Shown: piece by piece, positions 1-41,127 of the stretch | Position numbering within the stretch: position 1 is the stretch's first letter | Layout of the letters: the number at the start of each line of letters is the position of its first letter | Virus record (IMG/VR): IMGVR_UViG_3300030497_000005 | Length of the DNA: 41,127 nucleotides | Source of the DNA: a virus | Reading direction: 5' to 3' (one strand) | The notes under the pieces: generated by a model | What the model was told of the DNA's origin: nothing | Databases searched by the model: none | The model's input: only the letters and a program-made list of their open reading frames with translations | Program-made: the position numbers and the translations under genes

Positions 1-127
1 TAGTGAATAAAATCTTGCATATTTCCAAGGAGAAAAGGGGGCCATTTTCAGTGGAGGATTTGATTAAAGAGTACAAATTAACATTAAAAAAAATTAGAAA
101 ACAGAAAGTGGAATTGAAAACAAGAAT
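1..127. repeat. terminal direct repeat, left copy (identical to 41001-41127)
   Basis: Read directly: tagtgaataaaatcttgcat...gaattgaaaacaagaat occurs at both ends. Confidence 0.98.
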
Positions 128-644
128 TCAGCATCTTAGTTCCTATTTACAGAGAAATGTAGATTCCGATGAAGCATTTAAGGAAATGGATGTCTTGAAA
201 GCAGAATGTAAAACCTATTCGGAAATCGAAGGGGACTTACAATTTGCCTTGGAGTGGATGATGAATGGAAAGATGCCAGGATTGATTCGAGGAATTGAAA
301 GAAGGTCTGTTTATCAAAATACCAAATTAATGGATCCTTTGGATATGCAGCGCTATTTTAGAAGCAATGAAAATCCTTATGAATGGGATAAAGAAGAAAA
401 GGAACATGTCATTACCTTAACAGATAAAGAAAAGATAGAAAAATTACTTTCTGTTTTAACAGATACAGAAAGAGAAGTCTTTTTGATGAAGAAAGGAAAT
501 GCTTTATCTCTAGATAAGATTGCTTATGAATGGGGAATTTCTAAACAAACTGTTTCCAAAACATTAAAAAGAGCAGAAGCAAAGATGGCTAAACATGTAG
601 AGAATCTAAAGGAGTTGGGACAATGGAATTTGTACAGCCTATAA
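3..644 (+). CDS. late-gene transcriptional activator, sigma-70 region-4-like (ArpU/RinA/Xpf type)
   Basis: C-terminal LTDTEREVFLMKKGNALSLDKIAYEWGISKQTVSKTLKRAEAKM looks like a sigma region 4 HTH. It sits directly upstream of the HNH/terminase block. The frame opens after a stop at 40967-40969 across the junction. Possible starts are GTG 3 or GTG 51 (SD AAGGGGG 34-40). Confidence 0.65.
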   Translation: MNKILHISKEKRGPFSVEDLIKEYKLTLKKIRKQKVELKTRIQHLSSYLQRNVDSDEAFKEMDVLKAECKTYSEIEGDLQFALEWMMNGKMPGLIRGIERRSVYQNTKLMDPLDMQRYFRSNENPYEWDKEEKEHVITLTDKEKIEKLLSVLTDTEREVFLMKKGNALSLDKIAYEWGISKQTVSKTLKRAEAKMAKHVENLKELGQWNLYSL

Positions 645-1165
645 GAGATCCAGAATTGTTGGAGGAATTAAAGAAGCATTTAAAACAGAAGAATGAAAGA
701 GATTATGTCATGTTTATGGTGGGGATTAATACGGGATTCCGTATTTCTGATATCTTGTTGCTGAAAGTAAAAGATGTTCGTGGAGACAGAATTAACATTA
801 GAGAAAAGAAGACAGGGAAACCAAAGAATGTGGTGATTCGTCCAGCATTAAAGAAAGTGCTCAGAAGCTATATTGCCAATAAGAAGCCACATGAGTATTT
901 ATTTAAAAGCAGGAAAGGAAGGAATAAGCATTTAAGAAGAGAGTCTGCTTATTGCATATTAAAGAAAGCAGCAATGGAAGTTGGTATTGATGAGTTTGGT
1001 TCACATTCCATGCGTAAAACCTTCGGTTTCATGTTCTACAATCAGACCAAGGATATAGTGGCTTTAAGAAAATTATTTAATCACAGAGATGATTCTACAA
1101 CATTAAGATATATCGGGATGGACCAAGATAGGCTAGATGCTTTGATGCTAAAAATAAACATTTAG
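623..1165 (+). CDS. small tyrosine recombinase, catalytic domain only (180 aa)
   Basis: All catalytic signature residues are visible: TGFRISD (Arg I), KTGK (Lys), HSMRKT (His-x-x-Arg), NHRD...LRYI (His, Tyr). No N-terminal core- or arm-binding domain. Confidence 0.8.
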   Translation: MEFVQPIRDPELLEELKKHLKQKNERDYVMFMVGINTGFRISDILLLKVKDVRGDRINIREKKTGKPKNVVIRPALKKVLRSYIANKKPHEYLFKSRKGRNKHLRRESAYCILKKAAMEVGIDEFGSHSMRKTFGFMFYNQTKDIVALRKLFNHRDDSTTLRYIGMDQDRLDALMLKINI

Positions 1166-1177
1166 CATCTTTTTTTC
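1144..1177 (+). terminator. rho-independent terminator after recombinase gene
   Basis: GATGCTAAA (1144-1152) pairs with TTTAGCATC (1161-1169), 8-nt loop, followed by a T8 run. Confidence 0.7.
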
Positions 1178-1418
1178 TGCCCTTTTCTCTTCGAGAAAAC
1201 AACTATTTGTACATATGAATCTTTTAAAAATGTACAGGTATATTATTCGATTAAAAATATTTTATAAAGCCTTATGTATCAAGGTCTCACGACCTTTCGG
1301 TGAATCGCTCAGAATTACAAGATAAGAAAGATTCGCAAGAATCATGTTGACCTTTGCCACCTAATAGTGAGAAGAACAAACGAACGGCAGAAGCTTTAGG
1401 AAAGGATGGATGATAAAG

Positions 1419-1565
1419 ATGGCTAAGAAATCAAAAGAGATTAAAGTTGTTTGTGAAGATTGCGGAGCAACACCACCAATTCACCACGAGAAAAGCAATA
1501 AGAACTGGACAGTATATGAAACTAAGTGTGATAAATGCGGTGGGAAAACTAAGTTTGTTTTCTAA
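1419..1565 (+). CDS. 48-aa zinc-ribbon protein (not in ORF track)
   Basis: MAKKSKEIKVVCEDCGATPPIHHEKSNKNWTVYETKCDKCGGKTKFVF has two CxxC pairs. Weak SD (GGAAAGGA) upstream; an in-frame ATG at 1410 is also possible. Confidence 0.45.
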   Translation: MAKKSKEIKVVCEDCGATPPIHHEKSNKNWTVYETKCDKCGGKTKFVF

Positions 1566-1780
1566 CTAATTCCATTTGTCCTAATGGTGTGACTAGGACA
1601 TTAAATATAACGGCACACCTGGGAAGATTCGTATGTTTGTTGGGAAGAGCTTAAAGAAGCAATCGGGGCGAATCGGTTTGTAGCATTGGTTAGCTGCAGA
1701 CATTTGTTATCTGTGAACTGGATATTACTTAAAGCATTAGTATCTGGCTTAGAGACAATAAAGAAAAGTTGGTGGTGAGT

Positions 1781-2098
1781 ATGGCTTACACAACAGAGTA
1801 TCTGATACAGCTGATAAGAGATGATAAGCTCATTAAGTTCTATAAGAGCAGAGCATGGAAGGACCTAAGAGCAGTAGCATTAAAGCGTGATAACAATGAG
1901 TGCCAGAACTGTAAGAGTAAAGGCAGGTATCATAAAGCAGAGTGTGTTCATCACATCAAAGAAGTAAAGCCTTATCCTCAGCTGGCTCTTACACTTGATA
2001 ATCTTATGAGCCTTTGCAATGCATGCCATAACCAAGTACATGATCGTATGGTGAAGAGAAGAGTACAACCTAAGTTTGTTAATGAGGAGCGATGGTGA
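1781..2098 (+). CDS. HNH endonuclease (terminase-associated type)
   Basis: CQNCKSKGRYHKAECVHHIKEV...NLMSLCNACHNQVH is a classical HNH/zinc motif. ATG 1781 is preceded by TGGTGG; the track start is TTG 1769. It lies next to the terminase genes, as in cos/HNH phages. Confidence 0.9.
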   Translation: MAYTTEYLIQLIRDDKLIKFYKSRAWKDLRAVALKRDNNECQNCKSKGRYHKAECVHHIKEVKPYPQLALTLDNLMSLCNACHNQVHDRMVKRRVQPKFVNEERW

Positions 2099-2359
2099 AT
2101 GAAGACTGATAATGAATTATATATTGATGACTTTAATTGTTGGTTGAAAGAAAGTGAAACAAGGTTAGAGAAATTAAAGAATGATATCGAGTACAGCAAT
2201 AAGACAATAGCCTTGCAGCATGAGAGCATCTCACTTACTAAGAAACAATATGAAATTCATGTTGAACGAATGAATTTAGCTATTAAAGATCATAACGATT
2301 GGGCGAGAGATAAAGGAATTGAAGAAACAAAATTATTCGAAAACGACCTTGAAATTTAA
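2099..2359 (+). CDS. hypothetical coiled-coil protein
   Basis: The ATG abuts the HNH stop (TGAATG). Charged helical sequence with no recognisable motif. Confidence 0.55.
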   Translation: MKTDNELYIDDFNCWLKESETRLEKLKNDIEYSNKTIALQHESISLTKKQYEIHVERMNLAIKDHNDWARDKGIEETKLFENDLEI

Positions 2360-2527
2360 ATACCCCCCCATCAAAACTTTTGCCATTTTATAAGGAAAGG
2401 TGACAACGGGTATAGTTTGCAGGAAAAAACATTTTTCCGATTTTTGCATGAGTAGGGGGGCAGAAAACTGCATACAGGTGCAACCTCCAAAAAAAGGTGG
2501 CGAATTTTTACTTCTCAATGGTAGGAG
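2360..2527. other. candidate cos / terminase recognition region
   Basis: 168-nt non-coding gap directly upstream of terS. It contains a C7 run (2363-2369) and a G6 run (2455-2460), which are unusual for this AT-rich genome, plus four TGCA-containing short repeats (2416-2485). Confidence 0.3.
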
Positions 2528-2536
2528 GTGTCCAAT

Positions 2537-3040
2537 TTGAACAGAGTCAAAAAGAAGCACGAATTCGCTAAAATCGACTATTTGAACGGAATGACCTATC
2601 GAGAAATTGCCATAAAATATGGTGTTGCTTTGAATACCGTCAAGAGCTGGAAATTACGTCATAATTGGTCGAAAGAAAGTGCAACCGAGGATGGTGCAGC
2701 ACACCAAATTGAGGACGAACAAAGTCGTTATCAAGAGAATCGGGAAATAATTTTAAACAGCTTAGTGGAACAGTTGATTGCCAATGATACCAACCAACCT
2801 CATTATCGAGATTTGGTCGAAGATTATATGGCACTTTGGGATATCAAAAACAAATTAATTGCTGACATTACCGAAAGAGGGGTAGCCGTTACTTGGGAGA
2901 ATGGTAGTCAATCTGGCAAGAAGAAAAATGACAGTGTTAATGAACTGAATAAAACCAATAAGCAAATGTTAACACTACTTGCCGCATTAGGATTGCAAGC
3001 TACTGATCTTGAGAGGGACGATTCGGATGCGGACGTGTAG
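2537..3040 (+). CDS. terS: terminase small subunit
   Basis: N-terminal HTH (MTYREIAIKYGVALNTVKSWKLRHNW) and position before terL. SD AGGAGGTG (2523-2530) followed 6 nt later by TTG 2537. The track start GTG 2528 lies inside the SD. Confidence 0.75.
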   Translation: MNRVKKKHEFAKIDYLNGMTYREIAIKYGVALNTVKSWKLRHNWSKESATEDGAAHQIEDEQSRYQENREIILNSLVEQLIANDTNQPHYRDLVEDYMALWDIKNKLIADITERGVAVTWENGSQSGKKKNDSVNELNKTNKQMLTLLAALGLQATDLERDDSDADV

Positions 3041-4673
3041 TTATCATCCTTACATTGATGAATACATGGATATGGTTGACCAAGAACTAATTGAAACATG
3101 CGAAGAACATAAAATGTTGATGCATTTTTTAAGATGGAAACTAGACCAACCTAATGTAATTATCGATGCAGAAGCAATTGAAAAATCTATAACAGTGCCT
3201 GAGCCATACTTCCCCTTTAAGCTATTTCCATGGCAAAAATTTGTGAATGCTTTTATCTATGGTGTTCGTTACACAAATGGACAATTGGTATTTAACCGAT
3301 TTTTATTAGAACTAGGTCGTGGAGCAGGAAAGAATGGCTGGATATCATATAACGCTTTTCATATGATGTCCAAACATCATGGAGTAAAAAACTACGATAT
3401 TGATATAGTAGCTACTTCTGAAGGACAGGCTAAAACTTCTTTCGAGGATGTTTACAATGTAATTGATGATCCCAAGAACAATAAAACATTGAAAAAATCC
3501 TTTAAGCATACCAAGGTTTTAATACAACACAAAGTAACGAAATCAAAACTTGAGTTCAACACTTCTAATGCCAGAACAAAAGATGGTAAGCGGAGTGGGG
3601 TAGTAATTTTTGATGAGGTCCACGAATACGAAGATTACTCCAACATTAAAGTATTTACTTCTGGTTTAGGTAAAAAGAAAGATCCCCGAACTTTTTATAT
3701 CACAACAAATGGAAATATAAGGGGTGGGGTTTTAGATGATTTGAAGGAAGAAGCAAGGATGGTTCTTGCAAGAGAATTTCCTGAAAGCACATTGTTCCCA
3801 TTCATTTGTAAGTTAGACCATGAAGATGAAGTGGATAATATGGAGTTATGGGAGAAGGCAAATCCTTCTTTCCGATATAACCAGAACTTACAACACGAAA
3901 TGAAGCAAGAATATCATCTCATGAAGAAGAACAGTGCTCTGCGAATGGAGTTCATGACAAAAAGAATGAACTTACCGCAAGAGGATGTAAGAAAAGAAGT
4001 AGCAACATATAAAGACCGTTTGGCTACAGAACAACCAATTCCAAAACTACAAAACTTTGAAGCTATTGGCGGATTAGACTTTGCTCAAATCCGTGACTTT
4101 TGCTCTTGTGGTTTGTTATTAAAAGCAGACGGTAAAAGATATTGGTTACAACATACCTTTATGCATCATACTGCTCCAAAAACACAGGATATTAACGAAG
4201 ATATTATTAACTTAGCAATAAAAAAGAAACTTCTTACAGTAGTACACGATAAAACAATTAGTGCTGAACATGTTGTTAATTGGTTTGTTAAAGAAGCGAA
4301 AAAGTATCGCATCAAAAAAGTGTGTATGGATTTACATCGTTCCTCCATCTTAAAACCTGCCTTTGAAGAGGCTGGATTTGAAGTTGAGGTAGTTCGAAGA
4401 GGTATTGTAACTCACAGTTTATTATCACCATTGATTGACGAAATGTTTGTTAATAGAGAAATAGTATTTGGTGATGATCCATTGATGAGATGGTATGTAG
4501 GAAATGTTTATAAAGAAGAAAAGATGAATGGAAACATTGAATACAAAAAGATAGATGCAGAGAAGCGAAAGACTGACGGTTTTTTCGCTCTTACCCATGC
4601 CCTGAATTTCGATTCTGAGCTTACAGAGTATACACCAATTAAAGCAGGAGCATTTAAAGTGAAAACTTTCTAG
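3027..4673 (+). CDS. terL: terminase large subunit
   Basis: Walker A-like GRGAGKNG and Walker B VVIFDEVHEY; size about 550 aa. SD GAGAGGGA followed 8 nt later by ATG 3027, overlapping the terS end (track start 3009). Confidence 0.9.
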   Translation: MRTCSYHPYIDEYMDMVDQELIETCEEHKMLMHFLRWKLDQPNVIIDAEAIEKSITVPEPYFPFKLFPWQKFVNAFIYGVRYTNGQLVFNRFLLELGRGAGKNGWISYNAFHMMSKHHGVKNYDIDIVATSEGQAKTSFEDVYNVIDDPKNNKTLKKSFKHTKVLIQHKVTKSKLEFNTSNARTKDGKRSGVVIFDEVHEYEDYSNIKVFTSGLGKKKDPRTFYITTNGNIRGGVLDDLKEEARMVLAREFPESTLFPFICKLDHEDEVDNMELWEKANPSFRYNQNLQHEMKQEYHLMKKNSALRMEFMTKRMNLPQEDVRKEVATYKDRLATEQPIPKLQNFEAIGGLDFAQIRDFCSCGLLLKADGKRYWLQHTFMHHTAPKTQDINEDIINLAIKKKLLTVVHDKTISAEHVVNWFVKEAKKYRIKKVCMDLHRSSILKPAFEEAGFEVEVVRRGIVTHSLLSPLIDEMFVNREIVFGDDPLMRWYVGNVYKEEKMNGNIEYKKIDAEKRKTDGFFALTHALNFDSELTEYTPIKAGAFKVKTF

Positions 4674-4688
4674 GAAGGTGGTGAGATT

Positions 4689-5861
4689 ATGGGGTTTATA
4701 GACTGGTGTTTAGGCCTTTTTAGAAGTGATGACGGAACTGTTAATCTTAAAGATTACCATTATGAATTAAGCGTTAAAGCTTATGCGAAAAAGCTGGCTA
4801 TTGAAACATGTATAGATATTATTGCAAAGACTTTAGTTCGTTGTGAATTTCAAACATTTGAAAAAGGAAAAGAAACAATCGGCAATAATTATTATTTGTT
4901 AAATGTTTCTCCTAATGACAATCAGAATGCCAGTGAGTTCATTCACTCCTTGGTAAACAAACTCATTAAGAATAATGAATGTTTAGTCATAATGCAAAGT
5001 GATCAATTATTTGTAGCAGATGCTTTTACCAGAACAGAATATGCTTTAAAAGAAAATGAGTATACAAATGTAACAGTTAAAACTTTGAGCTTTAATAAAG
5101 TGTTTTTCGAAAGTGATGTTTTGTATTTCAAGTTAAACGATTCCAATATTATGAGCGTTATCAATGAGCTTCATGAGGATTACGGAAAGATATTAGATTC
5201 CGCAATTAAAATCTATAAACGTTCTAACGCAAAAAGAGTGATAGTTGAAGGGGATTTCTTAAGGCCACAATCGGATGAACATCAAGCTGCTATTGATGAG
5301 ATGTTTAACACTCAATTCAAAAGCTGGTTCGAAGCTGATAATGCTGGAGCGGTTTTTCAATTACAAAAGGATTATAAATTAACAGATGTAAGTGGAAATG
5401 GGAAAAGTGGAACCCCCACAACAAACAGCCGAGATATTAGGGCGGTAATGGAAGATATTTTTGATTTTATCGCAATGGCTTTTCATGTACCAAGAGGTAT
5501 GTTGAAAGGTGATTTAGCAGACGTTGATAAGCAGACAGACAACTTTTTAATGTTTGGCATTTTGCCATTAATTGAATTAATTACAGATGAGTTCAATCGA
5601 AAAATGTACAAAAAGGAAAGTTTTTTAGATAGAACATATCTGAAAATGGATTCATCCAAGATAAAGATTCTTGACATTGTAAACTTAGCAACTGCAGCAG
5701 ATAAGTTCTTTGCTATAGGAGTTAACAATATTGATGATAACTTACGAATGTTAGGAAGGGAGCCTTTGAATGAAGACTATTCACAGAAAAGATATGTTAC
5801 TAAAAACTATGAATCTGTTGATGCCATTGGCAAGGAGTCGAAGGGAGGTGAAGGGATATGA
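4689..5861 (+). CDS. portal protein (HK97-type)
   Basis: 390 aa, positioned between terL and the prohead protease. Its end overlaps the protease start by 4 nt. Confidence 0.8.
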   Translation: MGFIDWCLGLFRSDDGTVNLKDYHYELSVKAYAKKLAIETCIDIIAKTLVRCEFQTFEKGKETIGNNYYLLNVSPNDNQNASEFIHSLVNKLIKNNECLVIMQSDQLFVADAFTRTEYALKENEYTNVTVKTLSFNKVFFESDVLYFKLNDSNIMSVINELHEDYGKILDSAIKIYKRSNAKRVIVEGDFLRPQSDEHQAAIDEMFNTQFKSWFEADNAGAVFQLQKDYKLTDVSGNGKSGTPTTNSRDIRAVMEDIFDFIAMAFHVPRGMLKGDLADVDKQTDNFLMFGILPLIELITDEFNRKMYKKESFLDRTYLKMDSSKIKILDIVNLATAADKFFAIGVNNIDDNLRMLGREPLNEDYSQKRYVTKNYESVDAIGKESKGGEGI

Positions 5862-6589
5862 AAATAAGACGTTACAAAAATGAGCAATTCAATAAGCTGG
5901 CTGAAATTACACCGCAGTTTAAAGCAGAAACAAAAGAGGATGTTTCTAAATTAACTATATATGGAGATATCGGTCAATCATGGTGGGGAGATTCTATTTC
6001 AGCCAGTCAGATTGAGCGCGCATTAAAGGACATTAGTTCCGATACCATTCATGTTCATTTAAACAGTGGTGGTGGTGATGTATTCGATGGTATAGCTATC
6101 TATAACCAATTGAAAAATCACAGTGCTAAAATTGTAATTCACGTTGAAGGGTTGGCTGCCAGTGCAGCATCTTTAATATTATGTGCTGCTGATGAAGCTA
6201 TCGTTTATACAGGGGCAATGGTTATGATTCATGAAGCTTCTACTGGAGTATGGGGAACAAAGGCCGATATCAAGAAAACATTAAATGCATTGGAAGGTAT
6301 AGATAAATCCATCGCTGATATCTATATGACTAAGTTCCAAGGAGAACGTGACGATGTTGTAAAAATGATTGAAAATGAAACTTGGTTTACAGCAGGTGAA
6401 GCAGTTGATTTCGGTTTAGCTGACCAAGTCGATGAGACTCAAGTAACTACAACCGAAGAAGATCCAGAGGATTTTAAAAATAGCGTACTTGAAAAAATCC
6501 GAAACAGAAACAGTGACAATAACAATACTCAATTACCTAAACCAAACAATGGCATATTAAATAAATTCAAACGCGTATCAGGTGAATAG
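5858..6589 (+). CDS. ClpP-like prohead maturation protease
   Basis: NSGGGDVFDGIAIYNQL, GLAASAASLILCAAD (Ser) and MIHEAS (His) match the ClpP/S14 signature. Confidence 0.9.
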   Translation: MKIRRYKNEQFNKLAEITPQFKAETKEDVSKLTIYGDIGQSWWGDSISASQIERALKDISSDTIHVHLNSGGGDVFDGIAIYNQLKNHSAKIVIHVEGLAASAASLILCAADEAIVYTGAMVMIHEASTGVWGTKADIKKTLNALEGIDKSIADIYMTKFQGERDDVVKMIENETWFTAGEAVDFGLADQVDETQVTTTEEDPEDFKNSVLEKIRNRNSDNNNTQLPKPNNGILNKFKRVSGE

Positions 6590-6624
6590 GCGTTTTTTCT
6601 ATGCTCAAAAATAGGAGGATTCTA

Positions 6625-7848
6625 ATGAAACAAACTTATAAAAATCATACAAACTCTTTTCTAAAACTTAATTTACAACTTTTTGGCGGTATTAAGAATT
6701 TAGATAACAATAAACCTGTTATCCAAAATAAGGATGCACAGATAGCTGCTATGCAAGCTGCCTTTGAAGAAGGCGATGCGAAAATTGTTGCTGAAAAGCT
6801 GCTGGAAAACTTTGAAACCAATTTTGTTCACTTCCAAGGGATGGTTGAAGATGTAGTAAAAGATGCGAAAAGAGCAAAAGAAGAAAATTGGGATGCAAGT
6901 GTACTAGCAACTCGCGGTGTACGAGTTTTAACTAGTGAAGAAAAGAAATTCTACAACCAAGTAATTGAAGTGCAGTCATTCAGCGAAGTGCAAAAACTGA
7001 TGCCGCCAACTGTGTTCGAAAGAGTATTCGAAGACCTTACTATTGAACATCCTTTGTTGTCTAAAGTTAATTTCCAAACAACAGGAGCAACTACAGCTTG
7101 GGTACTTCGTAAGCCAGGGGCAACTACAGCGTTTTGGGGAGATGTAACATCTGCCATTCAACAAATGGTGGACGAAGGATTCTATACTGTTGAGCAAGGT
7201 ATGTTCAAACTTAGCGGATTCTTAGTTGTATCTAAAGCTATGTTTGAACTTGGACCTGAATGGTTAGACCGTTATGTCCGCACATTCTTGCAAGAGGTTA
7301 TTTCGGCAGAGCTAGAAGAGGTTATTGTTGTAGGTACAGGTAATAAACAACCAATCGGAATGATTCGCGACCTTGAAGGTGCTGTTGTAGGTGGTGTTTA
7401 TCCTGAGAAAACAAAAATTGAAATGACAGACTTCACACCAAAAGAAATTGGAGAAAAGATTCTTGCTCCAACTACTAAAAACGGTACTCGCCGTTATACA
7501 GGTGTAACGATTATTATCAACCCACTTGATTATGCAACTAAGCTCTTCCCATTAGGAACGAAGCGGAAAGATGATGGAACTTGGACTTATGATAATTTCT
7601 CTGTACCGGGCTTAGAAATTATTCAATCACCTTCTGTTCCTTTAAATACAATGATCACTGGGAAACCAAAAGATTACTTTATGGGTGTAGCAAGTGAACA
7701 AAAAATCGAAACAACAGATGTATTGCGTATGATTGAAGACCAACGCTTATACCTTGTGCGCCAACTTGCAAACGGTCGTCCACTTGATGCTGATTCATTT
7801 ACAGTATTTGATATTACAAATCTAGGTGACACTACACCAACACCTTAA
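6625..7848 (+). CDS. major capsid protein (HK97 fold family)
   Basis: About 407 aa, follows the protease, with an N-terminal helical delta-like region. SD AGGAGG (6613-6618) followed 6 nt later by ATG 6625 (track start 6601). Confidence 0.85.
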   Translation: MKQTYKNHTNSFLKLNLQLFGGIKNLDNNKPVIQNKDAQIAAMQAAFEEGDAKIVAEKLLENFETNFVHFQGMVEDVVKDAKRAKEENWDASVLATRGVRVLTSEEKKFYNQVIEVQSFSEVQKLMPPTVFERVFEDLTIEHPLLSKVNFQTTGATTAWVLRKPGATTAFWGDVTSAIQQMVDEGFYTVEQGMFKLSGFLVVSKAMFELGPEWLDRYVRTFLQEVISAELEEVIVVGTGNKQPIGMIRDLEGAVVGGVYPEKTKIEMTDFTPKEIGEKILAPTTKNGTRRYTGVTIIINPLDYATKLFPLGTKRKDDGTWTYDNFSVPGLEIIQSPSVPLNTMITGKPKDYFMGVASEQKIETTDVLRMIEDQRLYLVRQLANGRPLDADSFTVFDITNLGDTTPTP

Positions 7849-7868
7849 AATAAAGGAGGAACACATAC

Positions 7869-8180
7869 ATGCCCTACAAAGTATTAAATGATTTTATAGA
7901 AAATGAACACAAAGGATTAAAGTATCAAAAAGGGGAACTGTATCCAAAGACAGGATTTGAAGCAGATCCCGAAAGAGTCGCATTTTTACAAGAAGATCAT
8001 GAGAAGTACAAAAAGCGGTTTTTAGGACTTGTAATTGAAACAGAAGAAAGTGAGATAGAGCAGGAACCAGAAAAACTTGCTAATGATGATGAAGTAGACA
8101 GCAAACAAGAAGCAGCAGCTGCAGAAGAAGAAACGAAGCCTAAATCTAAAACAAAAACAAAACCTAAAGCCACTGAATAA
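7869..8180 (+). CDS. hypothetical protein with acidic/Lys-rich tail (head-associated by position)
   Basis: Good SD AGGAGG. C-terminal low-complexity EEETKPKSKTKTKPK. Confidence 0.6.
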   Translation: MPYKVLNDFIENEHKGLKYQKGELYPKTGFEADPERVAFLQEDHEKYKKRFLGLVIETEESEIEQEPEKLANDDEVDSKQEAAAAEEETKPKSKTKTKPKATE

Positions 8181-8192
8181 GAGGGTGGTTAA

Positions 8193-8516
8193 ATGACTGA
8201 GCAAATTTTAGCTTCTTTGTTGGAAGAAGTGAAAAGTAATTTGCAGATTACTTGGGATGATGAAGAGACGAACAAAAGCCTGCAAGGTATTATAAAAAGA
8301 GCAGAGGCGTACTTGTTGAATTTAACGAGTGCGCCTTCTTTTGATTTTTCTAAAGATGATGATCCTAAATCCTTATTGTTAGAGCGTTGCAGGTATGTGT
8401 ATAACAATTCAGCTGATGAATTTGAAACTAATTATCAATCTGAACTAAATCGATTAATCCTAAGAGTTGCTTTGGATATACGAAAGACAGAGGTAAAAAC
8501 CGATGGACAGATATAG
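8193..8516 (+). CDS. head-tail connector (gp6-like) protein
   Basis: Position and size (107 aa) in the HK97-like head-tail joining block; SD GAGGGTGG. Confidence 0.55.
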   Translation: MTEQILASLLEEVKSNLQITWDDEETNKSLQGIIKRAEAYLLNLTSAPSFDFSKDDDPKSLLLERCRYVYNNSADEFETNYQSELNRLILRVALDIRKTEVKTDGQI

Positions 8517-8853
8517 AGAAAAATTTACGGATGGATTTTTAACCTTCGGTCATAAAAAAACAATAAGATCAGATACAAAAAAGGTAATTGGAACAGAGTT
8601 TTTTCCAGAAGGAAAGTTGGCATTTAAAGAAATGTCTGCAAGGGAAAGTGATTACTCTTTAGCAGATGTACAAAGTGCCAAGTTAGATAAAAAGGTAAAA
8701 ACTCTATATCCTCCTAGTTTTCGTAAAATCAACAAAAGCAAATTAAAGATTATGATTGAAAACACAGAATATGACGTAATTAATGTAGATTCAGACAGCA
8801 CCAAAAGCTATCTGTTTTTTTATTTACAGGAAGTAGGTGTTAGCGGTGAATGA
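8503..8853 (+). CDS. head-tail adaptor / head closure protein
   Basis: Position and size (116 aa); overlaps its neighbours in the operon. Confidence 0.5.
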   Translation: MDRYREKFTDGFLTFGHKKTIRSDTKKVIGTEFFPEGKLAFKEMSARESDYSLADVQSAKLDKKVKTLYPPSFRKINKSKLKIMIENTEYDVINVDSDSTKSYLFFYLQEVGVSGE

Positions 8854-9244
8854 AAAAGCAAAAGCATATCTCCAAAAACAAAATAAAAATCTAGTTGATG
8901 CACTAACAAATAATTTCTCTGTTGAGGTTTATCAAGATGAAATGGCCGAGGATGAGGAACCAGCAATTTATCATTTCTTCATATATGAGTTAGGGGATAT
9001 ACAAGCTTCTACAGCAAACAAAGGATTAACCTTAAGTCAGGATGTATTCGTTCACTACATTTCAGAAAATCGAAATGACCTTGATGATATCACATTAGAT
9101 GTTATTACATCACTAAGTAAAGAAAAACTTACATTTGTAAAAACAGCTAAAGGGAGACATCAAAAAGGGAATACCGATGCTTATGTAGATCGTGTCAGTT
9201 TCTCTTTTAGGAGGATGATAAACCTTGGCATCTGTACGGTTTAG
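8846..9244 (+). CDS. tail-completion / neck protein
   Basis: Position. SD TAGGTG followed 6 nt later by GTG 8846 (track start GTG 8837). Confidence 0.5.
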   Translation: MNEKAKAYLQKQNKNLVDALTNNFSVEVYQDEMAEDEEPAIYHFFIYELGDIQASTANKGLTLSQDVFVHYISENRNDLDDITLDVITSLSKEKLTFVKTAKGRHQKGNTDAYVDRVSFSFRRMINLGICTV

Positions 9245-9659
9245 TATTGATTATGGAGATTTTGAAGAGCTTGAAAGTAATTTAGCTCAAATACCTAGTA
9301 AATCAGAGCAAATAATGAATGACTTTTTTCATAATGAAGCTATTGATATGGCTACTGTAGAAATAACAAAACTTCTTCCTGTTTCAAAGGGAAAGAAGTC
9401 TCAAAGGAATAAGAAACACGCTAAGAACAGTGATTGGTCAACCAATCAAAAATTAAATCTTGGATTTGTAATTAAATCTAAGGGTGGAGCAGCTAATAAA
9501 AAGGGTTCATTTGGATATTTAGTTTTTCCAGACCAAGGACGAGGTTCTCACAATCCAGTTAAACAAAGCTTTATGTTAGATGGCCTTAATAATTCCATCA
9601 ATAACATTGTAGAAAAACTGAATTTAAAATTAATTGAAGCTATAAGGGAGGAATTATAG
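9225..9659 (+). CDS. HK97 gp10-like tail component / tail terminator
   Basis: Position immediately before the major tail gene; TTG start after AGGAGG. Confidence 0.5.
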   Translation: MASVRFSIDYGDFEELESNLAQIPSKSEQIMNDFFHNEAIDMATVEITKLLPVSKGKKSQRNKKHAKNSDWSTNQKLNLGFVIKSKGGAANKKGSFGYLVFPDQGRGSHNPVKQSFMLDGLNNSINNIVEKLNLKLIEAIREEL

Positions 9660-10240
9660 TGCCAACAACAATTCAAGAATTTGATGCGGTAAGAATTACA
9701 AATGCTACGGTTCAATTTATTAAAAATAAGGAAAAACAACCAGGCATTTCTTTCGGCTGCGTGGGTACGATCGAAGGCGAAACAGAAATGATTACAGTGG
9801 TAAAACTTTGTGAAGGAGTTGAAGCTAAACGAAAAACGAAGCCAACAAAAATGACAATGACTGTTGAAGCTCATATTCCAGTAGCAGTGGCTAGAAGTTA
9901 TTTTGGTTTGAAAGAAAAATACAATAATGGCATTTATACCTATGGGACAGATTCAATCGGTGATAGCTTTATCTTTGCTGCAGATGTTATTGACGATTTT
10001 GAGGATGTTGTTAAGAAAATCGCTTTTTCAAATTGTACGGATAATACTGGTTTCAAAATTTCCATGGAAAACGGAGCTGATGAAGTAGCTCTATTGGAAC
10101 TTGAATTTACAGCTTTACCAGACGAAGAAAAGAATATTTACTATGAAGCATTTGTTGATGAATTAGATGATGAAACAATTGCTGCTAAATGGCTGAAAGA
10201 ATTTTCTACAGAATTAGCAAAAGGTACACCAGCACCTTAA
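9659..10240 (+). CDS. major tail protein
   Basis: 193 aa, located before the chaperone and tape measure genes. SD GGAGG followed 7 nt later by GTG. Confidence 0.65.
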   Translation: MPTTIQEFDAVRITNATVQFIKNKEKQPGISFGCVGTIEGETEMITVVKLCEGVEAKRKTKPTKMTMTVEAHIPVAVARSYFGLKEKYNNGIYTYGTDSIGDSFIFAADVIDDFEDVVKKIAFSNCTDNTGFKISMENGADEVALLELEFTALPDEEKNIYYEAFVDELDDETIAAKWLKEFSTELAKGTPAP

Positions 10241-10255
10241 TAGGGGGATGATATT

Positions 10256-10777
10256 GTGACTAAAAAAATACATGTAGTAATTCTAAAAGAAACAGAAATT
10301 GTTGACGATGGACAAGGTGGATTTAAAGAAATTACAAAAGGAATTAGAAAGGTTCCTTGTTTCATATCCAATTACTCTTTAAAAGTTGGTAAGGAATTAG
10401 GACTTACAGAAGGTTCTCTATTGAGCGATATGTTAAGTCTAATGCCATTAGCAAATTTAAACGCGAAGGAACTTAATAATCTAAATGCAGAAGCTTTCAG
10501 AGGTATTGACGAAGTTGATATGATGAAGCTTATTTTTTTGGGCTGCATAGGAGCTAATAAGAAGATTGAAATGGACTTCGATGAATTTACACAACTTTAT
10601 CAAGGAGACTTTTCAGAAACGCTTATGCTTTATGTTCAATTATTGCAAGATTCAATGGGACATATGAGCAACAATTCTAAAAACCAATTTGCTGAAGGCT
10701 TACAAAAAAGCACAAGTAAAAAACAAGATAAGTTTAAAAAAAAATCGCATCACCACAAATCAATATCGAATGCGTAG
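10256..10777 (+). CDS. tail assembly chaperone (gpG-like, frame 0 product)
   Basis: Located immediately upstream of the tape measure gene and contains the slippery run near its 3' end. Confidence 0.7.
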   Translation: MTKKIHVVILKETEIVDDGQGGFKEITKGIRKVPCFISNYSLKVGKELGLTEGSLLSDMLSLMPLANLNAKELNNLNAEAFRGIDEVDMMKLIFLGCIGANKKIEMDFDEFTQLYQGDFSETLMLYVQLLQDSMGHMSNNSKNQFAEGLQKSTSKKQDKFKKKSHHHKSISNA

Positions 10778-10917
10778 AAGATAAGTATGTTTTATACGTG
10801 CTATCTGCTGGTATTGATCCAGATACTTTCTGGTATAGTCCTTATTCTTCCGTAGAACGGATATACGAAGGACAACTGGCTTTAGATGCATGGAAAAACA
10901 ATCCTCAGGAGAGGTAG
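10744..10917 (+). CDS. -1 frameshift extension of tail chaperone (gpT-like)
   Basis: TTT AAA AAA AAA (A9 at 10736-10744). The -1 frame is then open for 57 codons (IASPQINIECVEDKY...AWKNNPQER) and stops at 10915-10917, just before the tape-measure SD. Confidence 0.6.
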   Translation: MASPQINIECVEDKYVLYVLSAGIDPDTFWYSPYSSVERIYEGQLALDAWKNNPQER

Positions 10918-10930
10918 GTGAGGATATGTA

Positions 10931-13900
10931 ATGGCTGGCAACAACCAACAAGCCAATGTAACGTTTAAAGCCTTTAATAAGGACTTTAATAAGGCTTTAG
11001 GCGAAATGCGGCAAGAATCAGCCAAATTAAAGGCTGAAATGAAGTTAGAACAAGAGCAGTTGAAAGCTAATGGAACTGAAGCTGAAAAGCTTCAAGCCAG
11101 AATGAAATACTTAGAACAAGCTCATCAACTTGCTGCAAGAAAAGTAGCTGAAACATCTGCACAGGTAGAACGTGCTAAAGCTATTTTTGGAGAAAACTCG
11201 AATGAAGTTCGTAGGCTTGAGAATCAATTATTAAATGCCAGAACAGAAGAACAACGATTTGCCAATGATTTAAGAACTACCAATAACCAATTGTCCGAAG
11301 CTACAGATGAAACAAAGAAAGCAGCTGATGCCTTACAAAGTGATTTTAGTCAGGCCATTAGTGAAATAGATCGTGAAAGCGCCAGGTTTAGAGCAGAGTT
11401 ACAACTTCAAGAGCAACAACTAAGGTCAAATGGTACAGAAGCAGATCAATTAAGAGCTAAGGTAAGTTATTTAGAACAAGCTCATCAAAACGCTACGAGA
11501 AAAGTTACTGAAACCAGTTCGGCCTTAGAAAGAGCCAGAACCATATACGGACAAAACTCAAACGAAGTAAGAACTTTAGAAAGACAATTATTAGAAGCAA
11601 GAACTGCTGAACAAAGGTTTTCTAATGATTTAAGGGAAGCCAATCAACAGTTAAATGAGCAAATAGACGTTGCGAGAAGAGCTGGAGATGCAGTATCAGA
11701 AGCTGGTAAAAAAATATCAGAAGCTGGAGCTGGCATGACTTCCACTGTTACACCAGCAATAGCAGGTATAGGAGTAGCAGCAGGATTAGTTGCTGTCGAA
11801 GTAGATGGAGCAACGGCAAATATAAAAAACTCATTAGGAGTAACAGCTGAAGAAGCAGATAAGCTTACAGAAGTAGCAAGAGATATCTATAACCGCGGTT
11901 TTGGTGAAAGTTTGGAAGATGTAGAAGACGCTCTTATTCAAACTAAACAAAACCTAAAAGGCTTAAAAGATGAAGATTTATCTGAAAAAGTAGTTCAAGC
12001 CAAGCTATTAGGTGATACATTCGATTCAGAGGTAAACGAAGTTACAAGAGCTGGTAGTAATATTATGAAAGGCTTCGGTGACTCAGCGGATAAAGCTTTT
12101 GATTTAATGGCATATGGTGCTCAAAATGGCTTGAATTTTTCCAATGAAATGTTTGATAACCTTTCCGAATACGCGCCGTTATGGTCACAAATGGGCTATT
12201 CCAGTGACGAATATTTCCAAACGCTCATTAATGGCAGCCAAGCTGGTGTATATAATCTCGATTACATTAACGATGTAATGAAGGAATTTCAAATTAAAAT
12301 TAAAGATGGTTCCAAATCAACTGATGCTGCCATGAGTCAGTTATCTGACAGTACCAATCAAGTATGGCAAGATTTCCTGAATGGAAACGGAACTGTCAAA
12401 GAAGTTTCGGATGCTGTTTTAACTGAGTTACAAGGCATGGATGACCAAGTAGCAGCTAATGGTATTGGAGTTGGTCTCTATGGGACCAAGTGGGAAGACC
12501 TCGAAGCAGATGCTATGTATTCCCTAGCTAATGTCGATGGTGACATTAAAGGTTTGGATGGAACCATGCAAGAAATGGTTCAAACACAAGAAGATACATT
12601 CGGCCAGAGATTTCAAGCGATGCTACGCGAACTTAAAACAGCTTTCTTGCCATTGGGAGAAGTTTTACTACAATTAGCTGAAGATTACCTTCCAGCTGTC
12701 TCAGATGCTGTTTCTAAGTTGTCAGGATGGTTCAGTAACTTATCTCCATATTTCCAAAAGTTAATAGTTATTATAGGGGCCATCGTAGCAGCGATAGGGC
12801 CCTTTTTAGCCGTAATTGGATTTATGATACAAGGAATAAGTAATTTCATTGTTCCTATAATTAATGTGGTGAAATGGCTAGGTAGAATAGGTCCTATTAT
12901 ACAGGTTCTTAGAGTTGTTCTTGCTGCCTTAACAGGTCCGATCGGTTTGATTATCGCAATCGTTACTACATTGGCAATAGTCATTTATAAGAATTGGGAT
13001 AGCATTAAAAACTGGATAATCTCAGCATGCCAAGCAATCGGTACATGGTTAACGAATACTTGGAATTCCATTAAAGAAGGAGCAATTGCGGCGTTCACTT
13101 GGCTTGTGGTTAACGTTCCTATTTGGATTAATAATGTTATTACTTTCTTTACTGCTTTAGGAACGGCAATAGCGAATAAATGGAACGAGATAAAAACTAC
13201 TGCACAAATATTATGGACTGCAATAAAAACAGCTGTAATTAATTATGTAACATCGCTAATAACTTCTGCAGTCAGTAAGTTCTTATCATTTGTAGCACAA
13301 GTGAAAACTACAATAAATAATTTGAAAACTGGTCTTGTTAACACATTTAATGCCCTGAAAACATCGGTAGTTAACATTATCACAGCGATAAGAACAACCC
13401 TTTTAAATATATGGAATTCTATAAAAACAGGTATCGTTAATTCTGCAAACGCATTGAAAAATGGTGTTGTTTCCGTTTGGAATACATTGAAAACAACTGT
13501 TACTAATTTAGTAAACGCTATAAAAACTACAGCAGTAAATGCTTTTGATACAGCAAAAAGTCTTGTTGTGTCTGCTGTCACTGGTATGAAGAACAGTGTT
13601 AGTAACATAATCGGAACCATTAAAGATAAGTTTGTAGAAGTGAAAAACAATATCATTAATACCTTGAAAGGAATTAATTTAGCTACGATAGGTAGTGATA
13701 TTGTACAAGGGTTTATTAATGGGATATCCAATAAAATTGGAGCCGTAAAAGATAAAGTTGCCGAATTAGGAAATAGCGTAACAGACAAGATTAAAGCCAT
13801 TCTAGATATACATTCACCGTCAAGAGTAATGAAAGCAATTGGTGAATTTGTAGGTGATGGATTTGCAGAAGGTATTTCTGGTGCTGTGAAAGTGGTCAGT

Positions 13901-14161
13901 AAGGCTGCTGCTGGTCTTGCTAGAACAGTGAATTCAACTGTACAAGATGGATTAAACCAGCCAAATATCATTGCAAAGGCACAGCAAGCAAACCTAGATA
14001 AAACAGCACAATCTTTAAAAATGTCCATTCCTAACCTAAATATGCCTAATGAAGTGGTTGTGTATAGCGTGTTAGATGGTGAAATAATCGCTAAGAATCA
14101 ATATCCATTTATCAATAAGTATTTGGGTAACGACATAGATTTAGATTCAACTTACGGATAA
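10931..14161 (+). CDS. tail tape measure protein
   Basis: 1076 aa with coiled-coil N-terminus, hydrophobic central segment and long 11-residue-periodic W/N/K/T repeats (NIWNSIKTGIVNSANALKNGVVSVWNTLKTTV...). Confidence 0.95.
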   Translation: MAGNNQQANVTFKAFNKDFNKALGEMRQESAKLKAEMKLEQEQLKANGTEAEKLQARMKYLEQAHQLAARKVAETSAQVERAKAIFGENSNEVRRLENQLLNARTEEQRFANDLRTTNNQLSEATDETKKAADALQSDFSQAISEIDRESARFRAELQLQEQQLRSNGTEADQLRAKVSYLEQAHQNATRKVTETSSALERARTIYGQNSNEVRTLERQLLEARTAEQRFSNDLREANQQLNEQIDVARRAGDAVSEAGKKISEAGAGMTSTVTPAIAGIGVAAGLVAVEVDGATANIKNSLGVTAEEADKLTEVARDIYNRGFGESLEDVEDALIQTKQNLKGLKDEDLSEKVVQAKLLGDTFDSEVNEVTRAGSNIMKGFGDSADKAFDLMAYGAQNGLNFSNEMFDNLSEYAPLWSQMGYSSDEYFQTLINGSQAGVYNLDYINDVMKEFQIKIKDGSKSTDAAMSQLSDSTNQVWQDFLNGNGTVKEVSDAVLTELQGMDDQVAANGIGVGLYGTKWEDLEADAMYSLANVDGDIKGLDGTMQEMVQTQEDTFGQRFQAMLRELKTAFLPLGEVLLQLAEDYLPAVSDAVSKLSGWFSNLSPYFQKLIVIIGAIVAAIGPFLAVIGFMIQGISNFIVPIINVVKWLGRIGPIIQVLRVVLAALTGPIGLIIAIVTTLAIVIYKNWDSIKNWIISACQAIGTWLTNTWNSIKEGAIAAFTWLVVNVPIWINNVITFFTALGTAIANKWNEIKTTAQILWTAIKTAVINYVTSLITSAVSKFLSFVAQVKTTINNLKTGLVNTFNALKTSVVNIITAIRTTLLNIWNSIKTGIVNSANALKNGVVSVWNTLKTTVTNLVNAIKTTAVNAFDTAKSLVVSAVTGMKNSVSNIIGTIKDKFVEVKNNIINTLKGINLATIGSDIVQGFINGISNKIGAVKDKVAELGNSVTDKIKAILDIHSPSRVMKAIGEFVGDGFAEGISGAVKVVSKAAAGLARTVNSTVQDGLNQPNIIAKAQQANLDKTAQSLKMSIPNLNMPNEVVVYSVLDGEIIAKNQYPFINKYLGNDIDLDSTYG
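11015..11665 (+). repeat. imperfect tandem duplication (2 x 360 nt) inside tape measure gene
   Basis: ESAKLKAEMKLEQEQLKANGTEAEKLQARMKYLEQAHQ... is repeated 120 aa later as ESARFRAELQLQEQQLRSNGTEADQLRAKVSYLEQAHQ... Confidence 0.8.
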
Positions 14162-14180
14162 TGTTTGGAGGAAAAGTGAT

Positions 14181-15014
14181 ATGGAAAAGAGCATATTCAA
14201 CTTTAAAATTTTATACAAAGATGGTTCAGTCTTAGATTTACACGAGGACAAGAATCTATGGGTAAGCTCTTTTCGTATCAGCTCCCCTGAACCAGAACAT
14301 ATAACCAGCACTGTTGAAGGAGTACATGGATCTATTCACCAAGGGACAATCTTGAAAGAAAGAAAAATAACTTCTGTTATATCAGTGGAGGGTTGGGATG
14401 ATTTAGACTTTGACCTTTTAAGGGATGAAATATTTTTGATTTTTAACCCATTGGAGAAGTTTCATATTATCCGAGATTTACAAAAAGGTAAGCGAATGGA
14501 AGTATCCGTAAACAACAGTTATGAAATTGATTATACAACCTTAGAAGATGGGGAGTTTACTATTGAATTTGTAATTCATTCCGTTTTCTTGGAGTCTGTA
14601 GGGACTACTGAAGACATATTTAGCTTTGAAAATGCTCTATTCCAAATTGGTCAAGGGTTAGTTGGAGATGACTTGAAGTATAATCACAACACAAATACTT
14701 TCCGTATATTTAACGCAGGAGCTATTGAAATAGATCCGAGAAAATTACCTATGCAAATTGTGTTTGAGGGAGCTTCTAATAATCTCAAAATTTCTAATAA
14801 GACTACAGGCGATATTTGGTCTTACACAGGAACAACACAAGCAACAGATCGTATCATCTTAAACAGGGTAAAAGCAGAAAAGAACAACACAAGTATAATG
14901 GCAAATACTAATAGAAAAGTAATAAAGTTAGCTAAAGGATGGAATGATTTTGTTATTTCTGGTACTACTTCGGACTTTTTAATTAAATTTATATTTAGGT
15001 TTTATTATTTGTAG
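14181..15014 (+). CDS. distal tail protein (Dit-like)
   Basis: Position directly after the tape measure gene; 277 aa. Confidence 0.65.
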   Translation: MEKSIFNFKILYKDGSVLDLHEDKNLWVSSFRISSPEPEHITSTVEGVHGSIHQGTILKERKITSVISVEGWDDLDFDLLRDEIFLIFNPLEKFHIIRDLQKGKRMEVSVNNSYEIDYTTLEDGEFTIEFVIHSVFLESVGTTEDIFSFENALFQIGQGLVGDDLKYNHNTNTFRIFNAGAIEIDPRKLPMQIVFEGASNNLKISNKTTGDIWSYTGTTQATDRIILNRVKAEKNNTSIMANTNRKVIKLAKGWNDFVISGTTSDFLIKFIFRFYYL

Positions 15015-15022
15015 GTGATGTT

Positions 15023-16936
15023 ATGGATTTAGATATTAAGAGCTTACAAGGAACAATTGAAAAATTAACGGATTTTTCTGTCACTCGTTCTGATCCATCG
15101 GACGGACAAAAAAAAATAACCGTAAACATTACTAAAACAGAAAGTAATTTACACTCTTATCCTTTAGTGCTAAATGAAAATATTTTTATCTATGATGATG
15201 AGGAATATGTTATTAAGCAACTTGCTGAAAAAACATTAGGAAAATCATCAACCTTAAGTTGCACAGCCATTCATAAGATGATTGAGGATTTCAACAATCA
15301 TCGAATTTATGATATTAAAAATGGCAATATGAGTTTGGCTGATTCCTTAAAATTTATTGCTAACGGTCTAGGATATACATTCCAAATTGACACTTCAGGT
15401 CTACCAAATACTGTTGCATTAGAAAATTTCGGTGATGACTATACATGGAATCTATTTAAGTCCATTTTAGAGAAATTTGGTGCTGAATTTAAAATAATTG
15501 GCACGATAATAATTATACAAAAGGAAATAGGATATAAAACAGAAAACCAATTTCATTATCTGTTTAACATAGATCAACCACAAAAAGAAATTGATACAAC
15601 TACCTTAAAAACCTATATTCGCGGATATGGGAAAACAAAGGATGAAAAGGACATTATTACAGACAATTCACTTTCATATGATTCGCGTTCTGGTAAATAT
15701 GAAATTGAAACTGGACAGAATAAATTAGCCACAAGTGAAGTCGGAGCAACCTTTAAATTTTCCTTTTCTGGTACAGGGTTTAAATTTCGTACCCTAGTTC
15801 ATTTCCTAGGTGGTAAATGGGAATTTGTTGTAGATGGCAGCAATTCTAAAACGATTTCCACATATAAAGACGTTGTGGCCGAAGTTCAAACTTTGGACGT
15901 TATTAGAGGCCTTGAGAATAAAACACATTCTGTAGTGGCCACTTTCAAAGGGAAAGATTCAAATAATCCATATACAAAGGGTACAAATGCTACTCCATTA
16001 AATTATTTATTAGATGGTAATATTATTACCACATACAAGCTGTTAGTTGGTGATGAGGTCTATACTGCAGTTACTGAATACACTAGCCCACTTGCCACAG
16101 CATATGGTTTACGCCATGCTGATCCAGTAAAAAGTGATTCCATTACAAATAAAACTGATTTAACAAATGAATGTATTAAGACTTTAACAGACAGCATTAC
16201 TATGTCTATAAAATTAACTTCCACTAAAATAAAAGATTTAGGTTGGAATGAAATAAAACGCGGTGATTATGTTTGGTGTATCATTGATCCTTTTGATATT
16301 TCTACTTATATCCGAGTAGTTGAGGTGGAGGATTACTCCGATGAAACTAAAGATGCAGTTTATACATTAGGCACTTTAAAGCAAAACGCAAATAAGATTT
16401 TAGCACAATATAAAAAAACATCAAAAACCGTTCAAAAAATCACTACATCCAATAATAAAGTGAAAAGCAACGCAATCACTATTGATTCACAAACAACTTT
16501 TGGAGCTGGTTATAATCCCTCAACCAAGGTGGATGTGGCAGACATCGAACAAATAACAGAATCATTAGCCGAAATGAATGAAGCTATAAGTGGTAAAGCT
16601 GATAATGAATTAGCTTCAGAAGTTAGAAGCGGATTGCTGAGTGCTGCTTTATTTAAAAAGTTATCTTCAATAAATGTCGATGAATATGGAAATGTTACTG
16701 TAGACTTTACGGAAATACAAAAAGCATTAAATGACTTAGAAGAAGAATTGCTAACAAAAGCAAGTACTTCTATAGCAAGTCATACAGAAAATGGATTAAT
16801 GAGTTCAACAGATAAAACTAAGTTGGACCAAATAACAACCGTAACAGGACAAGTTTATGACTTGTCTTCTTTTATAGAAAGATTACAAATTATTGAAGAA
16901 AAACTTGAAGCAATAGATGGAGGTGGAACTACTTAA
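15023..16936 (+). CDS. tail-associated hub / Tal-like protein
   Basis: Position after Dit; 637 aa; C-terminal coiled-coil stretch. Confidence 0.6.
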   Translation: MDLDIKSLQGTIEKLTDFSVTRSDPSDGQKKITVNITKTESNLHSYPLVLNENIFIYDDEEYVIKQLAEKTLGKSSTLSCTAIHKMIEDFNNHRIYDIKNGNMSLADSLKFIANGLGYTFQIDTSGLPNTVALENFGDDYTWNLFKSILEKFGAEFKIIGTIIIIQKEIGYKTENQFHYLFNIDQPQKEIDTTTLKTYIRGYGKTKDEKDIITDNSLSYDSRSGKYEIETGQNKLATSEVGATFKFSFSGTGFKFRTLVHFLGGKWEFVVDGSNSKTISTYKDVVAEVQTLDVIRGLENKTHSVVATFKGKDSNNPYTKGTNATPLNYLLDGNIITTYKLLVGDEVYTAVTEYTSPLATAYGLRHADPVKSDSITNKTDLTNECIKTLTDSITMSIKLTSTKIKDLGWNEIKRGDYVWCIIDPFDISTYIRVVEVEDYSDETKDAVYTLGTLKQNANKILAQYKKTSKTVQKITTSNNKVKSNAITIDSQTTFGAGYNPSTKVDVADIEQITESLAEMNEAISGKADNELASEVRSGLLSAALFKKLSSINVDEYGNVTVDFTEIQKALNDLEEELLTKASTSIASHTENGLMSSTDKTKLDQITTVTGQVYDLSSFIERLQIIEEKLEAIDGGGTT

Positions 16937-18456
16937 TGCGTGGTCCATATCGAATATTAAAAGTACTTTTTAATTCTGTATTCAGAAATGACTTAAATAA
17001 AAACTTCGAAGATATTTATTCCGATATTAACGAAATTTACAAAAGATTGGATGAACAAATACTTAAAAATCCACAACCTTCAGAAATAGTGGATGCACGA
17101 ATAAATTACAAAGGTTTCCCCTTTGATACACTTCGAAAATTATTAATTGCAGAACAACTTAAGGTGGTAGATATTTTGGATCAAATTGAAGGAACTACAA
17201 AAATAAATGAACTAACTTCCCCTCAATATCTAGCGCACAGGGGAAGTTCTTTTTTATATCCTGAAAATACCCTAGAAGCCTTTAAAATGAGCAAAATGAA
17301 TGGTTCTTTGTTCATTGAATTAGATGTTAGACAAGATAGATCTGGCTCCCTTTGTGTTATTCATGATGAAGAAGTTATACGAGTAACAGGAATTGACCAC
17401 AGAGGTTCAGATAGAGTTCAGTACTTAAATACTCCTTATATTCGGTCAATGAAAGTGGCAGGATTACTACCTAACTATCCAGAACAGCCTATTCCTTATC
17501 TGGAAGAGGTATTTCAGACATTCGGAAACAAAGTGAATTATGCCATTGAGTCGAAAGACAGAAGAAGTGCTGCTTTGATTGCTGATTTAGCTGAAAAATA
17601 TAAGTTAAAAGAACACGTTTTAATTCAATCCTTTAACCAAGATGAATTGCTCACAATAAATGAAAGAGAATTTGAGTTATTACTACTCAGCGATACTGCA
17701 ACAGATCCTTCTTGGTTATTAAATAATAATATTCGATATGTTGGTTGTAGCACCAATGTATCTGATTTGTATGTAAGCATGTTGACAGAAGCAGGGATAA
17801 AGGTCATTGTTTATTCCGTAAATCATCAATATTTAGCAGATAAGTATTTAGGATTAGGGGCATTCGGATTATTTAGTGATGATCCATTCTATATATCAAA
17901 AACCTATCCTACAAGAGAAGATTCTCCGTTTTCAGAAATAGTATTCAGCAGCGGTTTTATCCCTCATTATGCTTCTTATCGTGGAGGATTCACGGATGAT
18001 TACAGATGGGGATTTCTTGAACAAAGTGAAGATAGAGATTTTGTGTTGCAAGGATGGGCTGGTGAATTACCGAACGAATTCACAATGACACTCAATGTAA
18101 AATTCATGGAGCGTAATAATGGATGGGGAAGTATTGCTTTATGTACACCAATTGATTATTTTGACGATAACAAAACAAATTTATCAGGTGGTTATCATTT
18201 ATTATTTAGCCCTGCTGGAATATCCATTTACAAAGTAATTAATGGAGTAAGTACTTTGATGGCTAGTTCAAATGAAATTAACAATCTTACAGATGGAACA
18301 ATTAAATACTTCACTGTAACTGTGAATGCTACATCCATAACATTTAGTACAAACGATGCATCCATTACGATTAATGATTCTCAATTCCGTAATGGATTTT
18401 TGCATTTCGGAAGAAAATGGGGGACTGTTTCCTTTCAAAATGTTCTGATTTCATAA
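16936..18456 (+). CDS. tail protein with glycerophosphodiester phosphodiesterase (GDPD) domain
   Basis: LAHRGSSFLYPENTLEAFKMS...FIELDVRQDRSGSLCVIHDEEV matches the GDPD HR(G)...EN(T)...E.D...HD signature. Confidence 0.8.
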   Translation: MRGPYRILKVLFNSVFRNDLNKNFEDIYSDINEIYKRLDEQILKNPQPSEIVDARINYKGFPFDTLRKLLIAEQLKVVDILDQIEGTTKINELTSPQYLAHRGSSFLYPENTLEAFKMSKMNGSLFIELDVRQDRSGSLCVIHDEEVIRVTGIDHRGSDRVQYLNTPYIRSMKVAGLLPNYPEQPIPYLEEVFQTFGNKVNYAIESKDRRSAALIADLAEKYKLKEHVLIQSFNQDELLTINEREFELLLLSDTATDPSWLLNNNIRYVGCSTNVSDLYVSMLTEAGIKVIVYSVNHQYLADKYLGLGAFGLFSDDPFYISKTYPTREDSPFSEIVFSSGFIPHYASYRGGFTDDYRWGFLEQSEDRDFVLQGWAGELPNEFTMTLNVKFMERNNGWGSIALCTPIDYFDDNKTNLSGGYHLLFSPAGISIYKVINGVSTLMASSNEINNLTDGTIKYFTVTVNATSITFSTNDASITINDSQFRNGFLHFGRKWGTVSFQNVLIS

Positions 18457-18474
18457 GAAAGGGGGTTATATATT

Positions 18475-21400
18475 ATGGCATTGTTCCATGCAAATATTGA
18501 TCCTGTATATTTAATAAAACGACTCGGCACAGATGAGAGCCCTTTTATCCCAATTAATCAACCTTTAACTGTTAAATATGGACGAGTAATCTTAAAGGAA
18601 TTCCCTGATTTCACAGAAAAAGTTACTGTTGTTAATGATGGCGGATTAACATTTGAAGAAGTAACTACTGCAGAATTAGGAGAACAAGAATACCGAGTAG
18701 ACTACACAACAGGAGCAGTATTTTTCCATATTTCTCAAGAAGGAAAAAAGTTTAACTTCAGTTATTTAGGAACAGGGTATTTAAACATTCCAGCTAGTCG
18801 CGTAAGTGTAGATGATAGCAATACAAATGGTGAAATCATTACCATTCAAGATATATTAGATGCTCAAGGAAATATTGTTAATCGTTTAACAGATACACAA
18901 GTTGAAATTAAAAGCATTGAGGATCTAGTTACAAATAATAAAGTAGTAAAAAGCATTGACTATGAAGCAAACAAAACAGAAGTAACACAACGTCTTTCGC
19001 AAAAAGCAGAACAAACCTATGTAGACAATGCCTTGGCAAATATAACGGATGGTTCACCAAAGGAATTATTCTACTCAGTTAATGCGTTAAAATCTAAATA
19101 CCCTAGTGGTTCCATTGGAACAATGTTAGTGTATGATGCAACACATGTAGATGGCGCACACTCCTATTTTTGGAATGGTACAACTTGGGAAGACTTAGGT
19201 TTATATCAAGGTTCAAAAGTAGCCGCAGCATCACTAAGTGGAGACGAACTTAATAAGAATGCAATTAAGCCAAGAAAATTGTTTGGTACACAAGTATATA
19301 ACGTTTTTAATAAAGATACAGCTTTAATTAATCAAAGAATTGTATATACAAATGGTGTAGCATCCATTACAAACGATAATAATTGGGCTGTGTCTGATTA
19401 CGAAGCTGTTACTGCAGGAGAAACATTTACTATTGAAAAAGCGACTGTTGCTGGTACTACATTAGTTGTTTACTTTGACAGCAATAAGAAACCAATATCA
19501 GACTTTAAAAGTCCTACAAGCTTTGCTAAAACAACGTACACAGTTCCAACTAATGCTTACTTTAAGCGTACTAATGTCATTATTGATAAAGGCATTGATA
19601 CAGCCATGATAGCTGTTGGATCTACTTATCCAACAGTTTATTATCCTTATCAAAAAGCAAAGGTTAACTGGATTGATTTAGATGAAGTATATGCCGAAAT
19701 AAATAATACAAATAAATCACTGGATTCAAAGGCAAAAGAGTTAACTGAAAATATTTCAAATGTAAACAATGCATTGGAAAACAACCTTGTCATTGAAGAT
19801 ATTCTACAAGGAAAAACAATAAATAGAGTGGGCGCTCCCAGTGATATAGCTGCACAATATTATGGCTTTTCAAACAGGATAGCTAAGTTAGGAGCACCAA
19901 TTAAAAAAATAAAAATGCATCAAAAATTTGTTGTAGCTGGAGCTATGTACAAATGTGAATTAAGGAGTGATGACAGAACCACTCTTTATGGAACTGCATC
20001 TGCAACAACACCTTTAGCCGATGGTTCAATCGGTTTAATTGAATTTGTGTTTGATACACCAATTGATATATCAGAAGCAAACTTTTATGTTGTTGTATAT
20101 AGTTCAACTACTGGTGCTTTTGTTTCTTCTTCAAAGGATACTACGCTAAGAACAGCTATATGTACGGCAGATTCTTCAAAGGGTAATTTGTATTTCCCTA
20201 ACCCTACCAACAGTGGAAGCGGAGGATGGTCGGTTAGTCCAGTAAATTCTTACTATATGCAATTGGAGTTCTATTCAAGGGAAAACAATATTTTACCACT
20301 AGATAAAAGTATTGGAATAGAAAAGCTTACTGAGGATATTCAAGCGCAATTGTCTGTTATTAAAAACCCTTTATCTTTATTTCTTCCTAAGAAAATTTTC
20401 ACTTGGGGGAACGCGATAAATGGAGATTATGTGGGGGCTAGAGTTCCAAGAGTAAGTTTGTATTTAGATCACGCTATTCCTTGGGGAACAGATGTTAGTG
20501 GTATGAGATTTTTAAATACTTCACAAAAGAACAGATTAGACTTTTATACTCCATATCCTTTAGATTGGACTCTTACAACCATAAATGATGGAAAGGCAAA
20601 ACAGGAGATATCAAAAGCTTTTACTGTTGTTGGAGATAAGATTCAAGACATAACAGCAAGCATTACTCAAGTCAGTGTTCGTAACGATGTTGGAGCTGAT
20701 AAAGTTGTGGCCTTGTTTACTATTGGGGATAGTACTGTTGAAGGAGCCAATGCGTTTATTACTTTGCCAGATGGCACGCAGGTATGGGCTCCTTTTTGGC
20801 ATGTTGTAGCACAACAATTTGCCATGGACTCTATCGAAGCTAACGATGCTAATAAATATCGTTTTGTTGCTTTGGGTACAAGAGCTGGAAAAGGAGGACC
20901 AGCAACCGTAAATCACCTAGGAAAAACAAGAAATATTATTACGGCCACAGGCGGGGAATCAGGTTCCAAATTAGCAGACCATTTGCGTTATGTTTCGCAG
21001 AAAAGACCTTCCCAAGCTACTTGGGATCTTTTGGGTTTAGGAAACGGAACAGGCACTGACTATACTGGCACAGCTGCACAAAAGGATTTAATTGCACAAA
21101 CTGCCGAAGTTTATACAGGAACTGAAGCTGATTATAGAGGAAATAATCCTTTCTTTGACCAAAATAAGACAGGAAATAACCGTTTTTCTATTGCTAAATG
21201 GTTAGAACGATACAGAACACTTGATGATAACGGTAATCGCCTAGCATTAGGGAGTGGGACAGGTACAAAAGTTACAAGCAGTAATATAAACATTCTTAAT
21301 GTTTGTACTCCTACCCACTTTCTACTGCAAACAGGGTTAAATGATTGGTCTCAAGTAAGTGTAGCTCAGTATATAGCAGATATGGATATAACGGTTAGCG

Positions 21401-21768
21401 AAATAAAAGCTCAATTGCCAAATGCAAAAATAGCTATCACTTTATTTGCTGACGATCCAGGGACTTATTTTAAAGAACTTTACCCTGATATCTCAGACAG
21501 CGATATGAGGTATCTGCATGATAGAACAAGGCCATATATCACTGCTTTGTTTGAACACTTTGCTAATTCAACGGATGTGGAGTTGCTACCTTTCTACTTT
21601 GTTATGCCACCAGCTGTAAGCTTAAGTTATAGATGGGTAAGAAATGACGAAGGAAGGTTAGTTAAAGTACCTTTCGGACCTGCAAGCAATGATTATCATT
21701 CAAATGGATATGCTCATACTGCTTGGGGTCATCAATTATATGCATGGATTAAGTCAACTTTAGTATAA
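18475..21768 (+). CDS. tail fibre / receptor-binding protein with C-terminal SGNH (GDSL) esterase domain
   Basis: 1097 aa. Block I FTIGDSTVEG (GDS at 20725-20733) and block V NDYHSNGYAH near the C-terminus. Confidence 0.75.
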   Translation: MALFHANIDPVYLIKRLGTDESPFIPINQPLTVKYGRVILKEFPDFTEKVTVVNDGGLTFEEVTTAELGEQEYRVDYTTGAVFFHISQEGKKFNFSYLGTGYLNIPASRVSVDDSNTNGEIITIQDILDAQGNIVNRLTDTQVEIKSIEDLVTNNKVVKSIDYEANKTEVTQRLSQKAEQTYVDNALANITDGSPKELFYSVNALKSKYPSGSIGTMLVYDATHVDGAHSYFWNGTTWEDLGLYQGSKVAAASLSGDELNKNAIKPRKLFGTQVYNVFNKDTALINQRIVYTNGVASITNDNNWAVSDYEAVTAGETFTIEKATVAGTTLVVYFDSNKKPISDFKSPTSFAKTTYTVPTNAYFKRTNVIIDKGIDTAMIAVGSTYPTVYYPYQKAKVNWIDLDEVYAEINNTNKSLDSKAKELTENISNVNNALENNLVIEDILQGKTINRVGAPSDIAAQYYGFSNRIAKLGAPIKKIKMHQKFVVAGAMYKCELRSDDRTTLYGTASATTPLADGSIGLIEFVFDTPIDISEANFYVVVYSSTTGAFVSSSKDTTLRTAICTADSSKGNLYFPNPTNSGSGGWSVSPVNSYYMQLEFYSRENNILPLDKSIGIEKLTEDIQAQLSVIKNPLSLFLPKKIFTWGNAINGDYVGARVPRVSLYLDHAIPWGTDVSGMRFLNTSQKNRLDFYTPYPLDWTLTTINDGKAKQEISKAFTVVGDKIQDITASITQVSVRNDVGADKVVALFTIGDSTVEGANAFITLPDGTQVWAPFWHVVAQQFAMDSIEANDANKYRFVALGTRAGKGGPATVNHLGKTRNIITATGGESGSKLADHLRYVSQKRPSQATWDLLGLGNGTGTDYTGTAAQKDLIAQTAEVYTGTEADYRGNNPFFDQNKTGNNRFSIAKWLERYRTLDDNGNRLALGSGTGTKVTSSNINILNVCTPTHFLLQTGLNDWSQVSVAQYIADMDITVSEIKAQLPNAKIAITLFADDPGTYFKELYPDISDSDMRYLHDRTRPYITALFEHFANSTDVELLPFYFVMPPAVSLSYRWVRNDEGRLVKVPFGPASNDYHSNGYAHTAWGHQLYAWIKSTLV

Positions 21769-21853
21769 AATCTTTTATTTCTTACAATTAACACCTCAAT
21801 TGAGAACAGAAATAGTATAATAAAGATACTATATTTTAATTGGGGTGTAGCAT

Positions 21854-22672
21854 TTGAAAAAGGCACAAGGAATTAAGCTAGTCATATCAATTAGTTTAAT
21901 AGTTGGTATTTGTTTTGTTATCTTTGGAGCAATTCAGTTTAATAAAGATGCGAAAGCAAATGGTCAAAAAGCTTCTGCAGCACAGACAAAATACATAGAA
22001 GAGCTATCTGCACAAAAAGAAAAAGAAGAAGCAGAAGCAAAAGCAGAAGCAAAAAGAATTATCGATAGTCACAAAGGACAACAATTAGTTTACTCTCCAA
22101 TGGGTGACAGTATCGCTGAAGGGTATCTAGTTGGAGATAAAGAAAAATATGTATCCTTACTTACTGATCTCATTGAAAAAAACTTAGGATATGATGTAAA
22201 ACTAGAACCTATTGCAGTAAAAAGTGGTACTGGAATAAAAGATAATGGGCTACCTAATGTAGATAAGGTTATTGAGGAAAGTCCCGATTTCGTTACTATT
22301 GAGTTTGGTACAAATGATATGAATGAAACGCTGGATGCTTATTCTGAACCAGATGAGTTTGAAGACAATTTATCTAAATTAATTGGTAAGCTTCAGGATT
22401 CCAACAAGGAAATGAAAATATTGTTGGTCACTACATGGAAAAGCGGTAATGAATCTTTGCAATACGATAAGATTATCGAGAAAGTCGGAGAAGATAAAAA
22501 AGTACCTGTAGCAAATATTCAACCTACATGGAAAGGCCGTTCGGATACTGTCACAGAGAAATTTAAAGAAGTCAGCGATGGAATTAAAAGTGATGGTTGG
22601 CATCCTAATGTATTAGGACATGAATTAATTGCTAATAAAATTTATGGTAAAACATACGACTTGTTAAAGTAA
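21854..22672 (+). CDS. membrane-anchored SGNH/GDSL esterase
   Basis: N-terminal TM (LVISISLIVGICFVIFGAIQF). Blocks GDSIAEGY, EFGTNDM and DGWHPNVLGH. TTG start after GGGGTG. Confidence 0.8.
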   Translation: MKKAQGIKLVISISLIVGICFVIFGAIQFNKDAKANGQKASAAQTKYIEELSAQKEKEEAEAKAEAKRIIDSHKGQQLVYSPMGDSIAEGYLVGDKEKYVSLLTDLIEKNLGYDVKLEPIAVKSGTGIKDNGLPNVDKVIEESPDFVTIEFGTNDMNETLDAYSEPDEFEDNLSKLIGKLQDSNKEMKILLVTTWKSGNESLQYDKIIEKVGEDKKVPVANIQPTWKGRSDTVTEKFKEVSDGIKSDGWHPNVLGHELIANKIYGKTYDLLK

Positions 22673-22698
22673 AAGGGCCTTTTTATAGGCTCTTTTTT
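22671..22698 (+). terminator. terminator after SGNH esterase gene
   Basis: AAAAGGGCC pairs with GGCTCTTTT (one G-T pair), followed by a T run. Confidence 0.55.
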
Positions 22699-22748
22699 AT
22701 TGCCTTTTAAGGAGGTGAATCGTTTGTATATAGAGAAAAAAGGGGGAG

Positions 22749-23024
22749 ATGAGGATGCAGACTCAGGGGGTGGAACCAGTTGTGGATATTTGGCAGCAAA
22801 GCGTACAGAAGGACATAATTGAAATGAAAGAGGATATACGTAAGTTGCAAGATAAAACACTACTTCAAGATCAGTCAATATCAACATTACAATCAACGTT
22901 GACGGATATAAAAGACGATACAAAATGGTTAAAAAGAACAATAACAGCAGCATTGATAACAGCGGTTTGCACTGGAGTAATTGGCGGAGCAATCGCTATT
23001 TTTTATAATCTTTTACAGAAATAG
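22749..23024 (+). CDS. xhlA: XhlA-like lysis accessory protein
   Basis: Coiled-coil N-terminus plus a single C-terminal TM (ITAALITAVCTGVIGGAIAIFY). Positioned before the holin, as in PBSX-type lysis cassettes. Confidence 0.7.
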   Translation: MRMQTQGVEPVVDIWQQSVQKDIIEMKEDIRKLQDKTLLQDQSISTLQSTLTDIKDDTKWLKRTITAALITAVCTGVIGGAIAIFYNLLQK

Positions 23025-23026
23025 GA

Positions 23027-23275
23027 GTGATTCAAATGGATAAAGGAACATTGATTAGAACCATTGTATTGTTTATTGCTTTGTTAAATCAATTCTTAGT
23101 GAGTTTCGGCTTGTATGAAATACCAGGCACAGCTGAAGAACAAACAGCACTATTATCAGCAGTATTTACCTTTGTTACGGCAGCTATTGCTTGGTTTAAA
23201 AACAACTACATCACAGCTAAAGGTAAGAAACAAAAAGATTTATTGGTTGCACACAATTTAGCTAAGGAAAAGTAA
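23027..23275 (+). CDS. holin
   Basis: 82 aa with two hydrophobic helices and a basic C-terminus (KGKKQKD); immediately upstream of the endolysin gene. Confidence 0.8.
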   Translation: MIQMDKGTLIRTIVLFIALLNQFLVSFGLYEIPGTAEEQTALLSAVFTFVTAAIAWFKNNYITAKGKKQKDLLVAHNLAKEK

Positions 23276-23407
23276 GTCTCCTATAAAGGGGGCTTTTTTA
23301 TTTGGAGGTGGCTGCAGTGTTAAGGAAAATCAAATGGTTCTTCAGCAAGGTAGATCCTACAGAACAAAACATTTTATTAAATGAAAAATATTAAGGGGAT
23401 GATTTAA

Positions 23408-24304
23408 ATGGGTTTCACACCAACATATCATGAAAGAAACTTAAAAAATATCGCTAATCTTGGAGACAATACAAAAAAGGCTGCTATCACTTGGTACACA
23501 TGGCTAATAGCGAATGAAATTGATGTACTTATTTATGAAACAATTCGTACACTGGAAACACAAAGAGGATACTTAGCAAGCGGGAAATCTCAAACACTTA
23601 AATCCTATCATATAGTTGGGCAAGCATTGGATTTTGTTCCTGTAGACGGAAAAACAACTTTGTGGAGTGGATATGGTAAGGCAACAATTAAAAAGGCTAT
23701 TGCTAAGGCTAAAGAACTTGGATTTGAATGGGGTGGGGATTGGAAAGGATTCATAGACCAACCACATTTGCAGTTTAACTTCAAAGGATACGACACAGAC
23801 ACATTTAAGACTAAAGGCAACACGATTACGATTTCCCTAGGTGTCAACGAAACACCAAAAGAGGACGTTGCAGCAGTTGTAAAAGATACAAAGGAAACAA
23901 TTGCAGATACTAATGGGAACCCGAATATAAAGGAATTCCAATCATTTCTTAATAACTACACGAAGAAAGCTAATTTTAAAGAGTTGGTTGTAGATGGATA
24001 CGATGGTCCCAAAACATTGGTTGCAGCAATTCGAGTTTATCAATATTTTGCAAAAGTAACTATTGATGGAGTATTCGGCGCAAAATCAAAAGCAGCTTGC
24101 CCAGTTGTAGAACCTGGAACAACATGGAGCAAATGGACTCGACTTGTTCAAGGATTGTTATACATTCACAGTTACAATCCTAATGGATTTGACGGTATAT
24201 ATGGAAAAGGTTGCACAAATGCAGTAAAAGAATTTCAGAAAGATAATGGATTAAAGGCAGATGGTGAAGCTGGACCAGCAACTTTCAGTAAATTCTTTAG
24301 TTAA
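23408..24304 (+). CDS. endolysin: M15/VanY-like peptidase plus two PG-binding repeats
   Basis: SYHIVGQALDFVP...GGDWKGFIDQPHLQF (LAS metallopeptidase His/Asp/His). C-terminal DGYDGPKT... and DGIYGKGCTNAVKEFQKDNGLKADGEAGPATF repeats. Confidence 0.9.
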   Translation: MGFTPTYHERNLKNIANLGDNTKKAAITWYTWLIANEIDVLIYETIRTLETQRGYLASGKSQTLKSYHIVGQALDFVPVDGKTTLWSGYGKATIKKAIAKAKELGFEWGGDWKGFIDQPHLQFNFKGYDTDTFKTKGNTITISLGVNETPKEDVAAVVKDTKETIADTNGNPNIKEFQSFLNNYTKKANFKELVVDGYDGPKTLVAAIRVYQYFAKVTIDGVFGAKSKAACPVVEPGTTWSKWTRLVQGLLYIHSYNPNGFDGIYGKGCTNAVKEFQKDNGLKADGEAGPATFSKFFS

Positions 24305-24308
24305 GTGA

Positions 24309-24339
24309 AAAAGCCCTTCTCGTTACGAGAGGGGCTTTT
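24309..24339. terminator. bidirectional terminator between endolysin and minus-strand cassette
   Basis: AAAGCCCTTCTCG / CGAGAGGGGCTTT stem with a 3-nt loop, A run upstream and T run downstream. Confidence 0.75.
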
Positions 24340-24625
24340 ATTCCCAAGGTGCTTTCCAATCCTCGAAAGCTATGCGTTTTTCTTTATCCAAGACAGCCTG
24401 CAGGCCAGCGGTTATGTCATGACGCGTATTGTATTTCACGCTCTTCACTTCAATATCATAAGGATACTCCCTGCGCACACGGTCAAACCATTGATAAGTC
24501 AAGCGCACAGCTTCTAAATTTGGATTAACAGCAAACTTCTTCTCATTCACTTCAAAGCTTGCACGTCTCTTTCCAATCGATTCATTTGAAGTTACATATT
24601 CCAAGTCAATCAGTATTTCTTTCAT
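24338..24625 (-). CDS. hypothetical 95-aa protein (moron-like)
   Basis: SD AAAGGA followed 9 nt later by ATG. The start overlaps the stop of the upstream mini-ORF (ATGA). No recognisable motif. Confidence 0.6.
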   Translation of the reverse strand: MKEILIDLEYVTSNESIGKRRASFEVNEKKFAVNPNLEAVRLTYQWFDRVRREYPYDIEVKSVKYNTRHDITAGLQAVLDKEKRIAFEDWKAPWE

Positions 24626-24786
24626 GTGTGCGCATCCTTTAACTGTTGTAACTGTTCTGTAGTCATTAAACCCTTATTATACGATTCTATGAATATATCA
24701 AGGATTTCAACGCTATTTGTTGCATTAACTGGAGGTTTGATGTTTGCAAGAAGGCAGTAGCGGATTAAATAGTCTGTAAGCTGCAT
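24622..24786 (-). CDS. hypothetical 54-aa protein, translationally coupled to the 95-aa ORF (not in ORF track)
   Basis: MQLTDYLIRYCLLANIKPPVNATNSVEILDIFIESYNKGLMTTEQLQQLKDAHT. SD AAAGGAG lies 11 nt upstream, and the TGA overlaps the next ATG. Confidence 0.45.
   Translation of the reverse strand: MQLTDYLIRYCLLANIKPPVNATNSVEILDIFIESYNKGLMTTEQLQQLKDAHT
24626..24637. repeat. 12-bp inverted repeat arm GTGTGCGCATCC
   Basis: Perfect reverse complement of 24918-24929. Confidence 0.95.
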
Positions 24787-24917
24787 GAAAGATGTCGCTC
24801 CTTTAGTTAGGTAAGTAATGTCTAATTTATTTCAGTATAACAGGACTCACGTTCGTTTTAAAGGATTTTTACAGGAACATTTGTTCTGTTTTTGTTTTGA
24901 GTAATTTAAACAAGGTA

Positions 24918-24929
24918 GGATGCGCACAC
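24918..24929. repeat. 12-bp inverted repeat arm GGATGCGCACAC
   Basis: Perfect reverse complement of 24626-24637, with 280 bp between the arms. Confidence 0.95.
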
Positions 24930-24942
24930 CTTAAGGGGTTAA

Positions 24943-25584
24943 CTATTTCATCTTGAAGTAAATACCTGGTGTTTTATTTACTGGAGTTTTCTTCTGTTTG
25001 TATTTTTCAATGTTTCCTTTTAAATCATGGATGCTGTTAACCTGACTAATCTTAAACGGATATTCTTCACGATTAAACTGCATGTTAAGTTTTCCGATGA
25101 TTAATACATTAGGAAACTTTTCTATAAAACCTTTTTCATAAAAAGATTTATATTTATCAAGCTTATCAGACAGTTGTTTAGTGCTAAATAAGCTGTTTTG
25201 GCACTCTATAAACCATTTCCTTCCTAACCAATCTGCAAAGCCGTCAGAAATGAAATCTGCGCCTTCTAGCTTACGCTCAACCTCAAATGAAGTTTTCCTA
25301 TCGTAGCTCAACATATCTACATATGTTTGACCAATCATCAAATGGTGGTCAAGTTTTGCAGAATTTATTTTAATAGCAGAGGGATTTAGGTAGTATAAAT
25401 AATGTTGAAAAGGTCGGTCTGTATTTGCTTGTATATAGCCATCTTGTCGTAATCGTTTTAACACGCGGTTTGCTGTTTTCAGTGGATCTGCATTACTTGA
25501 GAAGTGAAGCGCAGCTATCATTTTAGAGTCCATTACTTTAAATTTTTCTAAGGTACTCAGTATCTCTAAATCTCTTTTTCTCAT
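24943..25584 (-). CDS. replication-relaxation family protein
   Basis: N-terminal winged-helix-like MRKRDLEILSTLEKFKVMDSKMIAALHF...ANRVLKRLRQDGYIQ. SD TAGGAGTG followed by ATG 25584 (track start 25629). Lies 13 nt after the FtsK stop. Confidence 0.7.
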   Translation of the reverse strand: MRKRDLEILSTLEKFKVMDSKMIAALHFSSNADPLKTANRVLKRLRQDGYIQANTDRPFQHYLYYLNPSAIKINSAKLDHHLMIGQTYVDMLSYDRKTSFEVERKLEGADFISDGFADWLGRKWFIECQNSLFSTKQLSDKLDKYKSFYEKGFIEKFPNVLIIGKLNMQFNREEYPFKISQVNSIHDLKGNIEKYKQKKTPVNKTPGIYFKMK

Positions 25585-25597
25585 GATGTACACACTC

Positions 25598-26761
25598 CTA
25601 TGCAAATAAATCATCATTAGGGTTTTCATTTAATTCTGGTAAAGGTTCATTTACATTCTTAGCAGGGCCTTTCATGATACAGTAAGGGTTTAATATTTTT
25701 TTAGCTTCCTTAAAGGTTAAATGAGGACTTTGAAGCTCCATCAATTCTCCAGCATTTAAAATTAATCGTCCCATTTGGTCGAGCTTAATCTTTTCGGCTC
25801 CTTTTGTACCAAGTAACATGGCATTTGTTTTGTCTACTGTTCGGAAGCTCATACGAATACTAAAATTACTTCTTGCTTTCGTATTCATCACATCTGCATC
25901 CATCCGTTGTGCAGAAGCAAGTAATAGTACACCTGTTGCACGTCCTTTGCTAGTTATCTTTATTATGTTTTGCATTATTTCTTTATGGTCCATGTATTCA
26001 ATAAACTCATCAACAGCAACTAAAATTATTTTCTGCTTATGCTCAGGTGGTAAATCCGTTACATGCGGTACTTCATAAAGATCCAAAAGTTCTTCTCTTC
26101 TGTACATCTCTTTAACCACTTTATTTAAAACCTTGTGCGCATCTCTGGCCGAATAAACTACCTGTTGCACATGCTCTACCTTTTTGAACAAACCGAACTC
26201 AGCCCTTTTTCCATCAATACAATAGATATCTAGTTCAGATGGCTTTTTATATTGGATGAGCGTAGACAGAATGACACGAATAGAGGAGCTTTTACCACTT
26301 CCACTTGCTCCTTGAATAATGACATGAGGAAAATCTAAATTCTCTAGTACAATGTACTGTCCGTTGTTTTTCTTACCAACAACAATTGGCATAATCATTT
26401 CATCTAAATAGGGGGCTATTTCCTTGTAATTATAGAGAAGGTTTGATTTTAGAGGATTATCATATATGGTAAGTGTAAATGTTTTGGTATCACCTTTCAG
26501 AGCAATTGCGTTACCAAATATTTGTTCAAACACATAGTACTTCTTCATAGTCATTTCCTTTGGATCTAAGCCATTCAGTAAAGAAAACACTATTTCTGTG
26601 CAATTCTCCTTATCTTTACGCTTTATAGAATGAATGGGAGGGTATGCATAAATTGATTTATCGCCAAGTTTAGATGTCATAAACAAACCCGATCGCCTGA
26701 AAAATTGTTTTAATTTATATCTGTATTTAGTTTTAAACAATTGCTGTTGAATGTAGTTCAT
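25598..26761 (-). CDS. FtsK/SpoIIIE-family DNA translocase / coupling-protein-like ATPase
   Basis: Walker A GASGSGKSS, Walker B KIILVAVDEF, soluble N-terminus; SD GAGGTG. Confidence 0.9.
   Translation of the reverse strand: MNYIQQQLFKTKYRYKLKQFFRRSGLFMTSKLGDKSIYAYPPIHSIKRKDKENCTEIVFSLLNGLDPKEMTMKKYYVFEQIFGNAIALKGDTKTFTLTIYDNPLKSNLLYNYKEIAPYLDEMIMPIVVGKKNNGQYIVLENLDFPHVIIQGASGSGKSSSIRVILSTLIQYKKPSELDIYCIDGKRAEFGLFKKVEHVQQVVYSARDAHKVLNKVVKEMYRREELLDLYEVPHVTDLPPEHKQKIILVAVDEFIEYMDHKEIMQNIIKITSKGRATGVLLLASAQRMDADVMNTKARSNFSIRMSFRTVDKTNAMLLGTKGAEKIKLDQMGRLILNAGELMELQSPHLTFKEAKKILNPYCIMKGPAKNVNEPLPELNENPNDDLFA
26134..26143. repeat. third copy of TGTGCGCATC
   Basis: Identical 10-mer to 24627-24636, located inside the FtsK-like gene. 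Confidence 0.9.
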
Positions 26762-26778
26762 TTCTGCACCTCACAAAA

Positions 26779-27114
26779 TTAAAATGTATGGATTATCCCT
26801 AAATAAAGGAACAGATAAAAGGCCATTGGAAATAGAAGCTTAGTGGTCATAGCAATAGCATCCGCAACTATTTCATTGCCTGTGCTTCGGAAGAAATATT
26901 CTCCTGCAATGCTAAGAATAGCAACTGCAAACACTCCAAAGACAACAAAGAACGGCTCATTAAATGGCGATCCCCATATATCGGAGTGAGTGATATCTAT
27001 ACCTGCAATTCCATATAATCGTAAAGGGTGTGCTCTGGTAATTTCTTTAGGCTGGTCGGCTGTTAGAAATTCCTTTATAGAGGACACCTTTTTTATTTTC
27101 GTCATGTATAACAT
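26779..27114 (-). CDS. small membrane protein (2-3 TM)
   Basis: FFVVFGVFAVAILSIAGEYFF and LLFPMAFYLFLYLGIIHTF hydrophobic segments. SD AAAGGATGA. Lies 17 nt upstream of the FtsK start. Confidence 0.65.
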   Translation of the reverse strand: MLYMTKIKKVSSIKEFLTADQPKEITRAHPLRLYGIAGIDITHSDIWGSPFNEPFFVVFGVFAVAILSIAGEYFFRSTGNEIVADAIAMTTKLLFPMAFYLFLYLGIIHTF

Positions 27115-27157
27115 AGGTGATCATCCTTTTTTCATTATTTCATCGTGCTTATCCTAA

Positions 27158-27439
27158 CTAAACAAAAAGTAGGCAAATGAAATCCATAACAAACTGAACA
27201 GCATGCAGAATTATTTCGGATTTATAGAAACCTATTGTGTCCGAGATGTTATGTCCTTCTTGTACGAAGCTATCTAAAATAAACTTACTGTTATCAAGGA
27301 GTGTATCTGGTCTACTTATTAAATAATCTTTCGTAAGAGTCCAAAGATGAGTAGGTACAGGTTGCATGCCGTTCTCTATAGCTTGATGAATTCTTTCGTA
27401 ATCACCTGACATTGCTACACTGTTAATACGTATTAACAT
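27158..27439 (-). CDS. hypothetical protein with hydrophobic C-terminus
   Basis: First gene of the minus-strand operon. ATG 27439 lies 10 nt after AAAGGA (track start GTG 27448). Confidence 0.55.
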   Translation of the reverse strand: MLIRINSVAMSGDYERIHQAIENGMQPVPTHLWTLTKDYLISRPDTLLDNSKFILDSFVQEGHNISDTIGFYKSEIILHAVQFVMDFICLLFV

Positions 27440-27756
27440 CCGAAGCACATCCTTTTTAATTTTTGGTTTCCCCCTCGCGCTCCCCCTTCCCCATTCGCTC
27501 CTTTCTCTCGCTCTTAATCTTTTTAAAAATGTTTATTCTATTGGATTGGACAATATAAAACTATGGTTAGGTTAACTAGAGTATTATCTGTTGATATAAC
27601 TAGGGTTGGAACTATAGTTTCGCTTGATGGTAAAGTATATACGGACTACTTGGACCAGTTTCCTAATTAGTACATAAAATTTTCAAAATTATAACGTATA
27701 GATTTCTTTGTTCTTGTCCAAACAATAAGTATGAATACATTAAGGGAGCGGTAAAT

Positions 27757-27987
27757 ATGTTTGGATTATTCGAAGGGAAACCAAGAACAAAGATTGGTAG
27801 GTTCTTAGATCAACGCGGAATTACTCAGGAGTGGTTAGCAGCAAAAACAAAGGTTAACCGTAATACAATAAGCAGGATTGCCAGTGATAAAGATTATGAA
27901 CCTCGTTTATCAACCATTAAGAAACTAATGAAGGCTATTAATGAAGTTGATCCTAACAAAAAGATGGATGATTTCTTTGATTTATAA
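27757..27987 (+). CDS. XRE-type HTH regulator (76 aa)
   Basis: GRFLDQRGITQEWLAAKTKVNRNTISRIASDKD is a helix-turn-helix motif. Divergent from the FtsK operon. Confidence 0.75.
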   Translation: MFGLFEGKPRTKIGRFLDQRGITQEWLAAKTKVNRNTISRIASDKDYEPRLSTIKKLMKAINEVDPNKKMDDFFDL

Positions 27988-28013
27988 AGGTATTTCATTC
28001 TTGTATGTGTAAT

Positions 28014-28040
28014 AAAAGACACTAATAACAAGTGTCTTTT
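28014..28040 (+). terminator. terminator after HTH gene
   Basis: AAAAGACACT / AGTGTCTTTT perfect 10-bp stem with a 7-nt loop. Confidence 0.75.
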
Positions 28041-28044
28041 AATT

Positions 28045-28098
28045 TTGTATACTTTTGTAATACACACTATTGCAAAATGTAATACAAAAGTATACAAT
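28045..28098 (+). promoter_or_regulatory. par promoter embedded in centromere-like inverted repeat (parC candidate)
   Basis: Perfect 15-bp inverted repeat TTGTATACTTTTGTA (28045-28059) / TACAAAAGTATACAA (28083-28097). It encloses -35 TTGCAA (28070-28075), a 17-nt spacer and -10 TACAAT (28093-28098). GTAATA(C/A)A motifs are repeated at 28009, 28057, 28079 and 28109. Confidence 0.5.
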
Positions 28099-28142
28099 TA
28101 CTTCAAAAGTAATAAAACACATTGAGAATGGAGTTGGTTTTA

Positions 28143-29294
28143 ATGTTTAGAATAGGAGCTATTGATAGTGGATTTGATGCATTAAAAGGCTATATCGGCG
28201 GAGTAAAAGAAGAGAATAAGGTTTATATTCCGAACGTAATTAAGGAGCTGAATAGAGACGAATCTTTAGGATCTGGAGAAGGAGCAGCAATTGATGAATT
28301 GCATGTTAGGGTAACGAGTGATGCTCTTACTACAAAGAACAATACCAGCTATGCAGTGGGGAATTTCGCTTCTCGCTTTTCAACAGCAGATCAAGGAGCT
28401 GCTACAGATAGAAAAGGGGATTCAGACCAAACAATTATTTTAATTCTTACAGCCCTTGCTTTAGATGCAGCTACATGCGGTCAATTCAATCAAGAATCAG
28501 ACTTGATAAACGCAAAATACTTATTAAGCACTGGCTTACCGATTGACGAAAGTAAGAAAAAAGGAGCTCGTAAAGCATTTGCCAGCAAGTTAAAAGATGG
28601 GATGCACCAAGTCCAATTTTTAGAGACTCCTGGTCTTAAAGGTAAAACAGTAAGAATTTCCTTCGAAGATGTATATGTAAATTCTGAAGGCCATGCAGCA
28701 ATGGTTAACTTAACAGTAAGCGATGATTTTAAAACGAGAAATGAAGATCTTTTACAAAAGAATGTGCTCCTTGATGATATGGGAGGAATAACAACTGATT
28801 TTGCAGTCATAAGAAAAGGAAGTATCGATAATGAAAACTCAGAGGGTATTCCATTAGGAATCGGTGAGACTTTAGATGAAATTATCCGTAAAGTACACAG
28901 TGAGCACCGTTACCGTTTTAAAACTAGACGTGACCTAATTAATAACATTACAAGGGATGAAAAAGCATATATTGTTCGTCCTCAAGTCGAGGAAGTAGAC
29001 ATAAAGAAAACGGTAAATGATATCCTTGAAGTATTCGCACAAGAACAATTCATTGAAATAAAAAGAATGTGGAGCAAAGTAAATGATCTGGACGTTATTA
29101 TTTGTGTAGGTGGAACAGCATACTTATTAAAAGAATTTATAGAGGAATTGAATAGCAACATTAACTACCCTATACAGTTCGCAGATAGTGCAGAAGAAAG
29201 CATTTGGAGTATTGCTAAAGCTTATTATAAACTGCTATTCCTTAAAGCTAAAAACGCTGGTTATACAGAAGAACAATTATTAGTTATAGGATGA
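28143..29294 (+). CDS. parM: actin-like segregation ATPase (ParM/Alp family)
   Basis: Actin-fold motifs: phosphate 1 GAIDSGFDALKG, phosphate 2 LLDDMGGITTDFAVI, adenosine ICVGGTAYLL. SD GGAG followed 9 nt later by ATG 28143. Confidence 0.85.
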   Translation: MFRIGAIDSGFDALKGYIGGVKEENKVYIPNVIKELNRDESLGSGEGAAIDELHVRVTSDALTTKNNTSYAVGNFASRFSTADQGAATDRKGDSDQTIILILTALALDAATCGQFNQESDLINAKYLLSTGLPIDESKKKGARKAFASKLKDGMHQVQFLETPGLKGKTVRISFEDVYVNSEGHAAMVNLTVSDDFKTRNEDLLQKNVLLDDMGGITTDFAVIRKGSIDNENSEGIPLGIGETLDEIIRKVHSEHRYRFKTRRDLINNITRDEKAYIVRPQVEEVDIKKTVNDILEVFAQEQFIEIKRMWSKVNDLDVIICVGGTAYLLKEFIEELNSNINYPIQFADSAEESIWSIAKAYYKLLFLKAKNAGYTEEQLLVIG

Positions 29295-29674
29295 TGATAA
29301 TGAAAGAACTCAAGGAATTAAAGCCTGGATCTAATGTTTCAATAAGAATACCAGTAAATACTTCAGAAGAAATCCTAGAATTCATTAATCAGCCTAGAAA
29401 TATAAACAGAAACAAATACTTATCAAATTTACTTTTTTCAAAGATCCAAGAGGAAATGGCAGATAAGGGGAATACCATTTCCCTTACTTTGCCTTTTTCT
29501 GTTTCACCAGAACAGCGTAACATCATTCAGGACCATTTGAAATCTTTATTCCTTGTGATGAATGGTGGCAGCACCAAAGAAAAAGAACCATCAGAACCAA
29601 ATAAAGAAAGCATAGACTGGTCAGAATTAGAAAAAGTTAATAAGCTTATTGAATTTGACGACGATGATGAATAG
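29291..29674 (+). CDS. putative centromere-binding adaptor (ParR/AlpR position)
   Basis: Overlaps the parM stop; 127 aa; acidic C-terminal tail EFDDDDE. The call rests on position only. Confidence 0.45.
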   Translation: MMIMKELKELKPGSNVSIRIPVNTSEEILEFINQPRNINRNKYLSNLLFSKIQEEMADKGNTISLTLPFSVSPEQRNIIQDHLKSLFLVMNGGSTKEKEPSEPNKESIDWSELEKVNKLIEFDDDDE

Positions 29675-29686
29675 GAGCCATTCTAA

Positions 29687-29839
29687 ATGAGTCTTAATAA
29701 AGTAAGTTCATTCCTGTATAAAGCAGCAAGCCTTCTTCGTGATGTTAATGCCGTCCAAAAAGGCACAATAGGTAAACGTGTAGCCAGAAAAACTACAGGA
29801 AAAGCCACTAGCAAATTACTAGGTAAGTTGTTCAAATAG
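29687..29839 (+). CDS. 50-aa basic protein (not in ORF track)
   Basis: MSLNKVSSFLYKAASLLRDVNAVQKGTIGKRVARKTTGKATSKLLGKLFK. SD AGGAG lies 8 nt upstream. Last gene before the terminator. Confidence 0.45.
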   Translation: MSLNKVSSFLYKAASLLRDVNAVQKGTIGKRVARKTTGKATSKLLGKLFK

Positions 29840-29846
29840 AATCGAT

Positions 29847-29879
29847 GAAGAAATGGCAGCAAAGCCGTTTCTTTTTTTT
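29847..29879 (+). terminator. terminator of par operon
   Basis: GAAGAAATGGC / GCCGTTTCTT stem followed by a T8 run. Confidence 0.7.
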
Positions 29880-30014
29880 AACTAAATAATTTTACGCGTT
29901 CAAAGATATATAGAAAATTATAATACATTCATTAAGATGGCAAAAGCCCTATAGAAGTACGTTAATACAAATGTCTCTTGCCAACTGAACGCGTAGAATT
30001 AATAGACTTATAAG

Positions 30015-31007
30015 TTAACTAAACATCATTCTAAATTGGTCAAATACGTTTCCTTCCTCAGGCTTGTCCAGCGTTCTAATTTTATAATCAAAGGCATTAC
30101 TAACCCATTTTTGAATAAGACCATTCATGTTATCAATATTTTTAACGGTTTTAAGCATTTTAGAAATAGCTAAAGAAAACTCATAGTCATTAATTGCAGA
30201 GGTATCATCATTAGAACATTTTGGTTCAATATAACCTTTGTTAACTTGGTAAAAGTAAGCATCTTCAATTAATTGAATTTGAACAGCTGATAAATTAATA
30301 ATATTATCCACCATCATAACCTTAATCTTGTTCTTTAAATCTTGAGGTATCTTTGAATTCCATAAAATATTATATTTATCTACTACACTATGATTATGGT
30401 TAAGATTATTTATATTATTATTATTATTTATGTTTTTATTTATATTACTTATTACTTGTGTTCCATTTTGGAACTTCCCGAAGTTTGATTCTGGAACTTC
30501 CGGGAAGTTCGTATTTGAAACTTCCGAAGAACTTTCAGTTTTGATGCTTGTCTTTTCACTTTTTAAGACAAAGTTCATCTTATGGATTTTTTGTTTCTGT
30601 TTACGTTCTTCAATGCGATTTTTAATTTTTTGCTTCATTTGTTCATCATCGTTTATCATCAGTTCAGCAACAGCATCCCAAAAAATATGTATATATCTAG
30701 TTGTCTTTCCAGTTACTAATCTTTTCGTATGCCTTTTTAGCAAACTATGATCTTCCATTTCTTTGAATATCTTAGCTTGCTTACCCTTTTTCAAAGTAGT
30801 CTCCATTTCACAGTCTTCTTCTGTCCAATAAAACATATCATCTTGCAGCTTATTTTGTTCAAACCATCTTTTATATTGGTTGATTGTTTCAGCGAGTAAA
30901 ACAGCGAAGTCAATACCAAATTTACGAGCAATCAATTTATTTACTGGAACAAAAGCTGAAGCTGACATCCAATTTATTGCTAACATTTTAGAATCTATAT
31001 TTGCCAT
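30015..31007 (-). CDS. plasmid-type replication initiator (RepA_N-like)
   Basis: The N-terminal region (FVPVNKLIARKFGIDFAVLLAETINQYKRWF...FYWTEEDCEMETTL...IFKEMEDHSLLKR) resembles the winged-helix RepA_N/DnaD-like initiator layout. The central region is a low-complexity poly-Asn linker carrying DNA repeats. SD GGAGG followed 8 nt later by ATG 31007. Confidence 0.65.
   Translation of the reverse strand: MANIDSKMLAINWMSASAFVPVNKLIARKFGIDFAVLLAETINQYKRWFEQNKLQDDMFYWTEEDCEMETTLKKGKQAKIFKEMEDHSLLKRHTKRLVTGKTTRYIHIFWDAVAELMINDDEQMKQKIKNRIEERKQKQKIHKMNFVLKSEKTSIKTESSSEVSNTNFPEVPESNFGKFQNGTQVISNINKNINNNNNINNLNHNHSVVDKYNILWNSKIPQDLKNKIKVMMVDNIINLSAVQIQLIEDAYFYQVNKGYIEPKCSNDDTSAINDYEFSLAISKMLKTVKNIDNMNGLIQKWVSNAFDYKIRTLDKPEEGNVFDQFRMMFS
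30470..30534. repeat. three iteron-like repeats inside rep gene (candidate origin)
   Basis: GGAACTTCCCGAAGTT (30470), GGAACTTCCGGGAAGTT (30493) and GAAACTTCCGAAGAACTT (30517) at a 23-24 bp period, each internally palindromic. They are flanked by the AT-rich tract 30395-30460. Confidence 0.65.
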
Positions 31008-31064
31008 AAAAAAAACCTCCACTAATTTTTGTGAAGGAAATTCGCCAAGTTTTAATAAAAACTC

Positions 31065-31093
31065 TAGACACTAAAATAAAATATGGGTATAAT
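31065..31093 (+). promoter_or_regulatory. promoter of antisense RNA
   Basis: -35 TAGACA (31065-31070), exactly 17 nt, -10 TATAAT (31088-31093). Confidence 0.55.
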
Positions 31094-31099
31094 TAACTT

Positions 31100-31228
31100 A
31101 ACTAAATTAAGTTAAATCATTTCCCCTTACTTTGGTAGGTGAGTGGCGAAATTCCTTGGAAGCTCTGATGTTTGCCGCATCGAGCTTCTTTTACTTTATA
31201 ATTCCTGTCCATTGAGACAGGTTTTTTT
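31100..31228 (+). ncRNA. candidate countertranscript antisense to the rep mRNA leader
   Basis: Bounded by the promoter above and by two plus-strand intrinsic terminators. The first is GAAGCTCTGATG / CATCGAGCTTC followed by TTTT (31159-31192). The second is CCTGTC / GACAGG followed by T7 (31204-31228). No ORF. It lies wholly within the rep leader. Confidence 0.5.
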
Positions 31229-31258
31229 ATGTATTTTGAATTACTTGTCTTATGTATT

Positions 31259-31287
31259 AGTATATGTATTTTTCGCGCATTTTGCAA
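31259..31287 (-). promoter_or_regulatory. rep promoter
   Basis: On the minus strand: -35 TTGCAA (31287-31282), 17 nt, -10 TATACT (31264-31259). This gives a leader of about 245 nt to ATG 31007. Confidence 0.55.
31270..31285. promoter_or_regulatory. CGCGC box A (TTTTCGCGCATTTTGC) inside rep promoter
   Basis: 15/16 identical to box B at 34045-34060. Confidence 0.45.
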
Positions 31288-31309
31288 GAAAAAATTAAAG
31301 AAGGATTTA

Positions 31310-31543
31310 TTATTTATACTTCATTAAATCCCACAACTCAATTGGTTCTTCTCCTTTTTCTGCAGCAACCTCATTTAAAACATGCAAAATATTTTCTAAA
31401 GTATCAATATGAACACGATCTACATTATTATTTTTAAGTGCATATACAGTCTTGGGAGCAACTCGCGCCAATGTAGCAACCTTATTAGGTGTAACATTAA
31501 GTTTTTTCAATACCTGATTTAATGTAAATTCGATTTTTTTCAT
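31310..31543 (-). CDS. small XRE-type HTH regulator (CopR-like position upstream of rep)
   Basis: LNQVLKKLNVTPNKVATLARVAPKTVYALKNN is an HTH motif. SD GGGGA followed 5 nt later by ATG 31543 (track start 31603). Confidence 0.7.
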   Translation of the reverse strand: MKKIEFTLNQVLKKLNVTPNKVATLARVAPKTVYALKNNNVDRVHIDTLENILHVLNEVAAEKGEEPIELWDLMKYK

Positions 31544-31651
31544 CATAATCCCCATAATGTGACATAATTTGACTAATACATAATTTTTATAACAATATAC
31601 CATATTTAACTAATAAATTATATAACTATCAACAATGTTATAAAATATAAG

Positions 31652-31680
31652 TTGCAAAGTTTGCCTTTAGGGGTTAAACT
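31652..31680 (+). promoter_or_regulatory. promoter of receptor gene
   Basis: -35 TTGCAA, 17 nt, -10 TAAACT. Confidence 0.4.
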
Positions 31681-31715
31681 TTTAATTACAAAAATATGGT
31701 TAGGGAGGGATTTTA

Positions 31716-32849
31716 GTGGGAAGTAATTATTTGGACAAGCTAAAAAACGATGCCAAAAAATTTGGTTTTACATATGAGAAACTTGGCAAGTATTTAGGAG
31801 TTAGCAAAGGACAAATATCCCACTATTTCAGTCTTAAAAACCATATATCATTTGATAAATTTGTTGAGCTATTAAAATTAATATATGATGACACAAATGT
31901 TATTTCTAATTACATAGCAGAGTATGCATTAAATATTGATGATTTGGGCGATGTAAGAGCTGCTACAGAATTTCTAGATAGTCATGGCAGAGAGGACCTA
32001 ATTAAACAAATAATAAAGAAGTATGCTGATGAACCATATCTGAAAGTATATAAGGTTATAGCGGAACGTAACGAGGGTATTTTAAGCGAAAAACAAGTGT
32101 ACTGGGAATTAGAAAAACTGAAATCAATAACTCCTGAAGAAAATAATGAAACCAATCTTTTAATTAACGTCAAATCTTTATCATGTTGCATTAATTTACA
32201 AGCTGTTGGCATGGTGCATATTTTGGCAGAAGATCTTTTGGAATTGATAAAATCAATTCCAAACCAGTATATCAAGGAATCCCTTGAATTAAAGATACTA
32301 GATACTGTTGCAAGGGCTCACCAAAAACAATCTGAATTGGAAATTGCTATTGATATTTGTAATGATGTTATAAAACGAAGTGAGAACTATCCTTTGGAAA
32401 AAATATATATGTTGAACTTATTGAGTGAAATACATGTTTTTAGTTCTTATGAAAAAAGTATTAATTATAATAAGAAAGCGCTGGATTTATACAATAAGTT
32501 AGGTTCAGGAACCAATTTAAGATTTAAAGATTTATTAGAATCCACTCATGATTTTATAAAAATATTCCATGAAGATTATGAGGATTTATTTCTGACAGAT
32601 CCAGCAGAAAAAGCTTACTATTTAGTATCTAACGGAAATCCAGAAGACCTTAAAAAGGGTATATCATTATTGGAACAAATGAAAAGTAAAAACGGAAAAC
32701 TTTCCCCTCAACAAGAATATTACTACGCACTTAGCCAAAATGATTTAACTCTTATGGAAGAATCATTATTAACTTTCGAAAAAGCAGGCGACATTTTTTA
32801 TTCTAATTTACCCAAAAACCATTTAATAGGAAAAAAGAATCATCTTTAA
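31716..32849 (+). CDS. aimR: AimR-like (RRNPP-type) peptide receptor / transcription regulator
   Basis: 377 aa with an N-terminal HTH (LGKYLGVSKGQISHYF) and an all-helical TPR-like remainder. Followed by a secreted propeptide gene. By eye it resembles phi3T/SPbeta AimR in size and layout. Confidence 0.65.
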   Translation: MGSNYLDKLKNDAKKFGFTYEKLGKYLGVSKGQISHYFSLKNHISFDKFVELLKLIYDDTNVISNYIAEYALNIDDLGDVRAATEFLDSHGREDLIKQIIKKYADEPYLKVYKVIAERNEGILSEKQVYWELEKLKSITPEENNETNLLINVKSLSCCINLQAVGMVHILAEDLLELIKSIPNQYIKESLELKILDTVARAHQKQSELEIAIDICNDVIKRSENYPLEKIYMLNLLSEIHVFSSYEKSINYNKKALDLYNKLGSGTNLRFKDLLESTHDFIKIFHEDYEDLFLTDPAEKAYYLVSNGNPEDLKKGISLLEQMKSKNGKLSPQQEYYYALSQNDLTLMEESLLTFEKAGDIFYSNLPKNHLIGKKNHL

Positions 32850-32909
32850 CAAATGTTAGAAAAAATACAAATTTTTTGACTTTATTGCTATCCGCGTTAA
32901 AATCACTTG

Positions 32910-32918
32910 TGATATAAT
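32910..32918 (+). promoter_or_regulatory. extended -10 element TGATATAAT upstream of propeptide gene
   Basis: Perfect TGnTATAAT; overlaps the ATG at 32917. Confidence 0.45.
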
Positions 32919-33123
32919 GAAAATACGCGCGAATAGTAATAAAGTTAGTGAGGTGCTTTTCCTGAAAAACAAAATTAAAAAAGTCATTATCGGTACATTG
33001 TTAGCTGCAACGTTAATCACAGGTTCTTTCGTATCATCGGTACAAGAAAAACAACAAACAGCTTCAGCTGATTATCATGAAAGCTTTGATAAAACAGCAG
33101 ATCCTGGTGGCGGAAGAACTTAA
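32917..33123 (+). CDS. aimP: secreted signalling propeptide (AimP-like), C-terminus ...ADPGGGRT
   Basis: Lys-rich n-region, hydrophobic core VIIGTLLAATLITGSFV and polar tail. The probable real start is CTG 32962, 6 nt after SD GTGAGGTG (53 aa). Confidence 0.6.
   Translation: MKIRANSNKVSEVLFLKNKIKKVIIGTLLAATLITGSFVSSVQEKQQTASADYHESFDKTADPGGGRT
32926..32940. promoter_or_regulatory. CGCGCG box D (CGCGCGAATAGTAAT)
   Basis: Located at the predicted +1 of the propeptide promoter. 13/15 identical to box C. Confidence 0.45.
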
Positions 33124-33149
33124 TAAAACAAATATATCTTAATATGTTG

Positions 33150-33185
33150 AAAGACATCATACATTTGGTATGGTGTCTTTGTTAA
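33150..33185 (+). terminator. terminator after propeptide gene
   Basis: AAAGACATCATAC / GTATGGTGTCTTT 13-bp stem with a 5-nt loop. Confidence 0.65.
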
Positions 33186-33196
33186 TTTAAAGAGAA

Positions 33197-33232
33197 GTTT
33201 AGTCATTTTAAGAAAATGAAAAAACACTAAAC
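33197..33232. promoter_or_regulatory. candidate receptor operator GTTTAGT-N22-ACTAAAC
   Basis: 7-bp inverted repeat with a 22-bp spacer, located between the propeptide terminator and the 52-aa ORF. Confidence 0.4.
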
Positions 33233-33250
33233 GAATGAGGGGATTCAATA

Positions 33251-33409
33251 ATGCATACATTACCAGATTTATTAGTTGAACTTTGTAAACAAAACAAAAT
33301 TAATCCAACAGCATACATAAATCAAGGAGCTATAGATGTTAATGAGATAATAACATCTTTAGTTGATAATGGAATAGCATCAGAAGAGACTTTAAAAGAC
33401 CTCATATAA
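33251..33409 (+). CDS. 52-aa ORF in AimX position (not in ORF track)
   Basis: MHTLPDLLVELCKQNKINPTAYINQGAIDVNEIITSLVDNGIASEETLKDLI. SD GAGGGG lies 8 nt upstream. Confidence 0.5.
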   Translation: MHTLPDLLVELCKQNKINPTAYINQGAIDVNEIITSLVDNGIASEETLKDLI

Positions 33410-33411
33410 AT

Positions 33412-33453
33412 AAAAAAAAGAACATTTTCCATAGGGAGGTATGTTCTTTTTTT
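33412..33453. terminator. bidirectional terminator (AimX-position ORF / CI-like gene)
   Basis: AAAAAAAAGAACAT / ATGTTCTTTTTTT stem. Confidence 0.8.
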
Positions 33454-33455
33454 AT

Positions 33456-33806
33456 TTATTTGTTTAAAAGTGCTGAAATAACTTTTTTTAAATTATCTGC
33501 TTGTTCTTCAGTAATTGGTTTGCCATCATATGTTAGTGTACTGGAATTAAGAATATTTTTAAGTTCATTTATATCCATTGTAGTTTCTTCGTCAGTATTA
33601 CCAGTTAGGTAATCAACTGTGGTTTCTAATATTTCTGCTAATCTAACCAGAGCATTTCCATTTACTTTACGTCTACCAGTTTCCCATCCAGTTAATGTAG
33701 ATCTACTTATATCAAGAGTATTTAATATATATGGAATTTTGATTTTATGCTTCTTGCGTAAGTATCTAATTCTGTCTCCAGTTATTGATTTGTAGTTTTC
33801 CTCCAC
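33456..33806 (-). CDS. CI-like XRE repressor (no S24 peptidase domain)
   Basis: ITGDRIRYLRKKHKIKIPYILNTLDISRSTLTGWETGRR is an HTH motif. 116 aa. Divergent from the Cro-like gene. Confidence 0.8.
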   Translation of the reverse strand: MEENYKSITGDRIRYLRKKHKIKIPYILNTLDISRSTLTGWETGRRKVNGNALVRLAEILETTVDYLTGNTDEETTMDINELKNILNSSTLTYDGKPITEEQADNLKKVISALLNK

Positions 33807-33895
33807 TTCACATTCACTCCTAAAACATTATTAGACATTTTATGTTATGTTGTAGTACTTTATCTAGCATCAATATGGATTAATACTAAATATAG

Positions 33896-33913
33896 ACTGT
33901 GTATATACACAGT
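33896..33913. promoter_or_regulatory. 18-bp perfect palindrome ACTGTGTATATACACAGT (operator candidate)
   Basis: Read directly. A third half-site-like copy, TAGACTCTGTAT, follows at 33914-33925. Confidence 0.55.
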
Positions 33914-34040
33914 TAGACTCTGTATGGACATTTTATATTCTTATTATATTATCTTCAAAATGCGGTCAATATGCAATAAAAATATGTTTTTTGAATAAAA
34001 TTCATTTTTTACAAAAAACATATTTTTTATTCAAAACCGC

Positions 34041-34069
34041 TTGATTTTCGCGCGTTTTGCGTGTATATT
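34041..34069 (+). promoter_or_regulatory. early (cro-side) promoter
   Basis: -35 TTGATT, 17 nt, -10 TATATT. The spacer contains box B. Confidence 0.5.
34045..34060. promoter_or_regulatory. CGCGCG box B (TTTTCGCGCGTTTTGC)
   Basis: Located in the spacer of the early promoter. Confidence 0.45.
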
Positions 34070-34110
34070 TAAATGTATAATCATTCAATGTACATAAAGG
34101 AGAACGATAA

Positions 34111-34305
34111 ATGGGTTCTGCCAAGAAGAGAATAATTTTAATAAATGAACGTGAAAAAAGAAAATTATCTCAAACTGAAGTAGCTAAATACATTGGTATT
34201 AATGTAATGACATACTCTAATATTGAAAGAGGTGTTAGAAATCCAGGATTAAAAACAGCCATTAAGATTGCAGACTTTTTTAAAATTGATATTAAAAAGC
34301 TGTAA
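34111..34305 (+). CDS. Cro-like XRE HTH regulator (64 aa)
   Basis: REKRKLSQTEVAKYIGINVMTYSNIERGVRNP is an HTH motif. First gene of the rightward early operon. Confidence 0.8.
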   Translation: MGSAKKRIILINEREKRKLSQTEVAKYIGINVMTYSNIERGVRNPGLKTAIKIADFFKIDIKKL

Positions 34306-34332
34306 TTTTTTTTAAATAATATTAGCGCGTTT

Positions 34333-34347
34333 CGCGCGAATATAAAT
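34333..34347. promoter_or_regulatory. CGCGCG box C (CGCGCGAATATAAAT), preceded by GCGCG-TTT-CGCGC hairpin
   Basis: Read directly, in the gap between the cro-like gene and the next ORF. Confidence 0.45.
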
Positions 34348-34388
34348 TATTGCGATTTGTCAGTATTTGTAGATGGGAGGAATTCAGA

Positions 34389-34709
34389 ATGATGAACACT
34401 AAATTAAGAATTTCTACAGACCAAAGTCAAATAGTTGTACACGCGATTAAAGAGTTAATTCCTTCTTTAAATAAAGGAGAAGTTAGTCAGTTTAAGATGG
34501 CAGCAGTTAAATTCAGGGATGAAGAAATTTATGTTGATGGTATTTCAATGAGATGTGCAGAAAGAGCTTTATTAGAAAAGGCATCTAAGTCAGAGTACAA
34601 GCTTACTAGACTCATTCTAAAAAACCTTGCTGGATCCATTGAAGAACAAAGAGAACACTTCCAAGAACAATTTAAAGAACAATCAATGAAACAAATATTT
34701 GCTGGTTAA
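34389..34709 (+). CDS. hypothetical early protein
   Basis: SD GGGAGG followed 8 nt later by ATG 34389 (track start 34350). Confidence 0.6.
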   Translation: MMNTKLRISTDQSQIVVHAIKELIPSLNKGEVSQFKMAAVKFRDEEIYVDGISMRCAERALLEKASKSEYKLTRLILKNLAGSIEEQREHFQEQFKEQSMKQIFAG

Positions 34710-34721
34710 GGAGTGATTTGA

Positions 34722-34958
34722 ATGCCCTATGAATCTAAAAAGTACAAAGAAAGAAAAAGGCGTAAAGAATTTGGTCATCTCCTTAGACAAACAAGAGCAG
34801 AGAAAAACTTATCTAAGGAAGCAGCAGCAATGTATTTAGGAATCTCAATTGAAACATTAGAGCGAATAGAACAAGGCAGTGTTTCTCCAGATATACCTAA
34901 TTTATCAAGGAAGGTTGATAAATTAAAGGATAGAGAGAAGATGCTGATTGCGCTATGA
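34722..34958 (+). CDS. XRE-type HTH protein
   Basis: LLRQTRAEKNLSKEAAAMYLGISIETLERIEQG is an HTH motif. Confidence 0.7.
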   Translation: MPYESKKYKERKRRKEFGHLLRQTRAEKNLSKEAAAMYLGISIETLERIEQGSVSPDIPNLSRKVDKLKDREKMLIAL

Positions 34959-35224
34959 GTAAAGATAAAGATTGGCCGAAAACCTGTTACGTCGAGTTTT
35001 TTAGAGAAAAAACACAGAGTGTATGTCATTGGGGATTTCAAGCAGATAATGCAAAGGGATTGTATTTTAAATTACAAAAAATGAACTTCAAAGCAGATGA
35101 TATCTTTTTCTTTTATCAAAATGGTATTTCTTTATCAAAAGATGAAATTAAAAAAGTCGTTGAATGGGTGGAGAAAAAAAGAAAGGAGCAAGAAGGTGCA
35201 AAAGGTAAACTTCAAAAAAGCTAG
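34955..35224 (+). CDS. hypothetical early protein
   Basis: Start overlaps the previous stop (ATGA). Confidence 0.55.
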   Translation: MSKDKDWPKTCYVEFFREKTQSVCHWGFQADNAKGLYFKLQKMNFKADDIFFFYQNGISLSKDEIKKVVEWVEKKRKEQEGAKGKLQKS

Positions 35225-35342
35225 TACAGGCCAGTTGCTTCAGATAATAAACGAAGAAGATTGCAGCAGGATATATAAAGTGAAAGCATATTTAGCGCTT
35301 TTGGCAAAGGCAATAAAGGGTGGGAAAAGAAATGGGATATGA
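35196..35342 (+). CDS. hypothetical 48-aa protein
   Basis: SD AAAGGAG followed 7 nt later by GTG 35196. The longer track ORF from 35097 overlaps the previous gene out of frame. Confidence 0.4.
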   Translation: MQKVNFKKASTGQLLQIINEEDCSRIYKVKAYLALLAKAIKGGKRNGI

Positions 35343-35511
35343 TCTACAAGCCAAAGAAGGCAGCGTGAACTTAGTTATTAATGGAAAAGTGGAGCAAATA
35401 CTTGCTCCAGAAACAGGCTTTGGAGAATGCCATATTAAATGGGTAAACGGAAGAATTGTTGAAGCTAAGGAAATTAAAAGTAAGCGATTTGATAAGAAAA
35501 CAGGAGGTTAG
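35332..35511 (+). CDS. hypothetical early protein
   Basis: ATG 35332 after AAGGGTGG (track start 35320). Confidence 0.5.
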   Translation: MGYDLQAKEGSVNLVINGKVEQILAPETGFGECHIKWVNGRIVEAKEIKSKRFDKKTGG

Positions 35512-35520
35512 GGGTTGAAG

Positions 35521-35709
35521 ATGGTGAGAAGGTATGTTGCTGAGACTAAATATAATACTTCTTCGCAAAGAAAACCGTTACTGGTTATCACTGTTTATCC
35601 TGAGTCTGACAATCTTAATTCAGTAGAAAGAGATATTGGTATCTTAACAGCACGTAAAGGAATCCTTAGGAGCAAGAAAAATAATCAGTTTAAATATAGA
35701 GATATATAA
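35521..35709 (+). CDS. hypothetical early protein
   Basis: ATG 35521 after TAGGGG (track start TTG 35515). Confidence 0.5.
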   Translation: MVRRYVAETKYNTSSQRKPLLVITVYPESDNLNSVERDIGILTARKGILRSKKNNQFKYRDI

Positions 35710-35726
35710 AGAAAGGAGAATAAACG

Positions 35727-36461
35727 ATGCTTTACACATACGATCCATACACCAATATATTGTTAGAAACCAGTTATGAAGAATTAAAAAAAATAACAGG
35801 TTTGAATCCTTCAAGATTAAAATCCTTCATTGCAAAAAGTAAAAAAGTCCCGAAATTTAATTTTTATATTACTGAAAAAAACATTTCTATAGAACAAAAG
35901 AAAATTTGGTATGCAAGGGAAAATTATGAAAATGAATGCTGGAAACAAATATCTAATACTGATTATTTGATTTCAAGTTATGGTCGTGTAAAAAGAAAGT
36001 TCAAAAGGTTTGGAGAACTAATTTTACCACTATTCGATAAAAGAGACGGCCAGATGTTTGTGAACCTCAACATTAACGGTAAGGGACAACGGTTCTACAT
36101 TTCCAGATTAGTCGCAGAGTACTTTCTTGATAAACCAAGTGATGAACAAAAGAAACTCGTTTATCACAAGAATCGGATTAAAACAGATAATTACTTTCTA
36201 AATCTAACTTATTTGTCCAGAAGTGAATTGAGTCGTCTTACGGTTGCTAAGTCAAGAAGCAAAGCAGTTGTAGAAATAGATGAAACTACTCTTGAAGTGA
36301 TTGAAGAGTATAGATCCGCAAAAGAAGCAGCTGAAAAAACATTTATGAGCCATACCATAATTTTGAAATGTTGCCAAGGGAAAGTCAAATACGCTTGTGG
36401 TAAAAAGTTCATGTTGGAATCAGATTACTTAAAAATAATAGGAAAGAAACAGGTATCTTAA
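35727..36461 (+). CDS. free-standing HNH homing endonuclease (NUMOD4 + HNH_3 + NUMOD1/IENR1-like)
   Basis: CWKQISNTDYLISSYGRVKRKF (NUMOD4-like), VYHKNRIKTDNYFLNLTYL (H-N-N) and VVEIDETTLEVIEEYRSAKEAAEKTFMSHTIILKCCQGK (C-terminal DNA-binding repeat). Confidence 0.8.
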   Translation: MLYTYDPYTNILLETSYEELKKITGLNPSRLKSFIAKSKKVPKFNFYITEKNISIEQKKIWYARENYENECWKQISNTDYLISSYGRVKRKFKRFGELILPLFDKRDGQMFVNLNINGKGQRFYISRLVAEYFLDKPSDEQKKLVYHKNRIKTDNYFLNLTYLSRSELSRLTVAKSRSKAVVEIDETTLEVIEEYRSAKEAAEKTFMSHTIILKCCQGKVKYACGKKFMLESDYLKIIGKKQVS

Positions 36462-36570
36462 CATGAAGCTTTTCAAAGGGTGTTTAATTGCTGCAATACC
36501 ATCTGTTGTTTTATGGTCCTTGTTTATATATTTAGTTTTTTCATTAATAAAGTGAAAGGATTGAGTGGAA

Positions 36571-36921
36571 ATGCCTTTTCCTAAGTTAGAAAAGCCTGAA
36601 ATATTCACAGCAGAACAATATAAAGCGTGGAAAGCTGATGGACTTACGGATGCTTATATAAGAGAAGAGATTCTTTTTGTGGGGAAGGAAATTTTAAATC
36701 GATGGAAAGCAGAAGTAGGGTTTCAAACATCAAATGGAAAGATGCTTGGTGTCAGAAAAGCGAATCAACCCATCATTAAAAGAGAAGATGTATTGCGCCT
36801 TTTAAGCAAAGGAGTAACAAAGAAAGCTATTGCTAAGAGATATGGATGTACTCAAAGGCATATCAGAAATATCGCAAATAATTATGGAAAAGGGATGAAA
36901 TCTAATGAACAAACAATATGA
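36571..36921 (+). CDS. hypothetical protein with C-terminal HTH
   Basis: LSKGVTKKAIAKRYGCTQRHIRNIANNYG. Confidence 0.55.
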   Translation: MPFPKLEKPEIFTAEQYKAWKADGLTDAYIREEILFVGKEILNRWKAEVGFQTSNGKMLGVRKANQPIIKREDVLRLLSKGVTKKAIAKRYGCTQRHIRNIANNYGKGMKSNEQTI

Positions 36922-37453
36922 AATGGTAAAAGATTTTCAAACGAAAATGGGGCAACCAGTAGCAGGAAGACCAACAGTAATGGGTATCAAGCGAATGCAA
37001 GAAAGGTTTGTTTATCTGGAAGAAGAACTAAATGAATTTGCTGTTGCTGAAACAGTAGTAGATCAAGCTGATGCAATGATTGATCTCATTTATCTTGCTA
37101 TAGGAACACTAGTGGAATTAGGAGTGCAGCCAGAGAAATTGTTTGAAATTGTACATAATGCCAACATGTCTAAGTTATGGGAAGATGGTAAACCAAGAAC
37201 GAACCCTGAGACAGGGAAAATTATTAAACCACCAACATTCGTAAGACCAGAACCATTGCTACAAAAAGAAATCGAACGTCAGTCAACGTTTTGGATTGAT
37301 GCAGTATCAAGATATTTTCCAGAAGTCACAAAACAGGAAATTGAATTTATTCTTTGGGAAAAAACAGCATACCCACTAGGGAGTGCCGCAACTGTAGAGC
37401 AGCAATTAAAAGATTTGAAAGATGAAATAGAAGCAAAAAGCGAAACGAAATAA
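36905..37453 (+). CDS. MazG-like nucleotide pyrophosphohydrolase
   Basis: YLEEELNEFAVAETVVDQADAMIDLIYLAIGT carries the acidic ExxE...D motifs of the all-alpha NTP pyrophosphatase fold. Confidence 0.65.
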   Translation: MNKQYEMVKDFQTKMGQPVAGRPTVMGIKRMQERFVYLEEELNEFAVAETVVDQADAMIDLIYLAIGTLVELGVQPEKLFEIVHNANMSKLWEDGKPRTNPETGKIIKPPTFVRPEPLLQKEIERQSTFWIDAVSRYFPEVTKQEIEFILWEKTAYPLGSAATVEQQLKDLKDEIEAKSETK

Positions 37454-37508
37454 CCGCGCAATTGTACAATTATGCGCGGTAAAAAATCTAAATAAGGAGC
37501 AAATCAAA

Positions 37509-38000
37509 ATGCCAAATTGGAGCGAAGGAACTTTAAAAATTAGAGGAACAAGAGCAAATATTAAAAGATTTTTAACTGAAGGAATAGAACCATTACCTAG
37601 CTTAAAGGACCAAATCGCAGCAATGCGAGGACAAGAAGTCGAGCAACCTAAATTAAAAATTGAGGAAGATGAGTACGACTTAACTATAAGTGCTGATAAT
37701 GGAATTTATATAACAGGAACTAGAAGAGCATTCATTGAGCAAGATATTGTTTGGGACTTTGATGATAAGCATGAGGAAGTTTTAGTGATTAATAACTTCA
37801 AGCAAGCATGGGGTGTTGATGCTCAATCATTTGCTGATATATCCAAAAAGTTTGATATCGACATAAGAATATACGTGTTTGAATGCGGAATGGAGTTCAA
37901 TCAGGAAATTGAAATTCATAAGGGTAAAGTAATTACAAATAAGGAGATAAAGTTTAAAGATTATGCTTGGGATTGTGTTTTTCCTAACTTAGGAGGTTGA
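37509..38000 (+). CDS. hypothetical protein with MPNW N-terminus (DUF1281/Api92-like?)
   Basis: MPNWSEGTLKIRGTRANIKRFL resembles the N-terminus typical of that family. Weak call. Confidence 0.5.
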   Translation: MPNWSEGTLKIRGTRANIKRFLTEGIEPLPSLKDQIAAMRGQEVEQPKLKIEEDEYDLTISADNGIYITGTRRAFIEQDIVWDFDDKHEEVLVINNFKQAWGVDAQSFADISKKFDIDIRIYVFECGMEFNQEIEIHKGKVITNKEIKFKDYAWDCVFPNLGG

Positions 38001-38107
38001 TGTTTTTTGAGTCAATCACAAGAAGAAAAATCTCTGAAGGAAATCGAATTAGAATATACAATGCGTGAGCAGCTTACAATTTATCATTTTATCGGAGGTT
38101 TGTAATT

Positions 38108-38293
38108 ATGGAAAAAACATTTTTTGTGCAGATAGATGGGTTAGAACCTATTGTTGTATCCGTTAAAGATGATGTAAACAGACCTAACAATATGGACTGT
38201 CACAGTGCCTTAGAAGAATGGAAAACTTATAATTTCGGTTACAGAAAATACGATTATTGGGAAATTGATACTTGCGAAAAACACAATATTTAA
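38108..38293 (+). CDS. hypothetical early protein
   Basis: ORF with SD GGAGG upstream. Confidence 0.5.
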   Translation: MEKTFFVQIDGLEPIVVSVKDDVNRPNNMDCHSALEEWKTYNFGYRKYDYWEIDTCEKHNI

Positions 38294-38355
38294 AGAGGAG
38301 TAATAAAAAATGAGAACTGTTCTTCATTTTATTGGAGTCTGGATAGGGTTAGAGC

Positions 38356-38556
38356 ATGAAAAATAAACCATGGTATAAAAAAGAATATGCTCTTTATAAG
38401 GGTGACAACTTTATAACTATAGGCACCATTAGAGAAATCAGCAAGGAAACTGGTAAAAGTATTGATTTCCTTAGATGGATGACATATCCAGCATATGAGA
38501 GACGTATCAAGAACAGTAATGACAGAAGTAAGTTAGTACTTATCGAGGATGATTAG
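38356..38556 (+). CDS. hypothetical early protein
   Basis: ORF in the same orientation as the operon. Confidence 0.5.
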   Translation: MKNKPWYKKEYALYKGDNFITIGTIREISKETGKSIDFLRWMTYPAYERRIKNSNDRSKLVLIEDD

Positions 38557-38606
38557 AAGAAATCATCCTTTCTTCAAAAGAAGATAAGAAGAAAGGAAGA
38601 AGCAGA

Positions 38607-38933
38607 TTGAATATACAACAATCATGTGAAATATTGGAGCAAATGCTCGCAGATGATATTGATAAAAGCCGATTAAGCACAAAGGAATCTACGGCTTTGA
38701 ACGTATTATTATTTGAAATAGCTTTAACTGGTCAGTATGTATTGCCTGAGAAGTTCATTCTGAAAGATATGTATGATAAGCCTTTGAATGGTGGGTATAT
38801 CTGCAGCAAACATGGAGTTGGATATAAAGGTAAATGTCCAACTTGTGCCAGCATAGAAAATCCTCCAAGGAAAATAAAGAGACAAGGTAAGTTAATCAGA
38901 CAGACTATCAGAAAATCCAATCGAAAAAGATAA
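38607..38933 (+). CDS. hypothetical protein, basic C-terminus
   Basis: TTG start after AAAGGAAG; CSKHG...CPTC. Confidence 0.45.
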   Translation: MNIQQSCEILEQMLADDIDKSRLSTKESTALNVLLFEIALTGQYVLPEKFILKDMYDKPLNGGYICSKHGVGYKGKCPTCASIENPPRKIKRQGKLIRQTIRKSNRKR

Positions 38934-38945
38934 GGAGTGTAAAAA

Positions 38946-39275
38946 ATGCATGAAAATGAATTAGATACATTCCTTAAAGACTTACTGCAAGATATGAAAT
39001 ATGCGCTTGATGAGGAAGACCAAGTTATTACTGTTTCTTCAAAAGATGTCAACAAGGTAACAAGATTAATTAACAGAAACAAACGAAGAGACTCTTTATT
39101 GGTGCAGCGTGAAAGGTGCCAAGAATTATTTGAAAGAAAGTACATCGCCTATAGAGAAATGCTGGTATTCATATATGAGTTATTAGAAGAAGAAAATACT
39201 TTAAAAAGAGATCTTAAATGTTCTTTACAAGAAGAGCAAGGCGATTTCACATTCGAGGAAAACGAGGGTGAATAA
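38946..39275 (+). CDS. hypothetical early protein
   Basis: SD AAGGAG upstream. Confidence 0.5.
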   Translation: MHENELDTFLKDLLQDMKYALDEEDQVITVSSKDVNKVTRLINRNKRRDSLLVQRERCQELFERKYIAYREMLVFIYELLEEENTLKRDLKCSLQEEQGDFTFEENEGE

Positions 39276-39708
39276 AATGAAGGAAATAAAGCTACATAGC
39301 AAGTGTCCAAAATGCGGAAACGTCAATAATGTCTCAGAGTCAGAAACAAAGATGTATATTCATTGCCAGTGCTGCTATCATCATTATGATTTTAAGATTA
39401 ATGACATTAAAAGTCGAATTACAAAAGATTCAAATGGAGTAAGTAGTTATTTGGGTGTCTATATTGATGAAATGGACTGGCTAGTGGAGCAAGCAGAAAA
39501 AGTGGAGCCATTAATTAAGATTGCTTTATGGAATATCATCGCTATGATTCATAACAAAGATAACAGATATAAGGCTTTAGTCGAATTAAAAGAAGTAGTA
39601 GGGAATAATACAAAGTTCAGCAGCTTTATTGAAGAGACAATAAATGAGTTAAAGGAGAAAGAGAAAAATGAGCAACCAAGCAATTGTTCCAAAAACAAGA
39701 AAAAGTGA
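39268..39708 (+). CDS. hypothetical protein with N-terminal zinc ribbon
   Basis: CPKCGN...CQCC. Confidence 0.5.
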   Translation: MNKMKEIKLHSKCPKCGNVNNVSESETKMYIHCQCCYHHYDFKINDIKSRITKDSNGVSSYLGVYIDEMDWLVEQAEKVEPLIKIALWNIIAMIHNKDNRYKALVELKEVVGNNTKFSSFIEETINELKEKEKNEQPSNCSKNKKK

Positions 39709-40036
39709 AATGGTTTGGAATAAGGGATTAGGCATTTATTTATTACCAAAAGAAAATGCACAACCAGTAGTGGACATTAATGCTGATGTAATTATTGCTA
39801 AAGCAGCTGAAGCTTTCACTGCCTTTGAAGGAAAAAAGGATGATCCAATCGGAAAGAATGTAAGAGCTCTTAGTTTGCTCGAGCATTTCCCAGAATTACT
39901 AAGGGTAGCAACCGAGCAACAAAAACATATCGAAATAATCAAAGAAGAAAATGAAGCTCATTTAACTGCCAGGGAGGAACTTTGGAGACAAGAAGCTTTA
40001 AACCTTGCTGTCATGTATGAAGAAGAAAACCTTTAA
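39668..40036 (+). CDS. hypothetical early protein
   Basis: SD AAGGAGAAAGAG upstream. Overlaps the previous gene's end by 41 nt, so the real start is uncertain. Confidence 0.45.
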   Translation: MSNQAIVPKTRKSEMVWNKGLGIYLLPKENAQPVVDINADVIIAKAAEAFTAFEGKKDDPIGKNVRALSLLEHFPELLRVATEQQKHIEIIKEENEAHLTAREELWRQEALNLAVMYEEENL

Positions 40037-40045
40037 GGAGATAGC

Positions 40046-40228
40046 ATGAACAAAACAATAGAAGAAATTTTGTGGTGGGTGTTCCTTTATGTAAGTTGTG
40101 GGATCATCCACTTATTTATTAAAATCTGGACCATTCCATTTGGATTCCTCATCTATATGCAAAAGGATAATGCCATGTACAACATTTTCTATTGGCCTGT
40201 CATTTTAATTAGAGACATATTTCTTTAA
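40046..40228 (+). CDS. small membrane protein
   Basis: Two hydrophobic helices; SD AAGGAG. Confidence 0.5.
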   Translation: MNKTIEEILWWVFLYVSCGIIHLFIKIWTIPFGFLIYMQKDNAMYNIFYWPVILIRDIFL

Positions 40229-40260
40229 GGGAGGAGATTGTTATTTTCACAGAAAAAGAA

Positions 40261-40455
40261 TTGAAAATAATTGATACTTGCCACAACGGAGACTTTAGAG
40301 GGATATGGAGTGTAAATCCAGATGGCAGTTTAAGCATAGATGTATTTGATTTATACAAAGGAAAAGATGAACATTTTTTAGTAAAAGAAGATGGATTTAT
40401 TGTAAAAGAAACAATATTAGTTTGGTGCTTAGATTATATACATAGCTGGATTTGA
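40261..40455 (+). CDS. hypothetical early protein
   Basis: The TTG 40261 start has no SD. The strong SD GGGAGGAG (40229-40236) is instead followed after 6 nt by an in-frame ATT at 40243, so the start is uncertain. Confidence 0.45.
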   Translation: MKIIDTCHNGDFRGIWSVNPDGSLSIDVFDLYKGKDEHFLVKEDGFIVKETILVWCLDYIHSWI

Positions 40456-40478
40456 GTGAGGTCTGGCCGGAAAACCGG

Positions 40479-40535
40479 AGGACATCAACCCATGAAGAGA
40501 AACTATTCTCTTTTTGGTTTGGTGTCCTTTTTATT
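40479..40535 (+). terminator. strong terminator at end of early operon
   Basis: Compound hairpin AGGACATCAACCC...AAGAGAA-acta-TTCTCTT...GGTTTGGTGTCCT followed by TTTTTATTT. Confidence 0.75.
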
Positions 40536-40606
40536 TGTTTAAAACGGTGTCGCTGAGAAGCCCTACAGCGCAATTAACTTTTTATTAATGAGGAGTTGTT
40601 CATTCG

Positions 40607-40804
40607 ATGCAACAGAAGAAGCCTAGTCGTACTAACCAAAATAAGAAAAGAAAGATGGAATTTGAATTTCAATGGAAAGTCAGTGCCCTTCGCCAAGATA
40701 AACGGACAGGACCGACAAGAATTTTCCCAAGAGATCCTTATACACAATATCTCATAGAAGAAGAGACAAAACGTATCAATCCAAGTCGTGGACTTGACAA
40801 ATAA
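40607..40804 (+). CDS. hypothetical basic 65-aa protein
   Basis: SD GAGGAG lies 11 nt upstream of the ATG. Confidence 0.45.
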   Translation: MQQKKPSRTNQNKKRKMEFEFQWKVSALRQDKRTGPTRIFPRDPYTQYLIEEETKRINPSRGLDK

Positions 40805-41000
40805 AACCTGTATTTTTATACAAAAATCTCGTGCTGTGAATAATACGGCTTTATGTAAACTAGCTATATCGAAAAGTTGTCATATCAAGGATGAAAAAAG
40901 GCGCAAAAAAGCCAAAATACCCAAAATCGTATACAGGATTTCATACATCCTTGATAAACAGCCATTTAGCAAAATAAACCAGCAACGAAAACAAGCAAAA

Positions 41001-41127
41001 TAGTGAATAAAATCTTGCATATTTCCAAGGAGAAAAGGGGGCCATTTTCAGTGGAGGATTTGATTAAAGAGTACAAATTAACATTAAAAAAAATTAGAAA
41101 ACAGAAAGTGGAATTGAAAACAAGAAT
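41001..41127. repeat. terminal direct repeat, right copy (identical to 1-127)
   Basis: Read directly. Most simply an assembly overlap of a circular or circularly permuted molecule. Confidence 0.98.

Follow-up and report, generated by a model that had tools for sequence, protein, structure and literature searches.

How does a temperate phage persist in its host when its genome offers no canonical integrase? This question is raised by the window, by which we mean the whole 41,127-nucleotide stretch of viral DNA analyzed here (IMG/VR record IMGVR_UViG_3300030497_000005). The window holds the full genome of a temperate siphovirus of the HK97 type, whose host is Bacillus-like and probably one of the uncultured Bacillaceae. 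A first-pass annotation made from the sequence alone had proposed episomal lysogeny. That the phage, which has genes for replication and partition but lacks an integrase, lysogenizes as a plasmid is also the best reading of the sequence in our analysis, at a probability of roughly 70%, although it is drawn from gene content and several of the supports first offered for it were over-read.

Genome closure and virion genes

Positions 1-127 are an exact copy of positions 41001-41127, giving the 41,000-bp circle that had been proposed. As 127 is a usual k-mer size of assemblers, the overlap is one that an assembler generates, and with a metagenomic source one may ask whether a phage was joined to a plasmid fragment. 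We consider such a chimera highly improbable. A related independent contig (L015/L016) is collinear with window positions 40461-41127 and then with 1-1380, so the closure of the circle reflects true sequence continuity. In addition, an independent ENA contig matches the window at 99.66% identity through 8,994 bp that cover partition genes, Rep, AimR and early genes. Across the Rep region a Logan contig shows 100% identity, and synteny between the lysis genes and the terminase, Rep included, is kept in relatives. Both gene order and circular junction are, therefore, borne out by independent assemblies. A circular assembly by itself, however, would result just as readily from phage DNA in replicative, concatemeric or permuted form as from a plasmid prophage.

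The virion and lysis modules are complete, as had been claimed; they are annotated from PHROG matches and lie on the plus strand. The packaging and head/neck module (1769-10777) comprises HNH (1769-2098), TerS (2528-3040), TerL (3009-4673), portal (4689-5861), a ClpP-type protease (5858-6589), an HK97-type major capsid protein (6601-7848), connectors (7869-9659), the major tail protein (9659-10240) and an ORF in the chaperone position (10256-10777). It is followed by the tail module (10931-22672), with tape measure (10931-14161), Dit (14181-15014), Tal (15023-16936) and fiber/receptor-binding proteins (16936-22672), and by a lysis cassette (22749-24304) of two holins (22749-23024 and 23027-23275) and an endolysin (23408-24304). 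We read the HNH/TerS/TerL packaging module as cos-type. TerL is 73-74% identical to its counterparts in a B. carboniphilus plasmid and phage BMBtp13, and 72% to that of Geobacillus phage PK5.2. In the isolate B. carboniphilus SaN35-3 a phage with a matching virion module, its TerL and major capsid protein both 73% identical to those of the window, is recorded as a 47-kb circular "plasmid".

The replication and partition block

What occupies the place where a relative keeps its integrase? The integrating phage BtCS33 has the same backbone order as the window, but between its FtsK/Replic_Relax genes and its AimR-like gene lies a 366-aa integrase, whereas the window has Alp7A and Rep there. Because a plasmid-style replication and partition block fills the slot of the relatives' integrase, persistence as a plasmid is the most likely outcome. 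The pair that borders the slot consists of an FtsK/SpoIIIE-like ATPase (25598-26761, minus strand; PF01580 4e-24, phrog_1358), already recognized in the first-pass annotation, and a Replic_Relax protein (24943-25629, minus strand; PF13814 1.9e-14, phrog_2190), which was overlooked when Rep was called the only replication protein candidate; phrog_2190 is annotated as "replication initiation protein" in PHROGs. Homologous pairs occur in the B. carboniphilus plasmid and in BtCS33, and since the latter integrates, the conserved pair is not plasmid-specific.

The type II (actin-like) partition cassette spans 27757-29674 on the plus strand and consists of a small XRE-family HTH protein (27757-27987), a palindrome whose 20-nt arms are 95% complementary (28045-28097; candidate centromere or operator), an Alp7A-like ATPase (28122-29294) and a candidate adaptor (29291-29674). 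The proposal of an actin-like ParM cassette held up in the profile searches, the ATPase exceeding the Pfam cut-offs for ALP_N (42.6 bits; cut-off 26.3) and Alp7A_like_C (47.3 bits; cut-off 22) and matching phrog_691 "partition protein" at 3.8e-46. Its closest relatives are Bacillaceae plasmid ParM/StbA genes (41-50% identity) and the partition protein of phage BMBtp14 (44%). Alp7A-type actin filaments would segregate plasmid copies with the help of the downstream adaptor and the upstream palindrome.

The initiator Rep (30015-31007, minus strand; 330 aa) is predicted in an AF2 model to have an N-terminal winged helix, a disordered linker and a helical C-domain. It had been described as RepA_N-like, but neither Rep nor its close relatives matched RepA_N in Pfam or NCBIfam. 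Rep itself matches phrog_9773 "O-like" (9.7e-5), and among 80 relatives of its N-domain 66 match the same family, "replication initiation O-like", and none RepA_N, which places the N-domain in the lambda-O-like initiator superfamily; its fold matches in BFVD are phage replication proteins. The plasmid affinity lies elsewhere: an hhalign comparison with the RepA_N plasmid initiator of B. wiedmannii gave 98.8% probability, although only the C-domain and the iterons, of which that true RepA_N gene has three near-identical units, are common to the two. We infer that this C-domain, common to Bacillus RepA_N plasmid initiators, would recruit the host replisome. A full-length Rep homolog (36% identical) adjoins Alp7A on a Scopulibacillus contig with relaxase MobA/L and T4SS genes; the 21 kb of it that were read contain no phage genes. 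Since N-domains of this type are widespread among phages, the claim of a plasmid replicon instead of phage replication genes was too strong, while the plasmid-like position, regulation, C-domain and iterons of Rep stand.

That iterons lie inside the initiator's own gene was seen correctly. Three tandem dyad units of 23-24 nt each (30457-30526) adjoin an AT-rich tract (30389-30457), together a candidate origin core (30389-30526). The dyad GAAGTT-N9-AACTTC is found at exactly two sites of the window, each within rep, versus 0.02 expected, and the rep genes of relatives L005, L010, L012 and L013 have tandem copies at the same place with ~24-bp spacing (L011 has one copy). The origin is, on this sequence evidence, probably inside the initiator gene, where Rep would bind the three iterons beside the AT-rich tract to begin replication. 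In lambda O, likewise, the origin lies within the gene. Given this design, the O-like N-domain and the use of RepA_N-type initiators by integrated PLE satellites (PMC7145576), Rep alone does not imply plasmid maintenance.

The structured leader of rep (31016-31255, minus strand) is a candidate attenuator with an MFE z-score of -5.7, conserved helices with compensatory changes at four pairs, and a terminator-like hairpin (31037-31016 plus T8), flagged by a terminator scan, that engulfs the rep Shine-Dalgarno sequence. Antisense to it runs a candidate countertranscript RNA (31098-31232, plus strand; fold z-score -4.5) with a promoter at 31065-31093 (11 of 12 consensus positions) and a terminator at 31204-31221 followed by a T-run; five relatives keep both the -35 and the -10 element of this promoter unchanged in a leader that is 65% identical. 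Upstream of rep and on the same strand is a small HTH protein (31310-31603; Pfam HTH_26, 4e-6), a candidate Cop-like repressor. A small ORF holds the same position in L005, L012, L017 and L018, with 32-45% identity to the last three and no detected similarity to that of L005. From the conservation of these elements, the HTH repressor and the antisense RNA would be expected to hold down the supply of initiator.

The arbitrium module and the early block

Beyond rep and the small HTH gene lies a complete extended arbitrium module (31716-34305; as defined in bioRxiv 10.1101/2025.11.23.689978), which is absent from the first-pass annotation. It comprises AimR (31716-32849, plus strand; NCBIfam NF038310 lysogeny_AimR, 224 bits with a cut-off of 70; Pfam AimR, 1.3e-32), an AimP pre-propeptide with the C-terminus DPGGGRT (32917/32953-33123, plus), a 52-aa AimX-like ORF (33251-33409, plus), a cI/AimC-like repressor (33456-33806, minus), operator palindromes (33978-34036) and a cro/AimL-like gene (34111-34305, plus). 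By analogy with studied homologs the module is likely the lysis-lysogeny switch, in which AimR, AimP, the AimX-like product, cI and cro would decide between lysis and plasmid lysogeny. The adjacency of Rep and AimR also holds in seven metagenomic phage contigs (34-64 kb) related to the window. No canonical integrase was seen in the Rep-AimR block in the parts of these contigs that were read. On the 63.7-kb ENA scaffold SHEN23-1_SAMN35319035_METAG-scaffold_16 (Rep 79% identical), the roughly 43 kb beyond those parts might hold host DNA, a point against plasmid lysogeny.

Such an arrangement has precedents, as the plasmid-prophage lifestyle is already well documented among Bacillus phages. Experiments have confirmed IEBH, Bp8p-C and B83 as plasmid prophages with ParM partition, and arbitrium is also present in B83, in Waukesha92-like elements and in RBClin15 (PMC8026635, PMC6669507, PMC11526630, bioRxiv 10.1101/2025.11.23.689978). 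Siphoviral plasmid prophages that combine arbitrium with ParM partition are known from IEBH, B83 and Waukesha92-like elements, and the layout of the confirmed Bacillus plasmid prophages is analogous to that of the window (PMC8026635, PMC11526630).

The early rightward block (34350-40455, plus strand) consists, by Pfam, PHROG and the ORF list, of HTH regulators and small unknown ORFs, together with a MazG-like pyrophosphohydrolase (36905-37453) and a NUMOD4/HNH homing endonuclease (35727-36461). The latter, at 244 aa, is its largest ORF, and Pfam and PHROG scans of the block gave no match to a helicase, primase, polymerase, DnaC-like or DnaD-like protein, in agreement with the earlier statement on its size and lack of phage replication enzymes. 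BtCS33, in contrast, has an O-like/DnaC-like pair in its early operon. Because no phage helicase, loader, primase or polymerase is recognizable, Rep probably drives lytic replication too. After infection, the DNA would circularize and be kept as a low-copy plasmid prophage.

Alternatives to plasmid lysogeny

Could the phage instead form no stable plasmid lysogens at all? Rep would then be a lambda-O-like lytic initiator in a phage that has lost its integrase and is lysogeny-defective or only pseudolysogenic, a reading we judge unlikely. The actin-like protein would, on that account, position DNA during lytic growth or be a remnant. The overwhelmingly phage "O-like" or "replication initiation" relatives of the Rep N-domain, its fold matches and the in-gene origin of lambda O agree with it, as does Geobacillus phage GR1 (79 kb), which combines gyrase and topoisomerase genes with an actin-like gene and with an initiator that shares this C-domain. 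However, lysogeny is implied to be under selection by a switch module (arbitrium, cI and cro) that is both complete and intact. Rep is transcribed divergently to the early lytic genes and has a conserved antisense promoter and a small upstream HTH gene to itself, the partition cassette has canonical operon form and plasmid-borne nearest relatives, and the adjacency of Rep and AimR is kept in all seven diverged relatives.

Integration into the chromosome, either by the window's small tyrosine recombinase (perhaps with host factors) or by host XerCD, with Rep and Alp7A acting after excision only, seems distinctly improbable. As had been reported, the sole recombinase is a 180-aa, catalytic-domain-only protein (623-1165, plus strand), where PF00589 alone was found (4.8e-27; phrog_216, 2e-64). 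It appears catalytically complete, and its presence counts against plasmid lysogeny: candidate R, K, H-x-x-R, H and Y lie in motif strings beginning at residues 38, 61, 127, 152 and 161, as found by string search and assigned by eye rather than by alignment. Small tyrosine recombinases that lack the N-domain, among them the FimB/FimE-type invertases, do work (the window's protein matches NCBIfam NF007371 at 6.5e-12), members of its family are found on Mb-sized chromosomal contigs, and the PLE satellites, which are integrated, have RepA_N-type initiators. Against this, both integrating phages that were checked, BtCS33 and S. pneumoniae phiARI0131-2, have a canonical integrase (366 or 382 aa) besides the small recombinase, which is therefore unlikely to serve as lysogeny integrase and would rather belong to the late/packaging neighborhood. 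In the phages and relatives examined it is always upstream of HNH-TerS-TerL, never in the lysogeny module, and adjoins a late regulator wherever one is annotated. We found no canonical integrase, serine recombinase or transposase among the ORFs scanned, and no long arm-type repeats, consistent with the earlier remark that attP-like arms are missing. A dif-like site is absent as well, the best match to the B. subtilis dif sequence having 10 mismatches, worse than in shuffled sequence. An integrated prophage would, moreover, have no role for a partition system, and plasmid lysogeny remains the reading we prefer. More than 4,800 homologs of the recombinase exist, and those listed are all ~180 aa.

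The ORF preceding the recombinase (3-644, plus strand) was considered as a detached integrase N-terminus and rejected, because it is a sigma-like late transcription factor (phrog_1190 "RNA polymerase sigma factor", 1.7e-42; Pfam Sigma70_r4_2; NCBIfam NF005385, 156 bits with a cut-off of 136). Its start is likely near position 51, behind the ribosome-binding site AAGGAG. A further point against plasmid lysogeny is that two relatives' contigs (47.5 and 34.5 kb) stop in or beside the interval between lysis and partition genes, as does, judging from gene spacing, a third of 39.3 kb; a branch point in the assembly graph could be the cause.

Genome and lysogeny region

In our judgement the virus is probably (at roughly 0.7) a temperate siphovirus of the HK97 type whose prophage is a circular plasmid of low copy number, with arbitrium controlling lysogeny, a reading based on anatomy and comparison, from which we infer the episomal state. 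As the first-pass annotation had claimed, the first and last 127 nt are identical and give a circle of 41,000 bp, the length of the overlap presumably being a typical assembler remnant. A related phage from an independent assembly (L015/L016; JGI 3300012274 and NCBI GCA_032053365.1) is collinear with 40461-41127 followed by 1-1380, so the end-to-start continuity is real; in addition, an ENA contig from another sample spans 26717-35702 at 99.66% identity over 8,994 bp and a Logan contig over the rep region is 100% identical. Because independent contigs match and the junction is collinear, a chimeric assembly is very unlikely. Megablast of 24300-41000 against phage and plasmid collections gave no match, and an Rfam scan at the gathering threshold and a tRNA scan were likewise without matches.

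The virion, packaging and lysis genes form a complete set by PHROG assignment, from HNH through endolysin, in agreement with the earlier claim of complete virion and lysis modules. PHROG and Pfam scans place HNH (1769-2098), TerS, TerL, portal, ClpP-type protease, HK97-type major capsid protein and connectors in packaging and head, a major tail protein, tape measure, Dit, Tal and fibres in the tail, and two holins and an endolysin in lysis. The HK97-type siphovirus designation covers an HK97-fold major capsid protein, a portal and a prohead protease of the ClpP type, HNH-TerS-TerL, and the major tail protein, tape measure, Dit and Tal of a non-contractile tail, with matches to phrog_10, phrog_94, phrog_12, phrog_9, phrog_117, phrog_1272 and phrog_33, and the orthologous capsid protein of relatives matches PF05065. 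Between the major capsid and connector genes, a 103-aa ORF (7869-8180) matches PHROG "Arc-like repressor" families, and gp13 of S. pneumoniae phiARI0131-2, at the equivalent position, is annotated likewise; for a conserved head-module gene this annotation looks doubtful.

The early rightward block (34350-40455, plus strand) encodes HTH regulators, a NUMOD4/HNH homing endonuclease, a MazG-like pyrophosphohydrolase and small ORFs without assigned function. Pfam and PHROG scans bear out the claim that it holds no helicase, primase or polymerase, and they found no DnaC-like or DnaD-like loader in it. Its biggest ORF is the homing-endonuclease-like gene (35727-36461, 244 aa), with homologues in the equivalent place in BMBtp14 (38% identical) and in the metagenomic relative L005 (51%).

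The partition cassette (27757-29674, plus strand) consists of a small XRE-family HTH protein, a palindrome with 20-nt arms (28045-28097), an Alp7A-type ATPase and an overlapping 127-aa ORF. The ATPase, which the first-pass annotation had described as ParM-like, passes the Pfam cut-offs for ALP_N (42.6 bits against 26.3) and Alp7A_like_C (47.3 against 22) and matches phrog_691 at 3.8e-46; it is thus an actin-fold ATPase of the kind found in type II partition systems. The 127-aa ORF, which overlaps the ATPase stop codon, is a candidate adaptor that matches only phrog_24940 and, weakly, MazE/AbrB-like proteins (E 0.0056). The candidate centromere is the single palindrome, and the region contains no iteron array.

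The cassette is followed, beyond rep, by an extended arbitrium module (31716-34305), a system absent from the first-pass annotation, with AimR, AimP, a 52-aa AimX-like ORF, a divergent cI/AimC-like repressor, operator palindromes and a cro/AimL-like gene. AimR matches NCBIfam NF038310 (lysogeny_AimR) at 224 bits, against a cut-off of 70, and PF22871 at 1.3e-32. The AimP ORF (end at 33123) includes a hydrophobic stretch resembling a signal sequence and has the C-terminus DPGGGRT, and would encode a secreted pre-propeptide processed to a short mature C-terminus. AimP candidates of relatives combine a common DPGG core with differing tails (DPGGSGE, DPGGMG, DPGGGGGH, GPGGGAG), and this variation suggests private signalling channels. 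The extended module has been defined as AimR, AimP, AimX, AimC and AimL (bioRxiv 10.1101/2025.11.23.689978); gene order in the window matches that of AimX, AimC and AimL, and a motif in the small ORF is kept across relatives. The arbitrium module is most likely the lysis-lysogeny switch.

The initiator, its candidate origin and its control

The initiator candidate is a 330-aa protein encoded on the minus strand (30015-31007) and preceded by a 97-aa HTH protein. It had been called RepA_N-like, and as a statement of membership this fails. Pfam gives no RepA_N (PF06970) match for the initiator or its relatives P0002, P0007 and P0010, and NCBIfam gives none for the initiator or P0010. Profile searches of the PDB find the pSK41 and pTZ2162 RepA N-domains only with a true RepA_N sequence in the profile; profiles A3 and A5, of which one is N-domain-only, find no RepA structure. 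Foldseek gives the RepA N-domain structures 4PQL, 5KBJ and 4PT7 no better than E 0.05-0.13, in the midst of generic winged-helix proteins, a weak and non-specific likeness. A search of 1.84 billion representatives with an N-domain-only profile gave 1,553 proteins. Among the 80 of these that were scanned none matches RepA_N, whereas phrog_9773 ("replication initiation O-like") has 66 matches and phrog_428 ("replication initiation protein") 62. The window initiator itself matches phrog_9773 at 9.7e-5, and the top BFVD fold matches of its model are phage replication proteins and replisome organizers. On this PHROG and fold evidence, the N-domain belongs to the lambda-O-like winged-helix superfamily.

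The C-domain, however, is RepA_N-related. The initiator of the B. wiedmannii SR52 plasmid is a bona fide RepA_N protein (PF06970, 2.4e-19), and it is collinear with the window initiator from recognition helix and wing to the C-terminus (hhalign probability 98.8%); the C-domain of the window protein is 48% identical to it over residues 220-321, a RepA_N trait. In the AF2 model a disordered linker (residues 141-208) connects a winged-helix N-domain, modelled with confidence, to a helical C-domain.

The DNA encoding the linker contains three tandem units of 23-24 nt (30457-30526), each with an internal dyad, beside a very AT-rich tract, and the claim that iterons lie within the initiator gene is thereby upheld. 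There are two exact copies of the dyad GAAGTT-N9-AACTTC in the 41 kb, against an expectation of 0.02, and both lie in the rep linker region; the dyad recurs in tandem, at about 24-bp spacing, in the equivalent place in the rep genes of four relatives and as a single copy in a fifth. The RepA_N gene of the SR52 plasmid (L001; NZ_CP032366.1, 137 kb) carries three dyad units (5785-5864) of the form GA[A/G]GT[T/G]-N9-AACTTC, near-identical to the window iterons, although the N-terminal DNA-binding domains of the two proteins come from different families. A centrally placed set of iterons within rep is characteristic of RepA_N initiators, and we treat this site as a candidate origin. Because an O-like N-domain is combined with a C-domain and iterons shared with RepA_N, the initiator is, on sequence grounds, a mosaic of a phage-O-like N-domain with a plasmid-RepA-like candidate origin and C-domain.

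The initiator accordingly resembles two known types and departs from both. Like RepA_N initiators such as those of pSK41 and the SR52 plasmid, it has a winged-helix N-domain, an iteron-bearing variable centre and a C-domain, but its N-domain has no PF06970 match. Like lambda O and the Firmicute "replisome organizer" initiators, it has an O-like N-domain, with iterons and an AT-rich tract within the coding region at the interdomain linker. Unlike them, its gene lies outside the early lytic operon, beside a partition cassette and divergently transcribed, with candidate Cop-like and antisense-RNA control, no partner helicase loader and a C-domain shared with plasmid RepA.

How might such an initiator be controlled? 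A plus-strand promoter (31065-31093) with 11 of 12 consensus positions is followed by a plus-strand terminator (31204-31221) with a T-run, and together they would yield a candidate RNA of about 110-130 nt (31098-31232, plus strand) antisense to the rep leader. The -35 and -10 elements of this promoter are invariant in five relatives, whereas the leaders are otherwise 65% identical. Fold z-scores against shuffled sequences are -4.5 for the antisense RNA and -5.7 for the rep leader (31016-31255, minus strand). Several leader helices are conserved, some with compensatory changes, and one of these forms a terminator-like hairpin in which the Shine-Dalgarno sequence of rep is buried. A small HTH gene (31310-31603), candidate Cop-like, is conserved upstream of rep: relatives have a small ORF at the equivalent site, similar to the window protein in three of four. 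A Cop repressor with a countertranscript is a means of plasmid copy control, as in pIP501 and pSK41, and the layout around rep looks like such a system; we take the candidate antisense RNA to resemble RNAI of pSK41. Such a layout is not expected for an initiator within a lytic early operon.

On a 60-kb Scopulibacillus contig with a MobA/L relaxase and T4SS genes, a full-length homologue of the initiator (36% identical) neighbours an Alp7A gene, and a GTDB genome scan for Rep relatives found Scopulibacillus only. This initiator family is therefore used by plasmid-like elements as well as phages. The plasmid-type maintenance genes of the window are the Alp7A ATPase and an initiator with internal iterons whose homologue resides on a conjugative-plasmid-like contig.

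The small recombinase and integration

Could the virus integrate instead, by means of its small recombinase (623-1165, plus strand)? The catalytic residues of this protein appear complete, judged by eye, and members of its family, which numbers more than 4,800, are found in some cases in Mb-sized chromosomal contigs, all being about 180 aa among the matches listed; a 98%-identical copy occurs on an NCBI contig of 10 kb. As had been proposed, it is 180 aa long and consists of a catalytic domain only, Pfam finding just PF00589, and it thus has neither the core-binding (SAM-like) nor the arm-binding N-terminal domain of a lambda-type integrase. Its neighborhood is that of a late gene: an ArpU-type or sigma-like late regulator is next to it in phages of Bacillus, Streptococcus, Clostridioides and Listeria, and HNH-TerS-TerL follow downstream in the annotated genomes examined. 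Both integrating phages that we checked have a canonical integrase elsewhere, of 366 aa in BtCS33 and 382 aa in S. pneumoniae phiARI0131-2, and because the small recombinase coexists with these enzymes it is unlikely to serve as the lysogeny integrase. We also considered whether the abutting ORF (3-644) is a split-off or frame-shifted integrase N-terminus, and rejected this, as it is a sigma-like late regulator (phrog_1190, 1.7e-42; NCBIfam NF005385 above cut-off).

None of the window ORFs scanned is a canonical integrase. A genome-wide search for recombinase targets or attP arm-type repeats gave only short, chance-level matches besides the operator and centromere-type palindromes, consistent with the earlier observation that attP-like arm repeats are lacking, and a search for a dif-like site, through which host Xer proteins might act in resolution or integration, found nothing better than in shuffled sequence. 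In several relatives and comparators a full-length XerC/D-like recombinase (316-332 aa) is encoded within the late tail genes or in the tail-lysis interval (L013 15768-16766, L014 40524-41474, L008 17728-18696), which may be a multimer resolvase; the window has no such gene among the tail genes or between tail and lysis.

On the other side of the argument, the plasmid-lysogeny reading has weak points of its own. Initiators of this type are common in ordinary phages, both the adaptor and the centromere of the partition cassette are putative, and the contigs of two relatives end in or next to the lysis-to-partition interval, with a third doing so by inference from gene spacing. RepA_N-type initiators also serve integrated satellites (PMC7145576). 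Nor is the Replic_Relax protein and FtsK/SpoIIIE ATPase pair (24943-26761, minus strand) a plasmid marker, because it is present both in the window and in integrating BtCS33. The pair is conserved in BtCS33, a B. carboniphilus plasmid and the metagenomic relatives, and RBClin15 has the operon too (PMC11526630). The Replic_Relax protein matches PF13814 and phrog_2190, and we found no experimental basis for the PHROGs label "replication initiation protein" of the latter; the pair also has a weak NCBIfam match to plasmid TraB (3e-5).

Known phage-plasmids and the shared backbone

Arbitrium-controlled phage-plasmids are already a known concept. Phage-plasmids are reported to account for up to half of Bacillus phages or plasmids (PMC11652158), and arbitrium has been described in B83, RBClin15 and a Waukesha92-like phage-plasmid (PMC6669507; PMC11526630; bioRxiv 10.1101/2025.11.23.689978). 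The plasmid state of IEBH and B83 was confirmed experimentally (PMC8026635; PMC11526630), and IEBH, Bp8p-C and B83 are ParM-partitioned plasmid prophages with such confirmation, while several putative groups have a lone replication initiator only (PMC8026635). The window shares much with the plasmid prophages of the B. cereus group, by which we mean vB_BceS-IEBH, the vB_BtS_B83/BMBtp14 lineage, Waukesha92/phiS58-like phages and RBClin15: a siphovirus virion module, a ParM/Alp-type ATPase with a small adaptor (a candidate in the window), a lone initiator on the lysogeny side beside AimR/AimP and then cI and cro, and a lysogeny module without a lambda-type integrase. The order in BMBtp14, which has the closest phage Alp7A homologue (44% identical), is partition, Xer-like recombinase, DnaD-like initiator, AimR-like gene and cI/cro. 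Nonetheless, megablast detects no nucleotide similarity to this group, the initiators are unrelated at BLAST level, the window has no full-length Xer-type recombinase, and its head and packaging genes are of the HK97/HNH type, unlike IEBH and B83, for which headful packaging is listed. The host probably does not belong to the B. cereus group.

BtCS33, an integrating temperate siphovirus, has its backbone in the same order, which runs from lysis through FtsK/Replic_Relax, the lysogeny slot, an AimR-like gene accompanied by a small ORF, cI and cro to the early genes, and then to a late regulator with the 180-aa recombinase, HNH and TerS/TerL. The small recombinases are 52% identical and FtsK and Replic_Relax 31-37%, although the virion modules are unrelated (TerL 24% identical). 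In BtCS33 the 366-aa integrase fills the lysogeny slot and an O-like/DnaC-like pair is found among the early-operon genes, whereas the window has Alp7A and Rep in that slot, with neither an integrase there nor such a pair in its early operon. The same backbone thus occurs with an integrase and an O/DnaC-like pair or with an initiator and a partition cassette, a clean natural comparison that would be useful for studying the switching of temperate phages between integrative and episomal lysogeny. This swap, together with the mosaic initiator, is the main value of the genome. More speculatively, and with considerable doubt, phage and plasmid may have exchanged modules at a fixed locus, an O-type DNA-binding domain having been joined to a RepA_N iteron origin and host-recruitment C-domain under repressor and antisense-RNA control, and inserted with an actin partition cassette at the integrase site of sister phages, so that a single hybrid initiator would serve both low-copy maintenance and lytic replication, with arbitrium picking the regime.

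Among isolates, the closest virion module found is that of a 47-kb circular plasmid record, B. carboniphilus SaN35-3 unnamed2 (NZ_CP129015.1), whose TerL and major capsid protein are 73% identical to those of the window. It shares the FtsK/Replic_Relax pair, the AimR/AimP-cI-cro module and an O-like initiator in the same slot, but the initiator is a different one, no Alp7A homologue was detected, and its early operon has an additional organizer with an IstB-like loader; IS200/605 transposases and an Xer-like recombinase of 316 aa are also present. In seven metagenomic relatives of 34-64 kb Rep stays beside AimR, while the partition cassette varies and some add an Xer-like recombinase between tail and lysis genes; no host flanks occur within the parts of these relatives that were read. 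The closest (JGI 3300011140, 39.3 kb) has TerL 81%, small recombinase 84% and Rep about 74% identical. L005 (ENA SHEN23-1_SAMN35319035_METAG-scaffold_16, 63,719 bp, read over 18028-39023) has the Rep closest to that of the window outside the window's own cluster (79% identical) and is about 20 kb longer than a window-sized genome; beyond the part read, the scaffold may hold a larger virion module, more than one genome unit assembled together, or host DNA. To the known concept the window adds an uncultured lineage outside the B. cereus group, with at least seven related metagenomic contigs, and its 1.8-kb rep-ori fragment and 2.2-kb Alp7A cassette are candidate vector parts for poorly tractable Bacillaceae.

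Geobacillus phage GR1 (L002; OK896991.1, 79 kb) also encodes an actin-like protein (ALP_N) and a "DNA replication protein" (loci 321-1145 and 4437-5381), the C-domain of the latter being 57% identical to that of the window initiator, as well as genes for gyrase and topoisomerase IV; GR1 may be another phage-plasmid, or may use its actin-like protein in lytic growth.

Follow-up and report, generated by a model that had tools for sequence, protein, structure and literature searches.

The four genes at 24943-27530 of the window (the whole stretch analysed, IMGVR_UViG_3300030497_000005, a virus genome that is complete at 41,127 bp and has terminal repeats) are another copy of a common, already annotated cassette of Bacillus-type phages and plasmids. 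We read the cassette as a cis-acting, membrane-anchored DNA-translocation module, with entry into the spore likelier than conjugation, and give this reading a probability of about 0.35. The ORF list confirmed the description, in an earlier note, of four tightly packed ORFs, all on the minus strand and opposite to the virion and lysis genes. That note left out two parts of the transcription unit, a structured control region of 308 bp and a divergently oriented HTH_3 gene. The genome additionally encodes a ParM/Alp7A-like protein and AimR.

The closest known systems are the Bacillus-group cassettes of BtCS33 (gp21-23), GBSV1 (ORF41-43), phiCM3, PfEFR-4/5, MY192, 268TH007, phi18-2, DLc1 (gp12-10) and pBtic360. 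They share the gene order, from a two-TM protein through an FtsK-like ATPase of ~390 aa to a PF13814 protein of ~210 aa, the upstream repeat array, usually a divergent HTH gene, and the location after the lysis genes. The window differs in an extra first gene (orf96), in other repeat units and in a G-rich leader, which BtCS33-type copies lack. Searching phage and plasmid DNA with the nucleotide sequence of the 3.7-kb region gave zero matches. The window proteins are 31-45% identical to deposited ones, and their closest relatives (62-68%) are metagenomic or of Neobacillus, Cytobacillus and Heyndrickxia type.

The three conserved proteins

The small two-TM membrane protein of 111 aa (26779..27114, minus strand) was recognised by its hydrophobic segments, at about residues 49-76 and 93-111. 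It had been described as having two to three TM segments; it is a membrane protein, and two segments were counted. F16, E72 and G79 are invariant across 30 homologues. Searched against 1.84 billion representatives, its profile found 25 relatives, nearly all of 87-116 aa and standalone. In about 48 of 54 intact loci, the FtsK-like gene is immediately preceded by a small ORF in which two TM segments are predicted. By this sequence comparison the two-TM protein appears to be a conserved partner of the ATPase, a finding new here. In the protein atlas it falls only with unnamed Bacillota clusters. Three other identities were considered. The idea of a split TcpA was rejected, as the profile found small standalone proteins only and no ATPase fusion among the 1.84 billion representatives. 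SpoIIIAC/AD gave one Pfam match among 30 homologues (E 0.018), which was treated as noise. A small membrane protein in Andromeda-like Bacillus phages has the label TrbC/VirB2 pilin-like (PMC9658697); none of 30 subfamily members matched the TrbC/VirB2 profile, even at E up to 1.

The next gene (25598..26761, minus strand) encodes a soluble FtsK/SpoIIIE-type alpha-beta motor of 387 aa (Pfam FtsK_SpoIIIE 4e-24, PHROG 1358 3e-72). Zero hydrophobic segments were counted and there is no N-terminal membrane domain, confirming the claim of an FtsK-family ATPase without TM segments. Against PDB by sequence, the best scores were 1e-18 for FtsK and 1.7e-11 for TcpA. The AF2 model (pLDDT 86) could be superposed from end to end on the FtsK motor 6t8g with a TM score of 0.68, and on TcpA with 0.62-0.71 (6o1w, 6o1x and 6o1z; 0.67-0.71 for 6o1z). 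The ATPase is thus modelled with the FtsK/TcpA double-strand DNA motor fold; HerA-DUF4297 and SIR2-HerA turned up as distant fold matches. Walker A G151-S158, D251-E252 and Q285-R286 are invariant among the homologues, and the last pair may be of the kind expected of an arginine finger. All of 45 homologues have 378-419 aa, save three short, fragment-looking ones.

SpoIIIE and FtsK give the best sequence and fold match to this motor, with Walker A/B conserved. They differ in a four-TM N-terminal domain, a linker and an SRS/KOPS-reading gamma domain, all absent in the window ATPase, whose model has a disordered tail after residue 360. Since the gamma domain is absent, sequence recognition would come from the separate winged-helix nuclease. 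TcpA of pCW3 and the ICE/IME coupling proteins have an FtsK-like alpha-beta soluble domain too, but with N-terminal TM helices in the same chain, and TcpA works with an MPF-FA T4SS; here the TM segments are on the separate 111-aa protein. The Streptomyces TraB-clt system likewise combines an FtsK-like hexameric double-strand DNA pump with a direct-repeat array on its own plasmid, but clt is read by the C-terminal winged helix of TraB itself and a nuclease is not needed.

The last gene (24943..25584, minus strand) encodes a replication-relaxation protein of the PF13814/MOBC family (Pfam Replic_Relax 1.9e-14, 54.6 bits, cut-off 25.3). The open frame reaches 25629, and the preferred start, ATG 25584, which follows a GGAG ribosome-binding site, gives the 213 aa of the winged-helix protein described earlier. 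Two of the profiles named in the earlier note, FtsK_SpoIIIE and Replic_Relax, were therefore matched; NCBIfam plasmid_TraB scored 22.7 bits against a cut-off of 800. The AF2 model (pLDDT 90) has an N-terminal winged helix and a C-terminal PD-(D/E)XK fold, with Foldseek matches to Bax1, Card1/Can2, McrC, NucS and winged-helix repressors. H80, E103, P113-D114, E127-x-Q129, K141 and Y145 are invariant among homologues. The nuclease catalytic residues and the ATPase residues are invariant even when the lytic phage DLc1 is included. The gene is predicted to encode a winged-helix, PD-(D/E)XK nuclease with an intact catalytic set.

The only characterised PF13814 members are oriT nickases working beside a hexameric coupling ATPase. 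TraX (MOBC) has an essential tyrosine, Y181, and nicks site-specifically at an oriT. The TraX homologue of pTEF1 is typed MOBC and scores 28.5 bits on the PF13814 model; its direct profile alignment with the window nuclease was weak (probability 32%) and covered the winged helix and first helix only. TraX binds direct repeats 70-120 bp from nic (PMC12857230). The MOBC systems of pAD1/pTEF1 (TraX-TraW-oriT2) and CloDF13 (MobC-MobB) resemble the cassette in PF13814, with winged helix and PD-(D/E)XK, in a gene adjoining a hexameric FtsK/VirD4-superfamily ATPase and in short direct repeats near the operon. They differ in that their partner is of VirD4 type, has 737 aa and a membrane domain of its own, and is encoded in a T4SS cluster. 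The window has an FtsK alpha-beta motor and a separate two-TM protein with no T4SS, and for its nuclease nicking is at most predicted. VirB4-like, MOBP and MOBT profiles had no match anywhere in the genome, and the VirD4 profile gave a sub-threshold 13-bit match only, on the pump's own P-loop. The earlier statement that canonical relaxase and T4SS channel genes are lacking stood for HUH, MOBT, VirB4 and VirD4, but PF13814 is itself the MOBC relaxase family.

RefSeq and PHROG name the nuclease 'replication initiation protein'; the 'replication' in the family name goes back to a cryptic-plasmid sequence paper, not to an assay. A regulator role was predicted for Replic_Relax by Steczkiewicz et al. 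(PMC3424549). In PADLOC, the nuclease and the membrane protein were unmatched, and the ATPase matched only the generic FtsK domains of SspH and mad8.

The control region and flanking small genes

The cassette is faced by a divergent Cro/CI-type HTH_3 gene of 76 aa (27757..27987, plus strand, Pfam HTH_3 2.8e-9), which is its private regulator. A small divergent HTH gene has the equivalent position in GBSV1, BtCS33, pBac41, pBtic360, L006, L008, L011 and L012, and is missing in DLc1. Between the regulator and the cassette lies a conserved 27-nt box, AAACTGGTCCAAGTAGTCCGTATATAC (27635..27661, minus strand), near-identical in the window and the related phage-plasmid L006 with divergent flanks; it is probably a promoter or operator element. 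No sigma-70-like promoter was found on the cassette strand at 27449-27756. Upstream of 56 cassettes, the exact Spo0A box TGTCGAA was not enriched (ratio 1.2). TGTCCAA was 3.3-fold enriched there, which is more simply read as a -35 or operator element.

A degenerate phased direct-repeat array lies at 27535..27620 (minus strand), recognised by its [CA]TAGTT density and by homology with clearer arrays. Its units, AAC(N2-3)TAGTT, have ends 12, 24 and 15 bp apart, with weaker in-phase copies too, and the local density of [CA]TAGTT peaks there (5 per 100 nt, versus 41 genome-wide on both strands). The clearer arrays have 10 copies in BtCS33, 4 in pBtic360 and six contiguous 12-bp units in DLc1. Phased arrays of at least three units were detected at 17 of 56 loci, versus 3-4 of 56 controls, by a strict detector (8-mers, at most one mismatch) which missed the window's own degenerate array. 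We propose the array as a candidate binding site of the winged-helix nuclease. Through the comparison of carriers, we found that the class of repeat parallels the class of the nuclease recognition helix. BtCS33 and pBtic360 both have the motif TAYCANGGTA, with 73% identity between the nucleases and only 30% between the HTH proteins; the window and L006 both have AACTATAG-type units, with nucleases 68% and HTH proteins 39% identical. DLc1 has its array with the HTH gene absent. The ~12-bp phased array therefore appears to follow the nuclease recognition helix and not the HTH regulator, which is new here.

Next to the array, a conserved polypurine leader (27464..27519, minus strand) aligns with L008, L011, L012 and L013. 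It includes the mirror repeat GGGGG-AGCGCGA-GGGGG at 27470-27486, and 22 of 56 loci have this motif or a variant ahead of the cassette. Within 1.46 Mb of flanks, the strict 10-mer GAGCGCGA[GT]G was confined to 11 upstream regions. RNAalifold predicted no pairs in the G-rich leader, and Rfam over 24200-28200 gave no leader match, only chance-level miRNA matches on a palindrome upstream of the ParM gene. The polypurine leader with its G5-AGCGCGA-G5 mirror repeat is defined here, from sequence conservation, as a putative new element.

The lineage-specific first gene, orf96 (27158..27448, minus strand, from the ORF list), encodes 96 aa from GTG 27448 or 93 aa from ATG 27439. Its homologues were found in close relatives only, with 28% identity and a common QEG-NIS motif to the 146-aa gene at the same position in L006, and it had no Pfam, PHROG, NCBIfam or PADLOC match. 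Downstream of the cassette are two conserved small genes of 54 aa and 95 aa (24622-24786 and 24338-24625, minus strand), whose counterparts in L006, of 56 aa and 94 aa, are 48% and 70% identical, respectively. In that closest relative, two opposite-strand genes sit between them and the nuclease gene; the two small genes therefore probably form a separate unit, with a promoter-like site upstream at 24862-24834. A bidirectional terminator hairpin, common to the endolysin gene, lies at 24309..24339 (either strand), seen as an inverted repeat with terminator-like sites on both strands. The earlier note also reported a 12-bp inverted repeat at 24626-37 and 24918-29. As a 10-mer it lacked significance (8 of 100 shuffles); the 8-mer TGTGCGCA has four occurrences versus 0.45 expected, one of them dictated by a conserved DRVRR coding stretch that L006 has too.

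Carriers and gene neighbourhood

The earlier proposal of a minimal DNA-translocation module in a phage-plasmid fits the anatomy (two-TM protein, FtsK/TcpA-fold motor, MOBC-family nuclease and cis repeats), but the cassette is not a phage-plasmid trait. The trio was found in integrated prophages of Bacillaceae and Paenibacillaceae, usually after the lysis genes, in megaplasmids, and intact in DLc1, a phi29-like phage that is strictly lytic and whose linear genome is capped by terminal proteins. Among 58 loci, all the intact ones have the FtsK-like gene immediately before the nuclease gene, and the ATPase-nuclease pairing is obligatory. Carriers are overwhelmingly phages, and the cassette is surrounded by genes for lysis and lysogeny; no T4SS or conjugation family was seen in the list of the 25 commonest neighbour families per flank for 49 loci. 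In the window and several relatives the cassette is beside ParM or TubZ partition genes. pBac41 and similar carriers were typed by MOB-suite as non-mobilizable.

The named carriers all form endospores. SpoIVA, taken as a proxy for the ability to sporulate, was encoded by 272 of the 401 sampled genomes and by all 25 of the carriers among them. This link is confounded by phylogeny, since the cassette subfamily lives in Bacillales.

Possible functions of the cassette

Both roles proposed in the earlier note, virion-independent transfer and delivery into the forespore, are already in the literature as speculation (PMC3359378, PMC4113786, PMC4197329), and what has been written on the cassette's function is of that kind (PMC3359378, PMC4113786, PMC4528723). 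In the reading that we prefer, the nuclease would bind the repeat array through its winged helix, nick or cut nearby, perhaps at the G-rich mirror repeat, and load or orient the hexameric motor. The two-TM protein would hold the motor at the membrane, and the motor would pump phage or plasmid DNA across or along it. The membrane may be the sporulation or division septum, with the DNA reaching the forespore, rather than a conjugative pore, and this is the less supported step. A more elaborate form seems somewhat unlikely to us: a split SpoIIIE-like machine of mobile elements in endospore formers, in which the nuclease would read the array and process the mirror repeat, possibly a triplex, and the motor would pump into the forespore, so that lytic phages, prophages in lytic growth and low-copy plasmids would thus enter the spore.

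Spore entry is consistent with the distribution because every tested carrier genome encodes SpoIVA; an unsystematic look brought no sporulation promoter to light, and exact Spo0A boxes were not enriched. We counted the lytic DLc1 with its linear capped genome in favour of it, as well as the lysis and lysogeny neighbourhood with no T4SS family among its commonest members. The degeneracy of the window's own repeat array weighs against the preferred reading as a whole. Against it, an integrated prophage enters the forespore with the chromosome and needs no pump, and the nuclease has no obvious need in septal transport. The FtsK-like gene of phage Fah is one of the delayed genes during lytic growth (PMC4113786); this suggests that it acts in ordinary infection, and also counts against spore entry.

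Conjugative mobilisation is unlikely. Here the nuclease would be a MOBC-type relaxase, the array and G-rich element an oriT, and the ATPase with the two-TM protein a private coupling protein docking the nicked phage-plasmid on the T4SS of an ICE or plasmid in the same cell, as in CloDF13 mobB-mobC and streptococcal IMEs. PF13814 is common to the MOBC-typed TraX homologue, which adjoins a VirD4-type coupling protein, such adjacency is typical of relaxase and coupling-protein genes (PMC12857230), and the operon-near direct repeats resemble the TraX binding site. The motor fold is also that of TcpA, which IMEs combine with a non-canonical relaxase encoded directly downstream (PMC5357655); the relaxases that work with TcpA belong to the MOBT, MOBM or Rep-related types rather than to MOBC (PMC5357655, PMC12857230). 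However, MOBC relaxases normally pair with VirD4-type and not FtsK-type proteins (PMC5357655), and the alignment to the TraX homologue was confined to the winged helix region. Cell-to-cell transfer is further weakened because it makes little sense for a lytic carrier with a linear genome and because T4SS families are absent among the commonest neighbours at 49 loci, as conjugation families are in the window genome; the phage carriers and the non-mobilizable typing of pBac41-like elements point the same way.

It is quite unlikely that the cassette serves exclusion or conflict, with a membrane-tethered motor-nuclease attacking incoming or competing DNA, as in HerA-nuclease defence pairs, and the array serving only as the nuclease's autoregulatory operator. 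The pairing of an FtsK/HerA-type ATPase with a PD-(D/E)XK nuclease is a known defence architecture, echoed in the HerA fold matches, and the regulator role predicted for Replic_Relax would suit it. The cassette also has a private repressor-like gene, is placed where accessory genes classically lie, with the lysis genes on one side and the prophage end or the lysogeny module on the other, and is present in every kind of mobile element, the lytic phage included. The PADLOC results speak against defence, up to ten phased repeats are unusual in a simple operator, and the characterised family members act on their own element.

A replication or segregation accessory, in which nicking at the array starts or switches to rolling-circle replication, or the array is a centromere-like mark and the motor frees sister copies from the closing division septum or moves them apart, in the way FtsK handles chromosomes, is quite improbable: the database label, phased 11-12-bp repeats resembling iterons and parC centromeres, the adjoining ParM/TubZ genes and the Fah ATPase gene, delayed alongside replication-phase genes (PMC4113786), favour it, but the window phage-plasmid has its own initiator and ParM system, integrative carriers have DnaD-/DnaC-type replication genes, DLc1 uses protein priming, the 'replication' of the family name comes from no assay, and the conserved membrane protein is left unexplained.

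The window copy itself holds nothing fundamentally new. Few accessory modules of Bacillus-group phages and plasmids, B. cereus group phages included, are as common as this cassette, and the labels given to it so far are cell division, replication initiation, control of sporulation, and conjugation. If phage genomes were mobilised by conjugation, the boundary between transduction and conjugation would be blurred; if DNA is moved into spores, as we prefer, this would explain the persistence of non-integrated elements through dormancy. The cis elements defined here, the nuclease-tracking phased repeats and the G-rich mirror repeat, are concrete substrates for biochemistry.

Organization and distribution of the cassette

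The virus record is complete, with 41,127 bp and terminal repeats. The minus-strand block lies between an endolysin gene (23408-24304, plus strand) and a ParM/Alp7A-like partition gene (28122-29294). It is composed of orf96 (27158-27448), a 111-aa protein with two hydrophobic segments (26779-27114), a 387-aa FtsK_SpoIIIE protein (25598-26761; Pfam, PHROG 1358) and finally a 213-aa Replic_Relax protein (24943-25584), the best start of which is ATG at 25584 with a GGAG site before it. A 76-aa HTH_3 gene (27757-27987) diverges from the block. The observation of four minus-strand genes in an earlier note is thus correct.

Next to the nuclease (213-aa) gene are two small genes, orf54 (24622-24786) and orf95 (24338-24625), followed by a bidirectional terminator. 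No family match was found for either, and both are conserved, showing 48% and 70% identity with the pair of L006, the locus most closely related to the window. There the pair is detached from the nuclease gene by two opposite-strand genes, and we treated orf54 and orf95 as a unit separate from the cassette. The 8-mer TGTGCGCA occurs in this part of the genome at 24472-24479, 24627-24634, 24921-24928 and 26134-26141, four copies within a span of at most 1.7 kb against 0.45 expected, a number reached in 0 of 100 shuffles. Two of the copies form a 12-bp inverted repeat flanking the orf54 region, and one is held by a conserved coding stretch, DRVRR. On the other side of the cassette, a near-perfect palindrome of 20 nt (28045-28097; 95% complementary, 13 nt between arms) just 5′ of the ParM/Alp7A-like gene is probably a partition operator or centromere-like site.

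By tblastn, the ATPase (387-aa protein) was matched in 258 phage and 1,070 plasmid records; for the nuclease the figures were 26 and 221, respectively, all of Bacillales. A constant order (divergent HTH gene, small protein, ATPase near 390 aa, nuclease near 210 aa) was seen in GBSV1 and BtCS33, in the prophage-like plasmid pBac41, in one prophage each of Cytobacillus and Rossellomorea, and in metagenomic contigs. In those carriers the cassette is located right after the lysis genes and ahead of an integrase, a lysogeny module or the prophage end. In a pBtic360-type megaplasmid it stands alone amid metabolic genes, and L006 belongs to another phage-plasmid with arbitrium and ParM genes. Among 58 loci of species-representative genomes, the ATPase gene is directly 5′ of the nuclease gene in every intact locus, and at about 48 of 54 a short ORF, predicted to encode two TM segments, directly precedes the ATPase gene. 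At 49 of the 58 loci the largest neighbouring genes were tallied by Pfam family: upstream were about 21 endolysins as well as integrases, resolvases, ParM or TubZ, and downstream ImmA, antirepressor, integrase and host genes.

Several Bacillus-type cassettes stood under non-Bacillus names (database matches H9/H10, H22, P0063 and P0078, and locus L043), namely Staphylococcus phage SpaA1, Stenotrophomonas phage TS-12, Shigella flexneri, Mycobacteroides abscessus and Pseudoxanthomonas sp. J31. Wrong host names or contamination are the probable cause.

Proteins of the cassette

Profile searches bore out both families named in the earlier note. The ATPase matched FtsK_SpoIIIE at 4e-24 in Pfam and PHROG 1358 at 3e-72; the nuclease matched Replic_Relax (PF13814) with 54.6 bits, above the cut-off of 25.3, and PHROG 2190.

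The AlphaFold model of the ATPase (pLDDT 86) aligned over its whole length with the DNA-bound FtsK alpha-beta motor (6t8g, TM 0.68) and equally well with the soluble domain of TcpA from pCW3 (6o1z, TM 0.67-0.71), whereas by sequence it is closer to FtsK (1e-18) than to TcpA (1.7e-11). In 28 homologues Walker A, Walker B and a Q285-R286 pair are invariant; such a pair is expected of an arginine finger. The protein contains no hydrophobic segment, membrane domain or gamma domain. The 45 relatives found are 378-419 aa long except three short ones, which look like fragments.

The 111-aa protein was assigned to no family. A profile search of 1.84 billion representatives revealed 25 relatives, nearly all of 87-116 aa and none fused to an ATPase, and F16, E72 and G79 do not vary among 30 sequences.

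The nuclease model (pLDDT 90) has a winged helix in front of a PD-(D/E)XK nuclease fold, with Foldseek matches to Bax1, Card1/Can2, McrC, NucS and MecI/MarR-type winged helices. This agrees with the earlier placement of Replic_Relax in the PD-(D/E)XK superfamily (PMC3424549). Nuclease activity appears to be under selection, because H80, E103, P113-D114, E127-x-Q129, K141 and Y145 do not vary among 26 homologues; they are also kept in BtCS33, pBtic360, GBSV1 and DLc1.

PF13814 is the family to which the MOBC relaxases belong. Coluzzi et al. equated Rel_PF13814 with MobC (PMC5357655), and in a T4SS review TraX of pAD1 and MobC of CloDF13 are described as restriction-endonuclease-like relaxases (PMC12857230). 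The same review credits TraX with a winged helix at its N-terminus and with binding to five direct repeats that lie 70-120 bp from nic. In pTEF1, typed as MOBC, the "replication-relaxation family protein" (28.5 bits on PF13814) adjoins a 737-aa VirD4-type protein within the transfer region. The word "replication" in the family name traces solely to a sequence paper on a cryptic plasmid. Direct profile similarity between our nuclease and this TraX homologue was weak and confined to the winged helix; the nuclease belongs, as a distant member, to a relaxase family. The earlier statement that no canonical relaxase is present is partly right for this reason: profile search of the window genome found no VirB4-like, MOBP or MOBT match, and VirD4 gave only a sub-threshold match on the ATPase's own P-loop, but the nuclease itself belongs to PF13814.

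Repeat array and G-rich leader upstream of the cassette

The 308-bp control region that separates the HTH gene from orf96 is structured. It contains a 27-nt box common to L006 (27635-27661), a TTGTCC box, and degenerate AAC(N2-3)TAGTT units (27535-27620) with unit ends 12, 24 and 15 bp apart and weaker in-phase copies; this is the densest cluster of the array hexamer in the genome. Arrays are far clearer in BtCS33 (ten TAYCANGGTA units at 12- or 24-bp spacing), pBtic360 (four units) and DLc1 than in the window. A strict detector found phased arrays of at least three units 5′ of 17 of 56 cassettes, against 3/56 in shuffled and 4/56 in coding controls, and it missed the degenerate array of the window.

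In a comparison of five cassettes with two repeat classes, the repeat type tracks the nuclease rather than the HTH regulator. BtCS33 and pBtic360 have the same repeat unit, with nucleases 73% identical and HTH proteins just 30%; the window and L006 have AACTATAG-type units in common, with 68% and 39%, respectively. DLc1 contains the array and no HTH gene, and the two repeat classes are mirrored by two classes of recognition-helix sequence in the nucleases. We infer for this reason that the array is a candidate binding site of the nuclease.

Nearer to orf96 is a polypurine leader of 55 nt (27464-27519, minus strand), conserved upstream of many cassettes, with a mirror repeat GGGGG-AGCGCGA-GGGGG (27470-27486). 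Homopurine mirror repeats can form triplex DNA. Across 56 cassettes, this repeat or a G5-N3-7-G5 variant was found 5′ of 22, which range from Geobacillus to Niallia; GBSV1 has it as well. The leader with the repeat is present near 4622 in L001 (the GBSV1 locus), at loci L020, L023, L024, L035 and L039, and at others. Within 1.46 Mb of flanks, the strict 10-mer of the repeat is confined to eleven upstream regions, and BtCS33-type copies do not contain it. No base pairing was predicted in the leader, nor was there an Rfam match. The mirror repeat of the window may serve as a site of cleavage, as an RNA element or as a tract for ribosome loading.

In GBSV1, ORF0041 (4568-5002) was deposited with 144 aa, its homologues having about 110 aa. 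Its Arg/Gly-rich N-terminus is the G-rich leader motif in translation, and the deposited start is probably too far upstream.

Possible functions of the cassette

Taken together, a DNA-binding nuclease with its own putative cis site, a dsDNA motor that lacks a reading domain and a membrane protein suggest a module that would process the DNA of its own carrier element and move it at a membrane. Sporulation control or DNA translocation has repeatedly been put forward for such genes, as proposals (PMC3359378, PMC4113786, PMC4197329, PMC4528723).

The destination of the moved DNA might, we infer, be the forespore. Every named carrier is an endospore former, which fits spore entry, and SpoIVA was encoded in all 25 genomes that matched the nuclease, 16 of which did so strongly, against 272 of 401 in the class-wide sample, a co-occurrence that, uncorrected for phylogeny, would be unlikely under independence. 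Against spore entry count the lack of a recognisable promoter on the cassette strand (27449-27756), no enrichment of Spo0A boxes upstream of 56 cassettes, the integrated prophages, which have no obvious need for such a pump, and the delayed class of the FtsK-like gene during lytic growth of phage Fah (PMC4113786).

Conjugative mobilisation of the carrier would fit the kinship of the nuclease with MOBC relaxases, the placing of its gene beside that of the motor, as relaxase genes adjoin coupling-protein genes, and the TcpA-like fold of the motor. We consider it unlikely, however: the carriers are phages, linked T4SS genes were not seen, the 25 commonest neighbour families on either flank of the 49 loci including none of T4SS, and the cassette is intact in DLc1. 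A role in replication or segregation is somewhat less likely still, as is one in exclusion or defence, for which PADLOC gave no specific match to the cassette proteins.

Bacillus phage DLc1 is the most informative carrier. This phi29-like phage of the Salasmaviridae encodes a terminal protein, a type-B polymerase and pRNA; its genome has inverted terminal repeats and no lysogeny genes. The cassette closes the late operon (79-aa two-TM protein, ATPase and nuclease) with every catalytic residue intact, and between it and the packaging ATPase gene are six contiguous 12-bp repeats TTACYNNGGTAG (24433-24505) of the same motif family as the BtCS33 array. Relaxase-type conjugation, plasmid replication and plasmid partition hardly suit a genome of this kind. 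The DLc1 argument and the analysis of cis elements are new here, and the window copy is a divergent member of a common, portable cassette, which would process and move the DNA of its carrier.

Follow-up and report, generated by a model that had tools for sequence, protein, structure and literature searches.

The CGCGCG boxes of this arbitrium-carrying phage-plasmid are probably operators of its lysogeny repressor, AimC (33456-33806), a prediction drawn from sequence comparison. On the best reading of these data, AimC would jointly repress the aimL, aimP-aimX and rep promoters, placing lytic, signalling-peptide and plasmid replication promoters under one protein. Its links to aimP-aimX and to rep are new predictions.

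Organization of the arbitrium and replication modules

The analysed DNA (the window, 41,127 nucleotides) is a circular phage-plasmid of about 41 kb that carries an "extended arbitrium" module, aimR-aimP-aimX-aimC-aimL. The genes and elements concerned are:

30015-31007, minus strand: rep, replication initiator (phrog_9773 'replication initiation O-like'; match to a Geobacillus phage GR1 replication protein)
31065-31228, plus strand: candidate antisense countertranscript across the rep leader, promoter TAGACA-17-TATAAT at 31065-31093
31310-31543, minus strand: HTH77, small 'CopR position' HTH gene upstream of rep on the same strand (Pfam HTH_26)
31716-32849, plus strand: aimR, arbitrium receptor (Pfam PF22871, 1.3e-32)
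32953-33123, plus strand: aimP propeptide, start codon uncertain
33150-33180, plus strand: aimP terminator hairpin, conserved across relatives
33197-33232, no strand assigned: AimR-type inverted repeat with a long spacer, GTTTAGT-N22-ACTAAAC, compared with phi3T/SPβ (PMC10769878)
33251-33409, plus strand: aimX-position small ORF, 52 aa, candidate antirepressor of AimC by position and strand
33456-33806, minus strand: aimC, CI-like repressor, 116 aa, proposed binder of boxes A-D (Pfam HTH_3)
34111-34305, plus strand: aimL, Cro-like HTH, 64 aa (Pfam HTH_3, 7e-17)

HTH77 is kept in all nine genomes compared. The 'CopR-position' label given to it in the preliminary description is structurally reasonable, as are the promoter assignments made there. 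The candidate countertranscript ends in a terminator (31204-31221) followed by a T-run, folds with z=-4.3, and matches no Rfam family. AimP carries a C-terminal DPGG motif common to relatives. The aimX-position ORF has a homologue in the syntenic relative L001, and its putative antirepressor role is taken by analogy from bioRxiv 10.1101/2025.11.23.689978.

A predicted shared operator at four control points

The hexamer CGCGCG occurs exactly three times in the window (32926, 34049 and 34333), against 0.48 expected, and a one-base variant, CGCGCA, lies at 31274. This recount agrees with the preliminary description, and the ORF positions bear out that all three copies are intergenic. At least three copies arose in none of 100 dinucleotide-preserving shuffles, while CGCG itself shows no genome-wide depletion (32 observed, about 34 expected from base composition). 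The extended box strings were also reproduced: A (31270-31285, TTTTCGCGCATTTTGC) and B (34045-34060, TTTTCGCGCGTTTTGC) are identical at 15 of 16 positions, and box C as then drawn (34333-34347) matches box D (32926-32940) at 13 of 15. A 15/16 match between the AT-rich intergenic regions of A and B was, however, reached in 17 of 200 shuffles (8.5%), and extended-box similarity alone is weak evidence. The significance of the boxes derives from the CG core count, their location and the comparative data.

The four boxes are real copies of one predicted repressor-binding motif, with a half-site consensus of about TT[AC][AG]CGCG arranged as an 8-3-8 dyad. In an unbiased repeat search, A, B and C fall into a single in-register 25-nt family, the top repeat family of the region, and D is a half-site of this family in reversed orientation. 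The two box classes proposed earlier are therefore an artefact, and the original box C covers just the right arm of the dyad at 34322-34340. This dyad, operator C, is the reference motif. The sites and promoters are:

31259-31287, minus strand: P_rep promoter, TTGCAA-17-TATACT
31272-31290, plus strand: operator A, TTCGCGCATTTTGCAAGAA, 5/19 mismatches to C
32893-32900, minus strand: extra half-site TTAACGCG (minus-strand reading)
32910-32918, plus strand: extended -10 of the aimP promoter, TGaTATAAT, read from sequence
32924-32942, minus strand: operator D, half-site TTCGCGCG reversed, core 32926-32933
34041-34069, plus strand: P_aimL (cro-side) promoter, TTGATT-17-TATATT
34047-34065, plus strand: operator B, TTCGCGCGTTTTGCGTGTA, 4/19 mismatches to C, with nothing equally good in the background
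34322-34340, no strand assigned: operator C, full 19-bp dyad TTAGCGCG-TTT-CGCGCGAA, the best site

When the C dyad is used to search the whole 41 kb, the best matches are B (4 mismatches), A (5) and D (6), with just two further 6-mismatch sites. A, B and D each contain one good half-site. Operator C lies 16 nt past the aimL stop codon and 275 bp downstream of B, which fills the 17-bp spacer of the early lytic P_aimL promoter. In operator A, the left half-site is good and the right half coincides with TTGCAA, the -35 hexamer of P_rep on the minus strand; box A overlaps the P_rep -35 and spacer. The placement of A and B within promoter cores is thereby reproduced, as is that of D at the aimP +1: D starts 7 nt past the extended -10, covers about +1 to +10, and differs from the dyad at 6/19 positions. 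L001 and L002 share its 21-mer AATACGCGCGAATAGTAATAA exactly, and L001 keeps the extended -10 as TGtTATAAT. The TTAACGCG half-site lies 33 bp upstream of D, on the opposite side of the aimP -10, where L001 has GCGCG. Because A and D are no more than half-sites in the window, and D carries six mismatches to the dyad, affinity at these sites may depend on cooperativity.

Other repeats occur too. A separate CGCGC-armed inverted repeat, different from the boxes, lies at 37453-37478, and AimC might bind palindromes in the aimC-aimL spacer (33896-33913 and 33978-34027) as well.

Positional co-variation in nine genomes

The comparison covers the window, L001, L003, pBstUI51, the B7M1 plasmid, L012, L014, L015 and L016. 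In the eight syntenic relatives, CGCGCG is mostly swapped for other dyads. Even so, the dyad that a genome carries past its cro-like gene is found again in the cro promoter spacer and at the rep promoter of that genome, and in most cases at its aimP promoter too. In none of the nine genomes does it recur in the HTH77|aimR control spacer (region E). Mean mismatches to own and heterologous dyads are:

Region A: own 5.2, heterologous 7.4, permutation P=9e-5
Region B: own 4.4, heterologous 7.0, permutation P=1.5e-5
Region D: own 5.7, heterologous 7.6, permutation P=0.0036
Region E (control): own 7.9, heterologous 7.8, permutation P=0.66

Genome-specific recurrence at fixed positions has a combined P=2.5e-5 across these nine phylogenetically structured genomes. 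The post-aimL dyad occupies the same spacer in 9/9 genomes, 10-17 nt past the aimL stop in the five measured, and the P_aimL spacer is filled by the genome's own dyad in all five checked precisely. Likewise, the P_rep spacer holds a half-site in 5/5 genomes measured, and the half-site-plus-TGCAA design of operator A is found in all nine. Rep homologues in the syntenic elements are 66-79% identical, yet their P_rep half-sites differ, indicating that box A follows the dyad and not Rep. The B7M1 plasmid lacks site D, L012 and L015 have it in weak form, and in L001 it matches the window's dyad more closely than L001's own. AimC has been studied experimentally in one relative, BMBtp14, where the dyad past aimL has only weak matches elsewhere. 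Overall, this co-variation lends support to the earlier proposal that one protein acts at the rep, aimP, cro and post-cro control points.

AimC as the predicted binder

The CI-like protein matches PDB 9iaq (E=8.4e-21, residues 11-115) over its HTH and oligomerisation domains and is, by this match, an AimC homologue; judged by its 142-aa length, 9iaq is presumed to be the crystallised AimC_BMBtp14. Across the nine genomes, divergence of the AimC HTH goes together with divergence of the operators (Spearman 0.51, Mantel P=0.003); the Mantel test has nine points and uses a 16-residue segment picked by hand. No correlation appears for AimL (-0.06), HTH77 (0.17), AimR (0.06) or Rep (-0.12), so that only the AimC recognition helix, among these five, tracks the operator. 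The preliminary description had named four candidate proteins; these results single out the CI-like one, whereas the AimL and CopR-position helices do not track. Furthermore, the window and L001 have identical AimC HTHs (LDISRSTLTGWETGRR), and their operators cross-match. AimC proteins, which form dimers and tetramers, repress P_aimL about 100-fold and shift aimC-aimL intergenic DNA in EMSA (bioRxiv 10.1101/2025.11.23.689978).

The Cro-like AimL (34111-34305) could bind the boxes instead of or alongside AimC, autoregulating its own promoter and shutting down aimP and rep in lytic growth. Lambda-type switches have operators common to Cro and CI, and the gene for AimL, an XRE-type HTH, lies between B and C, with the best sites on either side of it. 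We nevertheless consider this unlikely: AimL HTH divergence does not follow the operators (r=-0.06, P=0.57), and telomere-phage Cro uses one distinct site, not the repressor's set (PMC4997575). The window's AimL helix TYSNIERG is also present in L012 and L015, whose operators are TGTATTC-type, and it differs between the window and L001, which have operator specificity in common. Inc18 plasmids carry a CopR repressor and an RNAIII countertranscript upstream of repR. HTH77 (31310-31543), conserved throughout, similarly sits immediately upstream of P_rep, shares its strand and adjoins the candidate countertranscript, and might be a copy-control repressor reaching into the phage switch. This seems very improbable, as its HTH shows no significant relation to the operators (r=0.17, P=0.13), pBstUI51 and B7M1 have near-identical HTH77 helices (TVYDMI[ND]N) yet different dyads, and its own promoter region, control E, never contains the dyad. 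Additionally, P_aimL repression by AimC proteins has been shown experimentally in related modules.

That the boxes are chance CG-rich strings or RNA/DNA hairpins (terminators, attenuators), not protein operators, is already largely refuted and hardly credible. Operator C has no T-tail on the transcribed strand, box B sits in a non-transcribed promoter spacer, and the relatives' equivalent dyads are AT-rich and would be poor hairpins. A terminator scan does flag hairpins at 34325-34337 (minus strand) and 34049-34063, and the shuffles that equal the A/B similarity favour chance, but neither chance nor RNA structure explains the fixed-position recurrence. We attach almost no weight to direct regulation of aimP, aimL and rep by the arbitrium receptor AimR, even though it is a DNA-binding HTH protein from the same cluster and two CGCG half-sites flank the aimP -10. 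Those half-sites are direct repeats, whereas the SPβ AimR operator consists of two inverted 6-bp arms about 25 bp apart, and AimR HTH divergence does not follow that of the dyad (r=0.06). Known AimR sites are placed just past the aimP terminator (PMC10769878). An AimR-type site is present at 33197-33232 and in most relatives, and this inverted repeat is likely the AimR site, distinct from the CGCGCG boxes.

Proposed regulatory mechanism

With AimC as the preferred binder, we infer a switch in which AimC bound at operator B, in the P_aimL spacer, would turn the early lytic operon off. Operator C, a perfect dyad just past aimL, would be a high-affinity auxiliary site. AimC dimers or tetramers bound there might repress cooperatively or through a DNA loop, or the site might serve as a roadblock. 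Occupation of operator D, at the aimP promoter +1, would repress the aimP transcript. If aimX is transcribed by read-through of the aimP terminator under AimR control, as happens in phi3T and SPβ, operator D would repress aimX too; this step from P_aimP to aimX is modelled on SPβ-like phages, the sole group in which it is known. Repressing aimX, the putative antirepressor of AimC, would create a loop of mutual inhibition between AimC and AimX, with AimR and AimP as its gate. Operator A, together with the antisense RNA, would keep replication-initiator transcription low in the plasmid-prophage state, and inactivation of AimC by AimX would release rep.

Relationship to known systems

Inc18 copy control resembles the window in its small HTH gene, which precedes rep on the same strand, in an antisense RNA over the rep leader, for which the window has a candidate that folds strongly, and in a repressor site at the rep promoter, predicted in the window; Pfam and Rfam found no CopR or RNAIII sequence homology in the window. 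Unlike inc18, the window's P_rep operator co-varies with AimC and not with the CopR-position HTH. In phage TP901-1, OD is an extra operator beyond the cro-like gene. The window shares this layout, along with predicted repression of the lytic promoter and a small CI that pairs an N-terminal HTH with a C-terminal domain for oligomerisation, a likeness of architecture. TP901-1 CI has three operators, OR, OL and OD, and the multimer is thought to bridge sites (PMC7250872). It is hexameric and antagonised by MOR, its cro-like protein, whereas AimX is the expected antagonist in the window.

Repressor CB of N15/φKO2 binds OR1-3 at cB-cro and OL1-2 at the repA promoter, coupling immunity with copy number, while the Cro specificity is narrower and distinct (PMC4997575). 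The predicted role of AimC is similar, with one repressor at cro-side and rep promoters. These Gram-negative linear telomere phages, however, encode proteins unrelated to the window's, lack peptide signalling and an antirepressor loop of this kind, and use two full operators where the window's rep site is a single half-site fused to the -35.

The extended arbitrium module of Kabel et al. (bioRxiv 10.1101/2025.11.23.689978) matches the window in five-gene order and strands, an AimR with the Pfam AimR domain, a divergent cro-like aimL, and a short single-HTH repressor without an autocleavage domain. The window's repressor is homologous to the crystallised AimC across both domains. In that work, AimC represses P_aimL and binds the aimC-aimL spacer; no operator sequence is defined, and no AimC targets beyond this spacer are reported. 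Hosts also differ: the Bacillus subtilis or cereus groups there, thermophilic Bacillaceae or metagenomic sources for window-type elements. In the window, the predicted operator additionally lies past aimL, at the aimP promoter and at the plasmid rep promoter.

Genome organization and the extended arbitrium module

The window is the genome of a phage-plasmid. Its ends, 1-127 and 41001-41127, are identical, and this 127-bp terminal direct repeat indicates a circularly closed assembly with a true genome of about 41.0 kb. The genome encodes a large terminase, portal, protease, major head protein, tape measure and endolysin, as well as a ParM/Alp7A-like partition protein and a replication initiator. 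Additionally, a second replication-initiation-like protein (24943-26761, minus strand; phrog_2190, 3e-25) is encoded beside an FtsK/SpoIIIE-like ATPase, which suggests that the element carries a second function, in replication or transfer; FtsK and Replic_Relax genes are also present in relatives, as in the metagenomic element L012. The replication and switch regions contain the following features:

30015-31007, minus strand: rep
promoter 31065-31093, terminator 31204-31221: candidate antisense RNA over the rep leader (fold z=-4.3)
31310-31543, minus strand: HTH77, a small gene of the helix-turn-helix (HTH) type
31716-32849, plus strand: aimR (Pfam PF22871, 1.3e-32, and HTH_3; PHROG 1728, 1.6e-66)
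~32953-33123, plus strand: aimP
33150-33180: aimP terminator
33251-33409, plus strand: 52-aa ORF at the aimX position, placed by position and strand between aimP and aimC
33456-33806, minus strand: aimC, CI-like HTH protein of 116 aa (HTH_3 only)
34111-34305, plus strand: aimL, Cro-like HTH protein, divergent from aimC (HTH_3, 7e-17)

This switch region is an extended arbitrium module, aimR-aimP-aimX-aimC-aimL, of the kind described in bioRxiv 10.1101/2025.11.23.689978. AimR has an N-terminal HTH and an AimR TPR-like domain, and aimP, directly 3' of aimR, encodes a peptide with a hydrophobic N-terminus and the C-terminus DPGGGRT, of which DPGG is common to the relatives. The CI-like protein fits the description of the AimC family: a single HTH, encoded on the opposite strand, without an autocleavage domain and within 80-140 aa. 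Its residues 11-115 match PDB 9iaq (E=8.4e-21), spanning the HTH and the C-terminal oligomerisation domain. Since 9iaq is a 142-residue HTH protein of the same length as the crystallised AimC of phage BMBtp14, the CI-like protein is named AimC and the product of the small divergent HTH gene beside it AimL. The AimX candidate is the 52-aa ORF, which lies on the aimP strand, falls within 29-80 aa and has a weak homologue in L001, a syntenic JGI contig.

In published modules, AimC proteins of several phages repress P_aimL about 100-fold and shift the aimC-aimL spacer in EMSA; the family forms dimers or tetramers that are disrupted or antagonised by AimX, which binds AimC (bioRxiv 10.1101/2025.11.23.689978). 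That 2025 preprint names neither an operator nor AimC targets beyond the aimL promoter, and it is the only description of AimX blocking AimC as the way most arbitrium systems act (bioRxiv 10.1101/2025.11.23.689978).

The longest aimP ORF would begin with an ATG at 32917, but this codon lies within reach of the -10 box, which it overlaps, and reads ATA in L002, a 1-kb fragment from a relative (window 32917-32965; L002 741-790). The real start is thus probably a non-ATG codon following the GAGGTG ribosome-binding site, either GTG at 32953 or CTG at 32965. The start in L001 is a clean ATG at the equivalent place.

The CG-rich boxes form one motif, a predicted operator

CGCGCG occurs exactly three times in the 41,127 bp, at 32926, 34049 and 34333, against 0.48 expected under a dinucleotide-preserving null; none of 100 shuffles reached three. 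These copies and the CGCGCA variant at 31274 all lie between ORFs, and the extended strings show the identities first reported by eye (A/B 15/16, C/D 13/15). The preliminary description judged the pattern hard to attribute to chance. The count of CG cores and their confinement to about 1.1 kb of control DNA bear this out; the extended similarity of A and B does not, since a 15/16 match between these AT-rich spacers arose in 17 of 200 shuffles in a within-window control and is not significant alone.

The boxes had also been divided into two classes, a division that gives way to one motif. An unbiased repeat search of 30950-34500 returned as its first family A (31269-31293), B (34044-34068) and C (34319-34343), aligned in register. 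Operator C is a complete dyad, TTAGCGCG-TTT-CGCGCGAA, at 34322-34340, of which the box C originally noted is the right arm; operator D is the same half-site in reversed orientation, with an additional half-site, TTAACGCG, 33 bp upstream. When the C dyad was scanned across the whole genome, B matched with 4 of 19 mismatches, A with 5 and D with 6, and only two other hits had 6 mismatches. A and D are half-sites in the window.

Each operator is placed at a predicted control point. B is the 17-bp spacer of P_aimL (TTGATT-17-TATATT); in P_rep on the minus strand (TTGCAA-17-TATACT), A overlaps both the -35 and the spacer. D starts 7 nt past the extended -10 of the aimP promoter (TGaTATAAT), at about +1, and C begins 16 nt past the aimL stop codon.

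A terminator or hairpin role for B and C was considered and rejected on the strength of their tail sequence, of AT-rich equivalents in relatives and of the promoter-spacer location. Restriction-site avoidance might cluster CGCG, and the related plasmid pBstUI51 comes from a producer strain of BstUI, which recognises CGCG; the window (G+C 34%) shows no depletion of CGCG, with 32 observed and about 34 expected from base composition, and this explanation was rejected for that reason. Rfam contained no family matching the boxes or the rep-leader RNA. Elsewhere, an intergenic inverted repeat, CCGCGCAATTGTACAATTATGCGCGG, lies at 37453-37478 between an ORF ending at 37453 and a gene starting at 37510. 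Its CGCGC arms are everted around a 12-nt centre, unlike the 8-3-8 operator; it may be bound by a different protein or act as a terminator.

Relatives carry their own dyads at the same positions

Close relatives are rare. Searches with AimR and AimC yielded L001, L002 and the Parageobacillus thermoglucosidasius contigs L003-L005; tblastn added two syntenic Anoxybacillus plasmids (pBstUI51 and a B7M1 plasmid) and many B. cereus-group phage-plasmids; and a Rep search added four further syntenic metagenomic elements, L012, L014, L015 and L016, with Rep 66-79% identical. L001 shares 43% identity with the window in AimR and 56-58% in AimC, and its Rep is non-homologous. No phage or plasmid record matched the region by megablast, and distant blastn gave only a rep fragment in Geobacillus phage GR1. 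Related-locus searches of viral, genome and metagenome collections with AimR, AimC or an AimR alignment found nothing, exact scans of the same three kinds of collection with the box-D 20-mer found none, and a query for contigs encoding the window's own AimR and AimC clusters returned no record.

Around box D, L001 and L002 share the window's 21-mer without a change. L001 also retains CGCG-type half-sites at A (TTCGTGCG), B (TTAACGCG) and C (TTAACGCG-TTT-CGCGTTAA). The remaining genomes have no CGCGCG at the box positions, and each has its own dyad just past aimL.

Post-aimL dyads of the remaining genomes
L003; TTGTTTTCG-TTT-TGAAAACAA
pBstUI51; TGTACGCA-TTA-TGCGTACA
B7M1 plasmid; TGTTTC-TTATC-GAAACA
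L012; ATGTTTCGTTACGAATACA
L014; ATGACGCATGAAGCGATAT
L015; TTGTATTC-TTAAT-GAATACAA
L016; ATATCGCAT-C-ATGCGATAT

Each genome's post-aimL dyad was used to probe every genome, and the best match per region was recorded; significance was obtained by shuffling the assignment of dyads to genomes. On average, a genome's own dyad matches better than heterologous dyads at all three promoter regions, and the control spacer shows no such preference.

Mean mismatches of post-aimL dyads by region (own; heterologous; permutation P)
A, rep-HTH77 spacer; 5.2; 7.4; 9e-5
B, aimC-aimL spacer; 4.4; 7.0; 1.5e-5
D, aimR-aimP spacer; 5.7; 7.6; 0.0036
E, HTH77-aimR spacer (control); 7.9; 7.8; 0.66
A+B+D combined; permutation P 2.5e-5

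Conservation in relatives, on which the preliminary description made the boxes depend, thus takes its strongest form, conserved position with co-varying sequence. Precise measurement in five genomes shows the P_aimL spacer filled by the dyad, a half-site adjoining the P_rep -35, and the post-aimL dyad 10-17 nt past the aimL stop; it is in the post-aimL spacer of all nine genomes. The B-C spacing in those five is 274-294 bp (275 bp in the window), or 26.1 to 28.0 turns, so no helical phasing is claimed. Five genomes have the P_aimP site at +1: the window, L001, pBstUI51, L016 and L014, where it is a perfect 19-bp palindrome. In L003 the site covers the -35, and B7M1 lacks it; in all, three relatives have a weak operator D or none. 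The window's dyad matches L001 better than L001's own does. In BMBtp14, the relative with experimental AimC data, the post-aimL dyad is TACGCTTAAAGCGTA, and other positions give only weak matches.

The P_rep half-site changes with the dyad even among elements of the window's Rep type, which argues that it belongs to the switch regulon and not to the replicon. Replication and switch modules are shuffled among these elements: L001 (5299-6678) combines the window's AimC specificity with a Rep non-homologous to 30015-31007, and L012-L016 carry the window's Rep type with other AimC and operator types. The P_rep architecture, a TTGCAA -35 plus half-site, survives these exchanges. The aimL gene of L012 (native ~3666-3880) appears frameshifted, with the HTH in one frame and the C-terminus in another, and may be a defective cro-like gene or an assembly error. 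In L009 (B. mycoides p52, a B. cereus-group arbitrium phage-plasmid), the 21-mer ACTTGACCTAGGGTCATGTTA occurs identically at 8148-8168 and 8422-8442, at the cro-side promoter and just past the cro-like gene, so the pairing of promoter and post-cro operators reaches beyond the thermophile clade.

AimC as the predicted binder

Because modules are shuffled among elements, the candidate regulators can be separated. Divergence of each 16-residue helix-turn-helix segment (full length for Rep) was compared with dyad divergence by Mantel test across the nine related genomes.

Correlation of regulator and dyad divergence (Spearman r; Mantel P)
AimC; 0.51; 0.003
HTH77; 0.17; 0.13
AimR; 0.06; 0.34
AimL; -0.06; 0.57
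Rep (full length); -0.12; 0.76

The AimC helices can also be sorted into three classes, each corresponding to one class of operator.

AimC helix and operator classes
RSTLTGWET; CGCG-type dyads; window, L001
RSTY[TS]N[YW]E; TGT[TA]TTC-type dyads; L003, B7M1, L012, L015
RST[FY][TA]SWEL; [AT]CGCA-type dyads; pBstUI51, L014, L016

The other DNA-binding proteins fit less well. The AimL helix of the window, TYSNIERG, is also found in L012 and L015, whose operators differ. HTH77 occupies the position of CopR in inc18 plasmids, where binding at P_rep would be expected, and the P_rep half-site co-varies with AimC, not with HTH77, which is an indirect line of evidence. AimR was rejected as the box binder on finding its canonical type of site elsewhere, at 33197-33232. 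The original suggestion, that one operator is common to replication control, signalling and the switch, is supported by positional co-variation in relatives, and the helix/operator correlation narrows its predicted binder to AimC. This support is computational throughout.

AimR-type sites and other palindromes

The AimR-type site at 33197-33232 is a long-spacer inverted repeat, GTTTAGT-N22-ACTAAAC, after the aimP terminator, and most relatives have an analogue. A terminator followed by such a repeat is the arrangement of phi3T and SPβ, where aimX is transcribed from the aimP promoter through AimR-dependent antitermination (PMC10769878). The terminator hairpin, GACATCAT...ATGrTGTC, is nearly invariant in relatives, with compensatory changes in BMBtp14; the repeat after it has 6-7 bp arms and a 21-25 bp spacer and co-varies between genomes (window 33150-33232; L001 8831-8914; L003, reverse complement, 9680-9763; the B7M1 plasmid, 7433-7469; L011, a related locus, 4469-4501). 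This combination predicts AimR antitermination sites in these arbitrium relatives.

The aimC-aimL spacer holds a perfect 18-bp palindrome, ACTGTGTATATACACAGT, at 33896-33913, whose GTGTATATACAC core is conserved in L001. It lies downstream of a minus-strand promoter-like site (33958..33930) and, by analogy with telomere-phage Cro, is a candidate site for AimL or for autoregulation at the aimC promoter. A 50-bp AT-rich palindrome (33978-34027; 24-nt arms, 92% complementary, 2-nt centre) lies immediately 5' of the P_aimL -35, and part of it, TTTTGAATAAAA, is conserved in L001. Additionally, the B7M1 plasmid has two copies of a separate palindrome, GTAACGAAATTCGTTAC, between HTH77 and aimR (5890-5980), and pBstUI51 has AACGAAATTCGTT once (5960-5985). 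These have the look of a different operator serving the promoter of aimR or of HTH77, and HTH77 may be what binds it; the window showed no clear counterpart.

Predicted circuit and comparison with known systems

In the proposed circuit, AimC dimers on B would block RNA polymerase at P_aimL. The perfect dyad C, 275 bp away, would be a strong auxiliary site that either supports cooperative or looped repression or acts as a roadblock. AimC at D would repress the aimP promoter. If aimX is read through from that promoter as in phi3T and SPβ, AimC would also repress its own antirepressor, giving an AimC/AimX mutual-inhibition loop gated by AimR and its peptide. At A, AimC would act together with the candidate antisense RNA to lower transcription of rep while the element is a plasmid prophage, and AimX, by inactivating AimC, would release rep. 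We put at slightly under even the chance that this full four-point regulon exists in these related arbitrium phage-plasmids, covering aimL, aimP (with aimX by read-through) and rep, so that one protein sets immunity, signalling output and copy number. If it does, arbitrium signal would be made mainly by cells with the repressor off, and modelling of signal production in lysogens would change. It would also explain how phage-plasmids in Gram-positive hosts coordinate copy number with lysis-lysogeny, as N15 CB does in enterobacteria.

CI-type repressors whose operators are distributed are already known; two predicted connections are new here, to the aimP-aimX promoter and to a Gram-positive phage-plasmid rep promoter. 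The analysis adds an explicit model of the operator, built as an 8-3-8 dyad and divided into three classes of helix/operator specificity, and testable predictions of AimC feedback on the aimP-aimX promoter and AimC control of a plasmid-prophage replication gene.

Known systems offer partial parallels. The layout of CopR and RNAIII in inc18 plasmids resembles that of HTH77 and the candidate countertranscript over the rep leader, which has the best promoter match in the region (11/12), a terminator and a fold z=-4.3; the P_rep site, however, does not track HTH77. The CI repressor of TP901-1 is hexameric and antagonised by MOR. It has three operators, OR, OL and OD (PMC7250872). That type of switch uses an auxiliary operator past the cro-like gene, as predicted here, a resemblance of analogy and not of membership. 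Another parallel in wiring is the dual control of N15 and φKO2, where CB binds operators at the promoters of both cro and repA and reduces the copy number of the plasmid prophage, and Cro binds one distinct site only (PMC4997575). The window likewise has the same operator motif at its lytic and replication-gene promoters (A, P=9e-5; B, P=1.5e-5), and the two systems are treated as analogous in wiring, not as members of one family.

Follow-up and report, generated by a model that had tools for sequence, protein, structure and literature searches.

In the arbitrium systems of phi3T and SPbeta the receptor AimR acts as an antiterminator, the distance from terminator to binding site being critical, and the model for phi3T requires a separate promoter for aimP (PMC10769878). 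The published AimR operators of these phages consist of 6-bp boxes with a 25-bp spacer (PMC6458997). An extended arbitrium was described by Kabel et al. (2025, bioRxiv 10.1101/2025.11.23.689978), comprising aimR-aimP-aimX-aimC-aimL, in which AimX is an antirepressor of AimC. [quoted passage not shown] Published cases of arbitrium on an extrachromosomal phage-plasmid that has partition genes are B83 (PMC6669507), RBClin15 (PMC11526630) and the Waukesha92-like element (bioRxiv 10.1101/2025.11.23.689978). Peptides of the DPG type have likewise been published, for B83 (PMC6669507), for RBClin15 (PMC11526630) and in a survey (PMC12700828). The motif is known from Bacillus cereus-group phages and phage-plasmids (PMC6669507, PMC11526630), and RRNPPA surveys also cover DPG-type and phage-plasmid arbitrium (PMC9765709, PMC12700828).

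The DNA analysed here, referred to as the window, is the whole 41,127-nucleotide stretch of the virus record IMGVR_UViG_3300030497_000005. Positions 31310-34305 very probably constitute an extended arbitrium lysis-lysogeny module on a probable phage-plasmid, working by the mechanism proposed below. The system is genuine and is an ordinary extended arbitrium; such systems have already been described, so it is not unusual. Sequence and model comparison establishes the families to which AimR and AimC belong, the build of the module and its conservation in relatives. The uncultured kin are L067 (JGI 3300011140, a 39 kb contig), L001 (JGI 3300081785, a 32 kb contig) and L066 (ENA ERZ27241723), which belong to the same lineage; their AimRs are 48%, 43% and 89% identical, respectively, to that of the window. 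The features of the region are as follows.

28122-29674, plus strand: Alp7A/ParM actin-like partition ATPase and a small downstream gene (Pfam Alp7A_like_C, ALP_N; PHROG partition protein E = 4e-46)
31310-31546, minus strand: U, a small HTH gene of ~78 aa directly 5' of aimR and divergent from it (Pfam HTH_26 E = 4e-6)
31716-32849, plus strand: aimR, peptide receptor of 377 aa, HTH and degenerate TPR domain (NCBIfam, Pfam, PDB profile, AF2/Foldseek)
32876-32916, plus strand: candidate aimP promoter(s), predicted, TTGACT-16-TAAAAT (32876-32903) and extended -10 TGATATAAT (32908-32916)
32879-32945, plus strand: 18-nt inverted repeat flanking the aimP promoter, arms 32879-32896 and 32928-32945
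32953-33123, plus strand: aimP, probable propeptide of ~53-56 aa, start GTG 32953 or CTG 32962 (ORF, L066 comparison, DPG C-termini)
33150-33180, plus strand: terminator hairpin after aimP, 13-bp stem, proposed AimR-controlled termination site (fold, covariation)
33197-33232, no strand: candidate AimR operator GTTTAG-N24-CTAAAC (= TTTAGT-N22-ACTAAA), 16 nt past the hairpin
33251-33409, plus strand: aimX, small protein of 52 aa, proposed AimC antirepressor (SD GAGGGG 33238-33243, homologues)
33406-33460, no strand: bidirectional terminator between aimX and the convergent aimC (inverted repeats I2-I4; A-run/T-run hairpin)
33456-33806, minus strand: aimC, repressor of 116 aa, HTH and small C-terminal oligomerisation domain, no autocleavage domain
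33896-33930, no strand: candidate AimC operators, aimC-aimL intergenic, palindrome ACTGTGTAT/ATACACAGT (33896-33913) and a half-repeat 21 nt downstream
34111-34305, plus strand: aimL, cro-like HTH protein of 64 aa, gene at the head of the presumed early lytic operon (Pfam HTH_3 E = 7e-17)

The receptor gene starts with GTG, preceded by GGGAGGG. In its product an HTH (Pfam HTH_3 E = 2.6e-5) forms the N-terminal part and the rest is helical (DSSP on the AF2 model), both coordinates and domains being as had been predicted. It matched the NCBIfam equivalog NF038310 (lysogeny_AimR) over model positions 1-365 of 365 with 224.4 bits (cutoff 70) and Pfam PF22871 with 113.7 bits (E = 1.3e-32; cutoff 26.7), and a profile search against the PDB found the solved AimR 5zvw with E = 3.9e-24. 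When the AF2 model (pLDDT 91.5, pTM 0.90) was compared with the PDB using Foldseek the best 16 matches were all AimR, with TM of 0.55-0.77 (mostly 0.66-0.77), whereas PlcR (TMq 0.41-0.42) and the Rap of pLS20 (0.40) were far poorer. The receptor had no Pfam or NCBIfam match to the PlcR, Rap or NprR families. The comparison of profile and structure with AimR and RRNPP receptors that the original prediction had proposed pointed to AimR on both counts, and curated HMMs, the profile against solved AimR structures and the predicted fold agree on an AimR-like receptor; by these sequence and model comparisons the ORF is a full-length AimR. The closest full-length AimR, that of L067, is 48% identical, and identity falls to ~25% with the AimR of BMBtp14 and ~18% with AimRs of the phi3T/SPbeta type.

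The 13-bp-stem terminator and the 7-bp inverted repeat with a 22-bp spacer that had been reported downstream of the propeptide gene were both present. The hairpin (RNA dG -16.6 kcal/mol, z = -4.1; none of 200 shuffles folded as well) was found in all loci compared, 98.9% of the cells in its alignment being paired and three pairs having compensatory changes between lineages. The inverted repeat, GTTTAGT/ACTAAAC, occupies 33197-33232; the 41 kb contain a single match to the pattern GTTTAG-N{18,30}-CTAAAC, where 0.06 would be expected, and one match or more arose in 6 of 100 shuffles. L001 and L067 have exactly the same boxes and spacing. BMBtp14, in which 21 bases on the right side are identical, has TTTAGT-N21-ACTAAA. 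TTTAG lies 17 nt from the hairpin in each of the window, L001, L067 and BMBtp14, and boxes and 16-17-nt offset are conserved among these four though their AimRs are only 25-48% identical. The operator alignment held eight sequences of which four were retrieved by the operator pattern itself, so that only four are independent; the independently found relatives with boxes and offset number three, BMBtp14 among them. A recognition-helix motif, [ST]K[GA]x[IV]S, is present in exactly those AimRs that have the common operator box. The reading of a long-spacer inverted repeat as operator layout is thus borne out by the retention of box sequence and position in independent relatives and matches the published operators (PMC6458997). 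By analogy the most likely role of AimR is that of an antiterminator working at the hairpin rather than that of a classical activator. Antitermination has, to our knowledge, been demonstrated only for AimRs of the SPbeta type.

A 52-aa ORF in the AimX position had also been predicted, and in relatives a conserved protein is found there. The ORF lies 3' of aimP in the same direction, as does the 29-80 aa ORF that defines aimX in extended arbitrium, and the GAGGGG SD sits 7 nt upstream of it. Homologues occur in the same position in L067 (42% over 36 aa, E = 4e-11) and L001 (39%), and the family alignment takes in two further related loci, L002 and L005. Similarity to the validated AimX of BMBtp14 was weak: pairwise identity was 36% over 25 aa, hhalign gave E = 0.006 with a probability of 6%, and in an HMM search the AimX of BMBtp14 was top-ranked among 805 ORFs, yet with E = 0.11. 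The single-sequence AF2 model (pLDDT 84) is helical with a short beta-hairpin and had no structural match in the PDB, the AimC oligomerisation domain included. A separate aimX promoter is not expected because there is no promoter-sized gap between the operator and the aimX SD. No LexA box was found near aimX, so the SOS input of phi106-type systems may be missing or may work differently.

The convergent gene beyond aimX had been described as encoding a CI-like repressor. The repressor gene is present, but it is not a mere neighbour; it corresponds to aimC and together with the cro-like aimL belongs to the module. AimC matched PDB 9iaq_A with E = 8.4e-21, residues 11-115 against 34-138, in both domains, and its significant domain matches are to HTH families alone (HTH_3, HTH_31, HTH_19). 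It is 58% identical to AimC of L001 and L067 and 42% to that of BMBtp14, and it falls within the definition used for extended arbitrium, namely 80-140 aa, a single HTH, no autocleavage domain, convergent and immediately 3' of aimRPX. AimL, whose small cro-like gene codes for an HTH protein and diverges from aimC, as in the definition, is 53-56% identical in L001 and L067 and 47% in BMBtp14. The palindrome between the two genes, of which L001 has a similar one (ACAGTGTATA), and the half-repeat beside it are candidates for AimC operators by analogy with the intergenic binding in phi106 and BMBtp14. The predicted bidirectional terminator between the 52-aa ORF and the convergent HTH gene was found at ~33406-33460 (RNA dG -20.4, z = -5.4), and equivalent AAAGAACA...TGTTCTTT terminator hairpins are present in L001, L002 and L067.

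These observations also bear on whether the locus could be an arbitrium of the phi3T/SPbeta type, in which the downstream element would work either as an RNA, regulatory or antisense, or as an antitoxin peptide in the manner of the MazE-like phi3T AimX. The layout of aimP, terminator, operator and aimX is common to that type and the window, phi3T AimX at 51 aa (PMC10769878) is nearly the same size as the 52-aa ORF, and under an older hypothesis, which bioRxiv 10.1101/2025.11.23.689978 summarises, aimX transcripts act on the convergent repressor as antisense. We nevertheless consider this very unlikely. A tblastn search of 50,697 phage records with the 52-aa ORF gave no match at E <= 10, which argues against a phi3T-type AimX, and the adjoining genes are aimC and aimL instead of an SPbeta-type context. 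Relatives conserve the ORF as a protein, the strong bidirectional terminator speaks against antisense read-through into aimC, and in extended systems an aimX start-codon mutant lost regulation (bioRxiv 10.1101/2025.11.23.689978). The 52-aa ORF is best read, by analogy, as an AimC antirepressor and not as a phi3T-type AimX.

The genome, of ~41 kb, is that of a tailed phage and is circular, as a 127-bp terminal repeat indicates. Phage genes (terminase, portal, protease, capsid, tail and endolysin) are found with plasmid-type genes (Alp7A/ParM partition, Replic_Relax and FtsK-like), and this combination of a tailed-phage gene set and plasmid maintenance genes on one circular replicon is that of a phage-plasmid. 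The partition ATPase and the small gene downstream of it support extrachromosomal maintenance, and an Alp7A-like gene was found in L001 too. TerL is nearest to those of Geobacillus PK5.2, BMBtp13 and Psychrobacillus Spoks, and the virion module differs from that of BMBtp14. Judged from its gene content the phage is probably kept as a plasmid by an uncultured member of the Bacillales; when 185,579 species-representative genomes were searched in two limited peptide-pattern scans, neither gave a relative of the receptor. The original prediction placed the cassette beside a rep gene and not beside an integrase. Arbitrium on a plasmid-like phage stands, but the genome is not free of recombinases, a short tyrosine recombinase of 180 aa being encoded at 623-1165, so that integration is possible as well. 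The label 'rep gene' for 30015-31022 is weak, its sole support being a PHROG match to 'replication initiation O-like' with E = 1e-4. This rep-like ORF is 68% identical in L067 and is not kept with the arbitrium module across relatives.

Directly upstream of aimR, gene U has homologues in the same position in L001 (49%), L067 (44%), Anoxybacillus pBstUI51 (36%) and BMBtp14 (37%). All alignments start at residue 21 of the 97-aa ORF, which points to the ATG pair at ~31543-31546 as the true start. U is conserved with the module, yet it is not among the five named arbitrium genes. The Rap-Phr system controls conjugation on pLS20, and AimR-AimP might similarly steer mainly plasmid functions (replication, copy number or partition) via U, the rep-like gene and the Alp7A gene. 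The cassette does adjoin the divergent HTH gene, the rep-like ORF and the partition genes, and conjugative plasmids carry AimR homologues too, this being the type assigned to 171 of the 403 plasmid matches. Such control is highly improbable, however, as the operator is present in one copy only, between aimP and aimX and away from rep or par genes, the downstream repressor/cro pair is homologous to experimentally characterised lysis-lysogeny regulators, and the rep-like gene does not stay with the module across relatives.

The short ORF 67 nt 3' of aimR had been taken to run from an ATG at 32917 to 33123 and to terminate in ADPGGGRT. The ORF and its end were confirmed. The ATG is doubtful because it is ATA in L066, which is 96% identical; it also lacks a Shine-Dalgarno sequence and immediately adjoins the extended -10 box TGATATAAT. 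CTG 32962 is preceded by the SD GAGGTG, and ORF, SD and exact C-terminus are kept in L066. On these grounds GTG 32953 or CTG 32962 is the likelier start and ATG 32917 probably spurious; the choice leaves the signal-peptide core and the C-terminus unchanged. The sole NCBIfam match of the ATG-started ORF was AimP_fam NF033802, aligned over residues 21-54 with 18.8 bits (E = 0.0014), below the cutoff of 35, which need not be a defining failure as short fast-evolving propeptides can score poorly. A Lys-rich n-region, the h-region VIIGTLLAATLITGSFV and the C-terminus ADPGGGRT can be read from the sequence. These signal-peptide features, the AimP position and the DPG-type C-terminus, which is common to every related locus examined (more than 20 loci), uphold the reading as a secreted propeptide. 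From its sequence AimP appears to be a DPG-type propeptide, a new variant with the end DPGGGRT. In L066 the tail ADPGGGRT is identical while the pro-region differs, and within the lineage the last three residues vary after a constant DPGG: GRT in the window, TGG in L001 and SGE in L067. Such variation is as expected of specificity determinants and would fit separate signalling 'dialects'. The proposal of PGGGRT or a near variant as the signal is plausible, DPGGGRT being an equally good candidate. That the cassette has decayed or is an orphan, leaving an intact 'eavesdropper' receptor with a dead peptide gene or aimX, is scarcely credible: the aimP start is ambiguous (GTG or CTG, the ATG not being conserved), the AimP HMM score is under its cutoff and the peptide ends in RT where most relatives have tails ending in G, but aimP is retained in L066 with its ORF, its SD GAGGTG and its exact C-terminus, all parts of the module are intact, SDs and terminators included, and intact relatives also have non-G endings (GSGE in L067; GGGGW in L005, RBClin15 and Waukesha92).

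The candidate aimP promoter scored 10/12 in a consensus scan, and the motif TGnTAnWWT is present in the aimR-aimP gap of 10/10 loci examined. The inverted repeat that flanks it (RNA dG -25.5, z = -4.1) is unique in the window; it is kept in L066, L001 and L067, has analogues in L005 and BMBtp14, and is absent from the remaining BMBtp14-like loci. Its right arm falls inside the element ATACGCGCGAATAG, which does not vary among the four loci of the lineage, where the three full-length AimRs are only 43-48% identical. We tentatively suggest, while regarding it as rather unlikely, that signal production is itself regulated, with this 18-21-nt inverted repeat at the aimP promoter acting as a control element. 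Its two arms could be operators at which a phage regulator, be it U, AimC or AimL, controls the transcription of aimP; alternatively, a hairpin formed only in aimR read-through mRNA could control aimP translation. No feedback input of this kind on aimP was found described in the arbitrium literature examined. If true, it would add a feedback input to arbitrium and make U, the upstream HTH gene, a sixth component of the module in phage-plasmids.

In the extended arbitrium proposed here aimP would be driven by its own promoter, and a propeptide of ~55 aa would be made, exported, cut by signal peptidase and trimmed extracellularly to a short C-terminal peptide (DPGGGRT or PGGGRT). At low peptide concentration dimers of apo-AimR would occupy GTTTAG-N24-CTAAAC, 16 nt past the aimP terminator, and bring about read-through into aimX by antitermination. 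The 52-aa AimX would then bind the C-terminal oligomerisation domain of AimC, AimC would leave the aimC-aimL operators and the early lytic operon, beginning with aimL, would be turned on. As imported peptide builds up AimR would be locked and unable to span both boxes, transcription would terminate at the hairpin and AimX would be lost; AimC would then shut aimL and the genome would become a plasmid prophage. For peptide secretion, processing and identity, antitermination, AimX-AimC binding and the plasmid state this scheme draws on homologues.

Each element of the arbitrium reading, that is receptor, peptide, operator and 52-aa ORF, survived its test. Current understanding is unchanged, and the result is a well-supported annotation rather than a discovery. 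It brings extended arbitrium to a divergent, uncultured lineage of Bacillales phage-plasmids and adds the peptide 'dialects' DPGG-GRT, DPGG-SGE and DPGG-TGG to the catalogue. The conservation of the boxes and of their 16-17-nt offset across the lineage and BMBtp14 is comparative support for an extension of antitermination to extended-arbitrium phage-plasmids.

Of the known systems PlcR-PapR, Rap-Phr and NprR-NprX share with the window a cytoplasmic TPR-type receptor beside a secreted-propeptide gene with a C-terminal signal, but the fold match is much poorer than that to AimR and Pfam and NCBIfam matches to these families are lacking. The phi3T/SPbeta systems (Erez et al. 2017; PMC6458997, PMC10769878) have the same AimR fold, 6-bp inverted boxes with a spacer of ~25 bp and the same succession of aimP promoter, aimP, terminator, operator and aimX with no separate aimX promoter, the phi3T product being ~51-52 aa. 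They differ in that the AimRs are ~18% identical, the peptide in the window is of the DPG type and not xxxRGA, the AimX sequence is unrelated, and the partners are AimC and AimL here and the sro/yop operon and MazEF there; the SPbeta type is also a large integrated prophage whereas the element here is plasmid-like.

L067, L001 and L066 are identical to the window in operator boxes and spacing, in the sequence core of the hairpin and in ATACGCGCGAATAG at the aimP promoter. BMBtp14 and the B83 kin (bioRxiv 10.1101/2025.11.23.689978; PMC6669507) have the same gene order and orientations, the divergent HTH gene included. BMBtp14 differs from the window in its AimR, only ~25% identical, in its peptide end (EVGPGGGAG as against ADPGGGRT), in an operator spacer that is 1 bp longer in the window, in its virion module and in a marginal AimX similarity. 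It resembles the window in AimC (42%, both domains), AimL (47%) and U (37%), in an AimX of 52 aa in both, in TTTAG...CTAAA boxes with 21 identical bases and in a hairpin-to-box distance of 17 nt in both, and the BMBtp14 phage is likewise circular, at ~50 kb, and kept as a plasmid with ParM-type partition.

The receptor, peptide ORF, hairpin, inverted repeat, 52-aa ORF and shared terminator listed in the original prediction of an arbitrium-like cassette were all present in the window, as follows:

31716-32849, + strand: receptor ORF (aimR), 377 aa, GTG start preceded by GGGAGGG
32917-33123, + strand: aimP ORF as originally read, 68 aa, ATG start, ending ADPGGGRT
33150-33180, + strand: hairpin after aimP, 13-bp stem, RNA dG -16.6 kcal/mol, z = -4.1
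33197-33232: candidate AimR operator, inverted repeat GTTTAGT...ACTAAAC
33251-33409, + strand: aimX ORF, 52 aa, preceded by GAGGGG
~33406-33460: A-run/T-run hairpin common to aimX and the convergent aimC, dG -20.4, z = -5.4

The identification of the receptor as AimR-like was borne out by curated HMMs and by comparison of 31716-32849 with AimR structures, both by profile and by predicted fold. The NCBI AimR equivalog model (lysis-lysogeny pheromone receptor) scored 224.4 bits against a cutoff of 70 with the entire model covered, Pfam AimR scored 113.7 bits (threshold 26.7) and PHROG 1728 matched with E = 1.6e-66. As a single sequence the receptor gave only spurious Fis1/TPR matches in the PDB; a five-sequence profile gave full-length matches to the AimRs of phi3T (5zvw, E = 3.9e-24; 5zvv) and of the ATCC13952 phage (9f36). 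The AlphaFold2 model, built on 19 homologues, was all-helical (pLDDT 91.5, pTM 0.90), and its best 16 Foldseek matches in the PDB were all AimR crystal structures (phi3T, SPbeta, Katmira33, ATCC13952) with TM of 0.55-0.77, mostly 0.66-0.77, below which there was a sharp fall to generic TPR proteins, PlcR and one Rap (TM 0.3-0.46). When 1.84 billion cluster representatives were scanned exhaustively with HMMER, 174 relatives were found at E <= 1e-3; the closest full-length relative was 48% identical and the next group 33-37%. Annotated AimRs on plasmids and phages of the Bacillus cereus group and Anoxybacillus were 22-31% identical. Judged by these sequence comparisons, the lineage is divergent yet well inside the AimR family.

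Kabel et al. found that ~75% of 9,300 arbitrium systems are five-gene 'extended' modules, comprising aimR, aimP, aimX (29-80 aa), a convergent HTH repressor aimC (80-140 aa, without an autocleavage domain) and the cro-like aimL; AimX binds AimC, prevents its oligomerisation and lifts repression of the aimL promoter, and this antirepression was shown in phi106, phiW23, Wbeta, BMBtp14 and one Waukesha92-like phage-plasmid (bioRxiv 10.1101/2025.11.23.689978). [quoted passage not shown] The product of aimL (64 aa) contains an HTH_3 domain (E = 7e-17) and is 47% identical to that of the gene in the aimL position of BMBtp14. It is very probable that the window carries an extended arbitrium system.

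Homologues of aimX occupy the same position in the uncultured relatives L067 (42% over 36 aa, E = 4e-11) and L001 (39%), with more distant ones in an Anoxybacillus plasmid and in the related locus L005. The validated AimX of BMBtp14, also 52 aa, resembled the window's protein only marginally: a permissive pairwise search gave 36% over 25 aa, hhalign gave a probability of 6%, and a BMBtp14-type AimX HMM ranked the window's ORF first among 805 with an E of only 0.11. This fits the high divergence reported for AimX (bioRxiv 10.1101/2025.11.23.689978), and the proposed antirepressor role accordingly draws on AimC homology, synteny and size and not on the AimX sequence. The match of the convergent gene to 9IAQ, and the lack of any match to the 52-aa ORF in 50,697 phage records at E <= 10, speak against the downstream element being a phi3T/SPbeta-type AimX (antitoxin or RNA), a reading that is improbable. 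The strong terminator between aimX and aimC, which acts in both directions, counts against a mechanism based mainly on antisense read-through. A single-sequence AF2 model of AimX (pLDDT 84) consisted of a helix, a short beta-hairpin and two helices. Foldseek found no match for it in the PDB, 9IAQ included, nor was there sequence similarity between AimX and AimC, so that SinI/SinR-like mimicry of the AimC C-terminal domain, which was also considered, is unsupported, though not refuted.

In the aimC-aimL spacer (33896-33930) there is a palindrome, ACTGTGTAT/ATACACAGT (ACTGTGTATATACACAGT), with a half-repeat 21 nt downstream, and together these are a plausible candidate for the AimC operator on sequence grounds; a further copy of GTGTATAT lies near the start of aimL (34049-34068), and a motif similar to the palindrome was found in L001. 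No LexA (Cheo) box of the kind found in phi106 was detected upstream of aimX. Only one LexA-like site has a perfect Cheo-box core (GAACATTTGTTC, 24874-24887); it lies upstream of a 95-aa ORF (24338-24625, - strand). LexA-like sites were not above chance in the window, and SOS input at this site, far from the arbitrium module, is possible.

In SPbeta and phi3T the AimR operator consists of two inverted 6-bp boxes 25 bp apart (PMC6458997). Zamora-Caballero et al. showed that aimP and aimX form one transcription unit from the aimP promoter with a terminator between them, that AimR bound just downstream of this terminator acts as an antiterminator, that altering the distance from terminator to site abolishes antitermination and that there is no aimX promoter downstream of the AimR site (PMC10769878). 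The window shares this anatomy, with promoter-like sites followed by aimP, the hairpin, a 16-nt gap, GTTTAG-N24-CTAAAC (compared with the 25-bp spacing in those phages) and aimX; only 18 nt, the SD among them, separate the end of the operator from the aimX start codon. Within the 41 kb window the pattern GTTTAG-N{18,30}-CTAAAC has a single match, the expected number being 0.06. In the best-supported model AimR would act as an antiterminator within an extended-arbitrium circuit, the individual steps being modelled on homologues.

Comparison of loci was consistent with this geometry. L001, L067 and BMBtp14 were found by protein similarity, independently of the operator motif; the first two carry GTTTAG-N24-CTAAAC at the same 16-nt offset from the hairpin, and BMBtp14 carries TTTAGT-N21-ACTAAA, with 21 consecutive bases (GAAAATGAAAAAACACTAAAC) the same as in the window and AimRs ~25% identical. 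Among BMBtp14-like loci the boxes are constant, the spacer sequence is variable and its length differs by 1 bp, but these loci were retrieved with the operator pattern and hence are not independent evidence for the boxes. A scan of IMG/VR with that pattern gave 40 matches, 35 of them chance and five adjoining an AimR on contigs of about the size of BMBtp14. AimRs sharing the box also have the motif [ST]K[GA]x[IV]S in the recognition helix; other AimRs lack it. A hairpin follows aimP in every locus examined, and in an alignment of eight sequences 98.9% of cells pair, with compensatory changes between two lineages at three positions that represent essentially one evolutionary split.

The window is an entire metagenome contig. 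It has a GC content of 34% and an exact direct repeat of 127 bp at both ends (1-127 and 41001-41127), and is therefore a circular assembly of ~41.0 kb. It encodes a tailed-phage set (small and large terminase, portal, ClpP-type protease, major capsid, tail proteins, endolysin) together with plasmid-type genes for an Alp7A/ParM actin-like partition ATPase, a Replic_Relax protein and an FtsK/SpoIIIE ATPase. The Replic_Relax (PF13814) gene overlaps that for the FtsK/SpoIIIE-family ATPase inside the phage genome (the two together at 24943-26761, - strand), a pairing commoner in plasmids and conjugative elements. A 180-aa tyrosine recombinase consisting of the catalytic domain only (623-1165, + strand) may be an Xer-like multimer resolvase, as suggested for the plasmid prophage B83, or a minimal integrase. 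Short recombinases of the Xer type have been reported from B83 and connected with partition (PMC11526630), so the presence of this one is compatible with an episomal lifestyle; integration is possible. The recombinase gene is preceded by one for a sigma-70 region-4-like protein (3-644, + strand), with the terminase genes just downstream. Beyond aimL, the presumed early operon carries an inserted HNH/NUMOD4 homing-endonuclease-like gene (35727-36461, + strand). For TerL, identity is 72-74% to the proteins of Geobacillus phage PK5.2 and B. thuringiensis phage BMBtp13 and 66% to that of Psychrobacillus phage Spoks, which places the host within the Bacillales. No close DNA relatives of 31300-34400 were found among deposited phages or plasmids by megablast, no receptor relatives were found in 185,579 species-representative genomes by two peptide-pattern scans (single protein, then profile), and defence-system models did not match the small ORFs.

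The cassette had been described as lying beside a rep gene. An ORF is present there (30015-31022, - strand), L067 having a homologue with 68% identity in the corresponding place, and its identity as a replication initiator depends on a weak PHROG match (E = 1e-4). ORFs at this position in L001, in the related locus L002 and in BMBtp14 are unrelated to it, and the slot appears to be exchangeable. These unrelated ORFs, the single occurrence of the operator pattern in the window and the match of the convergent gene to 9IAQ all count against AimR-AimP controlling plasmid functions rather than lysis, a reading that is likewise improbable.

In all the related loci examined, aimR is followed by a small ORF whose product is hydrophobic at the N-terminus and ends in an xPG motif plus 3-5 further residues.

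C-termini of AimP in the window and in other loci
Window: TADPGGGRT
L001: IKDPGGTGG
L067: IKDPGGSGE
L005: VKDPGGGGGW
BMBtp14: EVGPGGGAG
Waukesha92: SEPGGGGW
IEBH: EADPGGTGG
B. mycoides p52: MVDPGTGSG
Anoxybacillus pBstUI51: LRDPGDIG
B83: ADPGGSVG (PMC6669507)
RBClin15: VDPGGGGW (PMC11526630)

Within the window's own lineage DPGG is invariant and the last three residues differ (GRT, TGG, SGE), the pattern expected if those residues set specificity. In the relative L066 (DNA 96% and AimR 89% identical to the window) the pro-region of AimP is different and the tail ADPGGGRT is the same, which argues against a decayed cassette, the least probable of the alternatives. The predicted signal features, read from the sequence, are an n-region KNKIKK, an h-region of 17 residues and possible cleavage between VSS and VQE. 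The original start at ATG 32917 is probably wrong. The aligned position reads ATA in L066, the ATG has no SD and directly abuts an extended -10 box (TGATATAAT), and the alignment to the NCBIfam AimP model, at 18.8 bits against a cutoff of 35, begins only at residue 21; for these reasons the start is most likely GTG 32953 or CTG 32962, after GAGGTG, giving ~53-56 aa, near the 44-61 aa of relatives. PGGGRT had been proposed as the signal under the last-six rule. The signal of phi106, a clade-1 phage, is DPPVGM (bioRxiv 10.1101/2025.11.23.689978); as this starts with DP, DPGGGRT would be as good a candidate for the mature peptide.

The predicted aimP promoter is flanked on both sides by the arms of an 18-nt inverted repeat (32879-32896 / 32928-32945; 21 nt counting G·U pairs), the only occurrence of this element in the genome. 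Its right arm lies within ATACGCGCGAATAG, a sequence that does not vary among the window, L066, L001 and L067, loci whose full-length AimRs are only 43-48% identical. As + strand RNA it folds with -25.5 kcal/mol (z = -4.1). An analogous repeat, with another sequence, is found in BMBtp14; other BMBtp14-like loci have none. No Rfam family matched it, nor did any come near gathering scores in 31200-34400, and a metagenome scan with the lineage-specific CGCGAATAGTAATAA..GAGGTG gave one chance match (L065), without an AimR. The repeat may be an operator pair for a regulator of signal production or a hairpin of aimR read-through mRNA. Divergent from aimR is a small HTH_26 gene, U (31310-31546, - strand), which is kept in L001, L067, Anoxybacillus pBstUI51 and BMBtp14 (36-49% identity), but falls outside the five-gene extended module as published. 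In the B. cereus-group loci of B. mycoides p52, phage IEBH and Waukesha92 the gene in this position is a longer repressor-like HTH gene of 105-114 aa and not of the ~78-aa U type, annotated in IEBH as 'prophage repressor', so that repressor-like genes there flank the arbitrium genes on both sides.

Novelty is modest, and lies in a lineage seen in metagenomes only, in new peptide tails and in comparative evidence that the terminator-operator geometry is kept across very divergent AimRs. That extrachromosomal phages can carry arbitrium next to partition genes is well known (PMC6669507, PMC11526630, PMC9765709, bioRxiv 10.1101/2025.11.23.689978). The peptide tail is indeed unlike SAIRGA or GMPRGA, as was first proposed, but it is not novel on that account, DPG-type tails having been described previously (PMC6669507, PMC11526630) and a 'widespread DPG motif' noted across AimR-type peptides (PMC12700828). 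The window is a correctly identified and divergent addition to known systems.
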